Source: Paramoeba atlantica | Taxonomy: Eukaryota; Protista; Discosea | Reading direction: 5' to 3' | Length of the DNA stretch: 64,000 nt | Assembly: GCA_977017575.1 (NCBI GenBank) | Contig: CDRNVI010000012.1 | Span: forward strand, 62,001-126,000 | In this document: piece by piece, positions 1-64,000 of the stretch | Position numbering within the stretch: the first letter of the stretch is position 1 | Layout: each line of letters starts with the position of its first letter | Made by a program: the position numbers and the translations under genes | The notes under the pieces: model-generated | Told to the model about the DNA's origin: nothing | What the model saw: the letters and a program-made list of their open reading frames with translations, nothing else | Databases searched by the model: none

Positions 1-37
1 CGCGCTTTGGGAATACTCAAATTTCTTTTCAACTCCA

Positions 38-1273
38 TTGGGGTTGAAATCTCTTTCTACAGCTGCAGGATGGCAAATTACCTGGGATCTTACACGTTAC
101 TTGACACTTACCCCTGCTCTGTTGCGTCGTGGTAGATTGAAGCATATTTCCCTTGAAACAGATATGAGATCCAGAGGATTCTCACACGTATTCTATGAGA
201 AATTTTTACTGGGCGCTCTTTCTGTTGTTTTGTCATGCTCATTTGATGTTGTAAGAGCTTACCCAGCAGAAAATATTGCACACTACATGCTCAGTGGAAG
301 TACTGCGGTCTTCACCTCCTGGAAACGAGCTAAGCATGGGATGCGCTACGTAAGAGAAAGACTGATGGAACGAGTTCCTGATTCTCAAGTTCATTTAGGA
401 CAAGAAATTATGGAAATCTTCGTAAATGAAGACGGCAAACCCAATTCATCCGATAATATTTGCAGGAGACTGGGCATTCGACTGGGCAGTGGATCCACGA
501 AGTCATTCGATGCTGTAGTTTTGGCAACCGATGGGACTACGGCACATAAACTCCTGTGTCGCTCTTTTCCAACCGTTTATGACCCTTTCTTAGCTTTCCG
601 AACGTTTTCTTCCAATGGTTGTATCCATTCTGCGGACAGTACCGTAGAGCACGCAACAAATTTTGACACCAACGTGCGGATTCGTCTGCCGAAATCTCGA
701 ACAGCTCGCTCCACCAGTGAGTGTACCATTCGATGCGATAAAATCCTCCACCCCCCTCCCGGCACATTATCGTGCTATCAAACCTGGAACCCACTTCCTT
801 TTGACGAAAGCAGCAACGCGTTAAATTCTCCCCCTTCCCCAGGTGATTTATTTAACACTGTAGAGAGCGAAACCAGCCGTGAACAACAGAAGACATTAGA
901 ATCCAAATTTTGCGGTTCTGCGCTCCCCTCCCATACGGTTTTAGCCGACATCCGTTTCACGCGTGCGCTGGTGTCGTTGCACTCCGAGAGTGTGCTGCGG
1001 GACGTGTTGCCTCGGGTCCAGGGAAGGCACGGGTTGTGGTTCTGCGGGAGCTACGCGGTTCCCGGGGGCGCCACGCTGCTGGAGCAAGCCGTCACCAGCG
1101 CCCTGGATGTGCTCGAGGGGCTGCATGTGCCAATTCCTTTTGAAAAGGAAGGGAAACCGCCGCCGTGTTCGTGGTTTGTGAGGGTTCTTTCCGAGTGTTT
1201 GTATTTTCGTAAGAGTCTTGCTGCTGTGGCAGTGATGGGCGGTAGTTTGTATTTTCTTGGAAAGGTCGAATAG
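38..1273 (+). CDS. FAD-dependent oxidoreductase (amine oxidase / COG2907-like), probably 5'-truncated by the window edge
   Basis: FDAVVLATD and C-terminal QGRHGLWFCGSY...LLEQAVTSALDV motifs; the ORF track start is a TTG and the N-terminal GxGxxG is absent, so the start is likely upstream. Confidence 0.55.
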   Translation: MGLKSLSTAAGWQITWDLTRYLTLTPALLRRGRLKHISLETDMRSRGFSHVFYEKFLLGALSVVLSCSFDVVRAYPAENIAHYMLSGSTAVFTSWKRAKHGMRYVRERLMERVPDSQVHLGQEIMEIFVNEDGKPNSSDNICRRLGIRLGSGSTKSFDAVVLATDGTTAHKLLCRSFPTVYDPFLAFRTFSSNGCIHSADSTVEHATNFDTNVRIRLPKSRTARSTSECTIRCDKILHPPPGTLSCYQTWNPLPFDESSNALNSPPSPGDLFNTVESETSREQQKTLESKFCGSALPSHTVLADIRFTRALVSLHSESVLRDVLPRVQGRHGLWFCGSYAVPGGATLLEQAVTSALDVLEGLHVPIPFEKEGKPPPCSWFVRVLSECLYFRKSLAAVAVMGGSLYFLGKVE

Positions 1274-1296
1274 GGGCTTTGCGCTTTCGTTTGGGG

Positions 1297-1395
1297 CAAA
1301 TATGGGGAAAGTTTTCCTGGTCAAGCGTAGCTTTACAATTCTTCCTCCAAATATGGGGAAAGTTTTCCTGGTCAAGCGTAGCTTTATAATTCTTC
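1297..1395. repeat. Tandem duplication of a 48-bp unit, period 51
   Basis: CAAATATGGGGAAAGTTTTCCTGGTCAAGCGTAGCTTTAYAATTCTTC occurs twice with 1 mismatch. Confidence 0.9.
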
Positions 1396-1703
1396 ACGAA
1401 ATATTATTCTTCCGTTATTTCTCTCTTGAAGTTTCTTACTCGAACGGAAAAAAGATAAAAGGCGGGCCGTTGTGGGGGGATGTACGAAAATGTCAAAGCG
1501 TTACATTGTATATGACATTATTAAAGTGTTAGTGTGCATGATTTTGAAGGAAGTGAAATGAATTGAAGTGTGAATTTCCAAGCTCGCACAAGTGATAGAA
1601 ATTGTAAGGTCAAGGGAACTTTTTTTATAGTTGAATTTAAATTCCTTTTCAGGTTAATGTATTTTTTCTTTCCCTGGCGTAAACCCTGTGCTTGTTGAAC
1701 GAA

Positions 1704-3074
1704 ATGATAGAACGAAATGAACTGGTGGAAGGAACGTCAGAAGAACTCCAAGATGCGCATCAATCGAGTGCGGAAATATTGGAGTTCAAGCAAAAGCTAC
1801 GTAAGCATAAGATTACTCTTCATTTCGGATATTGTGGCGATGCTTATCATGGTTCCGCGGCCATGTGTAATAAACTCTTCCCCACCGTTGAGGATACGTT
1901 ATTTCAGTCCCTGTGTAAAGCTCGTCTGTTTTCCCTAGAGAATCAAAACGGAGACTGGCAAAACAAGAACTCATGGAAGCGTGCGTCACGAACCGACAAA
2001 GGGGTACATGCCCTTCAAAATGTCATAAGCTTAAAGGTACAACTACCCACCGAGAGTAATATCGAAAGCATTCCTACTTTTCTGGCACCTCACCTCCCAC
2101 CCGACATTCGTGTATTTACATCTATTCCTGTAACAAATTCTTTCAACAGTTACGAGGATTGTACTTCTCGTACCTATTGTTACATTCTACCTACGTACGC
2201 TCTGTTGGGTAAGCATCGTAAAAAGGATTTCTCCAAAAGAATAATAGCTCTTTGTAGCACAGGAGATCATGAAGCTATAGATTCTCCTTCCGAAAATATT
2301 GAAACCGAAGTTTGTATTAAGAAAAACATTGTTGATAAGCCGAAGGGTGAAGGACAAACAGAAGTACAGAAAAGTAGCACATCTTCTTGCTCGAGAAATG
2401 CAGAAGCACACATGTATATTAAACGCATATTGCGGCTGCAGCCAAAGCATTTTGACCACATAGAAGAGTTATTCAACAAGCCAATAGAAGAGCTAATAGA
2501 CCAGGAGAGAGAGTCTAGTGAGTTTAGGGCATTGCTTAGCAAGGCTCAACGTCTTCTAGGTGTATTTTTGGGAACTAACTCTTTTCACAATTTTACTCCG
2601 AAAAAAACAAGCGATGATCCAAGTTGTATGCGATATATTTCTGAGAGTACAATTTCTCGAGTCTCACTTGGTGAGGGCAAATCGCATGAATGTCTCCTCG
2701 TTCGAATTTCCGGCCAAAGTTTTATGTTAAATCAGATTCGAAAGATGGTATCTGCTGTGCTTTGCATAATAAACGAAGATCTGAACGAGGAATACCTGTC
2801 AACACTCTTGCGGAAAGACTTTGCGCATGACATTCCGATGCTTCCCGCAAACGGCTTATTCCTAAGATCCTTAAGTTTCGACAGATACAACTCAAAATTG
2901 GAGAGAATAAAACTTGAAGGAAACAATTGCGATAAAATGGTGATTCACTTTGATGGAGAAACCGACGAAAGCAAACTTTTTGAGGATGAGATCGTTAAAC
3001 GAATTCTTCAAAAAGAAACAAGTGAACGGGTTTTGGCACGTTGGCTATCATACACTTCACTACGATATAACTAG
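1704..3074 (+). CDS. PUS1: tRNA pseudouridine synthase (TruA/Pus1 family)
   Basis: ASRTDKGVHA catalytic motif, GTNSFHNFT, ISGQSFMLNQIRKMV, PANGLFL. Confidence 0.9.
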   Translation: MIERNELVEGTSEELQDAHQSSAEILEFKQKLRKHKITLHFGYCGDAYHGSAAMCNKLFPTVEDTLFQSLCKARLFSLENQNGDWQNKNSWKRASRTDKGVHALQNVISLKVQLPTESNIESIPTFLAPHLPPDIRVFTSIPVTNSFNSYEDCTSRTYCYILPTYALLGKHRKKDFSKRIIALCSTGDHEAIDSPSENIETEVCIKKNIVDKPKGEGQTEVQKSSTSSCSRNAEAHMYIKRILRLQPKHFDHIEELFNKPIEELIDQERESSEFRALLSKAQRLLGVFLGTNSFHNFTPKKTSDDPSCMRYISESTISRVSLGEGKSHECLLVRISGQSFMLNQIRKMVSAVLCIINEDLNEEYLSTLLRKDFAHDIPMLPANGLFLRSLSFDRYNSKLERIKLEGNNCDKMVIHFDGETDESKLFEDEIVKRILQKETSERVLARWLSYTSLRYN

Positions 3075-3250
3075 AGATTTCCGCTCATGAAGTAAGATGC
3101 AGATATTATTCTACGATAACTCTCCAAGTGGATGCAAGCGGACATTTGTATCCAGGGTAAGCTGGAGCAGTTAGTCTGTACGTTAACTTGTTCTACCTCG
3201 AAAATATCGTCTTCAATAAATATTTTATTTCTGTTTTAAAAACAGTATTA

Positions 3251-4705
3251 ATGATTCCTCTACGTAATGTAAGGAACTTGCCCCTTGCATCACCTGCAGC
3301 AATTCTTGATCTAGAAGTTCAACGTATAGAGGAAACCATACGACGTAAAGTTTCCTCCGTTTTTCGGGAATCAGTATCCGAAATATTCAATGCGCTCAAC
3401 CGTTACGAAGTTTCCCGAAAAACATCACAGCTCATTATAGATGCTGATTGCGACCTTGATGAAATCTGGGCGCAGCTTAAAGAGTCAGAAAATGTTTGTA
3501 CTCAAAATAGCAAAACAGAGCGACATATTGACCCTGACGAAAACCTTAAAGAGCAACATGAACAAAGCGCGTATCCGGAAGTGAAAAATATTGAATTAAG
3601 CAAGGATAAAAACAAACAAATCAACAAGGAATCAATAGAAATGGAAAAATTGCTGCAAAAATTCTCCAAAACTAAAAATAAAGGTAGCGATAAAGACGAA
3701 CAAAGAGACTCCGTTATCTTACGCGACAACCAAAAGTCAAAATATGCGAGCGAAAATGATTTTCACTCAGATGACTCAGAGGAATCCAGCGGGACATCTA
3801 AGAGCTTAAGTGGAGGATCCGCACACGACTCCGATGACCTGGAAGAAGCTCGACACGCATTCTACGGAACAGATGACGATGCGGATGGCGAAGTGGGAGA
3901 TATGGATGTCTTGGGTGATATTGCTGATGTGGCCAAGGACGTGGATAAGGTTTTAACGAAATACCAAGAAATACAACGTTCATTAGAAAACGACGTAAAA
4001 GAAGGTGAAAAAACGTTACTGGAAAAGAGACCTTGGCGTTTACAAGGAGAGGTAACTGTTGCACAACGACCGAAAGATGCGCTTCTTCACGAACATCTGG
4101 AAATCGAGTATGCATTGAAGGAGGCTCCTCGGATTACGACAGAAATGGTGTTTAACTTAGAAGAGCGCATAAAAAATAGAGTTAAGAATCAAAATTTTGA
4201 CGATGTGCAACGTCGTGAGATATTTAGTAAAGCCTCTGATCTACAGCCTACTAATTCAAGAGAGGAAGCCATTGGGGAGCGAAGTAAATTTAGTCTTGTT
4301 GATCTTTATGAAAAAGAGTATATGGAAAAGCTACAGGCAACTATGCAACAAAATTCTACCGAAACGGCGCATGAACTTTCTCAGCAAGAAAAAGATGAAC
4401 TCAAAGCGATCGAACTATGGAAAGATGTTTCTGGACATCTGGATGCTCTCTCAAATTTCTATTTCACTCCGAAACCTGTCTTGGATGAGGCTCACGATGC
4501 ACGAATTCGGGCGGTGAAGGGAACAGGGGCAGTAAACATCGAAGGGCGATCTACTCTTCCGAGTGAAGCTCTCCCTCAGGATCTCTACCAGCCGAAACCA
4601 TCTCGTCACCTCGGAATATCTCTGAATGAAATGAGTTCATCGGAGAAAAAGCAACTGAGGAAGTCAAACAAGAGTGGGGCTAAAAGCAGGAATCTAGTAA
4701 AATAG
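3251..4705 (+). CDS. MPP10: U3 snoRNP protein Mpp10
   Basis: KRPWRLQGEVTVAQRPKDALL, RIKNQNFDDV, SKFSLVDLYEKEY, LDALSNFYFTPKP; acidic N-terminal region. Confidence 0.85.
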   Translation: MIPLRNVRNLPLASPAAILDLEVQRIEETIRRKVSSVFRESVSEIFNALNRYEVSRKTSQLIIDADCDLDEIWAQLKESENVCTQNSKTERHIDPDENLKEQHEQSAYPEVKNIELSKDKNKQINKESIEMEKLLQKFSKTKNKGSDKDEQRDSVILRDNQKSKYASENDFHSDDSEESSGTSKSLSGGSAHDSDDLEEARHAFYGTDDDADGEVGDMDVLGDIADVAKDVDKVLTKYQEIQRSLENDVKEGEKTLLEKRPWRLQGEVTVAQRPKDALLHEHLEIEYALKEAPRITTEMVFNLEERIKNRVKNQNFDDVQRREIFSKASDLQPTNSREEAIGERSKFSLVDLYEKEYMEKLQATMQQNSTETAHELSQQEKDELKAIELWKDVSGHLDALSNFYFTPKPVLDEAHDARIRAVKGTGAVNIEGRSTLPSEALPQDLYQPKPSRHLGISLNEMSSSEKKQLRKSNKSGAKSRNLVK

Positions 4706-5068
4706 GGAACTCCGAGTTGAGCCCGTTCAAAATCATGTTTGCAAAGTTCTCTACGCTTTTGTAAAGTGAGATTAGCTTTGTAGCGTCATTTGAAACGACC
4801 TAATTATTTCACTACGAGCAAAAAGTGCTGTTGCTCCGTGCGGCAATGATATTTCATATTATTTCACAAAGTTTTGATTTTTCACTTCGTATATCGTGCT
4901 CTCCTTTTTATTTTTCAGCAATTTTACTTAAAAACTACATGGTGGATCAATTATCTCTCTATTCCGTGGGACGGGAAATCTACAAAAATTCATTGTCTGT
5001 AATTATTAACTTTTACGGTTACTTTGCGCTTTTCTCATTATTAAGGATCTCAGTGTCGTGAAGTCACT

Positions 5069-6760
5069 ATGACGGAAAATTATTGTGAAGCATGTAAAGG
5101 AGATGACTACGACGAAAATGCCCCGTGGACACCCCGGCGCAAGATTAGTCTTGATTGTGAATGGGGTGAAGAGTACGATGTTTCTGTTTTTTCTGATGAA
5201 GCACGCGACCCGCGACTTGGCAAGTCTCATAGATCGATGAAGATGGGTAAAAATGGATCCTCTTTTCCTGGGATCTCCGAAGCTCAAGAAAGAGCGCAAC
5301 TAAAAGGAACGGAGAAGCCGATATCTTCCTCATCTGAAAGGCTTTTGACGGACAATGCACTGTGTATTACCGAGGAAAACTTTTTAATCATCGTAATGGT
5401 TGGACTTCCTGCTCAGGGAAAATCTTTTACCTGCCGCCGCATTGCCCGGTGGCTGTGTTGGAAGGGTATACCAGCAAAGATTTTTAGCACGTCACAGATC
5501 AGACGCGACTTGTTTGGTGAACTCTACGATGAGTTCAGAATCGGGGACGCAAAGCAGAAGCGAGACCGAGATCGCGTAGCCCTCATAGCAGCAGAATGCG
5601 CCTTAAAATGGATAGAAGGTATGCCATCGGGGGTTGCAATCATTGATTCAGCGAACGTGACGAGCGAAAGACGTGAAGCTATAATGAATGTGTTTCATGA
5701 CTACCCGAAGGAGTGCATTGTTTTTATTGAATGTGTGACTGAAAGCTTATTTGAGCAACGTCAGAATCTTCTACGCAACGTTGACTTGGAAACTTATTCT
5801 ACTAATGAGCTGGATGATATTGCTAATGAACTGGAGCGGCGAACAAAGGAGTACAAAAAGATATATCAACCCTTGGATCCAAGATCTGATTCGGAGCTCA
5901 GCTTTATGAGGCTTATTGAACCGCCCAGGCACATCCAGCTTCAGCATATTTCAAGAAATCTTCCAATCAAACTCGTATCTTTTCTGACCAGTCTTTTCCC
6001 TAGGGAAGGAAACTTATATCTTTCAAGCTGCGGACAATCGAAAAATATACTAGAGAATCGACTTGGAGGAGATAGTCAGTTAACTCCTCTGGGTCTATGT
6101 TTCTCTTTATCTCTTCGTTGGCTTTTCGATCGCATTGCAGTGCCTTCCTTAAATATTTTAACCTCCTCTCGAACTGCTGCTGTAGAAACTGCTATATGGA
6201 TGCAAGCTCCCGATAAGAAAGTTCCTCTCGCTGTTCCAAATTTTCACGAAATCTTGCCTGATTCGCACTTAAAAAGTTTGTCTCAAAATATTGAAGTGCG
6301 CAATGACAACAAGGCTCGTGTTGATTCTTATTGCGTACGGCATATGTCTGCTCTGGATGACATCAATCACGGTGACTGGGAAAACCTTACACTGCACGAA
6401 GTGGATACAACAATACCTTCGCCACTACTTGCCAGAAAAAATCCTTTGGAAAAATATGACATCGCATGGATAGGAGGTGAGTCATATCACGATTTAGTTG
6501 CTCGTTTGGAAAAGGCCATTCTACACATACATCGAAGTGAATCGCCCGTGCTGGTGATTGCGCATCCCGCAGTAATTCAAGTTCTGTATGCCTTTCGAGC
6601 AGGACTTCCCCCTGAACGTTCTCCTGAGATTGAAATAGACACGCACGTAGTTTATCAGTTCGGATATCACCCGCGTCATGGAATGCGTGTGAGAACGTTG
6701 GATATGAGACCTGTTGTATCTAGTATGTTGAATATACAAGTAGATTGGAGCATGAAATGA
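5069..6760 (+). CDS. 6-phosphofructo-2-kinase / fructose-2,6-bisphosphatase family protein
   Basis: MVGLPAQGKS P-loop, IIDSANVTSERR, then histidine-phosphatase-like domain (GGESYHDLVARLE, VLVIAHPAV). Confidence 0.85.
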   Translation: MTENYCEACKGDDYDENAPWTPRRKISLDCEWGEEYDVSVFSDEARDPRLGKSHRSMKMGKNGSSFPGISEAQERAQLKGTEKPISSSSERLLTDNALCITEENFLIIVMVGLPAQGKSFTCRRIARWLCWKGIPAKIFSTSQIRRDLFGELYDEFRIGDAKQKRDRDRVALIAAECALKWIEGMPSGVAIIDSANVTSERREAIMNVFHDYPKECIVFIECVTESLFEQRQNLLRNVDLETYSTNELDDIANELERRTKEYKKIYQPLDPRSDSELSFMRLIEPPRHIQLQHISRNLPIKLVSFLTSLFPREGNLYLSSCGQSKNILENRLGGDSQLTPLGLCFSLSLRWLFDRIAVPSLNILTSSRTAAVETAIWMQAPDKKVPLAVPNFHEILPDSHLKSLSQNIEVRNDNKARVDSYCVRHMSALDDINHGDWENLTLHEVDTTIPSPLLARKNPLEKYDIAWIGGESYHDLVARLEKAILHIHRSESPVLVIAHPAVIQVLYAFRAGLPPERSPEIEIDTHVVYQFGYHPRHGMRVRTLDMRPVVSSMLNIQVDWSMK

Positions 6761-7256
6761 TGAAACCCATGGTATGCAACAAGTTGTTTGAAATACCAAC
6801 AGCTTGGTACTGTGCACCCTGTTTATAGTGTCGTAGAGCCTTTTTCTGTAGAAATATACAGAAATATACATTTTCTGTAGGCGTATTCATGCAACTACGG
6901 AGAGAAGACAAAATGTGTATAATCTTGCTTATTTTGGATAGCACTGAAGTAACACAGTAGTAAAGGAAGAATAACTCATCCAGTATCCATTTTTTATTCA
7001 CGAATCGTATTACATGGACTTGGCTAGTCCATCCTCGGGTTCTACATCCGTACCTCGAGATCTACAGAGATATCCTTCCCCAAGTTGGCTTCTCCAAGAT
7101 CTAATCCGGAAAGATTTAGTTCGTTACACATTGTACAGATGAAAAGTATTCAATTTTCCTTTCGAATTTCAAGAAAAATTACTTTCCGATTCGCCGAGTG
7201 AGCCTTTCGAAATTTGAAACCAAGTTATTTTTCCCATTGCACATGTTTATACCACG

Positions 7257-8384
7257 ATGAGTTTGGGAGACGTTCTTGATAACTTAGAAAAGAGATTTTG
7301 CGACGTGCTTGAAAAAGATTCTTCAGACGAACGCTTATGTGAAGAAATAATTGGTCTAATCAGCTGTGTGCAAAGACTTGATTCTGTAGCAAGATCAAAA
7401 GGAATATTGTCTGAAAATGAGGACATTGGAGACATCTCGACATCTTACTTGCCCCTACTTTCTTTTCCTTATTATCTTGCGGAGCTATTGCAGCTTTTGC
7501 GGTTCCCTCTCCCTGAAGGGGACGCAATTTCGAGACTAGAAAAAGTTGGATTCGAGTTACAAGTTGCTGGGCGAGAAGCCGCACTTTCGTATGCTATATC
7601 TTTTTACAAATCTTTCTTTCAGACATTATCAAGTCTTAGCATTCTCCCGCAAGGCATAAATTCTTTTATTCCAAGCATGCTTATTGCAGATTCCACGGAT
7701 GACATATCACAAACTATGTCCTATCACACTCATGATCGAACAAAAGCCATTCATATTCGTCAGAAAATCACGGCACTAAGGAGTGAAGTGAAGTTGCTAG
7801 AGTGTCGTCTAAGTAAAATCAGTACTGATATTCTTAGAGATGAGAAGAGAAGCGACGATTCTTTCAAGGACGATTCAGAAGAAACTAGACGGGAGCTGGG
7901 TATTGCAAAACTTCTCCTTCGGGCCTATATGACTCTTAGTACAATTTCTTATGTCTCGTACGAACTTCACATACTACATTCCTTAAGTGACGAGCAACGG
8001 ATAAAATCCGTCTCGGAACATCAAAGGCAAACAGCTGATGCGCGTTGTCCAAGAAGTGCGCTGGATCAGACTTCCTGCGACGAACATTCATCTCCCGTGA
8101 TACGTACATCTGCGATCTTAGATCGCCTCTCCATTAAAAAATCTGTCTTTCAAAACAGGAATCCTCCGACTAGGTCACTGGAAGATCTTGCCGAAACCGA
8201 GATTAGTTTAGCCTTAGAAAGAATGGTCAAAGAAAAGAGATCAGCTGAGAAAACTAAAAAATATATGAGGGATCTCTCCCCAGAGCAGCTTGAGGATATT
8301 GAGCTCATTCAGAAACGACAGTGGGAGAACTGGAAAGACGAAAATCCCCCCATCGGAAAATCGGTAAAAGGTAACTACAGCTGA
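7257..8384 (+). CDS. TAP42: TAP42/alpha4 (IGBP1)-like PP2A regulator
   Basis: SENEDIGDISTSYLPLLSFPYYLAEL, VFQNRNPPTRSLEDLAE, C-terminal WENWKDENP. Confidence 0.75.
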   Translation: MSLGDVLDNLEKRFCDVLEKDSSDERLCEEIIGLISCVQRLDSVARSKGILSENEDIGDISTSYLPLLSFPYYLAELLQLLRFPLPEGDAISRLEKVGFELQVAGREAALSYAISFYKSFFQTLSSLSILPQGINSFIPSMLIADSTDDISQTMSYHTHDRTKAIHIRQKITALRSEVKLLECRLSKISTDILRDEKRSDDSFKDDSEETRRELGIAKLLLRAYMTLSTISYVSYELHILHSLSDEQRIKSVSEHQRQTADARCPRSALDQTSCDEHSSPVIRTSAILDRLSIKKSVFQNRNPPTRSLEDLAETEISLALERMVKEKRSAEKTKKYMRDLSPEQLEDIELIQKRQWENWKDENPPIGKSVKGNYS

Positions 8385-8663
8385 TTTTTTCCTCTGATAC
8401 ACATTTTTTCACATTTTTTCACTGGTGATGGAACGCCTTTTCTTATGTGATGCCGTGGGTCATTCGTTCCTAGTCTTACTTTTCTCATGTGCTATGACTC
8501 ATTGCAAATGGCCGGTTGGGCTGCTCACCTGAAGGTTGGACGCCTTCATCGGATAGATTTTCCGATGAGTATTCGGGTGCGCCGCTTGAGTCGTAGGAAC
8601 TGCTTTCATCGCGTTTTTGTAGTTTGCTTCAGTGACCTTTTTCAAAATTTTGAGACATTAAAA

Positions 8664-8750
8664 GCCATGTAAATAATAAAAGTGTGTAAATAATAAGCGT
8701 CCATGTAAATATTAAGTATCCAGTAAATAATACAAGTATGTAAATATTTA
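8664..8750. repeat. Degenerate array of TGTAAATA motifs, about 20-bp period
   Basis: ATGTAAATAATA / GTGTAAATAATA / ATGTAAATATTA / CAGTAAATAATA / ATGTAAATATTT. Confidence 0.6.
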
Positions 8751-8904
8751 GTGGGAGGGGGGTTTATATGTGTAACACTTTAGTATCTATTGTAGTATTG
8801 AAAGCTCCCGTGCAGTATATTCAGATTTCAAAAGAACCGGATGATTTTCATCAACATGAAGTTCCTTATATATACAGTCCAGGTATATACAGTCCTTGTA
8901 TATA

Positions 8905-10981
8905 CAGTCCAGGTATTGGTTTCCCCCCCCCAGGCTCCTGAGCACACCGTAAGAGCTTTTGGCCTAATTCCTTCGGCATTCAACGGATCTCGAAAAAGTA
9001 GAGCGTTTCCCGCCGTTTGTTTGCCCATCACCCCCCCTGGGTTCTGGGTGGGTGTGATCAAAGATGGCAAATTTCAAAAATAAAAATATTTTTGAAGGGG
9101 GGTAAAAAATGACAAAAAAGGTGTATGAATTCCTATATTAATACCCACAATGGTCTCCTTGAACGCTCTGCACTATTCGCAAGCGTTTAGGTACTGAATT
9201 TATGCAATTTAAGACTTGGCGTCGATAAGGATGACGCTTAAGCATCATGAAGGCTTTCTTTATTGCCTTCCGGAGCTGTGTTTCAGTCTCTGGCTTCAGA
9301 ATTTCTTTCACAATTCGGTCCATTATTGACCAAACATTCTCGATCGGATTGAGGTCAGGAGAGTGCTGGCCACTCCAATCGAGTAATTCCTTTTTCGAAA
9401 AGGACACGCTTCGTATTGTTATGCGTGGCCGCATTGTCCATTTGCACAATCGCTTGTTCTCTATTTTCAACTAAATATTCAAGAATACCCCCCCTTTTTG
9501 AAAAACACTCAACGAGAATCGTTTCACCCTTCACGGAAACACGCGAAACAGTCCTGCGGTCACCTGAAGGCGGTTGCATTGGATAGCGAAACAGGTGGCA
9601 GTGCGGAGGGCGTTGGCAGGATCAGACAACGCTTCGAAACGTGCACGAAACGCTGGTGTGTTTATCATTCGTCGAGCGCCGAAACTCCTTTTCAGCTCCG
9701 TTTGGAATTCGACCAGTTTTCGTATGACGTTTTGAAAGCGAGCGAATTGCGACACGCGAAACAGTCCTGCAAGAGGGCAGAAAAGGTGACAAAGTGATGC
9801 GAAGTGATGCGTTGCTTACTGGCAACGTAGAATTTAAAAGTTTGAAGGGACATTAAGTTCCGAAAGATATGATAATGAAAAGTGTATCGATAAATTTAAG
9901 CTATATTAAGCCTCGCAGGCCTGGAAACGAATCCTCTAAAATTTTACATAAAATCACATTAGTAAGACATGCGCGATTCACGGAACTTGCATCCCTAATT
10001 TTTTTACCTTGCGATTGGGATGAAAACAAATGCAAAAAAGGGCCGTGTTTCACACTGATTCCCATCCATACCATGACACCTTTACCACCAAACCATCGGT
10101 TGTTTCTCCTCATTTTAATTTTGGTACATCCTTTCTTTCCGATAAAAAAGCGAGAGTAAGTCTTTGAACCACACGTAATTTTTTTTTCGTCCGTCCAAAT
10201 TATAGAATCTAATTTTTCTTTGGGAAAGGACAATAAAGACTCTGCTAGACTTAAGCGGGCCTCTTTGTGATGTTGCTTTAACTCGCAGCTAGGTGCTTTT
10301 GCTTGTAGTAGGTAATTTAATGAACGTAGAGTTTTCTTTATTGTGCTTAGAGAGCAATGAAACCCCTTTTTAATCATTTCGTTATGTACCCAAGGAAGGG
10401 ATGGGCAGCCATCGATTGTTTTGTTAGCATCGTCAACAACTTTGACGAGTGCCGCCCTGAATGGCTTCGTAGACACAGAGAAACCAGGGCTTGGGTGGGG
10501 TTTGGGTTCTAGTGGACTTTTAGACTTCCACGTAGACAGAATTTCACGGACAGTCTTTCTGTCCCTGCCAAAAATTTTAGCTAAAGTATGAATCGAATTT
10601 CCTTTTCTATATTGGCGGACAATTTCAAGGCGCTCTGGGAGTGCACATCGCGAAGTTTTATGGGTAATAGGGGGTGTCTTGTTTTTCGGCGAGGTGGAGT
10701 ACTTTTAGTAGATTTAACGGGGGTATCCCTCAAATTCATAGAATAAGAAACCATATTTGATAAAAAAAACTCCTAATTTTTTGAAATATTGGATTTTTTT
10801 GTTAAAATTATGCTATTTTTTCGTGTATTTTCAAAATATTTTTGACCCAGGGGGGGTGATGGGCAAAAAAACGACGAGAAACGCTCTACTTTTTCGAGAT
10901 CTGTTGAATGTCGAAGGAATTAGGTCAAAAGCTCTTACGGTGTGCTCAGGAGCCTGGGGGGGGAAACCAGTACCTGGACTG
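8905..10981 (-). mobile_element. Tc1/mariner-superfamily element, about 2.08 kb, about 140-bp TIRs, TA target duplication
   Basis: TA|CAGTCCAGGTATTGGTTTCCCCC... at 8905 is the inverse of ...GGGGAAACCAGTACCTGGACTG|TA ending 10981; near-identity runs about 8905-9045 vs 10843-10981. Confidence 0.9.
9138..10476 (-). pseudogene. Tc1-like DDE_3 transposase, disrupted
   Basis: HTH-like region, IIWTDEKK, GVMVWMGIS, QMDNAATH, W.../SPDLNPIENVW; frameshift near 9360 and extra sequence about 9490-9900. Confidence 0.85.
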
Positions 10982-12419
10982 TATATAAATGTGCTTGCAT
11001 CTGTTCCCTCTACGGCCGTCTGGACACGTGCATTGAGTTCCCCCAGTGCCAATATAGACGGTGTAACGGCGATCTGTGGCTCCTTGGACCTGGTACTTAA
11101 AGTCGCCTGTTTTCTCTCTTCCATACCTCCTTCGTAGTCGAATGTGCTCATTCAAAGCCCGGCCTAAGCGTGTCGTTGGAGCCCCTGGGACGGAATCATC
11201 GCTGGAGTCCTCAGAATCTTCTGATTCATCATCATTGCGAAGCTGTGTTGATATACCGTGATGATGAAATGATGGCATAGTAGTGTCAGACGAATGCCCT
11301 TTCATGATGACCATCAGTTTTTGAAATCGTTTTTGCACGGGTGTTTTGAAAAAAATGGATGTAATAAACCGGCCTCGGGCTTGGCAGGAGGTCAAATCCC
11401 TACCCCACGTGTGAAAGAATCGCTTGCAATAACCCTTAATAGAAGAATGCACCGCTTCAGCGTTGTTAGTATGGACCGTTACATGAGGGGAGTGCTCCCT
11501 AGAAAACGCGTCTGCATGACATATAGTTAGATGTCGACAAAAGCTATCTTTCCTTGATACGCCCGCCATTCATCTGCAATAACAAGGGAATTCCGGCTTG
11601 CTATCACTGATCGTACAAAGTCATAGCATACCACTCTTGTGCGCGTGAGAGTAATTTCCCAATGCGTTTGTATTGATTCTCCGCTTTGCTCATCAACTTC
11701 AGTTGCGGTCATAAACCAGAACTTACGTTTTCGAGTTTGGTGACCACGGTGGTGCAGCCGTTTACCAATATACATGTATGTCTCATCCACCATTAGATAT
11801 CTCATGTGAGTCGGAGGAGCACGAGGAATACTGAAAACATGCTCTATTTCCTGAATATCCAGACCAAACTGGTTATTGCTCCGCCTGCTTTGCATTGATA
11901 TATGGCTCAGCAAATTTCCTTGCGCAATAAGAAGCCAGCTACGGAATTTATCAACGATTCGGGTTTTGGTAGGAAAAAAGGGGCCGAATTCCGGAACTTT
12001 TAAACGGCACTTGGACCCGTCCTCAAGTTTTTTGAAGCAAGTTTGTTTCTGAGGCCGCTCTCCACAGCGAAAACAAGAAGTGTCCGCCCCGAATGAATGA
12101 TTCTTCATCCACGGAACAACATTTTTAGCTGTTATCTGTAGAATCGAAGTCACCAATGCCAAACAGGCCAATGTTGGACACCCTGGACAGTCCATGTAGA
12201 CGAAATCAATGTGGAAATACTAAACGAACCTACAAGATGTACTCAAAAATACGAAAAACAAGTGTAAAAACCAAAAATCAATATATTTTTTCTATAAAAA
12301 AAAGCGTCAATTTAGGGTACATTTTTGCCGGATAATAGCCAAATATGTTTTAGGAGTCGATTTTAGAAAAATAATATTTTTACTTTTCTTTTGGTTTTTT
12401 TAGGAATTTCGAACTTGTC

Positions 12420-12560
12420 GGGCCCCTCCTGCGCGTACCAGGGGGGGTCACCCCCAAGTGGGGGTTATCGCCGCGGCGTACTCTAACACTTCCCTTCCCT
12501 GGATTTCGAAACATAAATTTTTTAAAGAGCATATGCCCCCCCTGGACCCCCCATTTTTTT
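12420..12560. repeat. Dispersed repeat, inverted collinear homolog of 61220-61385
   Basis: CCTGCG...GGGGGGGTCACCCCC....GGGGG and ATGCCCCCC(A)TGGACCCC shared in the same order with the reverse complement of 61220-61385. Confidence 0.6.
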
Positions 12561-12807
12561 CAATTTTGTTTTTCAATGTTTGGACCTACGACGACTATGT
12601 TGTATGCCGGATGACTATGTTGCCGGGGACTATGCTGTATGCCGCGTGACGCTTCGCGAGGAAGGCATTGCAAAGTTAATCCTCGACCTCATCACGTATC
12701 ATGGTGTGAGGCTTGGTGCACATAAAAAAGAAACCATGTGACGAAGTAAGCTCTCGAACTGCAATCAAAACAAGGCAAATACTAGAAATTTAAGACTTTT
12801 AACACAT

Positions 12808-13531
12808 GAGGGGCTGCGGGTGAAACCTCGGTGAAACCTCGCGAAACCTCAGTGAAACCTCGTGAAACTTCGATGAAACCTCGGTGAAACCTCGTGAAAC
12901 CTCGGTGAAACCTCGCGAAACCCAGCTAAAATCCCCCAAAGCCATGCCCAAATGTTTGTCGTCCAACACCTCAGCAAATATAATAGAAATACAGCAATAA
13001 TCTTTCAAATCTTCAAAACGTCTTTCAAAAATCGGTTCAGCAACGCCACAATCACGACTACACAGGCATTCGTTCTCTTCATTGAAATTTTTAAGAGATC
13101 TATTAATGTATGTGGCATACTCATACTGAGGATTCACACACAATGATCCATACATGAGAACCAATACAATCTGCACCGCATCTTTTATTTTTCAAAAGGG
13201 TCAGAAGACGTGAAAAAGGAGTTCTTTGTCTTACAATTGCTTTACTCTATACTATTTAACTTTAATTATTAAAATTACTATTTTTAAAATGTGACAAATA
13301 TCTAGGGGGGTGGTGGACGAAAAAAAAATCGAAGTGCCCAAAAGTGACTGATAACTAGGGGGGGGGGGGGTGATTGATAACTAAGGGGGTACAGTATGTG
13401 TGTACATAAATATAATAAAAGGCATATATAATCATTATTTTCCGGTGATCACCCCTACAAAATTATTGTGCATGCGAAACCTCGGTGAAACCTCGCGAAA
13501 CCTCGTGAAACCTCGCGACCCGCAGCCCCTC
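12808..13531. mobile_element. Non-autonomous TIR element (724 bp) with GAG...CTC termini and same-orientation GTGAAACCTCG arrays at both ends
   Basis: Perfect 14-bp TIR GAGGGGCTGCGGGT; ACAT on both flanks (4-bp TSD candidate); arrays at about 12821-12922 and 13474-13517. Confidence 0.8.
13285..13397 (-). mobile_element. Diverged inverted copy of the 50717-50827 mini-element, nested in the 12808 element
   Basis: GTGAC..ATA.CTAGGGGGG motif three times, ending GGGGGTACAG|TA; collinear with the reverse complement of 50717-50827. Confidence 0.7.
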
Positions 13532-13914
13532 ACATATCTAACATAATTTTCTTACTTTTTTGGCAAAAAACAGGTTTTAGCACAAGGTACATGCTGGATG
13601 TCACGCACAAGTAACTGAGGAGTTACGTCGCGAAGCGGCGCCGATTTTTTTTCCACATGGGACATTTTTTCTCCGCTGCAGTCCTCGTTAACAGCAGATT
13701 ATTGCCCATTTCTGCCATATTCTGCCGATCACCACAGACGCGTGCCCCCCCCTCTTAATCGGATCACCTTCCGCAGTTTTGAAATATCCTTTGCGCGCGC
13801 CCAATGGCCTTGGAACCCCGAAGTATTGCATAGATATACAAAGAGAGGCAGCACCGAAGGTTAAAATCAGATGAACCAAAAAATCAATCAGAATTACCAA
13901 CTAATACTCGTGCG

Positions 13915-13995
13915 GGCGGCCGTACAAGACTGGTACCGCCGCGGTGTACGGGGATAGCTGGGCGGGGAGTTCAGGGGGGGTATTACAAAAAAAAA
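13915..13995 (+). mobile_element. Very short 3' remnant of the CRE-like retrotransposon with poly(A)
   Basis: GGCCGTACAAGACTGGTACCGCCGCGG matches GGCGGTACAGGATTGGTACCGTCGCGG at the end of the 15406-16068 ORF; followed by a G-run and an A9 tract. Confidence 0.6.
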
Positions 13996-14010
13996 GTAAA
14001 AAAATGTTTT

Positions 14011-14070
14011 TAATATTCCTATACCTCGTAATATTCCTATACCCTCTTAATATTCCTACCAGGAATATTA
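14011..14070. repeat. Three tandem TAATATTCCTA units, the last forming a 10-bp hairpin
   Basis: TAATATTCCT-ACC-AGGAATATTA at 14048-14070. Confidence 0.7.
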
Positions 14071-14366
14071 ACTCGGTAACAGTGGTTTATAAAAACAATT
14101 ATAAACAAATTCCCTTTTCACTGAAATTTTCATACGCTATAGCCATAGTACGGAGCTGCACTCCTAACTAACACACATAGGACGTTGTTAGAAATTATGG
14201 AAGATCAGTTTTTTCCATTCATTGCGGTTCAGGATCGGAAGTCGAAAATCGTCATCGAGCACTCTTCATTATTGGCAATAAAGGTACACTCTTTGGTACG
14301 CATTCTGTGAATACCTCCGACAATAAAGATTAGCTTTTATTGACGACGCATCAGTTCCTTATTTTT

Positions 14367-15296
14367 ATGGGTTCCGGGGAGAACGTTACGGAAAATATTG
14401 TCCAAATGGACACCGTACTGGTTCTTCATTTTATAAGATGCGCCACACATTTTTTTGGAGCCGATACTGGAACATTTGAAGTTCCAGAGCACGATTCTCT
14501 AGTCTCGTACATAGACGTATCGCAGTGTTGTTTACGATGCACTATACGGATTCTTCATTATCTGTATTGTCAAACACTTGATACGGGGGGGAGGGCACGG
14601 ACTTTCTTTCCGGTTACAAAACGTACTCATTTATTTTGTAAGAAGCACGATCCTGCATGGACATCCCTATCAATAGACGAATTCCGAAGACAGTTTCGGT
14701 TGACTAAGCCAAAAGATTATCTTGAAAAAGCATTTTGCATTGAACAGAACTGCAACGAAAATAATACCTTAGTGTCATCTTATTTTAATGCACGAAACAG
14801 CCTTCCGAAGTTTTATGATTTTGTCGCTGTGGGTGGTACCTTTGATCGCCTACATGAGGGACATAAACTTCTGCTAACAACTGCCGCTCTTATTACGACT
14901 GGGAACCTTCGTGTAGGCGTAACGTCTGGGCCACTTCTGCTGGGGAAAAAGCACTTTGAGAAAATTCAACAGTGGCCAATTCGGGCCTCTCAGGTTCAAC
15001 GTTTCCTAAAAGATTTAAGATGTGATCTGGAAGTGAATGTTATTGAGCTTGTAGATCCTTTTGGTGGTACAGATCGAAATAAAGAATTAGAAGCTATTGT
15101 AGTTACTCCTGAGACTACGAAAACAGCAAACATGATCAATGAACAAAGAATTTGTTTTGGCCTGTTTCCTTTGGATGTTATTACTGTTCCGATGGTAAAA
15201 CGTCTGAAAAATGCAGATAATAGTACGCATTCCTTTATCAGCAGCACGCTCCTTCGAGAGAGTGAAGCCTCGCAGCTTGGTAATATGAAATCCTAA
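14367..15296 (+). CDS. PPAT: Phosphopantetheine adenylyltransferase (eukaryotic/archaeal cytidylyltransferase type) with N-terminal extension
   Basis: VAVGGTFDRLHEGHKLLL, LVDPFGG, AIVVTPET, ISSTLLR. Confidence 0.8.
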   Translation: MGSGENVTENIVQMDTVLVLHFIRCATHFFGADTGTFEVPEHDSLVSYIDVSQCCLRCTIRILHYLYCQTLDTGGRARTFFPVTKRTHLFCKKHDPAWTSLSIDEFRRQFRLTKPKDYLEKAFCIEQNCNENNTLVSSYFNARNSLPKFYDFVAVGGTFDRLHEGHKLLLTTAALITTGNLRVGVTSGPLLLGKKHFEKIQQWPIRASQVQRFLKDLRCDLEVNVIELVDPFGGTDRNKELEAIVVTPETTKTANMINEQRICFGLFPLDVITVPMVKRLKNADNSTHSFISSTLLRESEASQLGNMKS

Positions 15297-15339
15297 AGTT
15301 CGATTATTAAAATTCATTTTTCTAGACATAAGAAACACT

Positions 15340-16095
15340 TGAAGGTCGTTCATCCATGTTGCGTATCTACAAACGCCTGTCCAGGGAAACGAAAAGAATC
15401 AAGCGATGCACAGAAGAATACAATACTACATGCGGGACCCCGAGTGGGAAACAGCGGCCCGCCTTCGGTACTTGGTCTCCCCGACCTCCGAACCTGAACT
15501 ACAGTGCGTGTGCGGCGCCACCCTCAGGAACGAGGATTTTTGCGTCCACGCGCTGGACTGCAAGAAGGTCAGAGGCAAGACCCAAGCCTCCCGACATAAA
15601 GTAGTTAAGGAAACCTTCCGAAACCTCCTAATCAACTGTGGTTTCTCCCCAGACCTTTGCGAACCCAGGTTTGACAACGGTCGAGGCCCTGACATATGCT
15701 TCCAACTGGGCCGGAAGCTCGCCCTTGTGGACGTCACCGTGGTCAACCCACTGGCCCCGTCCTGCGTAGATAAGGAGGCCGCCCATCCCTCTTATACACT
15801 GAGGATGGCGGAAGGCAACAAGCGCCGCGCCCATGACGAGATGGCGGCCGCCAGAGGGATGGATTTTTTCCCCCTGGCCTTCACCACCTATGGGGTGCCT
15901 GGCCCAGAGACCCTCAATTTTCTCAATAGGGTGGCCAGAGCACACACGTCCGACAGGGCCGGATGTCTCTCTCACCTTCTGATGGCTATGGGAGTAGCCA
16001 TCCAGAGGGGCAATGCCCAGATAGTGCAAGCGGCGGTACAGGATTGGTACCGTCGCGGGGTGCGCTAACTGGGGTAGGAGCGGGGGGTGAAAATA
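15340..16095 (+). mobile_element. 5'-truncated CRE-clade non-LTR retrotransposon (zinc knuckle plus restriction-like endonuclease)
   Basis: AARLR, CVCG...HALDC, RHKVV, PD...LVDVTV, K...H, FFPLAFTTYG, AIQRGNA; GC-rich relative to flanks; no RT core present. Confidence 0.8.
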
Positions 16096-16271
16096 TAATA
16101 TTAAATATTATTTAATACGTGTCTCATATTCTATAATCTACCTTTAATAAATAATATACCTTTATTGTATAATACAATAACAATGGAAGAGTCTTTTTTA
16201 ATTAATTTTTCGTATATCAAAGCCTTAGATATCGTCTTTTTCAGTTCATACTCACAATTTCTTTGCCTAAA

Positions 16272-17693
16272 ATGCATAAGACAATGATAACTGGAACAGT
16301 CTCATGCAGAAAAGATAAAGCTATAGCACAACCTGCTGTCTTAAAAATCGCTTCTAGCGCACATTTGCAAGCTTCGTCCTCCACCACTTTTCCTGAATCT
16401 GATCGGAAAACGTATGCCGAAACCGTTTTAAACCGCAAGAGAATGCATAAACTTGGGAGTCCGACGGGGGATGACAAGGCTATAGGAGGACAAGTAATGG
16501 AAAAGCAATGCTTACCAACCTTGATCAATGCAAACAGCAATGAAATTTCTGAGTCTCACGAAGGCCAGGAAGGAAAAAAGCCGAAAGGGACTTTTCCAGT
16601 CCCTCATCAATCCACAGATGAAGGGCACTACTATGTAGTTCTTGGGGAGAATCTTGATCAACAGAACAGATACAAGATTATTAGTTATCTCGGTCACGGT
16701 ACCTTCGGAAAAGTTGTAGAGGCATGGGATCGGCAGAAGCGCGAATTTTGCGCCATAAAGATAGTGCGACACACCGAAAAATATACTAGAGACGCTCGCA
16801 TCGAGGCGCACTATATGGAACGTATTGCAAGGGCTGACCCATATGATGAATATGGCTTTGTACAATTGCGCAGATACTTTGTACATTCTCAAGGTAACAT
16901 GTGTCTTGTTATGCCACGGCATGGAAAATCTCTTTTGAGCGTTACCCACCGCTTCGGTCCTCTGCCCTTGGCATACGCTGCCCAAATTGCTCAACAGTTG
17001 GGGCATGCACTTCACTTTCTACACATAAAGGCGGGATACGTGCATACCGACTTGAAACCTGAGAATATTTTACTGGATGAACCTTTGCCACGGGGCGCTC
17101 GTCTTCCTGCCACTTTCAAGATACGGATATGCGACCTCGGCGGGTGTAGCGACGCTAAGCACGCCGCAAAGGGGACAGTGGTTACCACGAGACACTACCG
17201 GGCCCCAGAGGTGATCTTAGGACTTGGGTGGTCGTATGCTGCAGACATATGGAGCGTGGGCTGTATCTTATATGAAATAGTTACAGGAAAATTGTTGTAC
17301 AACACCCACGATGATCTGGAGCATCTTTATATGATGCAAGTGACACATGGTCCTCTCCCGCGTGATTGGGCAGAACGCTGTCACTCTCGCGCCCGGTCCT
17401 GTTTCATGTCCGATGGCTCCGGGGACCTGTGCCCTCTCCCATGTTCCGAGAGACTTTCCGAGCTGTCGAGCATTGAGAGCAAAGTACGTGACCCCAACCT
17501 TGTTCGTCTCATACAGGACTGTCTTACTCTCGATCCCTCTTGTCGGGTCACCGCTGAGCGTCTGGCATGTCACCCAGCAGTTCAGATGGCACTCTCCTCG
17601 CTACCCGAGTCGGAGGTCCTCCAGGCTTTCTCGCTCTTTGAGTCTTCTTTGCATCCACGGCGGCTCGTGCCGGTGTCCCAGCCCTCAGGGTAG
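16272..17693 (+). CDS. KKT10: CLK/LAMMER-family kinase, kinetoplastid KKT10/KKT19 (CLK1)-like
   Basis: GHYYVVLGE, LGHGTFGKVVEAWDR, KYTRDARIE, HTDLKPENIL, TRHYRAPEVILGLGW, EHLYMM. Confidence 0.85.
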   Translation: MHKTMITGTVSCRKDKAIAQPAVLKIASSAHLQASSSTTFPESDRKTYAETVLNRKRMHKLGSPTGDDKAIGGQVMEKQCLPTLINANSNEISESHEGQEGKKPKGTFPVPHQSTDEGHYYVVLGENLDQQNRYKIISYLGHGTFGKVVEAWDRQKREFCAIKIVRHTEKYTRDARIEAHYMERIARADPYDEYGFVQLRRYFVHSQGNMCLVMPRHGKSLLSVTHRFGPLPLAYAAQIAQQLGHALHFLHIKAGYVHTDLKPENILLDEPLPRGARLPATFKIRICDLGGCSDAKHAAKGTVVTTRHYRAPEVILGLGWSYAADIWSVGCILYEIVTGKLLYNTHDDLEHLYMMQVTHGPLPRDWAERCHSRARSCFMSDGSGDLCPLPCSERLSELSSIESKVRDPNLVRLIQDCLTLDPSCRVTAERLACHPAVQMALSSLPESEVLQAFSLFESSLHPRRLVPVSQPSG

Positions 17694-18264
17694 TTTCCAA
17701 GTGTGCAATAGAGCAGAATAAATATAGAGCGTGCATCCTACTTTCCCGTAAGGATGCATCCGTTCGACAAAGAAAGAGCCGTGCTTTATTCCTGTAAAGT
17801 TAAGTTTCCGAACGCGAGTTACAGCCGACATGGAAAAAGGGGCTCTTTTGCGGATGCACTATGACTTCAGTAGATTTCACTTTAGATCTACTTTAGAATA
17901 GACACTGCAGAATCTTCTCACACACCAATGATTATTCATAGTTATTCTAGCTTGCCTCACGATAGCGCCTAAATATACAGCGCTCTTCTATTGGCTGCTT
18001 TGTTTCTATTATATGCGTTTCGGGGGACAGAAAAGGTCTCTCTTGATCTCATGCTATTTCTTAAATGTTTTAGTGCATCGAATAGTCATGGGTGTAGAAA
18101 GACATTCACTTCTTTAAACTACACACTGCTCATGATACATGTATATTCTACATGTATACAAGAAGATGACATTATCTGTTATGAATCATTATCTGTTTAT
18201 AAGTAGCGAAAGTTACTTAGTAATTCACATCATTCGATTTAATTACTACCTACAAAATCCTGCA

Positions 18265-19776
18265 ATGACAGAGCCCACATCCATGTTACCACTTCAGGGT
18301 ACTAACTTAACAAGTTACGTTACCGTGACCGAACATGATTTGACCGACGTAATGAAATCCTCGAAATGGGGCATTGCTCCCCTTCTCGATGACACACTTC
18401 TTTCACAGATTACTCATCTACAAAGGCAGCAAGGCCATCTCATAGTGCTGATTTATTTGCTAAAGGATTTCACTATAGGCCATGCTCACATGATTTCTCA
18501 AATTAAACCTCGAGGCGAGTTGTCTCAGGAATACACGTCACTACCTTTACCAGAGCATTGGCAATATATTTTTAAGATCAAATGGGTGGGTGTCTCGTGC
18601 ATTGATATTACAAGAGTTGATTCGATGATACCAGATGCACTGCAGGATTCTTGGGCATCTCGACCCGATGTGTCGCTCGTGCCAGAGATTGTGGGAGCTG
18701 ATATTTGTTCGCTGCTCTCTGCTGCAAGCGACCCTCGGCAGTATTGGAGAAAAGGCGCGCCAAAATCTCTTACAAAGTACGACTCATATGAGAAATATAT
18801 GCAACAAATGAATTCGTCTGATAAAAGTGATCTACTTGCGTCTCACATGGCGAAGTCTGTTGATACCTCAATGGATATTGATGAACGTTCCGACATAAAA
18901 GCTCTTGTAAGTGAATACAATAGGACCCGGAAAACCAAAGCGTGGTCATTCAGTGATATTGAGTCCACTTTTATTTCCCTGGTTCGAGATATGAAGGGTG
19001 TGACTGTTGCATTTGAAATTGTGGGAAAAGAGAGAGAAAAAGATGTGTTGGAACGCTGCGTTCGTGCTCTTGAGCATACCTTTGTCGCCGAAGCCTCGGT
19101 CTCACATGCCTCAATATTTTGCGAGCAACTCATATTCTGGTGCAAAGGGAAGAATCTTCTTCTCAAAAGATTAGCACAATCCATAAAAGGAAACATACAC
19201 AAGCTTTTATTACAATCGCACAGTACTAGAGTACTTCGAGCAGCTGTCGTTGTTTTTCCCTCTCCCGGAAGAGAGCTTATTGCACGTGAGATACGGGCAA
19301 TTCTTAAAGAGTCTCACACCTCCCTTTCTCCACATACAGTTTCAGTAGCTAGGGACTTGCTGCATTTTCATGCAAAATTTCTTTCTGCAATTGCGGAGGA
19401 TTTGTTGGAGGAAGATCAAAACGTCCATGGTTTGATGACCGATATTTCTCTTGTTCGCGATTTTCTGGATTGTTGGAAAAACGTATCTGATGATGCTTCC
19501 CGTTATAAAATCTTGAATTATTTGTGTCGACGTCTCCCTAAATATCTAGGCCACGTGCCAACTCTTCTAGAATACATTTTGCCCTTAATAGAGGATGCCA
19601 CCAAGATCTCGATTGAGGAAGTAAATCACTTACAAGTAGAGTTACTCAAATCTTATTTAGAGGCGGAACAATGTAGAGAAAAACTTCCGTTAGCTACTGT
19701 GGACGCACTTACGGAAGGGAAACAGCATTTGTTTAATACTTGCCACACCTCATTCAAGCCTCTTTTTTCATTTTAG
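18265..19776 (+). CDS. Divergent YTH-domain protein with C-terminal helical (Pumilio-like) repeats
   Basis: KSSKWG, GHAHMIS, YIFKIKWV, SRP...VGADICSLL follow the YTH pattern; IKGNIHKLLLQSHSTRVLRAAV resembles a PUF repeat; first ATG in the track is 18139. Confidence 0.55.
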   Translation: MTEPTSMLPLQGTNLTSYVTVTEHDLTDVMKSSKWGIAPLLDDTLLSQITHLQRQQGHLIVLIYLLKDFTIGHAHMISQIKPRGELSQEYTSLPLPEHWQYIFKIKWVGVSCIDITRVDSMIPDALQDSWASRPDVSLVPEIVGADICSLLSAASDPRQYWRKGAPKSLTKYDSYEKYMQQMNSSDKSDLLASHMAKSVDTSMDIDERSDIKALVSEYNRTRKTKAWSFSDIESTFISLVRDMKGVTVAFEIVGKEREKDVLERCVRALEHTFVAEASVSHASIFCEQLIFWCKGKNLLLKRLAQSIKGNIHKLLLQSHSTRVLRAAVVVFPSPGRELIAREIRAILKESHTSLSPHTVSVARDLLHFHAKFLSAIAEDLLEEDQNVHGLMTDISLVRDFLDCWKNVSDDASRYKILNYLCRRLPKYLGHVPTLLEYILPLIEDATKISIEEVNHLQVELLKSYLEAEQCREKLPLATVDALTEGKQHLFNTCHTSFKPLFSF

Positions 19777-19884
19777 TGGTACAAAAATCCCGTATCTGAA
19801 AGTTTGAGATGCAATACCCACGGCGTCACACTCCCTTTTTGAAAAACGATTAAACGCAGAAATTAAAACTTTCCTAGCTTTTCT

Positions 19885-20560
19885 TCCTCCTTCACTTTCG
19901 ACACTTTACCCTTCTCATTCCATGAGCGTTTCCTCCGAAAAGGTTCTCCTCGCCCTCGACGTCATCGACGCCCATTTCGGCGGCACCGTCACCCCCGTCG
20001 CACGACGTCTCCTCCACGCCCCCCTCCCCCTCCCCCTCCGGGACGCCGTTGTCGTCGACAACCTCTCCCCCGCCGCCGCCCTGGTCGCCCTCGGGGTCTT
20101 ATTCCAACACAACCTGCTCCTCCTGGGCACCGCCCCCCGCACCCTCGAGCTCAGTGCCCCCCGGGCGTGCCTGCGACTCGCCCACGCGCGGTTCCTGCAC
20201 GCCGCCCAGCAGCGTCTCGGGGTCCCCGGGGAGGTCATCACGGGGCTGTTCCTGGAGCACGGGCGGCTGTCGGAGAGCGCGCTGCGGGTGCAGCTCGCCT
20301 CGCGCTACCCCACCGCGAGCCCCGCGGAGCGCGCGAGCCACATGGGGGCGTTTCACCACATGACGGGCGGGAGTGTGCGCTATATCGTGCCCTGTCTCGC
20401 TGTGTCGTTGGGGAGCCCCAACGTTGGGGGGGTGGAGGGGTGTGAGGTGATCGGGGAGGAGGATCTGGAGGGGGAACCGTTGGTGAAAAGGTGGTGTCCA
20501 GAGCAAAGTAGCGCCGAGGGGTGTGAATCGGGAGGGCGGGTACAGCGCCCGGAGAATAAG
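19885..20560. other. C-rich to G-rich skew-flip island (flip about 20230)
   Basis: Leu CTC, Val GTC, Ala GCC codons before the flip; CTG/TTG, GTG, GCG, GGG after. Confidence 0.8.
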
Positions 20561-21349
20561 GAAAGGTCGGTACTGTATCGCCTGGATCTGATGCAGTTTC
20601 TGTATGACCTTCGGTGTGAGGCTATTCTGGGTTATGTGGATACGCTTTTTGTGGATCACAGCGTTTCTCGTACGTTCATGCGACGTATGATGGAACTGGA
20701 TGCCTCCCAGTTGGACCATCTGGAGAGCGCAGAGGGCTTTGCCCCTTTTCCCTCTGACACGACGCCAATTGCGGCGCACTCTTTGGCACAAAGTTTCGAA
20801 CAGTCCGGACCGGAGACGGAAAGTTTGCTACAAGGGCTCGCCTCTCCCGCAACAGGGCAATACCTGACGCGGCTCTCGGCTTCCTCCGGCCAGTCCCTGT
20901 ACTCTTTAAATCTACGAAAACTCTGCGATGAGATGCGTATTGAGGCCACAGAGAGTGTTCTGCGGCGTCGTTTTCAGCGGGAGGGACTGCGAATTTTCCG
21001 CCTTCTCACGCGGCACAAATTTTTAGAAGACATGGCGATATCGGAACTCGCTAAGATTGCGCCTGAGGTCGTGAGACGTCACCTGTTTGAGTTACTGCAG
21101 TGCGGTTTCGTGCGTACTCAGCGTGTTGCTGCAACGCCTAAAGACTTTCTTCTTTGGGGAATTAATCACACAAATGGCATGTCACAAGTGCTACAGAGCA
21201 CGTACCACACGATACGACTCATGCTTTCTCGATTAAAAGTCGAAAAGGATGTCTCAAGCGATGTGGCACTCACGGATAAAATGAGTTCAACACTCGCAAC
21301 TTCTATACTAAATATGATGGATATGGTCTTACTTTTGGAAGTTTTTTAA
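19922..21349 (+). CDS. RPC3: RNA polymerase III subunit RPC3/C82-like
   Basis: HFGGTVTPVARRLL and ALGVLFQHNL winged-helix start; GLRIFRLL...FLEDMAISELAKIAPEVVRRHLFELLQCGFV. Confidence 0.65.
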   Translation: MSVSSEKVLLALDVIDAHFGGTVTPVARRLLHAPLPLPLRDAVVVDNLSPAAALVALGVLFQHNLLLLGTAPRTLELSAPRACLRLAHARFLHAAQQRLGVPGEVITGLFLEHGRLSESALRVQLASRYPTASPAERASHMGAFHHMTGGSVRYIVPCLAVSLGSPNVGGVEGCEVIGEEDLEGEPLVKRWCPEQSSAEGCESGGRVQRPENKERSVLYRLDLMQFLYDLRCEAILGYVDTLFVDHSVSRTFMRRMMELDASQLDHLESAEGFAPFPSDTTPIAAHSLAQSFEQSGPETESLLQGLASPATGQYLTRLSASSGQSLYSLNLRKLCDEMRIEATESVLRRRFQREGLRIFRLLTRHKFLEDMAISELAKIAPEVVRRHLFELLQCGFVRTQRVAATPKDFLLWGINHTNGMSQVLQSTYHTIRLMLSRLKVEKDVSSDVALTDKMSSTLATSILNMMDMVLLLEVF

Positions 21350-21889
21350 ATGTGTGCAAATGAGCGCGGATGAATAGTATTGTCGCTTTCCTTTTATTGT
21401 ACGCCTTATGAATCGTACATGCACTGGACCTGAGATATTTGACTACACAACTTATTGACTACGTACCTTTATACTGTATTCTTTTTTAAACATGTCTGCA
21501 GTACACGCCGAAATTAATTCCTACTTCAGCTATTTTCTGGGACTCGTCATCACATCTCTTTGTATTGTTGCTCCACTTGTGTGGAATGCGCTGCGATCTA
21601 GAGGAATTCTTCGGACCCGCATTCCTTTACCTCTTCGGTGATGCCATGAGGAGCGGATAAACGACGTTTCGCATTCGAATGTTGGCGAATCGGCCTTTTT
21701 GCTAAACGGTATTGGAATGGTTCCCTGTCTGCGGTTCTCTTTTCGCCATCAAATTCAGGATCTGGTAACAAAACATATTCACGTCTTTGTATTTCTTTTA
21801 AAATTCAAAAAAGGAACTTTGGTTATTTACTATCACCGCAGTATATCTCGACGTTTACTATTTGCTATCTAACAGAAACCCTCTAGCTT

Positions 21890-22620
21890 AATCCTTCTTA
21901 TTCGTACCTTTCCACCTACGATGATATGTGATGACTCCATTTGGTCCATCATTGGACTCGGAAAAGACTCCTTCTGTTCCTACAAAGTCAAAACCAACAC
22001 GGGCACCACACTCTGTCGCAACCCCTACAATGTCACCGGGACCTGCTCCCGGTTGTTCTGCCCCCTGGCAAACGCCCAGTACGCCACGGTGCTGGAATTT
22101 GATAAAAAGTTATATCTCTATATGAAGACTGCCGAGAGGGCGCACACCCCACTCTACCTGTGGGAAAAGATTGAACTCCCCTCTGACTTTCGCGAGGCGC
22201 TGCGACAAATCGACTCCCATTTAATCTGGTGGGACAAATCCCTGCGGCTCAAGTGTAAACAACGAGCGCTGCGACTCACCCAAATGCTCATTCATCAGCG
22301 TAAGGCGGAGGCCATGGAGGAGGGCACGGAGTGGGTGAGGGTGCATAAAAAGGAAGAACGACGTCTCCAGGCTCGAGAGCGCAAGGCGGGTCGCGCGCTC
22401 AAGTCGGATCAAGCGATTCGTACCGAGCTGTTGAAACGGTTACAGGAGGGGCACTACGATACCATTGTGAACTGCGACACTGAAGCTTTTGAGAAGCTAA
22501 TCCAGGAGGAGGAAGAGGCGGAGCACCAGAAGGCAATGGAGGCCCTCGAGGACAGGGAAGATGCTGAGGGTAGGTATGTCGTTGACCAAGATTGGTGCGA
22601 AGAGGATGAAATGGAACTTG
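21890..22620. other. C-rich to G-rich skew-flip island, moderate (flip about 22250)
   Basis: C-ending codons 21960-22200, G-rich 22300-22620. Confidence 0.55.
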
Positions 22621-22823
22621 ACGCGTTGCAGCGTACCACGGGAGGGGACATTGAGGATCTTATTGAGAACCCAAAGAATAGAAAGGCCACTAAGAGTACT
22701 GGAAAGAAACGTTCATCTCCCTCTGATCGACCAACTCCTACTAAGCGCGAAAGGGTCGTCGTAAGACAGGAAATGGAATTTGAGACAGAGGAGGATCAAC
22801 CAGCGGAATCGCAGCTTGCGTAG
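21921..22823 (+). CDS. MAK16: 60S biogenesis factor Mak16
   Basis: FCSYKVKT...CRNPYNVTGTCSRLFCPLANAQYATV, LYMKTAERAHTP, KCKQRALRLTQ. Confidence 0.9.
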   Translation: MICDDSIWSIIGLGKDSFCSYKVKTNTGTTLCRNPYNVTGTCSRLFCPLANAQYATVLEFDKKLYLYMKTAERAHTPLYLWEKIELPSDFREALRQIDSHLIWWDKSLRLKCKQRALRLTQMLIHQRKAEAMEEGTEWVRVHKKEERRLQARERKAGRALKSDQAIRTELLKRLQEGHYDTIVNCDTEAFEKLIQEEEEAEHQKAMEALEDREDAEGRYVVDQDWCEEDEMELDALQRTTGGDIEDLIENPKNRKATKSTGKKRSSPSDRPTPTKRERVVVRQEMEFETEEDQPAESQLA

Positions 22824-22841
22824 AGAGAGAGAGAGAGAGAG
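22822..22841. repeat. (AG)n microsatellite at the MAK16 stop
   Basis: TAGAGAGAGAGAGAGAGAGAG. Confidence 0.85.
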
Positions 22842-23106
22842 TGTTGGACTTCTTGTAGCAGATGAAGTGACGTGTTGGGTCATACAACGGCAGTAATGCG
22901 GAGCGAAAAAATACGTTGAGAAGTAGAAAAGCTCAAATACGTTGAGAGTATGCATCATTTATTACCCATTTCTACTGCTCTAAACTAAAATGCAGCAAAA
23001 CAATCTTACAGATAATACACAGTGTCCTCCATTTTTGTTTTTTCCGTGGCACTTGTGTACACAATCTCTTAAAAATAAATGATTATAACTTGCACATAGC
23101 TTATAG

Positions 23107-24225
23107 ATGTCCTTTCACAGATTACTCTTCTCCAATTTATCGCGTCGTCATCATCCCACCCCTTTTTTCTCACTCAACCGCTTCCGCAGTCAAACTTCAT
23201 CTCGCAGCACTCATACATTACCACCCATGGCCACCAGTACAGAAATCCCTGTGTCGGATGCACAGGACTACTACTTTGACAGCTACGCATATTACGGAAT
23301 TCATGAAAGCATGCTAAAGGACACCGTTCGCACGCGGTCCTACCAGGAGGCTTTTTACCGCAACCCGCACTTGGTGGAAAACAAAGTTGTGCTGGATGTC
23401 GGTTGTGGTACGGGAATTCTAAGTCTCTTTGCCGCTCGATGTGGGGCTCGGAAAGTATATGCTGTCGAGTGCAGCAGTATAGCGGAGCAAGCCAGGGCAG
23501 TCGTAAAAGAGAACCAGCTGGAGAACATCATCACGGTAGTTCAGGGCAAACTGGAGGAGATAACACTCCCGGAAAAGGTAGACCTGATCGTCAGTGAATG
23601 GATGGGCTACTTTCTGCTCTACGAATCCATGATGAATTCCGTGCTCACCGCTCGAAATCGTTTCGGTGCCGAGAAGGTTCGTATCCTACCCGATCGAGCC
23701 ACGTTGTACCTTGCCGGGATCGAGGATCAGCACTACTGGGAACGCAAGACAACCTACTGGGAGGATATCTACGGTTTTAACTATCAATGTGTCCGCCGCC
23801 AAGCCATACTCGAGCCTCTTGTGGATGTCGTAAATAAGGAGCAGATTATTTCCAACGTATCCAAGCTCATCACTTTTGACTTAAACACTGTGGAGATTGC
23901 TGATCTCTCGTTCGAGGCTCCTTTTCAACTCACTTTTACCCGTGATGATATAATGCATGCGATCCAGGCCCATTTTGACACTCTGTTCTCTCTCCACGAC
24001 AGTGTGTTGCTAAGCACCTCACCCTATGGCACTTCTACTCACTGGAAGCAGACCGTGTTCTACCTGCAAGAGCCACTCCGTGTCTGTAAAGGAGAAGTAT
24101 TGCGTGGAACACTGTCTTGTCGCCCAAATGCGATGAATCATCGGGATCTTGATATTCAACTCTCCTTCGAGTTTCGCGGTAGACGTGACTCGTACAAGGT
24201 TTTACAAGATTATCGCTTGCGATAA
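23107..24225 (+). CDS. PRMT1: Type I protein arginine methyltransferase
   Basis: YYFDSY, VLDVGCGTGILS, IVSEWMGYFLLYE, THWKQTVFYL; second ATG at 23227. Confidence 0.92.
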   Translation: MSFHRLLFSNLSRRHHPTPFFSLNRFRSQTSSRSTHTLPPMATSTEIPVSDAQDYYFDSYAYYGIHESMLKDTVRTRSYQEAFYRNPHLVENKVVLDVGCGTGILSLFAARCGARKVYAVECSSIAEQARAVVKENQLENIITVVQGKLEEITLPEKVDLIVSEWMGYFLLYESMMNSVLTARNRFGAEKVRILPDRATLYLAGIEDQHYWERKTTYWEDIYGFNYQCVRRQAILEPLVDVVNKEQIISNVSKLITFDLNTVEIADLSFEAPFQLTFTRDDIMHAIQAHFDTLFSLHDSVLLSTSPYGTSTHWKQTVFYLQEPLRVCKGEVLRGTLSCRPNAMNHRDLDIQLSFEFRGRRDSYKVLQDYRLR

Positions 24226-24586
24226 TTACGCGAGAGGAACACGACGAGATAGTCCCTTTAGATTAAAAGAAATGCCTCTAAAGCACTACTGTTTTGGCAC
24301 TGGGCTGGAGTAGTGTAACGCACGTCCAAACATGCTTTGTTTTCTCTTTTCGGTACTAAAATCATTTTAGGAAAATGTTTATCTTATACTTCTCATCAGG
24401 CAACTGGTACTGACAACATACATGTAGAGTTTGTCAGATAGACTACTGAAGTCTTTCGAATATTTCAATATTTCAGATTATTGGTTCAAAATTTTTTACA
24501 GTGAAAGCGAATGGCGTAGTTGCGAGGTTGTCTGGGCAGAAAATCAACGCACACATGAAGAAAAAAGGTCTTTTACCACCAAAAAA

Positions 24587-24656
24587 GCATACCCCCCAGT
24601 AACAGAGATTTGGTTATTTTGGCCCAAAACCCATTCTATTACTGGGGGGTATACGG
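24587..24656. mobile_element. MITE end of the CCGTATACCCCCCAGTAA family forming a 14-bp internal hairpin
   Basis: ATACCCCCCAGTAA / TTACTGGGGGGTAT; ends ...ATACGG|TA; homologous to 60856-61150. Confidence 0.7.
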
Positions 24657-24699
24657 TATTCTGAGAATTGGGTGTTGAACGTTGGCACTAAAAATATTC

Positions 24700-26059
24700 T
24701 TTTTTTGACACATACTGTGTTCGATACGAAAACGTACACTGCGTTCGATAATCCAGTGGAAGCGCGAGTAGCCTCTGAGAGAATGCGAGATGAAACCTGC
24801 GATTTAACTTCCCATTCGAAGACAATCGCGGGTGGCAGTGGCACAACGCTTTTGGAATTAACATGAAATAATCCTGCCAAGAAAACAGTTACGGTTGATT
24901 TGCCGTTAGTTTCAGAAATTTTAAGAGTTTTCGTTCCAATTTGCGTAAGCGTAATACCACGTATTACGCTGTACGTATCACGTGGGATTACGTAATACCA
25001 CGTAATACACGTATTTCGCCATCCACACTCATCTCCAAAGGTTTCATCTCAAAAGAAGTCAGAGTATTTGCGAATGCTATGTTGTGCAAAGAGCTGACGG
25101 GACCATCCATGTATGCTCTGAGAAGTGTGTGTTGGCCAAACATAATGCATTCTGCCAAATCTCTGCCAAGTCCATCCAAACACATGCATGTATCTGATAC
25201 ATGTATCTGAAGTGTTGGTAGACACGTTCACGTCTCCGTTCCGTCACTTCTTACGGAAAATCTGAGTGTTTGTTTATTAGATCAAAGACGTGATCTTTTG
25301 AAATATGAAACATACCGTTTTGCAACGCCAGCAAATCCCTATGAACTAACTCCATAGTGCCCTGGCGCTCTGCGTTGAAGCCACGTTCTCTTTTCCTTGA
25401 CGCACCACCTCGATTCAAATGCTTCTGGTAATGTTGTATACCATTCTTTCGAATCCTTGTAATGGTGGGTAACGCAGTCCCATACTTTTTCGCAAGCTTT
25501 TTGTTTGAGCAAGAAGATTTACAAATTGAAACCTTCTCTTGCATTGTCAAACTACGCTGAGAAGTAGGATGAACTTCTGGAGCACTTGGAAGCGATGGTG
25601 CTGCTGGAACTGACGCGACAGAACAGTTGGCCAATAGACCAATACGGGGATGGGGCTCCTATATCCGTACCCAGCAAGTCAATTTTCTGGTTTGTGAATT
25701 AGGAGGATTTTCAGGGGGGGAGAGCAATGAAGGGGGTAGAATGGTGGGGTTGCCATTCTCTGCTGAAGATTCAGCTGAAGGTGGGGAGAGAAATGAAGGG
25801 GGTTGAATAGGGGGGTGCCACTCTCTGCTGAGGATTGAGCTGAAGGTGGAGAGAGAACCATAATGGAAAAAAACAAAGAATTTAAAAAGAACTAATTAAA
25901 CTACCTAATTAAACAAAACTAGCTATTACGTAGAGTAATGCGTGTGTACTTTAATTTACTACACTTAAAATGTAGTACGTACATTTTCCCAACTTTTATT
26001 ACGGGTTGTCAACTTCTTCTGGGTCGCAAACTTGTATCGCAGGTTGTCCACTTGCACGG
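24700..26059 (-). pseudogene. Degenerate pogo/Tigger-like (DDE_1) transposon
   Basis: CENP-B-type HTH (EKVSIC...KKLAKKYGTALPTITRIRKN), a DET codon run, KSTVTVFLAG...LPPAIVFE; candidate end TA|CCGTGCAAGTGG at 26059; about 70-bp tandem duplication 25710-25855. Confidence 0.55.
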
Positions 26060-26434
26060 TAGGACATTTTTAAAGGTACATGTGGAGTGAGGTATGTGGA
26101 GCGATATAGTATAATCTAATTAATATAGTATAATCTAATTAAAATTTTAATCTAATCATTATTTCACAAAAAGTGGTGGAAAATATCTACGGGCGGTACA
26201 GAATATGTAATATTACAATCGATAATAAAGATGAAACAAATTTCATGCCTAATGATGAGAATCTGCTAGGGACATTTGATAAAACATGAAAAATTATAAG
26301 CGAAAAGTAGTTCTACTACTATCTGAATTTGAAGCGGTTGACGCAAACCCGCTTTTTGGGAGGATTTTGCGTCACCTCAGTTCCGTTATAAAAGAATAGG
26401 GTTCGCATTTTTTCGGTTTAAACTTAAGCTACTA

Positions 26435-27280
26435 CTCCCTCTCTCATTAATTTTTATAAATGGATCTCGAGTTATAAAAATTTAGTTTATGCGGGATCAT
26501 TAATTTTTATAAATCAGAAATTTATCGAACGCTATTTCTTAATTTTTTTCTAAAACAAAGAATTTTCTGTTATTCTACTTAAGATGGATTATTTTGTGAA
26601 CGTGGATGGACGCGCTTCGAAGAAATTTCTTACAGAAAAGCGCAAATGGTTGATTTCTATACTGGAGGCATAGAAGGCATGTAATATCACTTACTTTCTT
26701 AAAGAAATGTTTCTTTTATGCGTTTTTAGATGTACCGTCACCCCCCCTCCCTTGACTTAGCCTGCCAAAAAGTCGAAAAAATAGAAAAAAGCGGATAAGT
26801 CGCCCAGCCGACTGCGGGCCTAATTTGTCCGAAGGAGCGTCTTCGTTGCTCGGTCGCAATCCTATGTCGTAATGCATACTGCACTGCCGGATCCCAGGAG
26901 TTCTTCCACGTAAATTCAACCAGGACAGGTGGAATCGGTCGGGATCGTAAATCTCTAGTTTCAACCCTCTCAGCTTCAGATATTAGATTGATTCGTGAAA
27001 AAATGCTCATGTAGGGGAAAAGACAATCTTTTTGGGGGGGATTTTCTTTCTGAGATGAAGATACTGATTTTTGTAAAACGCGATTCACTGAAAAAGCATG
27101 GGGAAGCATGGTCGGGACCTACTCGCGGTCTTCCCTGGCACTACCATCTTACAGATCGTACAACGCCGACCTTTTTTTGGAATAGCGGTCATTTATACGG
27201 GATCATTAATTTTTATAATTATAATTATAACTCACTTTTTGTTATAATTTATAATTTATAAAAATTAATGAGAGGGAGAG
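26435..27280. mobile_element. Stowaway/mariner-type MITE (846 bp), TA TSD
   Basis: 27-bp TIRs CTCCCTCTCTCATTAATTTTTATAAAT, 25/27 match; same family as 36393-38035. Confidence 0.85.
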
Positions 27281-27713
27281 TACTTACTCTAGCCTTTCTG
27301 AAATTTCTGACGTACGCTCCATGAGGTTATCACAGATGTCACCCTGTGGAGATTCGAAATCCTCATGGATATGGGGATCTTTATGTGTGTTTTCGAAATT
27401 TTAAAAGTGAGAAGGAAATACATCTCTCTTTATACGGAATTTAGAGGCAGTGCCGCGTTTTATTTTAGAAGATTGTTATTGCGGTAATAACATACATCAA
27501 TAAATATAACGGTAATAACACCGTTATCAATACCGTTCTAATACCGTATCAATATAAAACGGTCAATGTTATAACGGTGACAATATTATCTCTTGAGCTA
27601 AAAATATTACCTTTCGGGCCTGTCGGACAGAAAGTACCATTTATTTGTATTTAATATCAGTAAAGTATTAGTAATAAAGTCAAAAACGTTACATTTTTAT
27701 CCCGTCTCGCGAA

Positions 27714-29834
27714 ATGTTACGTCGTCTAGTTGCTCCTTCAGCTCTTGGCTGTATTTTTTTTCCTCGGGAAACTTTGAGATGGTATATGGCGCTCAACCCC
27801 ATAACTGGAAATATTTTCAAGTATAGAACGTGTATGGAGGAGCTCGGCGTCGCCGCCGAACAAAGAAAGTACGAAAGTCCGTATTGGTTGACAGCTAATC
27901 AGCTAAAAACTCTTGTTCAAGGCGGATACGATATTGCTTTGAAAGAAAATCAAACGCCAATTCAACTCGTACAAAAAAAGCGACCGAGGCGCAAATTCTC
28001 GGATGAGAACAGTACCGAAGAAGCAGAACCAGTTTCTGAAGAACCAGTTGAACCCACTATTAAAGAGTACTACAATGCGGAGCAAACCACAGACAGTTCT
28101 ATTATTGAGAAACACGGAAAGCTGGCCCCGCTCTATAAAAAATTCAAATTCGTACCTCGCAATGCCAAGACAAATAAGATGTACCCGTTTCCTGGTTGTA
28201 TGATACTTCGCGTACAACAGATCCGAAATCGGTATAGGAGCGGTCTATGGCTCGCAGAAAATCAAATTGAGAATGAATCTGACATTTCCCTAAAAGAGGA
28301 CAGCAAACCAGTAAAACTGACATTTATGAAAAAAGAAGAGGACGACAGCTTGACGCCTGTCGAAACTGTTGTCTACCATATCGATCAAACTACTGACGCC
28401 CGTCGTTTAAAAATAGCACACACTCGCAAGAAGAAAACGGCGTTTAGTGGTCTAACAGGGAAAGAATATGCGCAACACTGTCAAGAAGCCCTAGTTGATG
28501 TGGCTATTACGCAACCCAATTATAGTAAATACTGGGTAACAGCGGGTCAGATGTCCAAATTCATTCCCCCTCTCAAACTAAAACCTGATATGAAAGGGGT
28601 CCCATTGAAAATGACCGATCTTCGAACTGGAAACAAAGTAGACGTCATGGTGTACAACATTGCGCAACTCGAGAACCGCACCGTTGTCCAAACGCACATA
28701 AAAAAACTCCATGGCCACCCGATTCATTACACCATCCTCTTCATCGGGGGCTTACTCAACAACACCGAGGAGGAGCTTCGCGCGGTGCTCCAGCAGTACG
28801 GCAAAGTGGAGCGTATCCAAGTGAAAACAGGCTTCGCGTTTGCCTATTGCTACTCCAAGTCCGACGCGGAGAATATTGTCTCCAAGTGCTGCGGGATGTC
28901 GCTCGGGGAGGCGCAGAGCCTTCACGTGGAGCTCGCACGGACAAAGTCCCAGACCGCGTGTCGGTCCATGGTGGAGACCGGGAAGTGTGTGTTCGGGGAG
29001 AAGTGCAAGTACAGCCACGACCCGGAGGTGCTGACCCTACGCGGGGGCCGGCGCCGAGGGGGGGCAGAGGAGGAGGGCGGGGAGCGGGGGGGACGAGGGA
29101 GGGGTGGGGGGTGGGGGGAGAGCAGAGGCCGCGGGTGGGGCACTCGAGGAGGGGGAGGGGGAGGCTGGGGGGAAAGTAGAGGAGGGGGAGGCTGGGGGGA
29201 AAGTAGAGGAGGGGGGTGGGGGGCCCCGGGTGGTCGTGGAAGAGGCGGTGGATGGGGTTCGCAGGAGGGAGGCAGAGGGGGTGGATGGGGTTCGCAGGAG
29301 GGGGGCAGAGGGGGTGGATGGGGTTCGCAGGAAGGGGGTAGAGGGGGTGGATGGGGTTCGCAAGAGGGGGGAAGAGGGGGTGGATGGGGTTCCTCAGACC
29401 GTGGAAGAGGCGGCTGGGGATCCTCGGACCGTGGAAGAGGCGACTGGGGATCCTCCGAGGGTGGCCGAGGGGGTGGATGGGGGTCCTCAGGCGGTGGACG
29501 TGGCGGTGGATGGGGTCCCAGTGCCGGTGGAGGGAAACCTGACGGAGATGGAAGCGCTGCGGGCTGGGGAAAATCCACTCAAGGCGGAAATGCTGGGTGG
29601 GGGAAGACCGGTGAAGGAGGTGGATCGAGTGGAAACTCCGGATGGGGTAAATCAGCGCAAGGAAGTGCCACCGAAGGCTCCTCGGGATGGGGAAAATCTC
29701 CCGCGTCAGGCGGTAGTTCGAGTGGATCAGCGGGTTGGGGGAAGTCTTCTGAGGGCGCGAGCGGAACATCTTCGGGCGGTGGATGGGGGAAATCCGGCGC
29801 TTCAGCTTCTTCAGGAGGGTGGGGACGTCGATAA
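27714..29834 (+). CDS. Tc38/RBP38-like protein: three ArdC-N-like ssDNA-binding domains, RRM, CCCH finger, GWG/RGG tail; likely mitochondrial
   Basis: MLRR N-terminus; three repeats of N/S..T.+.Y...W....Q...Y(N/H)..Q; LFIGGL and TGFAFAY RNP motifs; CRSMVETGKCVFGEKCKYSH; more than 20 GWG motifs. Confidence 0.7.
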   Translation: MLRRLVAPSALGCIFFPRETLRWYMALNPITGNIFKYRTCMEELGVAAEQRKYESPYWLTANQLKTLVQGGYDIALKENQTPIQLVQKKRPRRKFSDENSTEEAEPVSEEPVEPTIKEYYNAEQTTDSSIIEKHGKLAPLYKKFKFVPRNAKTNKMYPFPGCMILRVQQIRNRYRSGLWLAENQIENESDISLKEDSKPVKLTFMKKEEDDSLTPVETVVYHIDQTTDARRLKIAHTRKKKTAFSGLTGKEYAQHCQEALVDVAITQPNYSKYWVTAGQMSKFIPPLKLKPDMKGVPLKMTDLRTGNKVDVMVYNIAQLENRTVVQTHIKKLHGHPIHYTILFIGGLLNNTEEELRAVLQQYGKVERIQVKTGFAFAYCYSKSDAENIVSKCCGMSLGEAQSLHVELARTKSQTACRSMVETGKCVFGEKCKYSHDPEVLTLRGGRRRGGAEEEGGERGGRGRGGGWGESRGRGWGTRGGGGGGWGESRGGGGWGESRGGGWGAPGGRGRGGGWGSQEGGRGGGWGSQEGGRGGGWGSQEGGRGGGWGSQEGGRGGGWGSSDRGRGGWGSSDRGRGDWGSSEGGRGGGWGSSGGGRGGGWGPSAGGGKPDGDGSAAGWGKSTQGGNAGWGKTGEGGGSSGNSGWGKSAQGSATEGSSGWGKSPASGGSSSGSAGWGKSSEGASGTSSGGGWGKSGASASSGGWGRR
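28680..29830. other. C-rich to G-rich skew-flip island (flip about 28850) containing 30-bp tandem repeats
   Basis: Short C-rich arm, long G-rich arm; GGTGGATGGGGTTCGCARGARGG units about 29247-29390. Confidence 0.6.
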
Positions 29835-30171
29835 GTCCTGAACTTTATTGTCGGTACGATGGATGGTACCGGCGTAGCAAATTCCGAAGCTCACATTGTA
29901 TATGTATTCTCTATTTAGTCCAAGACTTTTATGTTATAACCTTAAAGACGGTGCTCATAGATGGCACTCACGGCGAATTATGTAGACCAAAGAAGTATAA
30001 AAGGCTATAGCGTGGAGTAATGAGACCTTAGTATAACCGATGAGAAATATTACTTGCATGTAAAGTGACAGTCAAGTCACTATTCATGACTACTCCATGT
30101 TATTTCTAGTCCTCATTTTATGTAGATTAGTTAGGTGTATTACTAACTTAAAGTACCAAGTACTGTGTTAC

Positions 30172-31311
30172 ATGAAAGAATTTAGGGAGTATCTGATCAG
30201 TCTTCCATACGACACCAACTTATCCAACCCGTGTTCTACGCAATTTGAGCACATTTTCCATCAACTGCACCTTGCGAAGGAGGACGAATGCGCCCTGCTA
30301 AACCTGCCGACGCTTCGTGTGGGTACTCTGGATACCCTACTGGACGCCAGTGATGAGTTAGGCGTAGTCGACTGTGAGATAGAAGCCACACTACGTACTC
30401 TGTTACATCACGCGGAAGAAATCACCGGTAGTTCTCGCCACGAACTTGTGCGCGTTCGTTCTGACCTGACCTGTAAGGAATATATTACCCAGTTTTGCTG
30501 GGATGAATCTCGCTTCTGTCCGCGACAGTCTATAGGGTCTCTTCTGATGACGCTACGCTCTGAGGTACAGCAGGGCTACGAGCGCGTACGACAACAGTTG
30601 GCTGCGTACGATGAGCAGCTCAAGGCGTGGAACACCAAGAATGCGCAGCTTTCTGGTAACCTGAGCGTACGTCCTTTGGATAACACTATATCGTCATTTT
30701 ATGAAAAGGGGCATGACAGGGTGGAATCGGACTACCTCACAACCATTTTCGTAGTTCTACCTAACTCGGAGGCCTTAACGTGGGGAAAAGAGTATGATAC
30801 ACTAATACCTGCCGATTCAGTTCTGCCAGGATCCTCCGAACTCGTTGTATCGGACTCCGAGTACTCTCTCTTTTCGGTAATCTTGTTCCGCAAGTTTCTT
30901 ACCGAATTCAAAACAGTCTGTCGTGGTCGCAAGTGGGTTGTGCGAGATGTTAATTCCTCCATCGAATCAAAAGGTTTGTGTTCTACAAGTGAAGAATCGT
31001 ACAGTGCAATGGAAGAAAAGAAAGCAAGATTAATACAGATACTCACTACGACATTCTCCATGTGTTACGTGGCGTACGTACATCTCAAGATTACTCGTTG
31101 TTACGTAGAAAGCGTTTTGAAGTACGGGCTTCCGCCTGAATTTGTCATATTTTTCGTGCATGTGAGTTCGAAAAGGGAAGCTGACCTCCGCAAACACATG
31201 CAATCCTTGGCTCAGGGAGTAAATTTTGATGAAAAGCATGGTGACAATGATGCACTACAGACTGAATACCCGTATGTAAGCCTAAAAATGATAAATTTCT
31301 TGGCCAAATAG
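30172..31311 (+). CDS. VMA5: V-type ATPase subunit C
   Basis: LPTLRVGTLDTLLDASDEL, YITQFCWDESRF, GNLSVRPL, HLKITRCYVESVLKYGLPP, EYPYV. Confidence 0.85.
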   Translation: MKEFREYLISLPYDTNLSNPCSTQFEHIFHQLHLAKEDECALLNLPTLRVGTLDTLLDASDELGVVDCEIEATLRTLLHHAEEITGSSRHELVRVRSDLTCKEYITQFCWDESRFCPRQSIGSLLMTLRSEVQQGYERVRQQLAAYDEQLKAWNTKNAQLSGNLSVRPLDNTISSFYEKGHDRVESDYLTTIFVVLPNSEALTWGKEYDTLIPADSVLPGSSELVVSDSEYSLFSVILFRKFLTEFKTVCRGRKWVVRDVNSSIESKGLCSTSEESYSAMEEKKARLIQILTTTFSMCYVAYVHLKITRCYVESVLKYGLPPEFVIFFVHVSSKREADLRKHMQSLAQGVNFDEKHGDNDALQTEYPYVSLKMINFLAK

Positions 31312-31699
31312 AGTTTCAATTGGGCTTTATATTCCTTCTTTCATAGTACAGCCTTATTTCGGAATTGGAGAAATCCCTGAATTGGATAGTTTACGCGGAA
31401 GGTGCTGTAGCAGAGTCACACCTACTAGCTTACGTTAGGTTTTTCCTGGTCATTATACACCTATTGGTGTAATTGCACGCACCAAAAGGTACTCGTATAT
31501 TTAGAATTTATGCGCTAACTGATAATAAATGAAGTAAGAATGTGTTGTGCTCGTTCTACTTGTATTAGTAAAGCGTCCTTTATAAAGCGTCCTTATTTTT
31601 TGCTATCATTGCACTAGACTTGTTTCGATACAAGTTTTTATGTACATGGCTAGAGGAATAAATAGGTAGTATTCTTTCTTTTTCGGGTGAACTTTGATC

Positions 31700-32752
31700 A
31701 TGCTGCCCTGTGAGGCCAACGCAAAGTTTGTCAAAATATTTTTAGAATTGGCCAACATACATCGCGCACGTTCCGATAAGTTTCGTACCAAAGCGTATAT
31801 TACGGCGGCGAAGCAAATTAAAGCCCTTGACTTCCCTATTCGCACAGATGAAGAAGTCAAAAAGATACCAAGGATTGGCGACCGCATGCGCGAAAAGACA
31901 CGGGAAATACTAAGAACAGGAACTCTTGCGCAATGGAAAGCAATTTTAAGTGATCCGAAGTGGGAGGCAGCGCAACTCTTCCGGTCCGTCCATGGATTCG
32001 GATTCCTCCAAGCGTATAAATTGGCCTTCGACTACAACTGCAAATCCATTAAAGATGTAGAAAAATGTCGTAAGATCAAATTCACCAAAAAACAGCTCGT
32101 GGGTCTTAAGTACTATCTAGCAGGTACACAGCGCATTCCATACAACGAAACCGAATTTCTTTCAACCTATCTAAAGCACTTGCTGCGAGCCGACGTGCGT
32201 TCAGATCTCATCGTCAAATGCTGCGGTAGTTTCCGACGCAAATGTCCGACCAGCGGTGATATCGACGTGCTGCTGTCTCTCCGGGACCAAGAGACCGAAA
32301 TCAATGTAGAGATGTTTAACAGGTGCGTAAAATCCCTCCGACGTCGTGGTTTCTTGATTGCTACCCTTGTAGAGGGAAAGCAAGAGTGCATGGGATATTG
32401 TACCTTACCGAAGCCCAGTCAAATCAAGAAGTCATTGTCGCCCGACTTGGCGAAGGAGATGGTATCGAAGTTGAAGGCGTTTCCAACGCCGCACATCGCA
32501 CGTCGGGTAGATATTCGTTGGGTCTCTCATGGTTCTTATCCTGCAGCGTTGCTTCATTTTACTGGAAGCGCCCGATTTAATGAGGATACTCGCCTGCATG
32601 CCAAGCGCATGGGCATCAAGCTGAACGAATACGGTATTTACAAACTCGACGAAAATGGTGTTCCCCTTCCGCAGCCTCTGAATGTTCAAACGGAGCGAGA
32701 TATTTTTAAAGTATTGGAGCTGGATTATGTTGATCCCGAAAAACGAGACTAA
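31700..32752 (+). CDS. POLB: DNA polymerase beta (X family)
   Basis: Lyase domain with KIPRIG; GSFRRKCPTSGDIDVLL, RRVDIR, LHFTGS..FN, LNEYG. Confidence 0.9.
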   Translation: MLPCEANAKFVKIFLELANIHRARSDKFRTKAYITAAKQIKALDFPIRTDEEVKKIPRIGDRMREKTREILRTGTLAQWKAILSDPKWEAAQLFRSVHGFGFLQAYKLAFDYNCKSIKDVEKCRKIKFTKKQLVGLKYYLAGTQRIPYNETEFLSTYLKHLLRADVRSDLIVKCCGSFRRKCPTSGDIDVLLSLRDQETEINVEMFNRCVKSLRRRGFLIATLVEGKQECMGYCTLPKPSQIKKSLSPDLAKEMVSKLKAFPTPHIARRVDIRWVSHGSYPAALLHFTGSARFNEDTRLHAKRMGIKLNEYGIYKLDENGVPLPQPLNVQTERDIFKVLELDYVDPEKRD

Positions 32753-33285
32753 TAAACGAAAATTCTTGCTGAGAAATAAGATAAACTGTAGGGCAATAGT
32801 GAATTAACATAATTAAAGATTATTTCGCATGACATGGAAAATCGAATTGTCTCTAAATTGTTCTTCTATTGAAATATAGTTGTTCTAAGTTATTAAATAG
32901 GATTATGTATGTTAGAGTATGTCAGAGGTTTGAAGGACTAGCCTAGTAGATACTTGTATCTCTTTCGAGCAAGATAGCATAGTTTATTTTTTTCGCTTGT
33001 TTTTGTCATGATGTGACCCCCCGTTCAATAATAAATCTTTTGAACGGCTGTTCAGTTTGTTAATTTTTTGCAGCAATTATCAAACTAGTTTGATCAAATG
33101 CATCATGTGTATTAATTAATAGCCTAAATTACGCTTTTCGTACGTTGAAATGTTCACTTTTCGACTTTAAAATAATTTTCGATTTTGAAAATAGAAGAAA
33201 CATTAAGAATCATTTCAAAGTAATATTTTTAAATATCACAGTATCTTGTATCTAATCTATTCCATTTTATATCCTTGTTCAGTCG

Positions 33286-34095
33286 ATGATTTTTAACATT
33301 GAGGTAAAAGCAGCGGACACAACTGTTTTTCAAGGCACTAGCTCTAGGAAGACCTCAACGCGTTTGGGAAAAGCACGACCATCGCTTCCACAAGAATACG
33401 CAATGGCAGAATTCATCAGTGCCATAGAGAATCCTCACCGCAGTTGGAACGTAAACACTCCTGCGTGCAAATGGTATCGAGTAGAATGTACACAAGACGA
33501 CGTTGTGACGCGCGTCGAATGGTCATCGACCGCTGTGGGGCCTAAACTTCGTGGTCCCCTACACTGGAGACAGTTACCCGCGTCGCTTGCCTTTTTATCA
33601 CTGTACTCGAACAAGCTAACAGGAACCGTTGAATTGGGGGAATTACCGCGGAATTTAAAAGCGTTTTTCGCTGAAGTAAACCTGCTTGACGGGAAATTGA
33701 ATTTGTCAGACCTGCCTGTCCCAATCAAGCACTTTTATTTGCATGAGAACAATTTTAGTGGGGCCTTGGATTTTTGTAATCTACCTCAACAATTAGTGGC
33801 GCTACTATTGTCGTCCAATCATTTTACAGGAAGTTTGAACTTATCTGAGCTCCCTCTAAGAATCGAAGACTTGCGAGTCTCTGAAAATAACTTTGAAGGT
33901 ACCGTCAACTTAGACAACCTCCCGCCCAGTCTCAACACGCTTCACCTATCCGGCAATAGGAATTTGAAAGGTGTTTGCCGCCTAGATCGAATACCTTCTA
34001 ACCTACGCAGTACATCCGTAGGCCTCTTTCGTTTGTCATATTCACGGAATGTTTATAAATTTCGAATTCTACGCACTCAAATTACAGAAGAATAG
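33286..34095 (+). CDS. Leucine-rich repeat protein
   Basis: About six LPxxLxxLxLxxNxFxGxL units after a PACKWYRVEC cap; real start may be ATG 33401. Confidence 0.8.
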   Translation: MIFNIEVKAADTTVFQGTSSRKTSTRLGKARPSLPQEYAMAEFISAIENPHRSWNVNTPACKWYRVECTQDDVVTRVEWSSTAVGPKLRGPLHWRQLPASLAFLSLYSNKLTGTVELGELPRNLKAFFAEVNLLDGKLNLSDLPVPIKHFYLHENNFSGALDFCNLPQQLVALLLSSNHFTGSLNLSELPLRIEDLRVSENNFEGTVNLDNLPPSLNTLHLSGNRNLKGVCRLDRIPSNLRSTSVGLFRLSYSRNVYKFRILRTQITEE

Positions 34096-34149
34096 AAAAA
34101 TACAGATTGTTTAGTGCGTGGAGATGTGTACTACAACGCCATCAGCTAA

Positions 34150-34220
34150 ACCAGGGGGGTCTAAAGTATCTCTTGGCCAATTTATGAAAACAATAGCGCA
34201 TTTGAGAGCTCTCGCGAGGC
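34150..34220. repeat. Fragment of the repeat family also at 49142 and 52223
   Basis: GGGGGGTCTAAA...CCAATTT...CGCATTTGAGAGCTCTCGC shared with 49142-49235. Confidence 0.5.
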
Positions 34221-34473
34221 CCTCCTGTGGAATATGAGTTGTTTTCAGTAGTTTTAGAGGTCGGTGTTTTAGAGCTGCTTTAATTGGAAACGTTAATTCC
34301 AAAGTTATTTGGAGAACCGACCTCAGAATATGACCTTTTTATAGTATGCCTTTTTCCACATATTTTTTTGTCGTGTCAAATTTCGAACCAAATAGGGTAG
34401 CGAGGGAGTAGTGTCTCCCTCAATAAGGAACTCATTATAGTGTAGTGGAATTCAATAATAATCTTGAAATCAT

Positions 34474-36358
34474 GGTCAAAGTCAAGCATTATTTCACACT
34501 TTCAGAAAAATCTCATATTGACTGGTCATATTGACTTTTATAAAATTTATAGCATCTTAATTCTCTCTTCGAGTTATCTTAAACGCTAGCTTAAACTTAT
34601 TCTAGAACGATTTCCACGTTCTCGCAATACCACTTCACGCCTTGAAACAGGCGACGGAGGGCATGACCGTCTTGTTCTCCTCTTTTCAGCTTACCGTTTA
34701 CAACTTCTCCGGCGAACTTCAGCCTGTTGTCTCGCGCTTCTACTCCACTACCAAGTGTGCCGTTGCCCCGCATGCGGACTTCTTTTTTCAACATTCCGTT
34801 CATGCGCTCAGCAGTCTGAGTGTGCACCCCGGTGACAGGATCAACCCAGTGACGGCGATGGTTTACTGTTCCATGGTTGAGTCTGTTGCCCAAGGCATTG
34901 CTGCCTCTCCATCCATCCGTGTGAACAATGGTACGTTCGCTTGTGTCCAGTTAAAACACAGGGTCATTAGTCGAGGAACTACGGCGGTCTTCCAGCGTGC
35001 TTACAAATATCTGCTCAGCTTTCCGAGAACGAGAGGTCTGTGTCAGGAGGTTTGCCCAGGTTGATCCCCCCTGGCGAATGCGGGCTGGTCGGTTATTACC
35101 CCCCCTTTTTGGCTTAGAAAAGCAAGTTTCGTCTTTCTGCATGATAGTAACAGTGCCTCGTGCAGCCGCAGTTCGCATTTCATGAACGGAAGCAACAATA
35201 CGTTCCAACTTTTTTGTCAATTCTGTGACAGTTTGACTACTTAAAAGTGTTTCCAGAGTCAATTGATCACGACCATTGCCGTTCGTCGTACCATACACGT
35301 TCGCACAAAATGAAACTGTTACAAATGAGGTCTTTTTGAATGCAATGAAAAAACGAAATGGGTTTTTCAACTGGATGCATCGCCGCCCCGGGGCTACAAT
35401 TGTCCTTGACAACGCGCCAGGGCATGGGGAAGCCAGGAGAATAGGTAAGTTGGAAGACATCAAAATTATTGATTGGCCTTCGAAATCTCCTGATCTCAAT
35501 TTGATTGAGAATTTGTGGAGCATGATGGATAAGTACATCCACAGCCATCTCCGTCCACAGAATCGAAAAGAATTACAAGCGGCTATTCCAAAGGCCAAGG
35601 AATATTTGTTGAACGAATGTCACGAGGCGTATGTGAATACGCTAAAGAGTCTTCCCACGCGCCTCGCTATACTACGTGAGCGTGGAGGTGGGAATACTGG
35701 CTATTAAGACCTACTTTCTGGGTACTTTTTGGGCCGTGGTACGTAAAAATTACGAAATTTAGACCCGTTTTTCAATTTGCAAAATCTTTAAAATTTCACT
35801 TTTGTAACTCATTGGAAATGTTTTCCGGCGAACGTTTTTGTATTTTAAATAGCGTAGACACGATATTCAGAACGAGATCTCTCGTTTGCAACAAAAATCA
35901 GCTTAAACTGCCTCAGGACGCTAAAATGCGGACCTTGTCAGTTTTCGTGGCCCCCCCTGTATAGAATTTGAAGAATTTGGCTTGGTGTTCGGCGACCGAA
36001 GGAACTTAAGAGTGGCTCCATGTGGTATGTACGACTCCGACACAAACGATCGGGGCAGACCCAGTGAACGCCTTTCCGCAGGCAAATGCGAGTTTCATGC
36101 CGCTTGCTACAGCTGACGCTCTGGAAAACAAGTTTGTGGCCTTTCAACCACTCGATAATATCATTTTGGGGGGCGCGGGCGAGCACACTATAGCTAATAC
36201 TGTCTGTACATTGGAAATTGGGGCAAAACGAGCAATCCATCGAGAATAGTGCAGAAATATGCGAAAAACATCCTAAAAAACACTTTGTAAGTAAAATATG
36301 ATCAAATGAGAACATCAACTAAAGACTTTTTTTTGTGAAATAATGCTTGACTTTCACC
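34474..36358 (-). mobile_element. Complete Merlin element (1885 bp) with degenerate IS1595-type transposase
   Basis: 25-bp TIRs GGTCAAAGTCAAGCATTATTTCACA (24/25), 8-bp TSD GAAATCAT; QKDETCFSKPKRGG, IVHTDGWRG, TVNH...GVHTQTAERM. Confidence 0.92.
35296..35959 (+). mobile_element. Internally deleted Tc1-like element (664 bp) nested in Merlin, TA TSD
   Basis: LDNAPGH...DWPSKSPDLNLIENLW; right end CCCCCCCTG|TA; removing it restores the Merlin reading frame. Confidence 0.8.
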
Positions 36359-36826
36359 GAAATCATCTGTAAGAAATATAGAATTCAGTATACTCCTCTT
36401 CTCATTAATTTCTATAAATGCCATTCCTAATTTTTCTGAAAAAAATTATAGTTTTTCAAAAAATTATGTTTTTGAAGAAACAAAAGAGGAAAAGCTAGGA
36501 TAGAGGGGAGAACACCGCAGAAAAAATTGACCCTCACTTCCGACAAGGGCCTTGGATCTCACGTTCTGCGATAGCTTATCGCAGAAAACTAGCGTTTTTC
36601 CATCAGGCAGGATCATTTATCAGGTCTTTTGGCCTAAACATTCTCATTAATTTCTATAAATATAACTATAAGAGGGCTGAAACCTTTCTAAATTTGCCTG
36701 AATTTGCCTAAATTTGCTTTAGAAGTTGTCCATCAAAAAAACCTTTTACTAGGTAGAACTTTACTAGCTAAAAAACATTTACTAGGTATTCTTCTTTTTT
36801 AAACTACATACCTGTATAATAATTGA

Positions 36827-36875
36827 CTTGTCTGACATTGATTTCTTTGTTGTCTGTGTTTTCTGTTTTCTTAAG
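36827..36875 (+). promoter_or_regulatory. Candidate trans-splice acceptor (U-rich tract plus AG) for the cargo ORF
   Basis: TTTCTTTGTTGTCTGTGTTTTCTGTTTTCTTAAG ending 4 nt before ATG 36880. Confidence 0.5.
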
Positions 36876-36879
36876 GTGT

Positions 36880-37809
36880 ATGTTCGACTACGACCTTCCT
36901 CCGAGCAACGATGAATACGTGGATGACGGTCCTGATTCTCCTGATTCCGAGAGGTACTTGACCTTGAGAAAGTGGGTGGCGTACTCTACTCAAGAAACGT
37001 TCCGCATGCCATTAAAAAGGTCGGAAACTTCAATGGAGTTTTCACGTATGAGTAACGCCGAGAAGAACGCAATCAAGTACTCCCCTGAGCGACTGCCTCC
37101 ACCGGAACTAACCCAGCGAATGGAAGATAACATCGTTGCTTTGTGCGCTGGATGGGTGAGCTTGCGACTGCGCCAACTACTTGATCCGGAAAGCAACGTT
37201 CTTAAATCTTTGTGCAATGTCCCCATTGATGAGAACATATTACTGTACGGTCTTGTGCTCTTGACGAAGTCCCGGGACACGGGTCTTCTCTTTTTCAAAG
37301 ACGCGGAGCGATCAGAAATTCATGGGGTAAAGGAGGAAGAGATGCCCGGGCATTGGCAGTGGACGCAATCGACTCAGACATGGTCGCTGAGCTTCACTGA
37401 TGTTTCAACCGACGTTATCGCTGGTCACATGAAAGACTTCCTAAAGAAAAATTATGGAGGGGTTTATGAGGATACGAAGAAAGATCGCGAAGTTTTGGCC
37501 CATTGGTTTAAGACCATGTGGCGAGGGTTGCGTGGCAGCAATGCCCAAGATGGTAAAGTTTACCGGGATCGGAATAAAAAAATGAAGGAGAAAGTGGAAG
37601 AAAGTAGTACACGCACTGAAAGTATCGTATCCGATTTTCGAAAGTTGCGAGTTGAAATAGAAGAAATGCGTAATGAAATTTCGATCCTGCGCAAAAAGGT
37701 GCTATGTCTTGAAATTCAAAATTTGAATTCGTCTGTAAAGCAGACGAACTGTGTCGAAACTGAAGCAGTTTCCAAGAAGCGAAAGCCACATGATTTAGCT
37801 GGCCTCTAA
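36880..37809 (+). CDS. Orphan protein of about 309 aa inside a TIR element; coiled-coil C-terminus and KKRK NLS-like motif
   Basis: Uninterrupted ORF; no DDE or other family motif recognised. Confidence 0.6.
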   Translation: MFDYDLPPSNDEYVDDGPDSPDSERYLTLRKWVAYSTQETFRMPLKRSETSMEFSRMSNAEKNAIKYSPERLPPPELTQRMEDNIVALCAGWVSLRLRQLLDPESNVLKSLCNVPIDENILLYGLVLLTKSRDTGLLFFKDAERSEIHGVKEEEMPGHWQWTQSTQTWSLSFTDVSTDVIAGHMKDFLKKNYGGVYEDTKKDREVLAHWFKTMWRGLRGSNAQDGKVYRDRNKKMKEKVEESSTRTESIVSDFRKLRVEIEEMRNEISILRKKVLCLEIQNLNSSVKQTNCVETEAVSKKRKPHDLAGL

Positions 37810-38122
37810 TGTAGATCTTAAAGAGAAAGTTTATAAAATTCTTATGTTTTATAAAAAGTGAAAAGAAAGCCTTATAAAGCGTCTTATAAAACGCGTTGTA
37901 CCCAATATTCCTCACCAGTACTCAATAGGGCGCCACAAAATTTGCCTGAATTTGCTTTACTCAGTTTCAGCCCTCTAAATATAAATTTTCTTTTTTGTTA
38001 TAATTTATATTTATAAAAATTAATGAGAGGAGGAGTAATACAGTTACAATGACATTTTAACACCTAACTTACATATTTTTTGTATTATGCTTTTTTGACA
38101 GAATCATATCACTCCTTGAACA

Positions 38123-40501
38123 ATGAAATCAAAGAAAGGACGCTTCGTGTCACGTTCAACTAATTTTGTTGCTTTTGTACAAGCTTTGGGAAGCGCAAAA
38201 TCAAAACAAGAAGAAGATACCTTGATATCGCAGGAACTCGCAAAGTCAAAACTTCAACTTTCAGACAATACAGTAGACGACAAAATGAGAACTGAACTGA
38301 TCTTGCTGCTAGCGTATTGTGAAATGTGTGGGCATGCGGCGGATTTCGGGTATTTTAGCGCTGTGAGCATGGCTTCGTCAGTTTCTCCCGTGGTGAAGCG
38401 CATTGGATACGCTTGTGCAAGTCTTTTCCTATCTCCTGAACATGAATTTTCTTACCTTTTGGTGTCCACTTTGCAGCGTGATTTAAACAGCACGTGTATT
38501 CTTGAAATTGAAGCTGCTCTAAGTACAGCTGTAAAAATGGCTAGCGTGGATCTCATAGCCTCACTTATCGATTACACAACGTCGTTATTGAAGCATGATA
38601 GCCCGCGCATTCGAAAAAAAACCGTCCTCTTGTTATGTACTTTTCACCGTTTAGTTCCGAACTCTACAAGTGAAATTCAGGTGTATTTATCTACTCTGTG
38701 TGATCGTGATCCCCAAGTTATGAGCGCCGCTCTCTGTTTATGTGAGGAAATATCGACTACAGATCTGGAAGTTTCACGTCATCTGACGCCATCGCTGGTG
38801 TCGATTTTGAAGCAAATTATTGCACACCGGTTACCTTCCGAGTATGACTATCATCGCCTTCCAGCTCCCTGGATGCAAATACGTATTCTGCGTATATTTT
38901 CAGTTTTGGGAAAGAACGACGAGAAGCTTAGTCAAGAATGCTACGAAGTTGTAAGCGAAGTTATGAGGCGTGCAGACATTGGAATAGACATTGGAAATGC
39001 CGTAATTTATGAATGCATTTTGTGCGCTATATCTTTATACCCTCAGACATCGATATTGGGGGAAGCTAATCTGCACATCTGCAAATTTTTAGCGTCCCGT
39101 ATCGGAAATCTACGGTACGTTGGTCTGGAAGCCTTGGCGCGCATTGCAAAAATTGATCTCTTGTATGCGGTACAAAATCAAGAATTGATACTTGAATGCT
39201 TGGAAGATTCCGACGTAATGCTACGCAAAAAAAGTTTTACTCTTTTATGCTCGATGGCTAATCCGAAAAATGTTGATTTCATCGTTCGGCGTTTGGTGCG
39301 ATACCTTCGATATTTGAAGGATGTGCATCAACGTTCCGACCTTGTACGCCAAATTCTTTGCATATTAGATGACTACTGCACCTCGCAACCCGAATGGTAT
39401 ATTACTCAAGTAGGTGAGCTATGTCAGCTAGCATCAGAGTCATTACCAGAATCTTTCGTATCTTCCCTTCTCTGCAAATTTACTGAACGATTGATTCCAC
39501 TTTCTGAAAGTCTTTCCTCGAGCGTCATACAAATAAGTAACCGACTTCTGAGTGCGGAACAGACTTTCAGCGATCAGGTATATGCCATGTGCACATGGTT
39601 CATCGGAGAATTTGGTCATTATTCCCCCTCTTTTAGCCCACAAACCGTGCTGGACTCTCTTTCAGAAATCGTAGACAATTCGGTTATTGGGTACGATGCC
39701 AAACAATGTGCCCTCACGGCCGCACTGAAACTCTTTTTTAGGGTACCCCATCTTGAAATGGACTCAATACATCACGTGATCCTTGAAAACATGAGTTACT
39801 TTTGCATAGAGCTTCAGCAACAGTGTTATGAACTTATACAGCTGTTGAAGGAGGAAAGCAGTTCGTTTACTTTAACTACTTCGGAAAGTGATGAGGCAAA
39901 TTTACCCTTTCTGGATGGCTTCGTACAAAATGCCGCGAAACACGGATCTGCCCCATACGACCCGGATGGCCTTTTCACACTTAAATCACATCACCAAGAG
40001 CATTCTGGGCATGACAATGAAGCCTTCAAGCTCTTACTAAAACATCGCAATCCGTCGAGTGAGGAATCGCTTCCGCTACCAGATTCAGAGGAGGACATAT
40101 TGCATTTACCCTCGAAACACAGGAAATGGGGAAAGCATGAAGGAGAGTCTTCGCATCAACTGCGCTCTCCTTCGGTAGACGACGTCGCCATAGATGAAGA
40201 AATAGCTAGTATGAAAACTATTTCTATGGCGGAATATTCGAAAAATTCTTTTTATGTTACACAGCAGAAAGGTGCTGATAGAGAAAAGGTACGTAGCAGC
40301 CGCCGAGAGAAACTTGCCAAAGAGTTATTCGCAGGCACCAGTGAAACTAGCCTCGTGGAATCCAACGATACGAAAATTTCCACAGTAAAACGAAATACCA
40401 CCGAAAAAAAGCTGTATAGATCTACAGACTCTTCCACTTCAAAGAATAAGAATTCGAACTCTAGTAGTCGCAACACCCTGGATGACTTGTTTGGTACTTA
40501 G
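38123..40501 (+). CDS. AP4E1: AP-4 complex subunit epsilon
   Basis: Adaptin N domain; ALGSAKSKQEED, KRIGY, HRLPSEYDYHRLPAPWMQIRIL, NLRYVGL. Confidence 0.85.
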   Translation: MKSKKGRFVSRSTNFVAFVQALGSAKSKQEEDTLISQELAKSKLQLSDNTVDDKMRTELILLLAYCEMCGHAADFGYFSAVSMASSVSPVVKRIGYACASLFLSPEHEFSYLLVSTLQRDLNSTCILEIEAALSTAVKMASVDLIASLIDYTTSLLKHDSPRIRKKTVLLLCTFHRLVPNSTSEIQVYLSTLCDRDPQVMSAALCLCEEISTTDLEVSRHLTPSLVSILKQIIAHRLPSEYDYHRLPAPWMQIRILRIFSVLGKNDEKLSQECYEVVSEVMRRADIGIDIGNAVIYECILCAISLYPQTSILGEANLHICKFLASRIGNLRYVGLEALARIAKIDLLYAVQNQELILECLEDSDVMLRKKSFTLLCSMANPKNVDFIVRRLVRYLRYLKDVHQRSDLVRQILCILDDYCTSQPEWYITQVGELCQLASESLPESFVSSLLCKFTERLIPLSESLSSSVIQISNRLLSAEQTFSDQVYAMCTWFIGEFGHYSPSFSPQTVLDSLSEIVDNSVIGYDAKQCALTAALKLFFRVPHLEMDSIHHVILENMSYFCIELQQQCYELIQLLKEESSSFTLTTSESDEANLPFLDGFVQNAAKHGSAPYDPDGLFTLKSHHQEHSGHDNEAFKLLLKHRNPSSEESLPLPDSEEDILHLPSKHRKWGKHEGESSHQLRSPSVDDVAIDEEIASMKTISMAEYSKNSFYVTQQKGADREKVRSSRREKLAKELFAGTSETSLVESNDTKISTVKRNTTEKKLYRSTDSSTSKNKNSNSSSRNTLDDLFGT

Positions 40502-40607
40502 CTTCGCACATTGAGCTTGATGGACAGCGTTGTTTACGAGTCATGGCACACGTTGGCAGAAGTCGGGAGTTTGTATGTTATTGCATTGTAAGGGAATAAT
40601 AATCATA

Positions 40608-41542
40608 CTGTTATCCCCCCTTACTTCACGACAAGCCCACTGGGTCCCAGTGGTTGAGCAAGATGCGTCAATTTTTTTCCTCCTACCTACGTCCTAGGGA
40701 ACATGATTCGATGGCTATGCCACCCATGCTAAAGTGGACGAGGGAGATACCAATAGACTATTGCTATTATAGTACAGGTGCGGTAGTTTCCCACAGGAAA
40801 AAGATATCTCCCTTATGGAATGAGTGCATACAGACGCATACAAAGGTGGGATGCCATTTTTCCTGTGGAAACTGCCGCACTTGTACTATTGATATTGATC
40901 TCCCTCATTCACTTGGAATCACCCTTGGAATCTGTTTGTATCTTCTCCACCAATTATACCATCGAACGTTGAATCATTCGAGGGGCTTCGGGTGTGATCT
41001 TATGCGATCTCGAATGGCCTCACTTGATCTTGGCTGATCCCATTTTTCCCCTCGTTGGACACTATGAAGATTTGGATGGTAGCGTATGGCACTGGATCTC
41101 ACTGGATGCCTAATTTCATATGTAAACCACATTTCCAGTTAACATGCCTATACCTTGGACAACATACCGAGGGGTGTGTTATTCTGGCCCGCAGCACTTA
41201 ACGTACCCCCCCCCCTCCTCGTCTATGACTTTTTTTGTGTCTTCAGTATGAAACCCCTGTTGTCACTGCTAACGAATTTATGATTCGTATTTATGATTCC
41301 TTAGGATAGTCTTTACTTTTTCATGCCTTGGGTACTCTCTCGATTCCCATACCTCTGTTTTGCATGGCGCTGGATGGCAGTGGACAACTGCATAGTGTCC
41401 ATTCGCAGCCCCTCACTTTTCCCTCACTCAAACTTACCCCCCCCCTTACTTAGTCATCTCCCCTACTTCACCACTCCCCTTGCTTCACCACAAAATATGG
41501 ATTTTGGGATAAAAAATGGGGGTTAAGCAATCGGGGTAACGG
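40608..41542. mobile_element. Possible degenerate MITE with imperfect TA|C(T/C)GTTA(T/C)CCC ends
   Basis: TACTGTTATCCCCCCTTACTT vs reverse complement TACCGTTACCCCGATTGCTT; internal direct copy near 41434. Confidence 0.35.
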
Positions 41543-41669
41543 TACTGCGTTGCGGAACCTGTATGAAGAATGCATTAATCAGTGTATGTCTTCTGGAGAA
41601 TTGGTTCCTCAAGCGTTAAATTTCTGTAGAAATTGTCTACTTTCTTCTTTTTTAACTTAAGAATCAATC

Positions 41670-42314
41670 ATGAACATTGGCGCCTCTGGTCCGTCCTCCC
41701 CGACGCTGAGTAAAAACTGGGCTGATCATATCTTGGAAGACTCACACGAAACACCAACTCGGGTCTCAGTCCCGGTCTTCCCGAAGTGGAGCCGAAGAGC
41801 CAAGCAAGCGCTCGAGAGTACTACCCCTGGAAATACTCCAGCGGCAAAGTTGAGCTCGCAAGAAGGTGCTTCTTACGGTGCGAGCTCCCCTTCCATAAGT
41901 TATACCCCTAGAAGTGCTGCGAATCCAAATAAGATTGCTCAACAGCGCGTTGCGCTATCACCGCTTCCGATAAACGCTAGTGTTTTTGCTAGTTCTGGTG
42001 CAATCTCACAAGGTGCTGCAACTTTTTCTCCTGAGTATTTTTCCACCTCCAAAATTGTAGAGCAACTTAGAAAAATAGTGGGAGCACATTTTCAAGGTAT
42101 ATCGCTTCCCGAGCTGGAAGCCAGAACACAGTGGTCATCCCACTATGCTTCCTTCTGCAATGGTTTGAGTCTACTCGAGTTTCTACAACTCAATGAAAAA
42201 GAATTTAACATCGACCTGCGAAGTTTCGTCGTGCGCATTCGCGAATCTACGGAGGATACTCTATTATCTTCGTTGTTAAGTGTGCCAGCCTTTCACATTC
42301 CTCTCGATGCATAA
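41670..42314 (+). CDS. Disordered Ser/Pro-rich protein with possible C-terminal LOTUS/OST-HTH domain
   Basis: LRKIVGAHFQGISLPELE...GLSLLEFLQ pattern. Confidence 0.45.
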   Translation: MNIGASGPSSPTLSKNWADHILEDSHETPTRVSVPVFPKWSRRAKQALESTTPGNTPAAKLSSQEGASYGASSPSISYTPRSAANPNKIAQQRVALSPLPINASVFASSGAISQGAATFSPEYFSTSKIVEQLRKIVGAHFQGISLPELEARTQWSSHYASFCNGLSLLEFLQLNEKEFNIDLRSFVVRIRESTEDTLLSSLLSVPAFHIPLDA

Positions 42315-42809
42315 TGCTGCTTCGTTTTATCATAGTAGATGCGAAAAAAAGTAAATGCGCTTTCGTGCAGAGAAACTGATGTGTGTACTTGTAGCAAGTG
42401 CGACATGCGAGTTCAATGACGGGATAGCAATTTAGAATTTGTAGCTATAAAAATTTCGGCATGCAAAACATTATTCTGTGAATATTTGGAAAAATAGCGT
42501 TATTTGGCTCTTACAATCTTGTTTCTTGCATTAAAAAGTTAGGCTCCTGTAGATATTTTGAAACCAAAATGGGGAAAAAAACATTTTGAAACCAAAGTAG
42601 TTGCGTTTTAGGCAATGTGCCGTAAAATTGGCCTCAGATTTTCAATGAAGCGGGATTTCTATTTTGGGAAATGGTCATCGTACATAACCTGCATCTCATT
42701 CATACACCTTTCTTCATAGGAACATGAATTTTAGTTTCAACTAAATGACACTATCTCGGCGGCATTGCCGTTTCTGAAAAAAATATCTGAAACGACTCAA
42801 CTTCACCTA

Positions 42810-44110
42810 CACACGCCTACACCATGTCCTCATCTACTGCGCCGCCTCGACGTTTCGAGCGTCGCGACCCACCCCCCGGTCGCCCACCCCCCCGCCCCAC
42901 CGACGACCACCACTCCTCCCTCGGCCCCAACACCGCCGCCAACAAGGAACTCCTCCGTGACTTCTTCCTCACCACCCGTGGGCCACCCCCCCTCGACCTC
43001 CCACCCCCCGACACCAGCTCCCCCCCGTACTACCCCCCCCTCCTCCACGCCATCGCCTCCCGTCAACGCTCCACCCTCCCCTTCTCCCTCCCCACCCTCG
43101 CCGCGCACAGCCCCGAATGCCACACCCTCGCCCACCACATGACCACCAACATCCTCTCCGCACTCGAGGACGTCACGGAGGTCGTGGACTCACTTCTCCC
43201 CTCTTCTTCTTCCACGACTCCTTCCACTCCCCCCCCTCCCCCCGCCGACCTCCTCGACCACCTCTCCCTTGAGTTCGGCGACCAGCTCCCCAGGGCTCTT
43301 ACCCGTCGCTTCCGTCTCGAGCTCACCCCCCTTCCCCCTTCAACTCCCCCCCTTCACCACTCCCCCTTCACCCCCCTGCGCCACATGAAGGCCACGCTCA
43401 CCGGCGCCCTCCTCCAGCTCCGCGGCACCGTCACCAGCGCCTCCCCGGTGCGCCCCGTGCTGCGCGTGCTCACCGCGCTGTGCGAGCTGTGCTCCGCGGT
43501 GACCTTCGTGGAGGTCCCCGGGGACACGTTCACGATGCCCACCAAGTGCGGGAGTGGGCGCTGCCGCGGGTCCGGGCCCGGGGGGGGCGGGATGCTGCGA
43601 CCGCAGTACCAGGCGTCCCGGATGACGAGCTACCAGGAGCTGCGGCTGCAGGAGCTGCGGGGGGACGTGCCGCGGGGGACACTGCCGCGGACGGTGAAGG
43701 TGGTGTGTGAGGGGGAGCTGTGCTGTGGGGTGGCGTCGCCGGGGGGGACGGTGGTGGTGCTGGGGGCGCTGGTGCCGGATTTGTCGTACAGTGTGTCGAG
43801 GCGGTTCAGGGGGGATTGTCAGGTGACGCTGGTGGTGCAGGCGTTGAGGTGTACGCCGATGAGGAGGGATTACGCGGAGGGGCTGCCGTCGGGGGAGGTT
43901 ACGGCGGCGTTGCAAGGGGTGCGGGGGGAGGAGGATGCGACGAGGATGCGGAAGGCGGTGAATAGTATTGCGCCGGAGATTTTTGGGCTCTCGGAGGTGA
44001 AGAAGGTGGTGTTGTGTCTGCTCGCGGGCGGGGACTCGGTGCACACGAAGGACGGGATGATTATTCGTGGGGATATTAATGCCTTGCTTACGGGAGACCC
44101 TGGGGTGGCG
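42810..44110. other. Strongest C-rich to G-rich skew-flip island (flip about 43480); weaker second flip about 44800
   Basis: Near-exclusive C-ending codons 42850-43450 and G/T-ending codons 43530-44110. Confidence 0.85.
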
Positions 44111-45184
44111 AAGTCGCAAATCCTAAAGTGGGTCTCGGGCGTCGCCACCCGGGGCGTGTTCACCTCCGGAATGGGAAGCTCTGGGGTAGGGCTCACCGCC
44201 GCCGTGGTCAGCGACCCCATCACCGGGGAAAACATGCTCGAGCCCGGTACGCTGATTTTCGCCGACAAAGGAGTGTGTTGTATTGACGAGTTCGATAAGA
44301 TGAACGAAAGCGATCGCACCGCGCTGCACGAGGTGATGGAGCAGCAAACCATTAGTCTCGCAAAGGCGGGGATTATCACCACAATGAACTGCCGCACTGC
44401 AGTGCTCGCCGCCAGTAACCCACAGTACGGGCGGTGGAACAGCTCCCGCACCCCCATGGAGAACATTAACCTCCCCACCGCACTGTTCTCCCGGTTTGAC
44501 ATCGTCTGGGTTATCCGGGATCGTTACAACGAGGAGGACGACAAGAATCTGGCCACCCATGTCGCGCTGGTGCACACCCACCCCGAGGCTGCGGTGACGC
44601 AAGACCGACACGACCCCAACGCCGCCGGCGTGTCCACTCTGGACGAGCCCACGCTAGGCACCGATCGTTGCTACGACCGTCCCACGCTGCTCGCGTACCT
44701 GGCCGATATCAAGTCCGTCCAACCTCGATTTTCCCCCTCGAGTGTCCAGTTGATTACGGATCTGTACTTGCTGATGCGACGAGAGGGCAACCACGGGTTC
44801 GCGGTGACCACACGTAACCTGCTGGGTATTCTCCGTCTCTCCCGGGCTCTCGCTCGTCTGCGGTACAGCCCCGCGATTGAGGATGCGGACATTAAGGAGG
44901 CCGCGCGGCTGCTGGAGCTCAGTCGGGTGAGCCTCGTGGAGCAGCCCGAGGTCACCCACCGTGGGGCACTGCAGAAGAGCGACGTGTACAACATGATTCG
45001 AGACTTCTTCGGGGCCCTCCCCGCCGGGTCCGTGGTGCAGGTCCAAGAGTGCCGAGATGGGTTACGCAGGCAAGGGGTCTCGGAGGCCATGTTGCGAGAG
45101 ACGATTGATATGTATACCCTGCTGCGGGTGTGGACGCATGGGGAGAACTACGACGTGCTGCATATGGTAAGTGGACTGAGTTAA
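42824..45184 (+). CDS. MCM7: MCM2-7 helicase subunit, most like MCM7
   Basis: GDPGVAKSQIL, GSSGVGLTAAV, CCIDEFDKM, DRTALHEVMEQQTIS, LFSRFD, TTRNLLGILRLS. Confidence 0.9.
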   Translation: MSSSTAPPRRFERRDPPPGRPPPRPTDDHHSSLGPNTAANKELLRDFFLTTRGPPPLDLPPPDTSSPPYYPPLLHAIASRQRSTLPFSLPTLAAHSPECHTLAHHMTTNILSALEDVTEVVDSLLPSSSSTTPSTPPPPPADLLDHLSLEFGDQLPRALTRRFRLELTPLPPSTPPLHHSPFTPLRHMKATLTGALLQLRGTVTSASPVRPVLRVLTALCELCSAVTFVEVPGDTFTMPTKCGSGRCRGSGPGGGGMLRPQYQASRMTSYQELRLQELRGDVPRGTLPRTVKVVCEGELCCGVASPGGTVVVLGALVPDLSYSVSRRFRGDCQVTLVVQALRCTPMRRDYAEGLPSGEVTAALQGVRGEEDATRMRKAVNSIAPEIFGLSEVKKVVLCLLAGGDSVHTKDGMIIRGDINALLTGDPGVAKSQILKWVSGVATRGVFTSGMGSSGVGLTAAVVSDPITGENMLEPGTLIFADKGVCCIDEFDKMNESDRTALHEVMEQQTISLAKAGIITTMNCRTAVLAASNPQYGRWNSSRTPMENINLPTALFSRFDIVWVIRDRYNEEDDKNLATHVALVHTHPEAAVTQDRHDPNAAGVSTLDEPTLGTDRCYDRPTLLAYLADIKSVQPRFSPSSVQLITDLYLLMRREGNHGFAVTTRNLLGILRLSRALARLRYSPAIEDADIKEAARLLELSRVSLVEQPEVTHRGALQKSDVYNMIRDFFGALPAGSVVQVQECRDGLRRQGVSEAMLRETIDMYTLLRVWTHGENYDVLHMVSGLS

Positions 45185-45359
45185 GGGGGTGGGGATGTGG
45201 ATGAGAAAAAATGATCCTTTTGTGTAGTTTTTTGGATCGTACCGTTTTGGTAGAGTGTTATTGTACAGCGCTTCCTGAAAGTGTGTACTGTTTTCGCAAG
45301 TACACGTATGCTGTCACTCTTGATTAAACATGGTATGGTTGCAAAGGTAAGTTCTTGTT

Positions 45360-45389
45360 TTTGCTGTATTTCATTTCTTTCTGTTACAG
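45360..45389 (+). promoter_or_regulatory. Candidate trans-splice acceptor for uL13m
   Basis: TTTCATTTCTTTCTGTTACAG, 11 nt before ATG 45401. Confidence 0.45.
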
Positions 45390-45400
45390 ATATCCCTCCG

Positions 45401-46033
45401 ATGTTGCAAAAGAGTCCTCTCTGCCTCGATGTTTACATGAACCGAGGTGGTTTCCCGCATTTCCTAAAGCGCCATAAGCACCACCCGTTCGGTAAAATTT
45501 TGTACAACGAAATCTCAAAACCTTATGTACACCGTGACTGCGAGAGGTGGTGGTTGCTGGATGCGACAGGAATGCAAATGCCGTTTCTCGCAAAGACCGT
45601 CTCACACTACGTCCAGGGTCATCACCGGGTCGATTTTGAGCAAGGAAAAATCATGGGAGACCACGTAGTGGTGATCAACTGCAAGGATGCCGTGATGGTA
45701 GGAGAGGAGTGGATCCGTGTGCCGATTCGGTGGGAGACAAAGTATCCCAGTGGTCGGTACTCCGTGCGCTGCGCTGACATGTACGATAAGGACCCCTGTA
45801 TGGTGGTGTGGCACTTCTTGCGTCGTGAGATTGTTGAGCGTGGTTGGAATCGCAAGGAACACTTGATGCAGGGTCATATGGAGAAAGCTTGGTTGTACAC
45901 GGACCACATCCACCCCCATATGGATAAAGACCCGCGCCCTGTGCCTTGGAGTGACCACAACCCACATTACTACGCTTGGACCTCTGAGCGGGCCAGAACA
46001 GGGAGGTGGGATCCGAATCCACAAATGCGGTAA
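45401..46033 (+). CDS. MRPL13: Mitochondrial ribosomal protein uL13m (kinetoplastid type)
   Basis: WWLLDATG, QGHHR, GDHVVVINC, WLYTDHIHPH. Confidence 0.7.
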   Translation: MLQKSPLCLDVYMNRGGFPHFLKRHKHHPFGKILYNEISKPYVHRDCERWWLLDATGMQMPFLAKTVSHYVQGHHRVDFEQGKIMGDHVVVINCKDAVMVGEEWIRVPIRWETKYPSGRYSVRCADMYDKDPCMVVWHFLRREIVERGWNRKEHLMQGHMEKAWLYTDHIHPHMDKDPRPVPWSDHNPHYYAWTSERARTGRWDPNPQMR

Positions 46034-46208
46034 CCTAATATGGGGAGGTTGTGTTGAGTTGTAGATGTTGTGTTGAGTTGTAGATGTCCCTGTACAATGA
46101 TATGTACACTACACTGGAGTGACTACAGTGGAGTTGTACAAAAGAATTTTTTGAACATAATGTATTCATTTTCTTTAGAAATATTGCAGTTACTTATCCT
46201 ACATTCAA

Positions 46209-47543
46209 ATGCAAGCCGTTCCACAGTCTCCCATTCACGACAGCACATGGAAAAATGCGCTCCATGGCACCGTAATCGTATGCGCACTCCAGCTCTTGCG
46301 TAGTTTGTGGCAACAACGCAAAGCGTCTCGTCAGCCTACCTCTAGCGCCCTGCAACGACTGAAGAAAGCCAGCCGAGCAAAGGACTTCGCAGCCGTCGAG
46401 AGTGTCGTGGACGACCTCCTCTCCCTCCTAGAAGACGATTTACAAAACAAAAAAGCCGGATCCAAACTGGAACTCGAACACAACTTCCACCACTTAGTCA
46501 CCCACCTCCTCGCCCACCACAACAGCATCACCGAGGTCTGTCTCCTCAAAGCCCTCCGTCTCATCCGCCAATGCTGCCACGACGACCCCCCGTGCAGCGC
46601 CGCCTTCGCCCACGCCCACGGCATCCGTCATCTCGTCTCCCTCCTGCAAAACGCCCACGCCCACGCTTCCCTCGCCCCCATGACCGAGATCGCCCACACC
46701 CTTTTCCAGTGCACCGCTGTCCCTTCTGAGTCCTCTGAGTCCCCTGAGTCTCCCCCCGCCCCCTCCGCGGCCCTCGCACTCCTCTCCCTCTCCTCTGTGG
46801 TCAACTCCATGCTACGCACGCTGGACCCCACTGCCCCCGAGCCCTTCCTGGCCGCCATGGTCGGGGTCTGTGCCAACCTGTGTGCGCTCCCCCACGGCTG
46901 CCGTACCCTCGCAACCGCCGTGGACGACAAGCCCGGGGCGGGGTACTTTATTCCCTTGTTGGCCCACAGTGGCAGTAGTGGGAGTAGTGGGAGTAGCAGT
47001 AACTCGGGTAACGTCGTGGAACGCGCCCTGCTGGTGTTACACCGTATGGCGACCCACGCGCTGCCGGATTGCGTGGCTGTGCTGCGGGGGCCGGAGAGTG
47101 TCCACGCGCTGGTGGAGCTGCTGGAGGTGCGTCGGGGGGGGAGCATCGCGGGGATCGCGCTGCAGGTGGTGGGGGTGATGGTGCAGGAGACCGGGAGGGA
47201 GGACCGGGAGGGGTTTCTGCGGGAGTTTGTGTTGCAGGATGGGATTGATGGGTTGTACACGTTGTGGTGTTCCGGGACGGATCGGGGGTGTAGGGACCGG
47301 GCGGAGGGGTTGGTGCAGGTACTGGATCGGGATGCGGTGTGGGGAGGGACGGTGCAGAAGTTAAGGGAGGTGTATGGGTCGATGATTGCACGTCGTCGAG
47401 AGGCGGACCAAAAGGAGCAGAAGCAACGGATGCAGAGTATGCAGCAACAGCGTATGTTTCAGCAGATGATGATGGAGCAGATGGGAATGGGTGAGGGGAT
47501 GGGAGGAGGGATGGATGAGATGATGGGCGAGGAAGAGATGTAG
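46209..47543 (+). CDS. ARM/HEAT-repeat protein of unknown function with Gln/Met/Gly-rich tail
   Basis: LKALRLIRQCC, GIRHLVSLL, AMVGVCANLC, VERALLVLHRM helical repeats. Confidence 0.55.
   Translation: MQAVPQSPIHDSTWKNALHGTVIVCALQLLRSLWQQRKASRQPTSSALQRLKKASRAKDFAAVESVVDDLLSLLEDDLQNKKAGSKLELEHNFHHLVTHLLAHHNSITEVCLLKALRLIRQCCHDDPPCSAAFAHAHGIRHLVSLLQNAHAHASLAPMTEIAHTLFQCTAVPSESSESPESPPAPSAALALLSLSSVVNSMLRTLDPTAPEPFLAAMVGVCANLCALPHGCRTLATAVDDKPGAGYFIPLLAHSGSSGSSGSSSNSGNVVERALLVLHRMATHALPDCVAVLRGPESVHALVELLEVRRGGSIAGIALQVVGVMVQETGREDREGFLREFVLQDGIDGLYTLWCSGTDRGCRDRAEGLVQVLDRDAVWGGTVQKLREVYGSMIARRREADQKEQKQRMQSMQQQRMFQQMMMEQMGMGEGMGGGMDEMMGEEEM
46400..47540. other. C-rich to G-rich skew-flip island (flip about 46930)
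   Basis: C-rich 46480-46860, G/T-rich 46970-47540. Confidence 0.8.
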
Positions 47544-47876
47544 CGGTTCATGAGTCTATGGACCTTGCGTAGAACTTGTCAACGAACGGGGGGGGATACA
47601 TTGTTACGTTTATGGATTAGCTGAATGTGACGAACTACTAATGCTTTACAAAATTTAGTACGTACATTACGTGCGTCTAAAAATTGTATAAATATGGATT
47701 ATCTCGGCTTTCAAGAAGATAACCAGCACGAAAATGGAAAGCAACGAATGTTTTATCCGATAGTCGACCTTTTTTTGTGATAGTACGTTTCAAATGAAAT
47801 ACTTTTACGAAGGCTCTGTATAACATAATGTTGGATTTAGAAAACCAATTCTTTTATCAATGCTATTGATCCAAAA

Positions 47877-49118
47877 ATGAACTCGTTGAGGGAAGACATT
47901 GACACGGAGGCGCTTCTGAACTGGTTTACATTTTCACGTGCCACGGGATCTTTGCCCCACTTCTGGAGTTTACTTCGCACTCCTCGTTATGACCCATTTT
48001 TCTTTACCTTGCTACCTCCCAAGTTGAAAGCAACGCTTCGTATCCTGTGCCGTGTTCTACCCTATGAGTGTTTTGATCTTGTCAAAGATTGGGTAACGAT
48101 CGTTGGAAACACGGATTCAGTAAGCGAAAAAGCATTGGAGGGGACGAAAGGTTTCTCTGTAAGCCCGAATGATTCGACCCGTTTGTTTGCACGAGTCAGA
48201 CCACGCGGTATAGCTACAAACGCGTCTGCAATGACTACGGAGGACTTGCTATACTGCTTCCAAAGATACGGATTTATCTCAGCCGAGCACATCGCGGGAA
48301 ATGATTACTACATTGAACTCGATTCCAGCGAGCAAGTAACAGCGGCTGTGAGTGACAGACAACCACATCCCTACATACAGTTTATGGCCTTTTGTGGTAA
48401 TGACTTTTCCGCCACAGACTTAAAAGAAGCCCATCTGCTTTTATCCGATCATCAGGATGAACATTCTATGGAAGGTAAAGGTACGACAGAAGTTCCATCA
48501 CTTGTGTTCGATCCCGACCACCCATTACTTCATACAGACGGATTCGTTCCCGATCTTGTAGTGGATAACATTTCACCGTATATCACTGACGAACAGCTGA
48601 CAGAGTACTTTCGGGAGTATGGTACAGTGGAAGAGCTTCGGATGAGTACAAATGACCGCAGTGGTATGCACTATGGTTGTGCTGTGGTTCAAATGAAAAC
48701 TGCAGCGGAGGCTTTCGGCGCGGCCGATGGGCTCCATGAGAAACGAATTATGGGTAAACCTATTTTGGTGGGGTACGTAAATCCTGCATTGGAGTTGTGC
48801 AATCTTCGCACGGGAAATCCCTTGCGGATTCGCTCAACCAAACTTGGGAGGGTACCCAAGCACTTTAACGTTGAAAACAACATGGAACAGGAAACTGTTT
48901 CATGTACGAGATTCCCTCGCGAAGAACCCGTAGTACAAGCCGGTTCGGTCTCAGACACTGCGTGGTATCCACAAGGGAATGAGCCACCTTCTCGATCCAG
49001 TGAGACAGCGGGTACACAACTCCCTCGGGGTATAGTCTGCTATTATTGTCGTGAGCCGGGCCACACAATACACATGTGCCCGGTGCGTTCTCGGGAGATG
49101 GTACAGCAAGGGTGGTAG
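47877..49118 (+). CDS. RRM plus CCHC zinc-knuckle RNA-binding protein
   Basis: LVVDNISPYITDEQLTEYFREYG, HYGCAVVQM, CYYCREPGHTIHMC. Confidence 0.7.
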   Translation: MNSLREDIDTEALLNWFTFSRATGSLPHFWSLLRTPRYDPFFFTLLPPKLKATLRILCRVLPYECFDLVKDWVTIVGNTDSVSEKALEGTKGFSVSPNDSTRLFARVRPRGIATNASAMTTEDLLYCFQRYGFISAEHIAGNDYYIELDSSEQVTAAVSDRQPHPYIQFMAFCGNDFSATDLKEAHLLLSDHQDEHSMEGKGTTEVPSLVFDPDHPLLHTDGFVPDLVVDNISPYITDEQLTEYFREYGTVEELRMSTNDRSGMHYGCAVVQMKTAAEAFGAADGLHEKRIMGKPILVGYVNPALELCNLRTGNPLRIRSTKLGRVPKHFNVENNMEQETVSCTRFPREEPVVQAGSVSDTAWYPQGNEPPSRSSETAGTQLPRGIVCYYCREPGHTIHMCPVRSREMVQQGW

Positions 49119-49141
49119 CGACATACACCTACGTTATTCTA

Positions 49142-49265
49142 CAGGGGGTGTCACGAAAATATGGGGGGGTTAAATTTTTTATAACTTGTCCAATTTTAGA
49201 AAAGAGCACCGCATTCGAGAGCTCTCGCAGAGATACGTGTCACCTGCTATTGCGTTTCCCGTATT
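49142..49265. mobile_element. Tc1-type end fragment, TA|CAGGGGG..CACGAAAA family
   Basis: Same terminal motif as 52223 and the reverse complement of 35938-35959. Confidence 0.6.
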
Positions 49266-49295
49266 CAGGGGGGTAGGTCCCTATTGAAATTAAAA

Positions 49296-49347
49296 GCGGG
49301 TACATGGGGTACGTACTCCGGGTACGTACCCCCATGTACCCGCCTAG
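49296..49347. repeat. 21-bp GC-rich hairpin followed by CTAG
   Basis: GCGGGTACATGGGGTACGTAC-TCCGG-GTACGTACCCCCATGTACCCGC-CTAG-T. Confidence 0.75.
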
Positions 49348-49751
49348 TGGGTCCGTACCCGCTGTACCCGCCAAGGTATGGTAAGTGACTAAACTGCACC
49401 GAATCTATGTTTTCGCAGCCACTAAATCTGGAGACATGCGAATCTCGGTACGCAAAGCCCACAGAATCATCAAATAGCCGCAAATAGCTCGCAACTTGTC
49501 TCAGAAGCAACCGTCGAAGTAAGTGCCGGAGCCGTTAGTTGGTACCTGATTGTGTTTGCCTAGGATGTCAGTTTACAGGTTCCAGCGATGGGCTGATTGA
49601 ACAACTACTGTGGTAGTCTTGCAAGAAGAAAAAGTTATTATAAATAATAATAATAATGAGAATTTGGTAGGCTGTTTGTCTGTCGATATTTTTCAAAGTA
49701 TATTCTTATAAAATATACAATACTTATTTATGACATAAAGTACGTGGGCCA

Positions 49752-50519
49752 ATGGATTCCTCAAGCGGTGACACTACTCTGGATATATTAAGTTCACTTT
49801 CTGAGCTGGAGAATAAATCAAGCACGACAAGGAATTCTAAGCCAGACACAAGATTTAGTGCCCCTTATACTGCGAATGCGCAACCAAATGGGGCTCCTAC
49901 ACCAACAGAGGAAGTTACTCGCACGACTAAGCGGTCGAGGAAACCTTCTTTCGATGACAAAAACATAAAGCGGTTGAAACAAGACGGACCAACCTTTTCC
50001 ATGCGCCAAGCTGTGCGAAAGTCCTTGAAAAAAATAGTTGGCACCGGGGTCGAAGAATTTGTGGACAACATTGAGGAGCAGATGTTCCAGCTCTACCCAC
50101 CTTTTCCATCTTCCTCTTCATTCTCCCCTCTGTATCTCTCTCGTCTACGTGCGTTACAAAACAACGCAAAAGCGGTAGCACACTTGCTAAAATCTTCTCT
50201 TTTGTCCGATCGTATGCACACTCCTCTCACTGGCAAGGCCTCGCTTGCAGGGTCGGAAAATCACACGCAGCGCATGATACGTCACATCGTACAGTGCCCC
50301 GTAGAAGAACTATTGCTGCCGGAGGATGTTTTACGGAAACGTTCTGAAATGGAGACTGCCCTTCGTGAGAAAATAACGCACGAGAATACACAGTGCCCAC
50401 GGTGCGGTAAGACTAACAAGGCTCTTCTTAACCTCAATCTTATGGCACTGGAAGAGAATAATCACTGGAGTTCCATGTTCGAGGATGACATGTGTTCGTG
50501 CACAGTGGAAAGCCCATGA
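49752..50519 (+). CDS. TFIIS-like protein (central domain plus degenerate zinc ribbon)
   Basis: RQAVRKSL...IEEQMFQLY...YLSRLRALQNN; TQCPRCGK...CSC; no ADEP hairpin. Confidence 0.55.
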   Translation: MDSSSGDTTLDILSSLSELENKSSTTRNSKPDTRFSAPYTANAQPNGAPTPTEEVTRTTKRSRKPSFDDKNIKRLKQDGPTFSMRQAVRKSLKKIVGTGVEEFVDNIEEQMFQLYPPFPSSSSFSPLYLSRLRALQNNAKAVAHLLKSSLLSDRMHTPLTGKASLAGSENHTQRMIRHIVQCPVEELLLPEDVLRKRSEMETALREKITHENTQCPRCGKTNKALLNLNLMALEENNHWSSMFEDDMCSCTVESP

Positions 50520-50716
50520 GCGGTGTTTGTGTCATAGGCTCTTCTCGAACTCCGCTTGCACATTCAACAGATGCAGTTTAGGTTGGCATGAATATGCGAC
50601 CTTCTCACTGTTCTATACATTTTATACATGTACTGGGGCTAAAGAAGCTATACGTCTTTCGTCCAGTATTTGGACCTCCGCTACCTATTTATGTCCTTCT
50701 ATGACAGTATCAAATA

Positions 50717-50827
50717 CTGTACCCCCCCCCTAGTTATCTGTCACACATCATCCCCCCTAGTTACCTGTCACTTTTTGTCATTTCGAATATTTTTTCGTCG
50801 ACCACCCCCCCTAGTTATCTGTCACAG
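50717..50827 (+). mobile_element. 111-bp mini-element, TA|CTGT...ACAG|TA, with three CCCCCCTAGTTAYCTGTCAC direct repeats
   Basis: Motifs at about 50725, 50752 and 50805; diverged copy at 13285-13397. Confidence 0.7.
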
Positions 50828-50875
50828 TAATACCAAATCATCTTCTTTGAAACTCATTCTTAATCCACAGAACCT

Positions 50876-51720
50876 TTAACTCCATCCCTCTACACTCTTC
50901 CTTCCCCGCTCCACCCACCCTACCCCCCCCCCTCCCCCATGCACACCGTCCTCCACAACAACCTCAACACCATCCTCCACCCCCTGTCCTCCGGAACACA
51001 AAAGCTTGCGATCCTCTCCCTCGGCTTCACCGCCGAGAACACCCTCACCCCCAAGCTCGCCCTGGAGCTCTCCACCAAGCTCGCCCAGCTCGCCTCCGCC
51101 CCCGCCATCCACGGCGTCGTCCTCACCTCCGCCTGGCCCCGCGTCTTCACCGCGGGCCCCTGCGTGCGCACGCTGCTGCAGCCCCGCACCCTACCCTTTG
51201 TGCTTCTCCAGAATGCCACCCGCACGCTCTACACCCAGCTGCTGCTGTACCCGAAGCCCACCGCCGTGGCCCTCGCGGGGCACTGCCCCTCCTATGGCCT
51301 CGGGCTCGCGCTGGCCTGTGATGAGCGGGTGATGGCCCATGGCCCGAGCCGAGGGGGGGAGAGGACGCCACACAGGAATCGGGAGGAGGGTGAGAGCACA
51401 GGGAAGGGGAAAACGGAAGGGAGGGGGGGAGGGGAGGGGTCGGTTGAGGCGTACCGTATTGGGTTTCCCGAGACGACGTTGGGGTTGACGGTGCCACGGT
51501 ATATGGTGGCGCATCTCGCCCATGTGGTGGGACCGGGTGTCGCGGAGAGACATGTGCGGGAGGGGAGGTTGTGGACGGCGTGTGAGGCGAAGGAGGTGGG
51601 GTTGGTTGATGAGGTGTGTTCAGAGGCTCAGGTGTTGCGTACCGCGATGGGGTGTATTTTGCCGCACACGCAGGGCTGTCCCTCAGCGTGGGTCCGGGCG
51701 AAATGTATGCTGCGGGGAAA
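50876..51720. other. C-rich to G-rich skew-flip island (flip about 51290) extending into 5' non-coding DNA
   Basis: C-runs upstream of ATG 50939, C-ending codons to about 51290, then G-rich. Confidence 0.85.
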
Positions 51721-51847
51721 TCTGGCGTATCAAGTAATGAATTCGGGGATGACGACACTGGACCGTGCGATATATGTGAATCATTTCCGAATGCACGCGG
51801 CGGAGATTTCGCGACGTGTGCGCAATGGTGGAGAAGGAAAGTTATGA
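50939..51847 (+). CDS. Crotonase-fold enoyl-CoA isomerase/hydratase (ECI1-like)
   Basis: GVVLTSAWPRVFTAG, GHCPSYGLGLALACDERVM, IGFPETTLGL, AKEVGLVDEV. Confidence 0.75.
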   Translation: MHTVLHNNLNTILHPLSSGTQKLAILSLGFTAENTLTPKLALELSTKLAQLASAPAIHGVVLTSAWPRVFTAGPCVRTLLQPRTLPFVLLQNATRTLYTQLLLYPKPTAVALAGHCPSYGLGLALACDERVMAHGPSRGGERTPHRNREEGESTGKGKTEGRGGGEGSVEAYRIGFPETTLGLTVPRYMVAHLAHVVGPGVAERHVREGRLWTACEAKEVGLVDEVCSEAQVLRTAMGCILPHTQGCPSAWVRAKCMLRGNLAYQVMNSGMTTLDRAIYVNHFRMHAAEISRRVRNGGEGKL

Positions 51848-52222
51848 GGGAGGAAGAATGAGATGTAGTTTTTGTAAAGAAGCTATTATCTTCAGCTTAT
51901 CTATCGTGCATAGAAGCCTTCCATGATAAATAAGTAAGTGTACCGTATGCCAAAAGATACATTGCTGTAAGTGCAGCGGGGATAACGAACAAATCTTCCA
52001 TGAGATGCTAATTCTTGCCTGTTGATAAGTTTCGCTATTATATTTTCTATTACCTTTTTATTTCTTGCTTCATTTCTTTTTTAATAAGAGAAGATAAACT
52101 TTTTTGAAGATAAACGAACGCGCAGAAGTCGGACTATGTATAGAAGAGCACTTGCAAATTTAATGTGTTGCAACCGGGAAATCGCAAGATACGTCACGTA
52201 CGGTTACCAATGATAATATGTA

Positions 52223-52262
52223 CAGGGGGGTGCACGAAAATATGGGGGGGTCTAAAATTATA
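52223..52262. mobile_element. Tc1-type end fragment that hosts the 52265 MITE
   Basis: TA|CAGGGGGGTGCACGAAAATATGGGGGGGTCTAAAA. Confidence 0.6.
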
Positions 52263-52264
52263 TA

Positions 52265-53011
52265 CAGTGGTTTCAGTTGATCTTGCCCCCCATCGGAATT
52301 TTGATTTTTTTTTCCGTTTTTGCTCATCTTTGCAGCATTGGAGAGATCTCATTCCCCTAGCGAAGAGCTTTGCCGCCTTTTTTCATAGAGACCCCCTGGT
52401 GCCCCCTGGGTGACCCGAAAGTTGACCAAAATAACAACAAATGACATTTTTTTGCCCATGAAAAATAGAGCAAAAAACGGATTTTATGTCCAAAAGTTAA
52501 CTCTGAAGGCAAAGAACTAGTATCCGGAATGGCTTCCATTGTTTTGCAACACGCTTCGAAGTCTATTTGGGATTGAATCAATTGTGTTGCACACATTGTG
52601 GGGTTGTCTTCTCTTTTGTCATTACATTGTTCGACGCACTCCCCCTGTTTGGGGTATGAGGGTCTGATCTTCATAATGTAGAGGTGTTGACTAAATTGAA
52701 CTAGGCAATAGAGAGGGTACTAGACATAGAGCTTTCAAATTATCAATTTAGAACGCTATCACTCGTACTTACAAGTGCAAAATATACAGAAAATCGGGAA
52801 AATGTGGCAAAAAATGGTTGTGTACACAGAAAAACTCCGCAAAAACAGTTTTTTTGGACCCAGGGGGCACCAGGGGGTCTCTATGAAAAAACGGCGGCTA
52901 AGCTCTTCGCTAGGGGAACGAGATCTCTCCAATGCTGCAAAGATGAGCAAAAACGGATAAAAAAAATAAAAATTCCGAGGGAGGGGGGGGCAAGATCAAC
53001 TGAAACCACTG
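52265..53011. mobile_element. Tc1-type MITE (747 bp), about 150-bp TIRs, TA TSD
   Basis: TA|CAGTGGTTTCAGTTGATCTTGCCCCC ... GGGGGCAAGATCAACTGAAACCACTG|TA; inverted similarity continues to about 52413/52858. Confidence 0.9.
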
Positions 53012-53177
53012 TATATTCCTTGGAAATCGTTCGAGGAACGTGAATTACCGTGAAGGAATTTTTCTTTAAGAATCAGTAATCTCAGAGAAATACATAGAAA
53101 CGCGAAAGTATTATGTAGTAGTCCTGTAGTATTTCTTAGGTTCAGTAGTCCTTTTCTTTTAGGTACGTAACTAGCGC

Positions 53178-54323
53178 ATGACATTACCAGACAAACGGTT
53201 GGAAAGCCCGAATGAGGAGTCGAATGACACCTGGAATGATCAATTGTGCTTTCTTCGCACCGCAGAGTCTTTTCGGCTCTTGGAACAACGCAGCACAGAG
53301 TCGAGCGTCGAATGGTTTCGAAACTTTGAAAAGCTTTCAGCTCACCACAAGAGGCTCCTTGGAAAGGATCCTTTTATTCTACCTGAGCGCTTTGCGAAAG
53401 CTATTGCGAAGAATGCTTCCTTCTACAACCACGTGCTCAGCGCCTCTCACACCTTATATGACTCCTACTGGGGAACGCAATCACAGGATTTGCACAGACC
53501 ATCGCCGCTTATACCTTCGGTCTTGGACCTTGACAAGGCCGCCAGTACTTTGCGTCAGTTTGTTAGAGACTGGTCGCTTGAAGGAGAGGTAGAACGCTCT
53601 CAGTGTTACGGCCCACTGCTGAATAAACTCTGTGAGCTGTTTCCGGATGTTCCCCAACGCTCATCGATCCACATCTTGTTTCCTGGGGCAGGGTTAAGTC
53701 GTCTGAGCTTTGAGGCCGCGCTTCTTGGGTTCTACTCTCAGGGAAATGAGTTTTCCTACCACATGCTTATCGCAGGTCACTACGTGTTGAACTACTCCAT
53801 GATTGCGGAACAGCACTCTATTTACCCCTACATAGGCGCCAGCACTAACCACTTAAGTCGTGACGACCAGTTTCGTGAGATTCGCATTCCACATCGTACC
53901 ACACGCGATATGATAACCGAGAGGGAAGTCGCTGGGCATCCCGTGGGTTCCTTCTCCATGTGTGCGGGTGAGTTCGTTGAGGTGTATTCCAAACCCGATC
54001 AATTAGGAATGTGGAACGCGGTGGTAACTTGTTTTTTTGTGGACACCGCACACAATGTAATTGAGTACATTGAAACAATTTTTAACGCTCTGCGACCGGG
54101 TGGCAGTTGGATAAATCTTGGTCCATTGTTGTATCACTTTTCCGGTGAAAAGGATGAGGTTTCTGTGGAACTCACGCATGAAGAGATCTTGGAAGTCGCG
54201 CGCAACGTGGGCTTTCAGGTTGTAAGCGATGAGCTAGTGAATTGTACTTACACTGCGAATGTGAAAAGTATAAGACAAACGGTATATCGATCACAGTTCA
54301 CATGTCTTAAAAAGCCCGAGTAA
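53178..54323 (+). CDS. CARNMT1: Carnosine N-methyltransferase (N2227 family)
   Basis: LRQFVRDWSLEGEVER, LFPGAGLSRL, QGNEFSYHML, MCAGEFVEVY, TCFFVDTAHN, WINLGPLLYH. Confidence 0.85.
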   Translation: MTLPDKRLESPNEESNDTWNDQLCFLRTAESFRLLEQRSTESSVEWFRNFEKLSAHHKRLLGKDPFILPERFAKAIAKNASFYNHVLSASHTLYDSYWGTQSQDLHRPSPLIPSVLDLDKAASTLRQFVRDWSLEGEVERSQCYGPLLNKLCELFPDVPQRSSIHILFPGAGLSRLSFEAALLGFYSQGNEFSYHMLIAGHYVLNYSMIAEQHSIYPYIGASTNHLSRDDQFREIRIPHRTTRDMITEREVAGHPVGSFSMCAGEFVEVYSKPDQLGMWNAVVTCFFVDTAHNVIEYIETIFNALRPGGSWINLGPLLYHFSGEKDEVSVELTHEEILEVARNVGFQVVSDELVNCTYTANVKSIRQTVYRSQFTCLKKPE

Positions 54324-54644
54324 CTCTGAGTCTTGTTTATAACGTCTTCTACCGAGTTTGCATGAGTCTTACTGGCAATTACTTACTTGAACGCAAGGAG
54401 TTGAGTCCATGTTTTGAACCATTATTCCCGGCCAGTTAGATTTCCATGCTTAATTTGTTTTTCAGTATTGAATTTAAGGTGAGCGTTGGCTCTTTATTGC
54501 CATTCTTTATTAGTACTACTACTAATTTAGTAGATACACTTTGTTACAGGCCTTTGCAGGATAGACTACATGAGGGAATTTCATCTAAAACTAAGATTGT
54601 GCATGTCTTTAATTGAGTTTCCGTATCTTATAACTTCAAAGCAC

Positions 54645-56216
54645 ATGGGAACCTCGAAGTCCAACCGAAAAATGGCCAAAAGTGACATTCCAAAAATATC
54701 TGATAAGCTCGCTACAAGGCAATTATTGAGGAAGCAGTCCCAACAAGAGGTAAATTCGAACCGATCTTCAAAAAGACGTAGGAATCCTTCTGAATCTCAG
54801 CCGCGATTACATCGTCAGAGTGGTGCCGTAGACAAAATGAATACACGCTCTACTCGTGCTCGTTCCGTTTCTATTGCACCTGTACCTGAACATGGCTCTC
54901 GACGTGCAACACGAAGTAGTGCAGCTTTGAAAGAACCTCCAAGATCAATAAAAATGAAGACTACCTTGCCGGAATCTGTAAAAGAAAGAAAGGAGGTACA
55001 GGTAGAATCCAAAGAGTTGATTCAAAAAGCGTCGTCCAGTAAACTCACGAAAAACTGGAATCAGAATGGTGTAAAAGAAAAAGTTGATAAAAGAAAGCCG
55101 CCAGGAGAAAAGACGTGCAGGCTACCAGTACACTACGCCGTATGGGGTCGATTTGTGACTGAGGTGTTTCAAGTAAGAACTCCCGAACTTTATCGCTCCC
55201 TAAACATTGATTTTTTGAAATTGCAATCTTTTACAGAACGGCACCTTCATGTATGCTGTAATTTGTTTCGGACTTTGGACTCTCTGTCGCAACGTGTCTC
55301 TGCTGAAACGTCGTCAAATTCCGCTGTGCAATGGAAGGTATGCTGTGATCTTATCCGTGCTTTGCTGCCAATACGTACAGAGAGTTCATCCACATCAGTT
55401 TCGTCGTTGGTTATGAAAAGTATGTCTTTCTCATGTCCGATATTTCAACTGAAAAGCCTTTTATATCAATTTCATCGATGTATTTTAGCATGGTTTCACT
55501 ACCGTAATCCTGCTACTTTTGGCCACAAAGAAGTACATGTGAAAAATTCGTACATACGCTTGATACCGGAGGAAAAAGATGTTGACGCTATTCGCTTGAA
55601 ACTTTATTTGGATTCAAAGCGAAACATTCAGCGTCTTCTTGGAAATTCGTTTTCACATGGGGATTTAGACATAGAGCCTATAAGTTCTGCAAATTTCCCT
55701 TTCAGTCCTTTTGCTGTTTGGGTTCCCACCCCCTTCGAAACGCACCGTTTCTTACTTCAGCTTTCATGTCCTAATGTGAAAATCGATTCAATACTATTTG
55801 ATATTTCTCTGGCTTCGAAACACATGGAAAGCCAAACCACAATTGCGTACGTCGCGATGGGGTGCGTAGAACTTGCCGGATATTTTGTTCACAGCTCTTC
55901 ACCGCAACTTCCATGCTGTAAGTCACCGTTCGAACAATGCGCTTATCATCGTATGTCATTGGGTGTCTTTCTCACCCCTTTGGATGCTTATCTTGCACTC
56001 ACCGGATCTTTAGATTCCAAAGAGAAAGAAACCTTGAAAAAGGTCTTTGTAATTGCATGTCGCGTACGCAAAAATATTCTTGATGAAATATCTGTCCAAC
56101 GAAAAGAATGTCTTCCTTATTTATCTGCTCAGTGTACGGCGACAGAATCCCAGCCTCTCGATGTTCAAGAGTTATTACCACAATACGTGATTGCACGCAT
56201 TTCACAAGAAATATGA
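54645..56216 (+). CDS. Hypothetical protein with basic disordered N-terminus
   Basis: Long uninterrupted + strand ORF in the cluster; no family recognised. Confidence 0.55.
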   Translation: MGTSKSNRKMAKSDIPKISDKLATRQLLRKQSQQEVNSNRSSKRRRNPSESQPRLHRQSGAVDKMNTRSTRARSVSIAPVPEHGSRRATRSSAALKEPPRSIKMKTTLPESVKERKEVQVESKELIQKASSSKLTKNWNQNGVKEKVDKRKPPGEKTCRLPVHYAVWGRFVTEVFQVRTPELYRSLNIDFLKLQSFTERHLHVCCNLFRTLDSLSQRVSAETSSNSAVQWKVCCDLIRALLPIRTESSSTSVSSLVMKSMSFSCPIFQLKSLLYQFHRCILAWFHYRNPATFGHKEVHVKNSYIRLIPEEKDVDAIRLKLYLDSKRNIQRLLGNSFSHGDLDIEPISSANFPFSPFAVWVPTPFETHRFLLQLSCPNVKIDSILFDISLASKHMESQTTIAYVAMGCVELAGYFVHSSSPQLPCCKSPFEQCAYHRMSLGVFLTPLDAYLALTGSLDSKEKETLKKVFVIACRVRKNILDEISVQRKECLPYLSAQCTATESQPLDVQELLPQYVIARISQEI

Positions 56217-56396
56217 AAAAGCAGTCCAGAGTTTCTGATCTTTCTGAGAATTAAATGAGTAGCGTATTCTTAAATTATTTGTTTCATAAATACAATGTGT
56301 CTTACTTTTGTCCAACAATTTGTCTGATTCTTAATTTTACACTTCACTAAACATATTATTGTTGAACAAGCATCATTTACTGGTTGTATTCTGTAA

Positions 56397-57515
56397 ATGG
56401 AAGGTGAAAGTGAACATGCCCTTTCGCAGAGTGCCGAGTCAACTTCGGCGGAAGAATCGGACACTTCCGTTACCTCCTCAAGTACGTTGGGGTCTACCAT
56501 AAACAGCGCCTCCTCCATCGAAGAGCAAGACCAAAAAGATAAAGAGACGGAGGAAGACGACACAACGAAGGACGCGGATCCCAACATTCAAACCCCCCAC
56601 GACCTGCAAACCGTCCGCCATAACGCGGCCCAGAAACTACAGGACGCCCTCGACCCGGTCTCTTCCCGTGTCCGTGATAAAACCGCTCTTGCCGCTGCCG
56701 TTAACCTGTACTTCCACGTGCTGCACTTTCAGACCCGAGCGTTAGGAGAGACGCACCCGGAGTGTGCTGCGTCGTATTTCGACTACGCCAACTGCTTCTT
56801 CCGTCTGCTTCAAAAATCTCTCGACGACGGGGACAAAGATGAGCGAGAGGATGAAAACACACGAGAGGACTGGGATGTGGTCACGGAGTGTTTGTTCCGG
56901 GCGCTCTCCGGGGCACAGCGTCGAGGAGACCCTGAGCTCACCTCCAAGTCACTCCACACGCTGTGCAGCGCGTATGTGGAGAGAGAGGACTTTAAGGCAG
57001 CGCGAGATATTGCGGAGCGCCGGGGGAGGGAGTGTCCCAGCACGGAGGGGACGCTACAGCTCGCACAGACGTACCTGTTGTGTGAGCAGTACACCTCCGC
57101 ACTTGCGGCGCTGGCTCCGTTGCGACGGGAAGGTACAGAGCTGAGTGAGACGCAAAAAGAGCAACTGGAGGAGATGGAGGAATTGTTAAAGGAGAACGAC
57201 CCGACGAAGCTGAAGTGGGAGATCAGAGGTTTAGCCAAAAGTGTTAAGGTGGCGCACACGAGCCTGAATCCTGCCACGGGGAATGTGATCTCGGTGTTTC
57301 AAACCACGGCACGTATCGATAACCAGAATACATTATCCACAACGAATTCAGCAAACAACGTGGCAAAAGTAACGCACGTGGCTCGCTCTAAAAGATCAGC
57401 GGACGAGGCTTGCGTCACTCGTACCGAAACTCACTCCGAAAAAGAGGCAGAAACTGCAACTCAGAATACCCACACTAGTTCAGGAAACTCGGCAAAGACA
57501 TTGCGTGTGGATTGA
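56397..57515 (+). CDS. NASP/Hif1-like TPR histone chaperone
   Basis: LGETHPECAASYFDYAN, EDWDVVTECL, acidic N-terminus. Confidence 0.55.
   Translation: MEGESEHALSQSAESTSAEESDTSVTSSSTLGSTINSASSIEEQDQKDKETEEDDTTKDADPNIQTPHDLQTVRHNAAQKLQDALDPVSSRVRDKTALAAAVNLYFHVLHFQTRALGETHPECAASYFDYANCFFRLLQKSLDDGDKDEREDENTREDWDVVTECLFRALSGAQRRGDPELTSKSLHTLCSAYVEREDFKAARDIAERRGRECPSTEGTLQLAQTYLLCEQYTSALAALAPLRREGTELSETQKEQLEEMEELLKENDPTKLKWEIRGLAKSVKVAHTSLNPATGNVISVFQTTARIDNQNTLSTTNSANNVAKVTHVARSKRSADEACVTRTETHSEKEAETATQNTHTSSGNSAKTLRVD
56500..57240. other. C-rich to G-rich skew-flip island, moderate (flip about 56800)
   Basis: C-rich 56560-56760, G-rich 56850-57230. Confidence 0.6.
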
Positions 57516-57653
57516 TTTTTGTGTGTTGAATCCCTTTATTTTTTTCCGTTAGTTCGCGTGACTAGTTTTCTTTAGATTAATCAGAAGTGTAGTATTCATT
57601 ATTTTCTTACTTTCACTAGAGTTACTTTCTTTTCAGAGAGCCCACATATCAAT

Positions 57654-58118
57654 ATGTCCACAGAGGAGCGTACTTTTATTGCTGTAAAGCCTGACGGAGT
57701 ACAGCGCGGGCTAGTCGGCGAAATCATTAAACGGTTTGAAGTCAAGGGATACAAACTGATGGCACTGAAACTGATCCAACCCACCCTGGAGCAAACCTTT
57801 GAGCACTATATTGACCTGAAGGGTAAGAAGTTTTACCCCAGCTTATGTTCCTACATCGCAAACGGCCCTATTGTGGGTATGGTGTGGCAGGGCTTAGGTG
57901 CGGTCAAAGGTGGACGCACACTTTTGGGAGCCACACGTCCCGAGGATTCCCTTCCCGGGACAATTCGTGGCGATCTCTGCATAGACGTGGGTCGCAACAT
58001 CTGTCACGGAAGTGATAGCGTAGAGAGCGCGGAGAAGGAAATTGCGTTGTGGTTCAAGCCAGAAGAGCTTGTAGATTGGAAAAGCCACAGTCAGCCGTGG
58101 GTGTATGAAAGTGCGTGA
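57654..58118 (+). CDS. NDK: Nucleoside diphosphate kinase
   Basis: [38 protein letters not shown]. Confidence 0.97.
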
Positions 58119-58632
58119 GTGAGAGAACGTCGAAAGGTCGAAATGAAATTGGGCGCGTTGTATCAAATTACGTGATGTACGGATTGGTAAATGTATGGTA
58201 TCTTGAGCCGGATTGGAGATTGAAAAAATCCTTAAATTCAAAAGCAATGAAGCGAAATACAGAATGTCCATAACTTTTAGTAATTGAAGTTTGTGATGCA
58301 AGAGTATAAATGTATGCATTTTTAGAGTTATAAATGTATGCATTTCTTAGTATGTTTTATGAAGAAAGAGCAATTATTCACTGACAATTCTCTTTTACAT
58401 TCTATGAATGCGAATCTACCTGTCTGATCATTTGTAATGTCCTTGCGTAATTTATTTAGGCAGCCTACGCCTTTCCACTTTTCAGTTACACAATGTGCTG
58501 TCGAAGAAATCAGTGTTCTGGATCGTAGGTATCTACACTTTTAGCAGCACGCTGTAGAATAAGATTTTATTAACTCGGATCCAGCATTTTCTGCGGCACA
58601 TCTGATCTAAGAGTCGCTGTTTCCTCTGCTGT

Positions 58633-60627
58633 ATGTCAGTTGTGTGTCTGGGAACGGATACACCTAATGCGGTGCCTCCCCTTCTCTTTACCATAGAAAA
58701 CGCTTACTATTTGATATATTGCCCGGAAGGTACACAGCGCTATTGCGCCGAGAGACACCATCACTTGGCTCACAACGGACGTCTACGCGTTGTGATTCTC
58801 CCCTGTATGTGCCCAGGTTGTATTTTTGGACTGCCTGGTCTGTACATCACACTTTGCGAAGTAGCAACCGAGCACAGAGATCTCATCGTGCTATGTAGCA
58901 ATGTCTCCACTCGAGTGGCTGCGGAGGCTTGGTGGGAGGCCTGTTCCTTTGCTTTACAAAACGTACAGCGCCCTTTGGGGGTGAAGTTTACCGAAACAGT
59001 TTATGCTGATGATAAAGTTAGGTTTCAGTTTCTCTCTACAGGAGAATCTTCCACCACTCAGTGGCCATACGGCATATGCCCTCTACTGATTGAGATTCCT
59101 GCTCGAGCAGGGACCTTCAACGTTTCTGCCGCAAAAGCTCTTGGAGTTTTACCAGGACCGAAGTATAGTCTGTTGAAAACGGGATGCAGCGTTCAAAGTG
59201 ATGAGCGTCCCGATTTTGTGGTGCATCCGCATCAAGTGTTGGGACGTCCGGATCCTGTGCAACATGCTCTAATTTATCATGGATATATTCCTAAGCTTGT
59301 AGCACAGGTTCAAAATATGAACATTACTCTATCAATCGACACTAAGTATAATATAGCGAGCGAACCAAGTATTCATTTCGCTTCCTCGACTAGGTGGCGT
59401 CTAGACCCTTCTACGTGGCACAGCTGCTTTCGAGACTCCGACATCGTACATCGTAGACTGCATTCACTTGACCCCCTCAGCTTTCCTCGGACCCATTTTC
59501 AAGTTGCCTTTAAACACGATCATGAAGCTTTCTCAGATTCCCCACAATGGTATTGGATGAAACCAGGCCTACGATATATATTTCATTCCTCTAGGAAAAA
59601 GAAAACAGTCCCGTCAGAATCCTACGTGGAATCTGGTTTATTTTCAGTGGAAAAGAATGGTACAACCTTTTCTGATAGCCTGACATTGAGTGTTGCAAAG
59701 GGGGTTACAGGACTGTGTCATGGTCCTGTTCTTTTGATATTGGGTTCCGGTTGCGCGGTTCCCTCGGTGTTTCGGAACGTGACGTGTAATCTTCTTCTAT
59801 TTGAGTTCAACCACAAAAGATACATTGTTATAATAGACTGCGGAGAAGGTAGCCTCGGGCAGTTGCGCCGCATGTACGATATTAAACCTTTTATGTCATG
59901 GGCCGATGAAATTGCGATTCTTTGCACTCATGGACATGCAGATCATCATTTTGGTCTTTGGAGCTTCCTTTTTGAAATACTCTACAAAGGTCTTAACGGA
60001 CAATCATCTCCCAGCATCACTCTCTTTCTTCCCCCTTCGATGTTAGCGTACGCATCCTGCTGTTTGAATCACATAAGTATATGGACTAGCCGTACAGAAA
60101 CAATCAAGTGTCTTTCTCTTCCTCGAAATGGAGGAATAGTTACGAATTGGTTACACTGCGTTCGAGTTCTTCATCCTTCCGATTCGTACGGATTCGTACT
60201 TTCTTTGAATGGAAGAAAATTTGTTTTTTCGGGAGATACTCGTCCATGCTCTACTCTCATTAATGCAGGAAAGGACGCAGATTGGCTTATTCATGAAGCT
60301 ACATTTCTTCCCTCAGAACAGGAAGATGCTCATTCAAAGTTTCATTCTACAATAACAGAAGCAATAGATGTGGCGCGTGCAATGAAAGCTAAATTTTCTC
60401 TATTTACTCACTTCTCTCAGCGCTACACGAAGCACATGGGGTTGTTTACAGACTTTCTTTTGGGGGAGCCAATGGGACTTACCACAGATATGGTCCGCAT
60501 TAATCTGCACGAACCAATCCCAACGGTATTAATGGGGAAAATAATTGTCAGCGAGATCGAAAAACAATTTCGAAAAGAAATTTCTTCGGAAAGAACAGAC
60601 GAGAAGGAACAATTTATGGACTACTAA
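58633..60627 (+). CDS. TRZ1: RNase Z long form (ELAC2/Trz1)
   Basis: CPEGTQR, GSGCAVPS..RN, DCGEGS, HGHADH, SGDTRP, HEATF, THFSQRY. Confidence 0.9.
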   Translation: MSVVCLGTDTPNAVPPLLFTIENAYYLIYCPEGTQRYCAERHHHLAHNGRLRVVILPCMCPGCIFGLPGLYITLCEVATEHRDLIVLCSNVSTRVAAEAWWEACSFALQNVQRPLGVKFTETVYADDKVRFQFLSTGESSTTQWPYGICPLLIEIPARAGTFNVSAAKALGVLPGPKYSLLKTGCSVQSDERPDFVVHPHQVLGRPDPVQHALIYHGYIPKLVAQVQNMNITLSIDTKYNIASEPSIHFASSTRWRLDPSTWHSCFRDSDIVHRRLHSLDPLSFPRTHFQVAFKHDHEAFSDSPQWYWMKPGLRYIFHSSRKKKTVPSESYVESGLFSVEKNGTTFSDSLTLSVAKGVTGLCHGPVLLILGSGCAVPSVFRNVTCNLLLFEFNHKRYIVIIDCGEGSLGQLRRMYDIKPFMSWADEIAILCTHGHADHHFGLWSFLFEILYKGLNGQSSPSITLFLPPSMLAYASCCLNHISIWTSRTETIKCLSLPRNGGIVTNWLHCVRVLHPSDSYGFVLSLNGRKFVFSGDTRPCSTLINAGKDADWLIHEATFLPSEQEDAHSKFHSTITEAIDVARAMKAKFSLFTHFSQRYTKHMGLFTDFLLGEPMGLTTDMVRINLHEPIPTVLMGKIIVSEIEKQFRKEISSERTDEKEQFMDY

Positions 60628-60855
60628 ATCGATCCATCTCTATTTCATAAAAACTTAAGTACCACCAGACGAAGGTACCACCAGATGAAGGCACATGACG
60701 TCCACCCCCTTTTCTGTCATAAAAGAGAGAACTTGACAAAGCAGTGAACAACAAAATATTGCCGTGGTTGTATAACTACCGCTCTACCCTCGATTATTGA
60801 AAAAAAAAGTGAACAAAAACAGTGAAAATATAAAGAGGTACACAGTAATACAATA

Positions 60856-61150
60856 CCGTATACCCCCCCAGTAAGATACCGCCCCCCAGTAAGAGAGATT
60901 TGGCCCTTTTTGGTCTGACCCCCAGTAAGAAAGATTTGGCTCGGGAGCCCCACAGGGGGCGTATAGAGGGTAGGGGGTGGGTGTCTGCATGTTGGGGGGC
61001 TCCGGGGGTAAGCATTTTAACACGTTTTCACAAGAAAAAATGTAAAAAATAGACAAAAAAATTGGGAGAAAAGAGGAAACTTGCCAAAAAAGCATACCCC
61101 CCCAGTAAGAGAGATTTGTCCATTTCGACCCAAAACCCATTCTCTTACGG
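60856..61150. mobile_element. MITE segment of the TA|CCGTATACCCCCCAGTAAG family
   Basis: Four CCCCCCAGTAAG-type motifs; homologous to 24570-24656. Confidence 0.65.
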
Positions 61151-61651
61151 CAGAAGAAAAATATATAAAAGGGGCTCCGGTGGTCCAAAAATTTTCAAAA
61201 AAAATCGGACCCTTGGGGAATCCAGGGAGGGGTCCATGGGGGCATACCGAACGAATTTTTTTTGAAAAAAATACTTTTCAAAAAAAAAGCGCAGAAGGGG
61301 TAGCCGGGGTCTTGGCACGCATTTTCCACCCCCCAACCCGGGGGTGACCCCCCCGCGTATACGCAGGCCAGGTCCGCCAGGTTCGGATTTTTTCGGAAAA
61401 AAAAAATTGAAAAACATTTCACTTTGGCGAAAAAAATGGCAAAAACAATATTTTTTCGAAATCATTTCTCCTGTTGTATTTTGGGATCTATACTAGCTTT
61501 CTCCGCAGTTGCTCTTACCAGACACCCCTTCTTCGAGCCTTGGTATGCCACCCAATATGACCCATTTTTGAGTAAAACATGCGAAAAAGTATTTCAAAAA
61601 AATCACCCCATTTTCACCCGAAAATCGGCCATTTTTGGCTATGATCTTTCC

Positions 61652-61820
61652 GTTTTCTTCAGCTTTCCAGGCAAAAGTTTCTTTTTTAGGCTCTTGGTTA
61701 AATGCTGTGGTAGTTTTCAACTTAGAAGTCACTCATGCTGCGCGCTTCGCGTTGAAAACTACCACAGCATTTAACCAAGAGCCTGAAAAAGAAACTTTTG
61801 CCTGGAAAGCTGAAGAAAAC
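61652..61820. repeat. Foldback hairpin 1: 70-bp arms, 1 mismatch, 29-nt loop
   Basis: 61652-61721 is the reverse complement of 61751-61820. Confidence 0.92.
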
Positions 61821-61876
61821 CGAATGGAACAAATAACTAAATAAAAACAGTGAAAATATAAAGAACACGGTAATAT

Positions 61877-62070
61877 AACCTAGGCTAAAGTGGACGAGGG
61901 AGATACTAAAAACACCTCAGGCAAACCACCACAAAAATGCAACGGTATCTCCCGATTTGTAAAGGATTCTGATGGGACAAAAGAATCTTTAACGGGAGAT
62001 ACTGTTGCATTTTTGTGGTGGTTTGCCCGAGGTGTTTTTAGTATCTCCCTCGTCCACTTTAGCCTGGGTT
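61877..62070. repeat. Foldback hairpin 2: about 78-bp arms, 3 mismatches
   Basis: 61877-61954 is the reverse complement of 61993-62070. Confidence 0.92.
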
Positions 62071-62596
62071 TGTTCACTTTTTTTTCAAAAATCGACGGCA
62101 GACAGATAGCTCACAAAAATGTAAGTTAATGAAAAAAAAATGTAAGTTAATGAGAAAGGTCATTACCCCAAGCTGCATGAACAGCTCATTTAGACACTAG
62201 TCGTGCTAATTCTTCTCTTGTTAATTCCATTGGAATTTCTATTGAAGTATTTCTCGAAAAATGTAACAACCACCGGCAGACAAACAGCGCACAGTCATTC
62301 GAACCATTACTTTGAGTCAGATCATATCCAGGAAATAACTTCCAAGTCACCTTGCCCCCCCAAAAATGTCTATCATGGAAACTTTTACCGAACTTAAAAT
62401 TTCGTTTCGCCTTTTTGGGCTATGAAATGGAAGGGAATCAAACCACGGTAGGTCACCTCCGTCTCGTTTTTCATTTGGGAACGCTAAGCATATAGCAAAA
62501 TGGCAGTCGAAGTAAAAAGGCATAGCAATCCGGTTAGCTTCAAGCATTCTTGTCCTTATCTCTCCACCTATGCTTGAATTGCTATCCACAAATTTT

Positions 62597-64000
62597 TTAA
62601 ACACCGTAGAAGGAACGGAGCTGTCGAGTACCACATATCCGCGGCATTCCTCTGAGAGCAAGGAACCCAATGTATTTACAACAGTGTCTGGGATAAGCTG
62701 CCCTGTGTATGACCAAGGCGGGAGGCGTCTGTATTATTGGTTTCATATCTGAAGATTTCCTTGGAATACGTTCCGCCGGGCACTGAACTACTGTCTTCTT
62801 TTTCTTGGTCGCTCTCTGTTGATTTTTTGTAGATTCTGTTTTTAAAGTTCTTTTCTGAGGAATGTAAACTGTTTTATCGCCCTTGCGTTTCATCTCGTTT
62901 ACGAATTCTATCAAGTCTGGGTTGGGTCGGAGCTTTTCCAAGTAAGAAAAACTTCCTTCACACCTTTCCGGCAATAACCAAAGTAATTTTGCAGATTTTA
63001 CTCTCGACAATGCTACGTACACGGCTGAGTGTGTTAGCATGCTTTTGTGGTAGCTTGTTGGTCTTCAGTTGAGGTCAATACACAAATTATTGTTAATTGT
63101 GGCCCCTTGGACTTTGTGTATCGTGAATGAGAATCCGCAGCCAATTTCTAGTTCATCATCCAGGTCGCTTTTCTTAAATTCGGCTGACACTCTGCCGTCG
63201 ATTGTTGTTGCTGCTATTCCTACAATTGCAAAGGAAGTACAATCTAAAATTTCGCCAGCTCTTCCGTTTTCTTTTACGTATTTTGTTAAGCGTGCTTTTT
63301 CATTTTCATTTTCAACCAGCACCCCATCCTCCTCCATCAGGGTGCCGTTTATGAGCCTATTCTCCCTACTGAGATTGACAAGGCACATTGTCGGTTTTCC
63401 TGTTACAGAAAAGTATTGAGCCCCTTTAATAGAAACTTTTAAAACAGGAATTCCTTTTGTAAGGGCGAATTCTCTGCTCCTGAGTAATGACAGTATTTCA
63501 CGTTCTTGATTTGTACTCTCAAGCATAAACGCGTTATCCGGAATACTTTCCGTAACAAATTGGGCTCGTTGTAATAGATTTTTGAATGCAGTGGCGCATT
63601 TATCGGGATCTCGAAGATCTTTAAGCATTTCTTGATGCATTACATCTTCTTGCGAAGTACCTACTGCTCGATGTTGCTCTGTCAAATCGAAAAAGCAAAA
63701 GTCATTAATACCAATGGTTTTCGAGTGCGCGGAGGAAGAGGCTCCATATATCAGCGACGATCCTGATGTCCTAACAGGGGGTAGCTGATAAAAATCACCG
63801 ACCATTATGATGGAAAATCCGCCAAATTTTATTTCTTTGTTCGATATGCAACATAAGCGCTCATGAACTTGCCATAACATCTTCGTCGAAACGCACGACG
63901 CTTCGTCAATAACTATTGTGTCCACACCGGAAAACTTTTTTCGTAGTTTTGCCAGTCTTTCAACATTTAAATATGATGTGAATGTATTTTCCTTGCGTTT
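62597..64000 (-). pseudogene. PIF1: PIF1-family helicase, antisense to the cluster, one in-frame TGA at 63065-63067, open to the window end
   Basis: IVIDEAS, FGGFSIIMVGDFYQLPPV, LTEQHRA, NLSRENRLING, FTIHKVQGATI, then in the same frame YVALSRVKS. Confidence 0.8.

Follow-up and report, generated by a model that had tools for sequence, protein, structure and literature searches.

GC-rich islands with a C-to-G skew flip inside genes of a kinetoplastid-like protist: candidate break and repair hotspots

Genes and GC-Rich Islands of the Window

The window analyzed here is a stretch of 64 kb from contig CDRNVI010000012.1 of the Paramoeba atlantica assembly GCA_977017575.1. Its genes are those of a kinetoplastid-like protist, and the genes that host the islands described below are otherwise ordinary. 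The + strand carries every gene across the island-bearing part, about 14-61 kb. A GC profile of the 64-kb window displays a background of about 0.42, while islands of 0.58-0.72 GC are found at 901-1200, 19901-20900, 28801-29800, 42801-45200, 46501-47400, 50901-51700, and 56601-57200, with a weaker one at about 22000-22500. An additional GC island at 15401-16000 contains no flip. When the flip centre is defined as the minimum of cumulative G-C, nine centres are obtained (960, 20218, 22296, 28766, 43474, 44872, 46919, 51301, and 56822). Four of these islands are strong (20218, 43474, 46919, and 51301) and four are weaker (960, 22296, 44872, and 56822), and the strengths grade into a continuum.

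The strongest island (42824..44100, centre 43474) covers the N-terminal half of MCM7 (42824-45184). Its GC skew goes from -0.78 to +0.57 and the third codon positions from C3 0.90 to G3 0.87, with A3+T3 near 0. The 3' part of the same gene contains a weak second flip (44500..45200, centre 44872; D=0.25 at GC 0.59, C3 0.50-0.57 to G3 0.57-0.60). The island centred at 20218 (19800..20700) lies in the 5' part of a POLR3C-like gene (19922-21349) and has a GC content of 0.64, a skew of -0.44 changing to +0.62, and C3 0.83 followed by G3 0.57. The third strong island (46470..47540, centre 46919) is found in a gene without a Pfam match (46209-47543); here the skew changes from -0.54 to +0.61 and C3 0.83 to G3 0.83, and a polymorphic 9-nt Ser/Gly repeat is situated at the centre. 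The fourth (50870..51700, centre 51301) belongs to an enoyl-CoA hydratase gene (50939-51847), with skew -0.82 to +0.57 and C3 0.80 to G3 0.67, and its C arm begins about 70 nt upstream of the ATG.

The preliminary description listed at least seven main islands and weaker ones near 950 and 44800. All of these flips were recovered, while the islands near 22250 and 56800 proved too weak for the main rank. The former (21921..22640, centre 22296) lies in Mak16 (21921-22823; C3 0.50-0.57 to G3 0.47-0.53, D=0.28) and the latter (56560..57290, centre 56822) in a TPR gene (56397-57515; C3 0.57 to G3 0.60, D=0.24). The island at 700..1300 (centre 960) is found in an amine-oxidase-like ORF (38-1273; C3 0.30-0.37 to G3 0.43-0.50, D=0.27). 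An ambiguous island (28600..29850, centre about 28766-28956) is located in a Tc38/RRM/CCCH gene (27714-29834). A C-to-G flip is present also here, as had been reported near 28850, but the C arm is only a weak peak (C3 0.40-0.53 at 28614-28880, then G3 0.57) and the island is otherwise mostly G-rich, much of it being the tail of the gene. This tail encodes Gly repeats (G1 and G2 0.6-0.87) and includes 33-nt tandem repeats at 29176-29516. A G-skewed, GC-rich 3' tail is also found in this gene of relatives (L003 12101-12650, L005 12201-12650), and the island at 28.8-29.8 kb is in part an ancestral Gly-rich tail.

The averaged GC peak is bell-shaped, falling from 0.74 at the flip centre to about 0.47 by ±700 nt, and the profile extends over ±600 nt. 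The centres were proposed to be CpG-rich, and the density is indeed raised, at 7.5-13.5 CpG per 100 nt compared to 5.0 for the window. The observed/expected ratio is however 0.62-1.18 at the centres and 0.98 for the whole window, and with ratios around 1 in both, the high density is a by-product of composition. Islands that escape methylation stand in a CpG-depleted background, which this window does not have. No common sequence motif was seen by eye within ±60 nt of the centres, and no tRNA or known RNA genes were found in the window that could serve as landmarks.

Polarity and Symmetry of the Skew

All nine flips run from C-rich to G-rich on the + strand (sign test p=0.004) and no island of opposite polarity was found, so that the order originally described as invariable holds throughout the window. 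Strong skew jumps within GC-rich DNA (D of at least 0.4; at 20219, 28956, 43456, 46968, and 51263) are likewise all C to G, and G-to-C transitions of similar size all mark outer island edges. Runs of at least six C number 22 in the left arms and 0 in the right arms, while runs of at least six G number 21 in the right and 0 in the left; since runs are not independent, these counts are descriptive.

The averaged GC skew is antisymmetric around the centre (-0.6/+0.56) and returns to about 0 by ±700 nt, with amplitudes of 0.6-0.9 in the islands. The top strand of the left arms resembles the bottom strand of the right arms (C 0.44-0.53 vs. 0.41-0.47). This rotational symmetry bears out the proposal that the pattern reads the same on both strands and that the process acts outward from a fixed centre. 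The strand going 5' to 3' towards the centre is C-driven on each side, and its complement is G-driven. AT skew does not flip at the centres. The arms are imperfect mirrors of each other (p=0.003).

Such a polarity would be expected if the islands were bidirectional replication origins, where replication-linked differences in mutation between the leading and the lagging strand make the leading strands G-rich in both outward directions. The C-to-G order on the + strand matches that of bacterial origins, and human skew jumps and CpG islands share it (PMC2817419). On the outward strand A→G is far above T→C, and clusters of G4 motifs are found on the outward strands (7/7 minus-strand clusters in left arms, 6/9 plus-strand clusters in right arms). 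Nevertheless, origins seem unlikely. The skew disappears within about 600 nt and is not replicon-long, there is no switch in A-to-T skew, the spacing of the centres is irregular with gaps of 1.4 to 19 kb, and replication asymmetry leaves a GC3 near 1.0 at the centres unexplained. In addition, the mapped origins of trypanosomatids lie at transcription-unit borders or in intergenic DNA.

It is even less likely that the islands are internal bidirectional initiation zones for RNA polymerase II, in which the G-rich outward strands would play the part of the nucleosome-depleting, GT-rich promoter elements known from trypanosomes, with transcription-linked R-loops reinforcing the skew. Synthetic GT elements of 210-416 bp give directional transcription, attract H2A.Z, and lower nucleosome occupancy (PMC5579346). 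Within each arm of the islands, G runs of at least six are confined to the outward strand, the arms, at about 400-600 nt, are similar in length to the GT elements, and as trans-splicing rather than the start site sets the mRNA, a start within a coding sequence is conceivable. Yet all nine centres lie inside + strand ORFs of one co-directional array and not at transcription-unit boundaries. An equally strong left arm would send antisense transcripts into this all-+ unit, and selection for sense transcription would therefore not build it. T is not enriched alongside G (0.06 at fourfold sites in the right arms), the islands cost protein sequence, and relatives with the same gene order lack them. 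The one RNA-like contig found (330 nt, 46558-46887, undirected), in itself of little informative value, does not begin at a centre.

The C-rich and G-rich arms are able to pair, and long antisense ORFs are present in the islands. It is nonetheless very improbable that the islands represent a selected long mRNA foldback, overlapping antisense genes, or an assembly artefact, since each of these is contradicted by a test. The preliminary description had offered a long imperfect foldback as an alternative, but the native sequence folds no better than its arm-wise shuffles (z -0.7 to +0.6) or a version with reversed right arm, and no inverted repeats join the arms. None of six antisense ORFs has a Pfam match. 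The contigs that bear on an artefact are described below.

Substitution Bias at Synonymous Sites and Protein Cost

The third codon positions carry the skew, and GC3 is about 1.0 at the centres. At fourfold sites C/G is 0.72/0.13 in the left arms and 0.15/0.73 in the right arms, compared to 0.21/0.21 in the background. The fourfold-site check proposed earlier, here done for the window, thus gives the expected flip, and the possibility that the skew is limited to non-synonymous positions does not apply. The signal is strongest at synonymous sites, yet amino acids are shifted too; the C arm of MCM7 encodes 18.6% Pro vs. 4-6% in orthologs.

At synonymous sites, T→C on the top strand of the left arms gives a C fraction of 0.92 vs. 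0.41 (lnOR 2.75), and A→G on the top strand of the right arms a G fraction of 0.89 vs. 0.42 (lnOR 2.37). The reverse classes are weaker, with lnOR 1.19 for A→G in the left arms and 0.06 for T→C in the right arms. R-ending codons of the left arms are enriched for G (0.70), and Y-ending codons of the right arms are at background (0.43). An equal AT-to-GC bias on both strands, as plain GC-biased gene conversion (gBGC) would give, is not found at these sites. The decrease of G to 0.13 in the left arms and of C to 0.15 in the right arms, from a background of 0.21, further requires a bias between G and C. The bias is accordingly not plain gBGC.

A bias of the type "any base to C" on one strand might also arise from a strand-asymmetric mutagenic process at fixed sites, acting without repair from a homolog, for instance error-prone gap filling at fragile or stalled sites. 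The bunching of variants at the centres (see below) would fit as well. This explanation is regarded as improbable. An activity that inserts dC on refilled strands would be expected to give the opposite polarity, and homopolymer runs are no commoner than composition predicts, the counts of C and G runs being equal to those of codon-position shuffles, so that slippage-type run expansion is not seen. We know of no polymerase bias that yields the island pattern.

Relatives and Independent Samples

Whether an island follows the gene or the locus was raised as a question in the preliminary description; the answer from orthologs is that it follows neither. No islands were found in about 90 kb of relatives' orthologs, compared to 8-9 in 64 kb here. 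The MCM7 orthologs on L001 and L002 are island-free, and the POLR3C-like and Mak16 islands are missing from three syntenic orthologs each. The islands are therefore lineage-specific, and a tie to a gene family or to a conserved locus is rejected. Taken together with the rotational symmetry and the synonymous-site signal, this points to a process at the DNA level around a fixed point.

The assembly was checked with reads for the region 42500-47800, which contains the MCM7 and 46919 islands. Contigs of two samples span 42614-47594 with 0 and 13 differences, respectively. Since DNA contigs of an independent sample hold both of the islands checked, chimerism, raised earlier as a possible explanation, is rejected for 42.6-47.6 kb. 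In sample X2 the 46919 island has seven differing sites and a 9-nt insertion after 46976, and two substitutions are found at 43474 and 43477, i.e., at the flip and 3 nt away. Eleven of the 13 X2 substitutions fall within the two strong islands (p=0.004; p=0.05 with clusters collapsed), a number that concerns unpolarised differences in assembler contigs along one 5-kb stretch, partly microsatellite.

A Possible Origin in Break Repair

Origins, internal initiation sites, and repair hotspots had all been suggested, and of these repair hotspots give the best fit to the features. Origins and initiation sites would give the same polarity, but they leave unexplained that GC3 is near saturation at the centres, that the AT skew does not flip, that the signal decays over about 600 nt, and that the arm that faces antisense is equally strong. 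Each island may tentatively be seen as a fixed, long-lived break or recombination hotspot with strand-asymmetric biased mismatch repair, a reading whose probability falls somewhat short of even.

According to such a model the DNA would break recurrently at the centre and be repaired from the homolog, most likely as a recombination hotspot. Resection of the 5' ends would leave the two inward-running strands as 3' tails. These would pair with the homolog, and mismatch repair would reset the tails to match the donor, though not equally well for all mismatches. G/G and T/G would be well recognized and a G or T in the tail swapped out, while C/C, and to a smaller extent C/A, would escape repair so that the C of the tail is retained. 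On balance, C would be transmitted preferentially on the tail strand, making the DNA C-rich to the left and G-rich to the right with the AT skew unflipped. A weaker, ordinary AT-to-GC conversion bias would be superimposed, and the large population of a free-living protist might allow the bias to push synonymous sites near saturation. That putative hotspots thereby record themselves, with C/C escape and T/G preference on the invading strand writing the flip at the break point, is possible but on balance doubtful.

Several observations fit the hotspot model. Across fungi, animals, and prokaryotes, repair of C/C is 3-5 times poorer than that of other mismatches, and G/T is the mismatch repaired best (PMC3218862). 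C/C escape predicts the bias between G and C at fourfold sites, and the absent AT-skew flip would follow from repair of both A/A and T/T mismatches. The scale of the islands, with the GC peak gone by ±700 nt, matches that of resection and heteroduplex tracts, and a modelled gBGC peak near human transcription starts has a comparable width of 350 (PMC13712754). The implied population-scaled biases correspond to ln odds of 1.2-2.8, of the same order as the B=2.45 of human hotspots (PMC13712754). Lineage specificity and the continuum of strengths fit birth and death of hotspots. A drive that overrides protein sequence, as gBGC does in gerbils (PMC7403616, PMC6573468), and the concentration of X2 differences in strong islands also count in favor of hotspots.

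Other observations count against them. Good G/T repair predicts G→A on the tail strand, which is seen neither in the G-enriched R-ending codons of the left arms nor in the Y-ending codons of the right arms, which are at background, and a second, symmetric AT-to-GC component must therefore be added to the model. The imperfect mirroring of the arms is a further argument against it, and cytosine deamination on single-stranded 3' tails alone would give the opposite skew. To our knowledge no comparable skew is known at yeast, bird, or dog hotspots, and a literature search found none. Nor was any description of mirror C-to-G islands found in the literature on skew at double-strand break hotspots and on gBGC in kinetoplastids.

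Should the islands be hotspots of breakage and repair, recombination initiation could be mapped from one assembly in a group where sex is hard to observe, and a non-adaptive force would be rewriting essential proteins such as MCM7. Were the hotspots in addition self-recording, break sites could be read at near-nucleotide resolution from one genome, which would be strong indirect evidence of frequent sex in a free-living kinetoplastid. The hotspot model would also imply a strand-asymmetric biased gene conversion that standard gBGC models ignore, and asymmetric conversion may then contribute, in other eukaryotes as well, to the GC skew of stable hotspots. If the islands are instead origins or internal start zones, they would have no precedent in a kinetoplastid as sequence-defined, densely spaced, intra-coding elements of that kind. 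Either way, unmodelled islands mislead gene finders, codon-usage measures, and dN/dS tests in this genome.

Comparison with Known Systems

The gBGC peaks at stable recombination hotspots of PRDM9-less vertebrates, and the runaway GC of gerbils, resemble the islands in being local, kilobase-sized GC peaks at synonymous sites that override protein sequence, are lineage-specific, and call for a similarly strong bias (B about 2.5). The bias of the islands differs in being strand-asymmetric, with mirror symmetry around a point; one strand per arm lacks T→C, and exchange between G and C is driven. The islands are furthermore situated within coding sequences of a polycistronic array and not at promoters.

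Mammalian CpG-island promoters and origins share with the islands a GC-rich centre and a C-to-G order that holds on either strand (Polak and Arndt, 2009; PMC2817419), and recombination, replication, and transcription have all been proposed as the cause of this skew inversion (PMC2817419). The islands differ in being intragenic and in having a background that is not CpG-depleted (0.98), which means that they do not result from methylation escape. The skew of mammalian CpG islands is also much smaller, roughly 0.1-0.2.

The GT-rich dispersed Pol II promoters at the divergent start regions of Trypanosoma brucei represent the same phylum-level biology, and the promoters have G runs on the strand leaving the centre and an element size similar to that of the islands (PMC5579346). 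In the islands T is not enriched and GC3 is near saturation. Divergent start regions of T. brucei are several kb wide and located between transcription units, while the islands are 1 kb and found inside one co-directional array. Finally, the skew jumps at bacterial and human replication origins share with the islands an upward C-to-G jump at a point, whereas the skew of the islands is local (±600 nt), lacks an AT-skew component, and is accompanied by a GC peak.

Positions and Polarity of the Islands

The window carries a dense, intron-less gene array, almost all of it on the + strand, at a background GC of about 0.42; no tRNA or Rfam RNA genes were found in it. The genes bear kinetoplastid hallmarks: one encodes a Tc-38 domain protein, and the named relatives of MCM7 and Mak16 are kinetoplastids (trypanosomatids, Perkinsela, and an entry of EukProt under the label PhF_6).

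Using 200-nt windows with a GC of at least 0.58, islands are found at 901-1200, 15401-16000, 19901-20900, 28801-29800, 42801-45200, 46501-47400, 50901-51700, and 56601-57200. The flip centres, taken as minima of cumulative G-C, are at 960, 20218 (POLR3C-like gene), 22296 (Mak16), 28766, 43474 and 44872 (both MCM7), 46919, 51301 (enoyl-CoA hydratase), and 56822, while the island at 15401-16000 is without a flip. All nine centres in the window lie inside ORFs, which may be biology or merely high coding density. Many housekeeping genes of the window have no island, and the antisense ORFs in the islands have no Pfam match.

The preliminary description stated that the flips always run from C-rich to G-rich, and this holds for nine of nine centres (sign test p=0.004), G-to-C jumps of comparable size being found only at the outer edges of islands. 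The five largest C-to-G skew jumps in the window are all at a GC of 0.62-0.70. The strong islands are those at 20218, 43474, 46919, and 51301, where the 100-nt skew goes from between -0.4 and -0.8 on the left to between +0.5 and +0.6 on the right. Runs of at least six C are confined to left arms (22 against 0), and G runs of that length to right arms (21 against 0). A small C-to-G jump at 25556 is not an island; it is produced by a G-rich tandem duplication (25713-25857, period about 66 nt, 87-89% identity) in a low-GC spacer.

The island near 28850 belongs to the set only in part. A weak peak in C at third codon positions (C3) at 28614-28880 resembles the other islands, but the 28.8-29.8 kb island is mostly a Gly-rich tail containing tandem repeats of 33 nt and having G1 and G2 of 0.6-0.87, and a similar G-skewed, GC-rich tail is also present in relatives. 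The centres are dense in CpG, as described, but this is no separate feature, since observed/expected is about 1 there versus 0.98 for the whole window, which displays no sign of methylation-driven CpG decay.

Other repeats were also noted. A poly-C run followed by TAGTTAYCTGTCAC is found in three copies at 50722-50830, in the spacer preceding the enoyl-CoA hydratase gene. Between this gene and that of carnosine N-methyltransferase, about 450 nt are bracketed by inverted repeats some 150 nt long and 88-100% complementary (52260-53016), which looks like a MITE-like element. Recurring terminal-repeat ends, TACTCCCTCTCTCATTAATTTTTATAAAT and its complement, at 26430-26529, 27203-27282, 36391-36429, 36644-36671, and 38004-38040 point to a family of small TIR elements in the island-free stretches.

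Assembly artefact is ruled out for the two islands of 42614-47594, which are spanned by assembler contigs from two samples. A 6621-nt contig from run X1 covers 42614-47800 with no differences to the window, and one of 4990 nt from another sample (X2) covers 42614-47594, differing by 13 substitutions and a single 9-nt insertion. The two islands within 42614-47800 are thus genuine DNA, the check covering this one 5.3-kb stretch with two strong islands. A long imperfect mRNA foldback, put forward earlier as an alternative, was rejected: no inverted repeat joins the arms, and the fold energy of the ±250 nt equals that of within-arm shuffles (z -0.7 to +0.6).

Codon Positions and Strand Bias

The third codon positions carry the strongest signal. 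In MCM7, C3 reaches 0.90 and is followed within about 150 nt by a G3 of 0.87, with A3+T3 near zero. Fourfold sites in the left arms of the four strong islands have C 0.72, G 0.13, A 0.04, and T 0.11, and those in the right arms G 0.73, C 0.15, A 0.06, and T 0.06; in the background, taken from 15 genes lacking islands, the values are C 0.21, G 0.21, A 0.26, and T 0.33. Codon positions 1 and 2 are also shifted. The C arm of MCM7 contains 18.6% Pro (4-6% in two orthologs) and the G arm 12.9% Gly (about 8% in orthologs), while Lys, Asn, Ile, and Tyr are underrepresented. Compared with the orthologs, the C arm is 32-40% identical and the remaining protein 66-68%; the two orthologs match each other at 55% and 76% over the same parts. 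Together, the third-position signal and these shifts show that the force is mutational or transmission-like, not codon selection, and that it overrides protein sequence.

Averaged over the strong islands, GC forms a bell, with 0.74 at the centre and background again by ±700 nt; GC skew is antisymmetric and AT skew has no flip. The C content of the left-arm top strand matches that of the right-arm bottom strand. In left arms, Y-ending twofold codons have 92% C versus 41% in the background (lnOR 2.75), and R-ending codons 70% G versus 42% (lnOR 1.19). In right arms, R-ending codons have 89% G (lnOR 2.37), while Y-ending codons stay at background with 43% C (lnOR 0.06). Ordinary GC-biased conversion does not account for this pattern. 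These codon classes, and the fourfold loss of G on the left and C on the right, give the rule that whichever strand runs 5'->3' towards the centre acquires C at the expense of all three other bases, and the complementary strand gains G.

Three processes have a geometry in common, in which the G-rich strands would be those made 5'->3' outward from a point: the refilled resected strands at a break, the leading strands at an origin, or the RNA-like strands under divergent transcription. Replication origins would account for the polarity and for A->G exceeding T->C, but the short range, the absent AT switch and the GC peak do not fit, and origins are considered unlikely. Bidirectional Pol II start zones are made more plausible by T. 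brucei, where coding-strand G/T runs drive directional transcription and deplete nucleosomes (PMC5579346). However, the antisense-facing arm is equally strong in a one-directional array, which argues against selection for promoter function, and there is no T enrichment, making such zones a quite improbable explanation.

Comparison with Relatives and between Samples

In the two closest relatives in the database (L001, L002), the MCM7 ortholog shows no island, its GC3 being flat. Three more loci (L003-L005) are syntenic with 1.7-31 kb of the window, sharing the series pseudouridine synthase, Mpp10, cytidylyltransferase, POLR3C, Mak16/PRMT, Tc38, and V-ATPase C, and none of the three has a POLR3C or Mak16 island. 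The absence of flip islands from about 90 kb of relatives, versus eight or nine in the 64-kb window, means that the islands arose in this lineage, the relatives compared being distant (Mak16 identity 51-57%). The gene order is POLR3C-PRMT-Mak16 in L003 and L005, and POLR3C-Mak16-PRMT in L004 and the window (1692-31311), which also has additional genes and transposons between Mpp10 and POLR3C. The HSP90 gene of one relative (L001, 541-2856) is GC-rich throughout (0.62) without a skew flip; this reflects normal codon bias in a highly expressed gene, which makes it a helpful negative control.

When the X2 contig is compared with the window, 11 of the 13 substitutions fall in the two strong islands, together 45% of the contig (p=0.004, or p=0.05 counting clustered changes once). 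Two are at 43474, at the flip, and 43477, 3 nt away, and the 2.7 kb separating 43819 from 46537 contain none. The variant cluster at 46976-46991 is length variation of an in-frame 9-nt repeat, AGTGGSAGT (Ser/Gly), located at 46967-46996 in the gene at 46209-47543, some 50 nt to the right of the 46919 flip centre; X2 has one additional unit after 46976, with three substitutions close by. A third sample (X4) has the X2 alleles at 42707, 43210, 43474, 43477, 43819, and 47662, and reference alleles at 46982-47145. This mosaic is only a hint, of either a conversion-like patch over the second island or a heterozygosity artefact in assembler contigs.

Break Repair as a Possible Mechanism

Break repair with biased conversion at the centres is tentatively favoured, because it would explain the GC bell, the synonymous near-saturation, the protein override, the lineage specificity, the graded strengths and the clustering of polymorphism, and because the polarity is predicted by known preferences of mismatch repair. 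Among mismatches, G/T is repaired best, and C/C 3-5 times less well than the others (PMC3218862). The 3' tail retained on either side of a break would be the inward-running strand. A tail C opposite a donor C would be kept, while a tail G opposite a donor G, or a tail T opposite a donor G, would be replaced, and the tail strand would presumably be driven to C with AT skew unchanged. The weak point is that the model predicts tail-strand G->A, which is absent in the data, unless a symmetric AT-to-GC bias is added. A mutagenic process of unknown kind is a further, rather doubtful, explanation. The readings could also combine, a nucleosome-free G-run region itself attracting breaks.

A search of a library of papers gave no description of such islands in kinetoplastids, nor of skew flips at DSB hotspots. 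The log-odds of the bias implied here, 1.2-2.8, are of the same order as the B=2.45 estimated for human recombination hotspots (PMC13712754), and the nearest published parallels are human CpG islands (PMC2817419) and the runaway GC of gerbils (PMC7403616).

Follow-up and report, generated by a model that had tools for sequence, protein, structure and literature searches.

The segment at 36672-37975 of the 64-kb stretch of DNA analysed here (the window) is very probably a young, non-autonomous, ORF1-only member of a PIF/Harbinger transposon family in a kinetoplastid. It belongs to a family whose larger members pair ORF1, the Harbinger accessory gene, with a DDE_Tnp_4 transposase gene. The element is 1304 bp long, with ORF1 as its only gene, and is enclosed by an older MITE. 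Its parts and surroundings in the window are as follows:

36391-36668, no strand: left part of an older Stowaway-like MITE shell, carrying the shell TIR twice (36399-36419 and 36641-36661)
36669-36671, no strand: left copy of the target-site duplication (TSD), TAA, placed by the read joint 36668>37976 with 3 letters fitting both sides (runs X1 and X4)
36672-36683, plus strand: left TIR, GAGGGCTGAAAC, from a repeat search; motif class common to loci L001, L003, L004, L005, L006 and L008
36690-36719, plus strand: three tandem subterminal decamers, AAATTTGCCT, GAATTTGCCT and AAATTTGCTT, a motif confined to the neighbourhood of the element's two ends
36843-36872, plus strand: pyrimidine-rich tract, then AG at 36874-36875, 4 nt before the ORF1 ATG; candidate SL acceptor
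36880 (ATG) to 37809 (end of stop), plus strand: ORF1, intact, 309 aa, Harbinger accessory protein, from ORF reading and family alignment
37938-37957, plus strand: two subterminal decamers, AAATTTGCCT / GAATTTGCTT, direct and not inverted relative to the left decamers
37964-37975, minus strand: right TIR, GTTTCAGCCCTC on the plus strand, the exact reverse complement of the left TIR
37976-37978, no strand: right TSD copy, TAA, from the sequence and the read joint
37979-38037, no strand: right-hand portion of the MITE shell; inverted TIR at 38009-38037
26441-27274, no strand: second copy of the shell MITE, without the Harbinger insertion; paralogous empty site at about 27205-27230

A sequence-only reading of the window had described most of this architecture, and its description is borne out: the 12-bp TIR is perfect (13 bp with the adjacent A/T counted), TAA flanks both sides, the three left and two right decamers all lie on the plus strand, and the ORF of about 309 aa is intact and begins at the conserved family start (MxxDLPP), preceded by the U-rich tract with its AG 4 nt before the ATG. 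The 18-mer formed by the decamer pair is present in the 64 kb solely at the two ends of the element (0.13 expected), and the whole end structure, TWA + GAGGGnT.A..C followed by subterminal repeats of ~10 bp, was found again at six independent loci, so that the end repeats exceed what chance would supply. A perfect 13-bp inverted repeat in 2.6 kb is expected about 0.05 times by our own estimate, which is not negligible by itself and leaves room for a chance repeat around an ordinary lineage-specific host gene. However, ends, TWA flanks and subterminal repeats shared by six loci, together with the empty site in reads described below, refute that reading and reduce its probability to almost nothing.

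Contigs of three DNA-like runs from the same organism, compared with positions 35200-40700 of the window, show that the window element is mobile: they contain an empty site, the duplication, other insertion sites and a deletion derivative. In two DNA runs (X1 and X4) the joint 36668>37976 skips 1307 bases, and 3 letters at the joint fit both sides. The joined form represents an empty site bearing one TAA, and TAA is therefore the target-site duplication, as expected of the true TIR transposon that had been proposed. The shorter side of the joint in the empty-site read is just 25-28 nt, and was complemented by alignment to the second MITE copy, in which the left-part score of the reconstructed empty site was reached by none of 500 shuffles. 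A BLAST search of the collected loci found no contiguous empty site. Reads also contain a second insertion flank at the left TIR (GGAGGTT followed by TA and GAGGGC), consistent with a TTA duplication, and one copy that diverges past 36814. A further read-derived copy lacks 37022-37640, a 619-bp internal deletion with a 4-nt AACA filler; internal deletions with filler are typical of abortive gap repair. Summed read depth over the element is ~1.3-3.6x that of the adjacent adaptin gene, a figure that serves as a rough guide only. The counterpart locus L002 matches at 99.5% over 20 kb and has the same insertion.

The separate, putatively Stowaway-like MITE shell of the earlier description is real, as its second copy (26441-27274) aligns unbroken across the insertion point without the inner element. 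The element inserted at a TAA of this older MITE, and the site lies in a spacer that separates two genes in a one-way host cluster. The shell TIR reads TACTCC..CTCATTAATTT.TATAAAT (21-29 bp, starting (TA)CTCC(C/T)TC); two shell copies lie in the window and others in L001 and L006, and read depth over the left part of the shell is ~14x that of a single-copy neighbour. TA flanks of the shell MITE were read by eye at copy 2 only, and Tc1/mariner transposase remnants exist in the window.

ORF1 had been called an orphan gene, a label that does not survive a sensitive search. A word-indexed search returned just P0001 (the L002 counterpart) and P0002 (in L001, 41% identical), and a profile of these two sequences run against 1.8 billion representative proteins gave 23 matches, 16 of them at E<=1e-10. 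Most of these relatives are fragments of 80-250 aa that tile the ORF, a pattern which is the signature of a decaying repeat family. Five ORF1/transposase relatives were traced to the same or a near-identical organism, as contigs of one ENA assembly with L002. P0016, an 894-aa tandem-repeat protein from another assembly, was treated as a spurious relative since 13 weak repeats drive the match. At L007, a locus from another sample with a related transposase, the partner ORF compared with the WFxxxWRxLRG region reached an hhalign probability of 4%, and is a lead only. At four loci (L001, L003, L004 and L006) tblastn places pieces of a transposase ~150-300 bp downstream of the ORF1 homologue on the same strand. 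Against DDE_Tnp_4 (PF13359), P0025 scores 39.9 bits (E 4e-10) and L003 27 bits, which exceed the cut-off of 24.8 bits; the L001 score is 19.5 bits. Complete elements and a transposase-only element were delimited at three loci:

L004, 5837-9354: complete element, TIR GAGGGTTGAAACCT, flanks TTA/TTA, interrupted by a nested Merlin-like (ISXO2-type) element
L006, 5006-7313: complete element, TIR GAGGGTTGAAAC, flanks TAA/TAA
L008, 1554 bp: transposase-only element with family TIRs and no ORF1; P0031, full 370-aa ORF; TTA left, TAT right

The family TIR has the form GAGGGnTGAAAC. The motif GAGGG[C/T/G]T[G/C]AA[A/G]C stands at the left ends of seven elements and the TIR recurs, inverted, at the right ends of four. 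All six left ends aligned read TWA + GAGGGnT.A..C, and three right ends align as GTTTCA(G/A)CCCTC + TWA; L008, flanked by TTA at its left end and TAT at its right end, is the exception to a matching TWA duplication. No right ends were found for the elements of L001, L003 and L005 at <=2 mismatches. A 3-bp TWA duplication, short TIRs and the combination of ORF1 with a DDE transposase are the defining traits of PIF/Harbinger (PMC2836001, PMC13668399), and on these traits the family is assigned to that superfamily. The earlier guess at a Harbinger-type partner was therefore right as to identity, and its other suggestions (mobile cargo, a factor against silencing, a recombinase of a new kind) give way to a gene left over after transposase loss. 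As relatives carry a downstream transposase and the window copy carries none, we take the latter to be an ORF1-only deletion derivative; tblastn found no Harbinger transposase anywhere in the 64-kb window, and the searches recovered no two-gene parent for the subfamily of the window element.

The transposases share the motifs ILDGVP, ADKAY and RNRVERF, which are kept down to the 39%-identical P0028 from another sample; the assignment of their catalytic residues, the E included, is presumptive. The L001 transposase has one in-frame stop, those of L003 and L004 are frameshifted or fragmented, and in P0025 (L006) the first 42 residues are missing and the C-terminal part is frameshifted. In P0031, the transposase of L008, K replaces the presumed catalytic E that all others have, and none of the family copies aligned is a clearly functional transposase. 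Judged by gene content, the family includes both ORF1-only (window) and transposase-only (L008) derivatives.

Subterminal repeats of ~10 bp occur within ~60 nt of the ends only and are direct at both ends in the three complete elements, in which no inverted 8-mers common to both ends were found. The repeat differs by subfamily:

Window: AAATTTGCCT
L003: GGGTTTGCCT
L004: GGTTTTGCC
L006 and L008: GGGTGCG(G/T)
L001: CGTGTTCGCC

In these five cases closer ORF1 proteins pair with more similar repeats, a co-variation that would be expected if an element protein reads the repeats, and we infer that the subterminal decamers are putative binding sites for the element's proteins.

Several ORF1 motifs are common to copies as little as 41% identical, namely an N-terminal DLPP, LRKWV, CAGW, VPIDE.ILL, SRDTGLLFFKD, GVKEEEMP..WQW and EV.A.WF...WR.LRG, as is the C-terminal coiled coil. 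The protein consists of a helical N-terminal domain (~24-218), the coiled coil (222-292) and KKRK (299-302), which has the counterpart KRHK in L003 and could be a nuclear localisation signal. An AF2 model from 19 sequences (pLDDT 77.9) has helices at 24-42, 75-101, 118-131, 177-191 and 202-217, small strands, and a single long helix at 222-292; an earlier model from 2 sequences (pLDDT 53) was too poor for use. Structure prediction and fold search, which the sequence-only reading had proposed as a check, thus gave a helical fold with a coiled coil and no match beyond the coiled coil. Pfam searches with ORF1 and 19 family members, at thresholds as loose as E 10, detected no Myb, SANT or MADF domain and only weak coiled-coil families. 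The ORF1 profile matched only coiled coils among PDB sequences, Foldseek left the globular part of the model unmatched in PDB, AFDB clusters, Swiss-Prot models and the ESM Atlas, and a wide VIA-align search matched just a 75-residue coiled coil. These fold searches used the whole-length model, and within its helical domain of 200 residues they could have overlooked a unit of three helices and 50 residues. Language-model look-alikes (plant DUF1985, PMD and ULP-type transposon proteins) were rejected, their scores of <=0.69 being below a useful level. Harbinger ORF1 proteins usually attach to the element ends and to the transposase, which they also import into the nucleus (PMC2836001, PMC13668399); by its position in the element and by analogy the ORF1 product described here may act as an end-binding, transposase-binding and nuclear-import partner.

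The host of the window element is, on the evidence of one of its proteins, a kinetoplastid: uL13m, a mitochondrial ribosomal protein encoded at 45281-46033, gives E-values of 1e-54 to 1e-64 with chains from T. brucei and Leishmania, and of 1e-11 with other organisms. The long ORFs of the window are all on the plus strand. Called neighbour genes are in the same sense as the element in the window, L003 and L004, and antisense to it in L005 and L006. A pyrimidine tract with AG within ~25 nt upstream of the ORF1 ATG is found in the window, L001, L004 and L005, such tracts being common, and its position would suit an acceptor for SL trans-splicing of ORF1. No words of the ORF1 gene occur in the organism's sole RNA-labelled run.

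Only two intact ORF1 loci were found, the window (with its near-identical counterpart P0001 in L002) and P0002 in L001. The window ORF is 99.7% identical to the L002 counterpart (4 bases in 1310 for the element as a whole), and the two differences within the ORF, both non-synonymous, are far too few to gauge constraint on the window copy. A partial contig from run X4 has 7 ORF1 changes, which fall in every codon position. Between the window and L004 copies, the closest pair and the sole one with a usable ratio as dS between ORF1 subfamilies is saturated, dN is 0.20 and dS 2.8. The resulting dN/dS of about 0.07, from a comparison suggested at the outset, indicates that ORF1 was under purifying selection during subfamily divergence. 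The same intact ORF may nonetheless be whole merely through being a young insertion, in a silent, functionless and passive element heading for decay. The mostly fragmentary family copies, the few and non-synonymous differences from L002, the scatter of changes in the X4 contig, the RNA-labelled run without the gene and the lack of a demonstrably active transposase among the copies found all agree with such an end. On the other hand, the near-identical deletion derivative and the other insertion sites suggest recent mobilisation, which in this superfamily requires ORF1 from some source (PMC2836001), and the window is one of just two loci found with ORF1 intact; we regard passive survival as a real but distinctly less probable outcome.

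Purifying selection on ORF1 between subfamilies, and an intact ORF in sense with the host cluster and equipped with its own pyrimidine tract and AG, could also describe a domesticated host gene with a cellular function, derived from a Harbinger ORF1 in the manner of NAIF1, ALP2 and the insect DPLG partners, and co-domestication of Harbinger proteins is recurrent (PMC9710019). Against this stand the perfect TIRs and intact duplication, the empty site and deletion derivative in reads, the placement of homologues within TIR-bounded elements beside transposase genes, and the outcome of the search of 1.8 billion representative proteins, in which no ORF1 relative was found outside a transposon context. 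Domestication is accordingly very improbable. The known domesticated pairs, HARBI1/NAIF1, ALP1/ALP2 and the insect DPLG genes (PMC9710019), descend from the same two transposon proteins and resemble the window in having an intact accessory ORF among host genes, but they have lost their TIRs and duplications, are single-copy and are syntenic between species, whereas the ends of the window element are perfect, its empty site is seen in reads, and paralogous copies nearly identical to it exist.

Under the preferred reading, an ORF1-only Harbinger derivative, a full family element is ~3 kb long and consists of a TWA duplication, a TIR of 12-14 bp, a few subterminal repeats of ~10 bp, ORF1, a ~300-bp spacer, a DDE_Tnp_4 transposase encoded on the ORF1 strand, subterminal repeats in the same orientation and the second TIR. 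The window copy has lost the transposase gene and kept ORF1 whole. By analogy with Harbinger3_DR and Ping/Pong, ORF1 would recognise the subterminal decamers, its coiled coil would serve oligomerisation or transposase contact, and its KKRK would bring the transposase into the nucleus. Movement of the window copy would then depend on a transposase encoded elsewhere, and ORF1 made by this copy could in turn serve other elements in trans. Host transcription reading through the element would express ORF1, with the element-borne pyrimidine tract and AG as SL acceptor. A more far-reaching version, which we consider unlikely, holds that ORF1 represents a new, non-Myb class of end-binding protein co-evolving with the subfamily decamers in an asymmetric synaptic complex, that the lineage split into trans-complementing ORF1-only and transposase-only elements independently of nematodes, and that expression proceeds purely by polycistronic read-through and SL trans-splicing at element-borne acceptors.

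The coexistence of ORF1-only and transposase-only derivatives side by side, and a coiled coil suggestive of oligomerisation or partner binding, would also suit an ORF1-only copy that acts as a brake, its surplus ORF1 occupying ends or titrating transposase and so damping transposition of the family. The comparable split arrangement in Caenorhabditis inopinata has, however, been read as complementation and not inhibition (PMC13668399), and we think a braking role improbable.

As a non-autonomous derivative in a two-gene family, the window element resembles Harbinger3_DR of zebrafish and Ping/Pong/mPing of rice, which have the same 3-bp TWA duplication and short TIRs and likewise include deletion derivatives and MITEs mobilised in trans (PMC2836001). 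Harbinger3_DR and Ping/Pong also have the same two genes, ORF1 and a DDE_Tnp_4 transposase without an evident DNA-binding domain (PMC2836001). It differs from them in two unusual traits, an ORF1 without a recognisable DNA-binding domain (no Myb/SANT/MADF domain or fold match is detectable) and subterminal repeats that are direct, not inverted, at the two ends. It differs also in its host, a kinetoplastid with one-way clusters and no gene-specific promoters, from which we infer expression of the element via read-through and trans-splicing. The closest system is Harbinger-1M_cIno of C. inopinata (PMC13668399, 2026), with an accessory-only element of similar size (1.63 kb, 1.30 kb here), a separate transposase-only locus and TTA/TAA duplications; its two-gene reference copy is pseudogenised (PMC13668399), which we count as a further likeness. 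That element has 258 copies and a documented new insertion, whereas subfamily copies are few here and no transposition event was observed. Its accessory protein is a clear MADF protein, unlike the ORF1 product described here, in which MADF is not detectable. The transposase-only L008, also unlike the nematode arrangement, belongs to another subfamily than the window element and has K at the inferred catalytic E. The authors of the C. inopinata study call the separation of accessory and transposase genes unreported before in the superfamily (PMC13668399), and the split between accessory and catalytic genes described here appears to be a second case that arose independently, in a eukaryote only very distantly related.

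The window element is an ordinary transposon derivative in a host group in which such transposons are barely described. Trypanosomatids are held to have no DNA transposons (PMC8101967, PMC12278014), and in the portion of the literature covered Merlin alone of the class II superfamilies is reported for kinetoplastids (PMC8101967, PMC12278014). Where genes are transcribed as long one-way clusters, as in this genome, a PIF/Harbinger family that shows signs of having moved recently offers a natural system for asking how a promoterless, two-protein cut-and-paste transposon gets expressed. For annotation, the 'orphan' gene family of ORF1 should be labelled transposon ORF1 and not host genes. Merlin of Bodo saltans and Perkinsela (PMC8101967) provides a parallel as a DNA transposon in non-trypanosomatid kinetoplastids, and Merlin-like (ISXO2-like) pieces lie in the window and nested in L004, but Merlin belongs to another superfamily, has a single gene and makes another kind of duplication. 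The statement of the sequence-only reading that every transposase in the window is broken is borne out in part: most of the Tc1/mariner and Merlin-like pieces that tblastn recovers match only partially or in split form, and the Merlin-like match at 34624-35253, one stretch covering most of the query, may be an exception. Alongside the Harbinger family, the window and the related loci together contain Tc1/mariner, Merlin-like and hAT pieces as well as MITEs.

Further elements and ORFs on other contigs, one of them from another sample, are as follows; ORF1 is the accessory gene that the window element keeps.

L008, 4860-6413: transposase-only Harbinger derivative of 1554 bp, with family TIRs, without ORF1
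L004, 6493-7338 (-): ISXO2/IS1595-type (Merlin-like) transposase ORF, 281 aa
L007 (Logan contig, another sample), 110-1240: DDE_Tnp_4 transposase, 376 aa, 39%-identical
L007, 1578-2399: 273-aa ORF

The 370-aa transposase ORF of the L008 element is intact, with K in place of the inferred catalytic E, and the flanks of this element are mismatched (TTA / TAT). Genes of the hAT (Dimer_Tnp_hAT), Merlin-like and Tc1/mariner types adjoin one another at the same locus. The L004 Merlin-like ORF is nested in a Harbinger element, with the truncated ORF1 on one side and the transposase pieces on the other. Gene order in L007 is reversed, the transposase preceding the 273-aa ORF, which has in common with ORF1 only a W..xxWR..G motif and a coiled coil (hhalign probability 4%); this ORF is possibly a very remote relative of ORF1 from a different organism.

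Within the second window copy of the Stowaway-like MITE (26441-27274) lies a solo Harbinger-type right end, GTTTCAACCCTC (26958-26969), which is the TIR of the L004/L006 subfamily and precedes a TCA. The vicinity holds no left end to match it, and this is therefore possibly a truncated insertion.

Tc1/mariner (DDE_3, HTH) and Merlin-like (ISXO2-type) transposase remnants were located in the window by tblastn, the matches being mostly partial or split:

35315-35704 (+)
9141-10698 (-)
34624-35253 (-)
11270-11790 (-)

At least four transposon types are nested in the spacer upstream of the adaptin gene (34100-38120). Summed contig depth of window 35752-35935 in run X2 is ~59x that of the single-copy adaptin gene, and this segment is therefore a high-copy repeat. 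A joint from 35293 to 35960, skipping 666 nt, is present in two runs.

Two different contigs carry G-rich tandem repeats of the GGGGGGGTCCAG type in the neighbourhood of Harbinger copies (L006 11956-12150, L001 12354-12391). Window positions 28001-30000 and 42001-48000 are GC-rich (0.54-0.57 versus ~0.42 elsewhere). In the former, GC skew is strongly positive (0.26), and both strands contain long ORFs that overlap.
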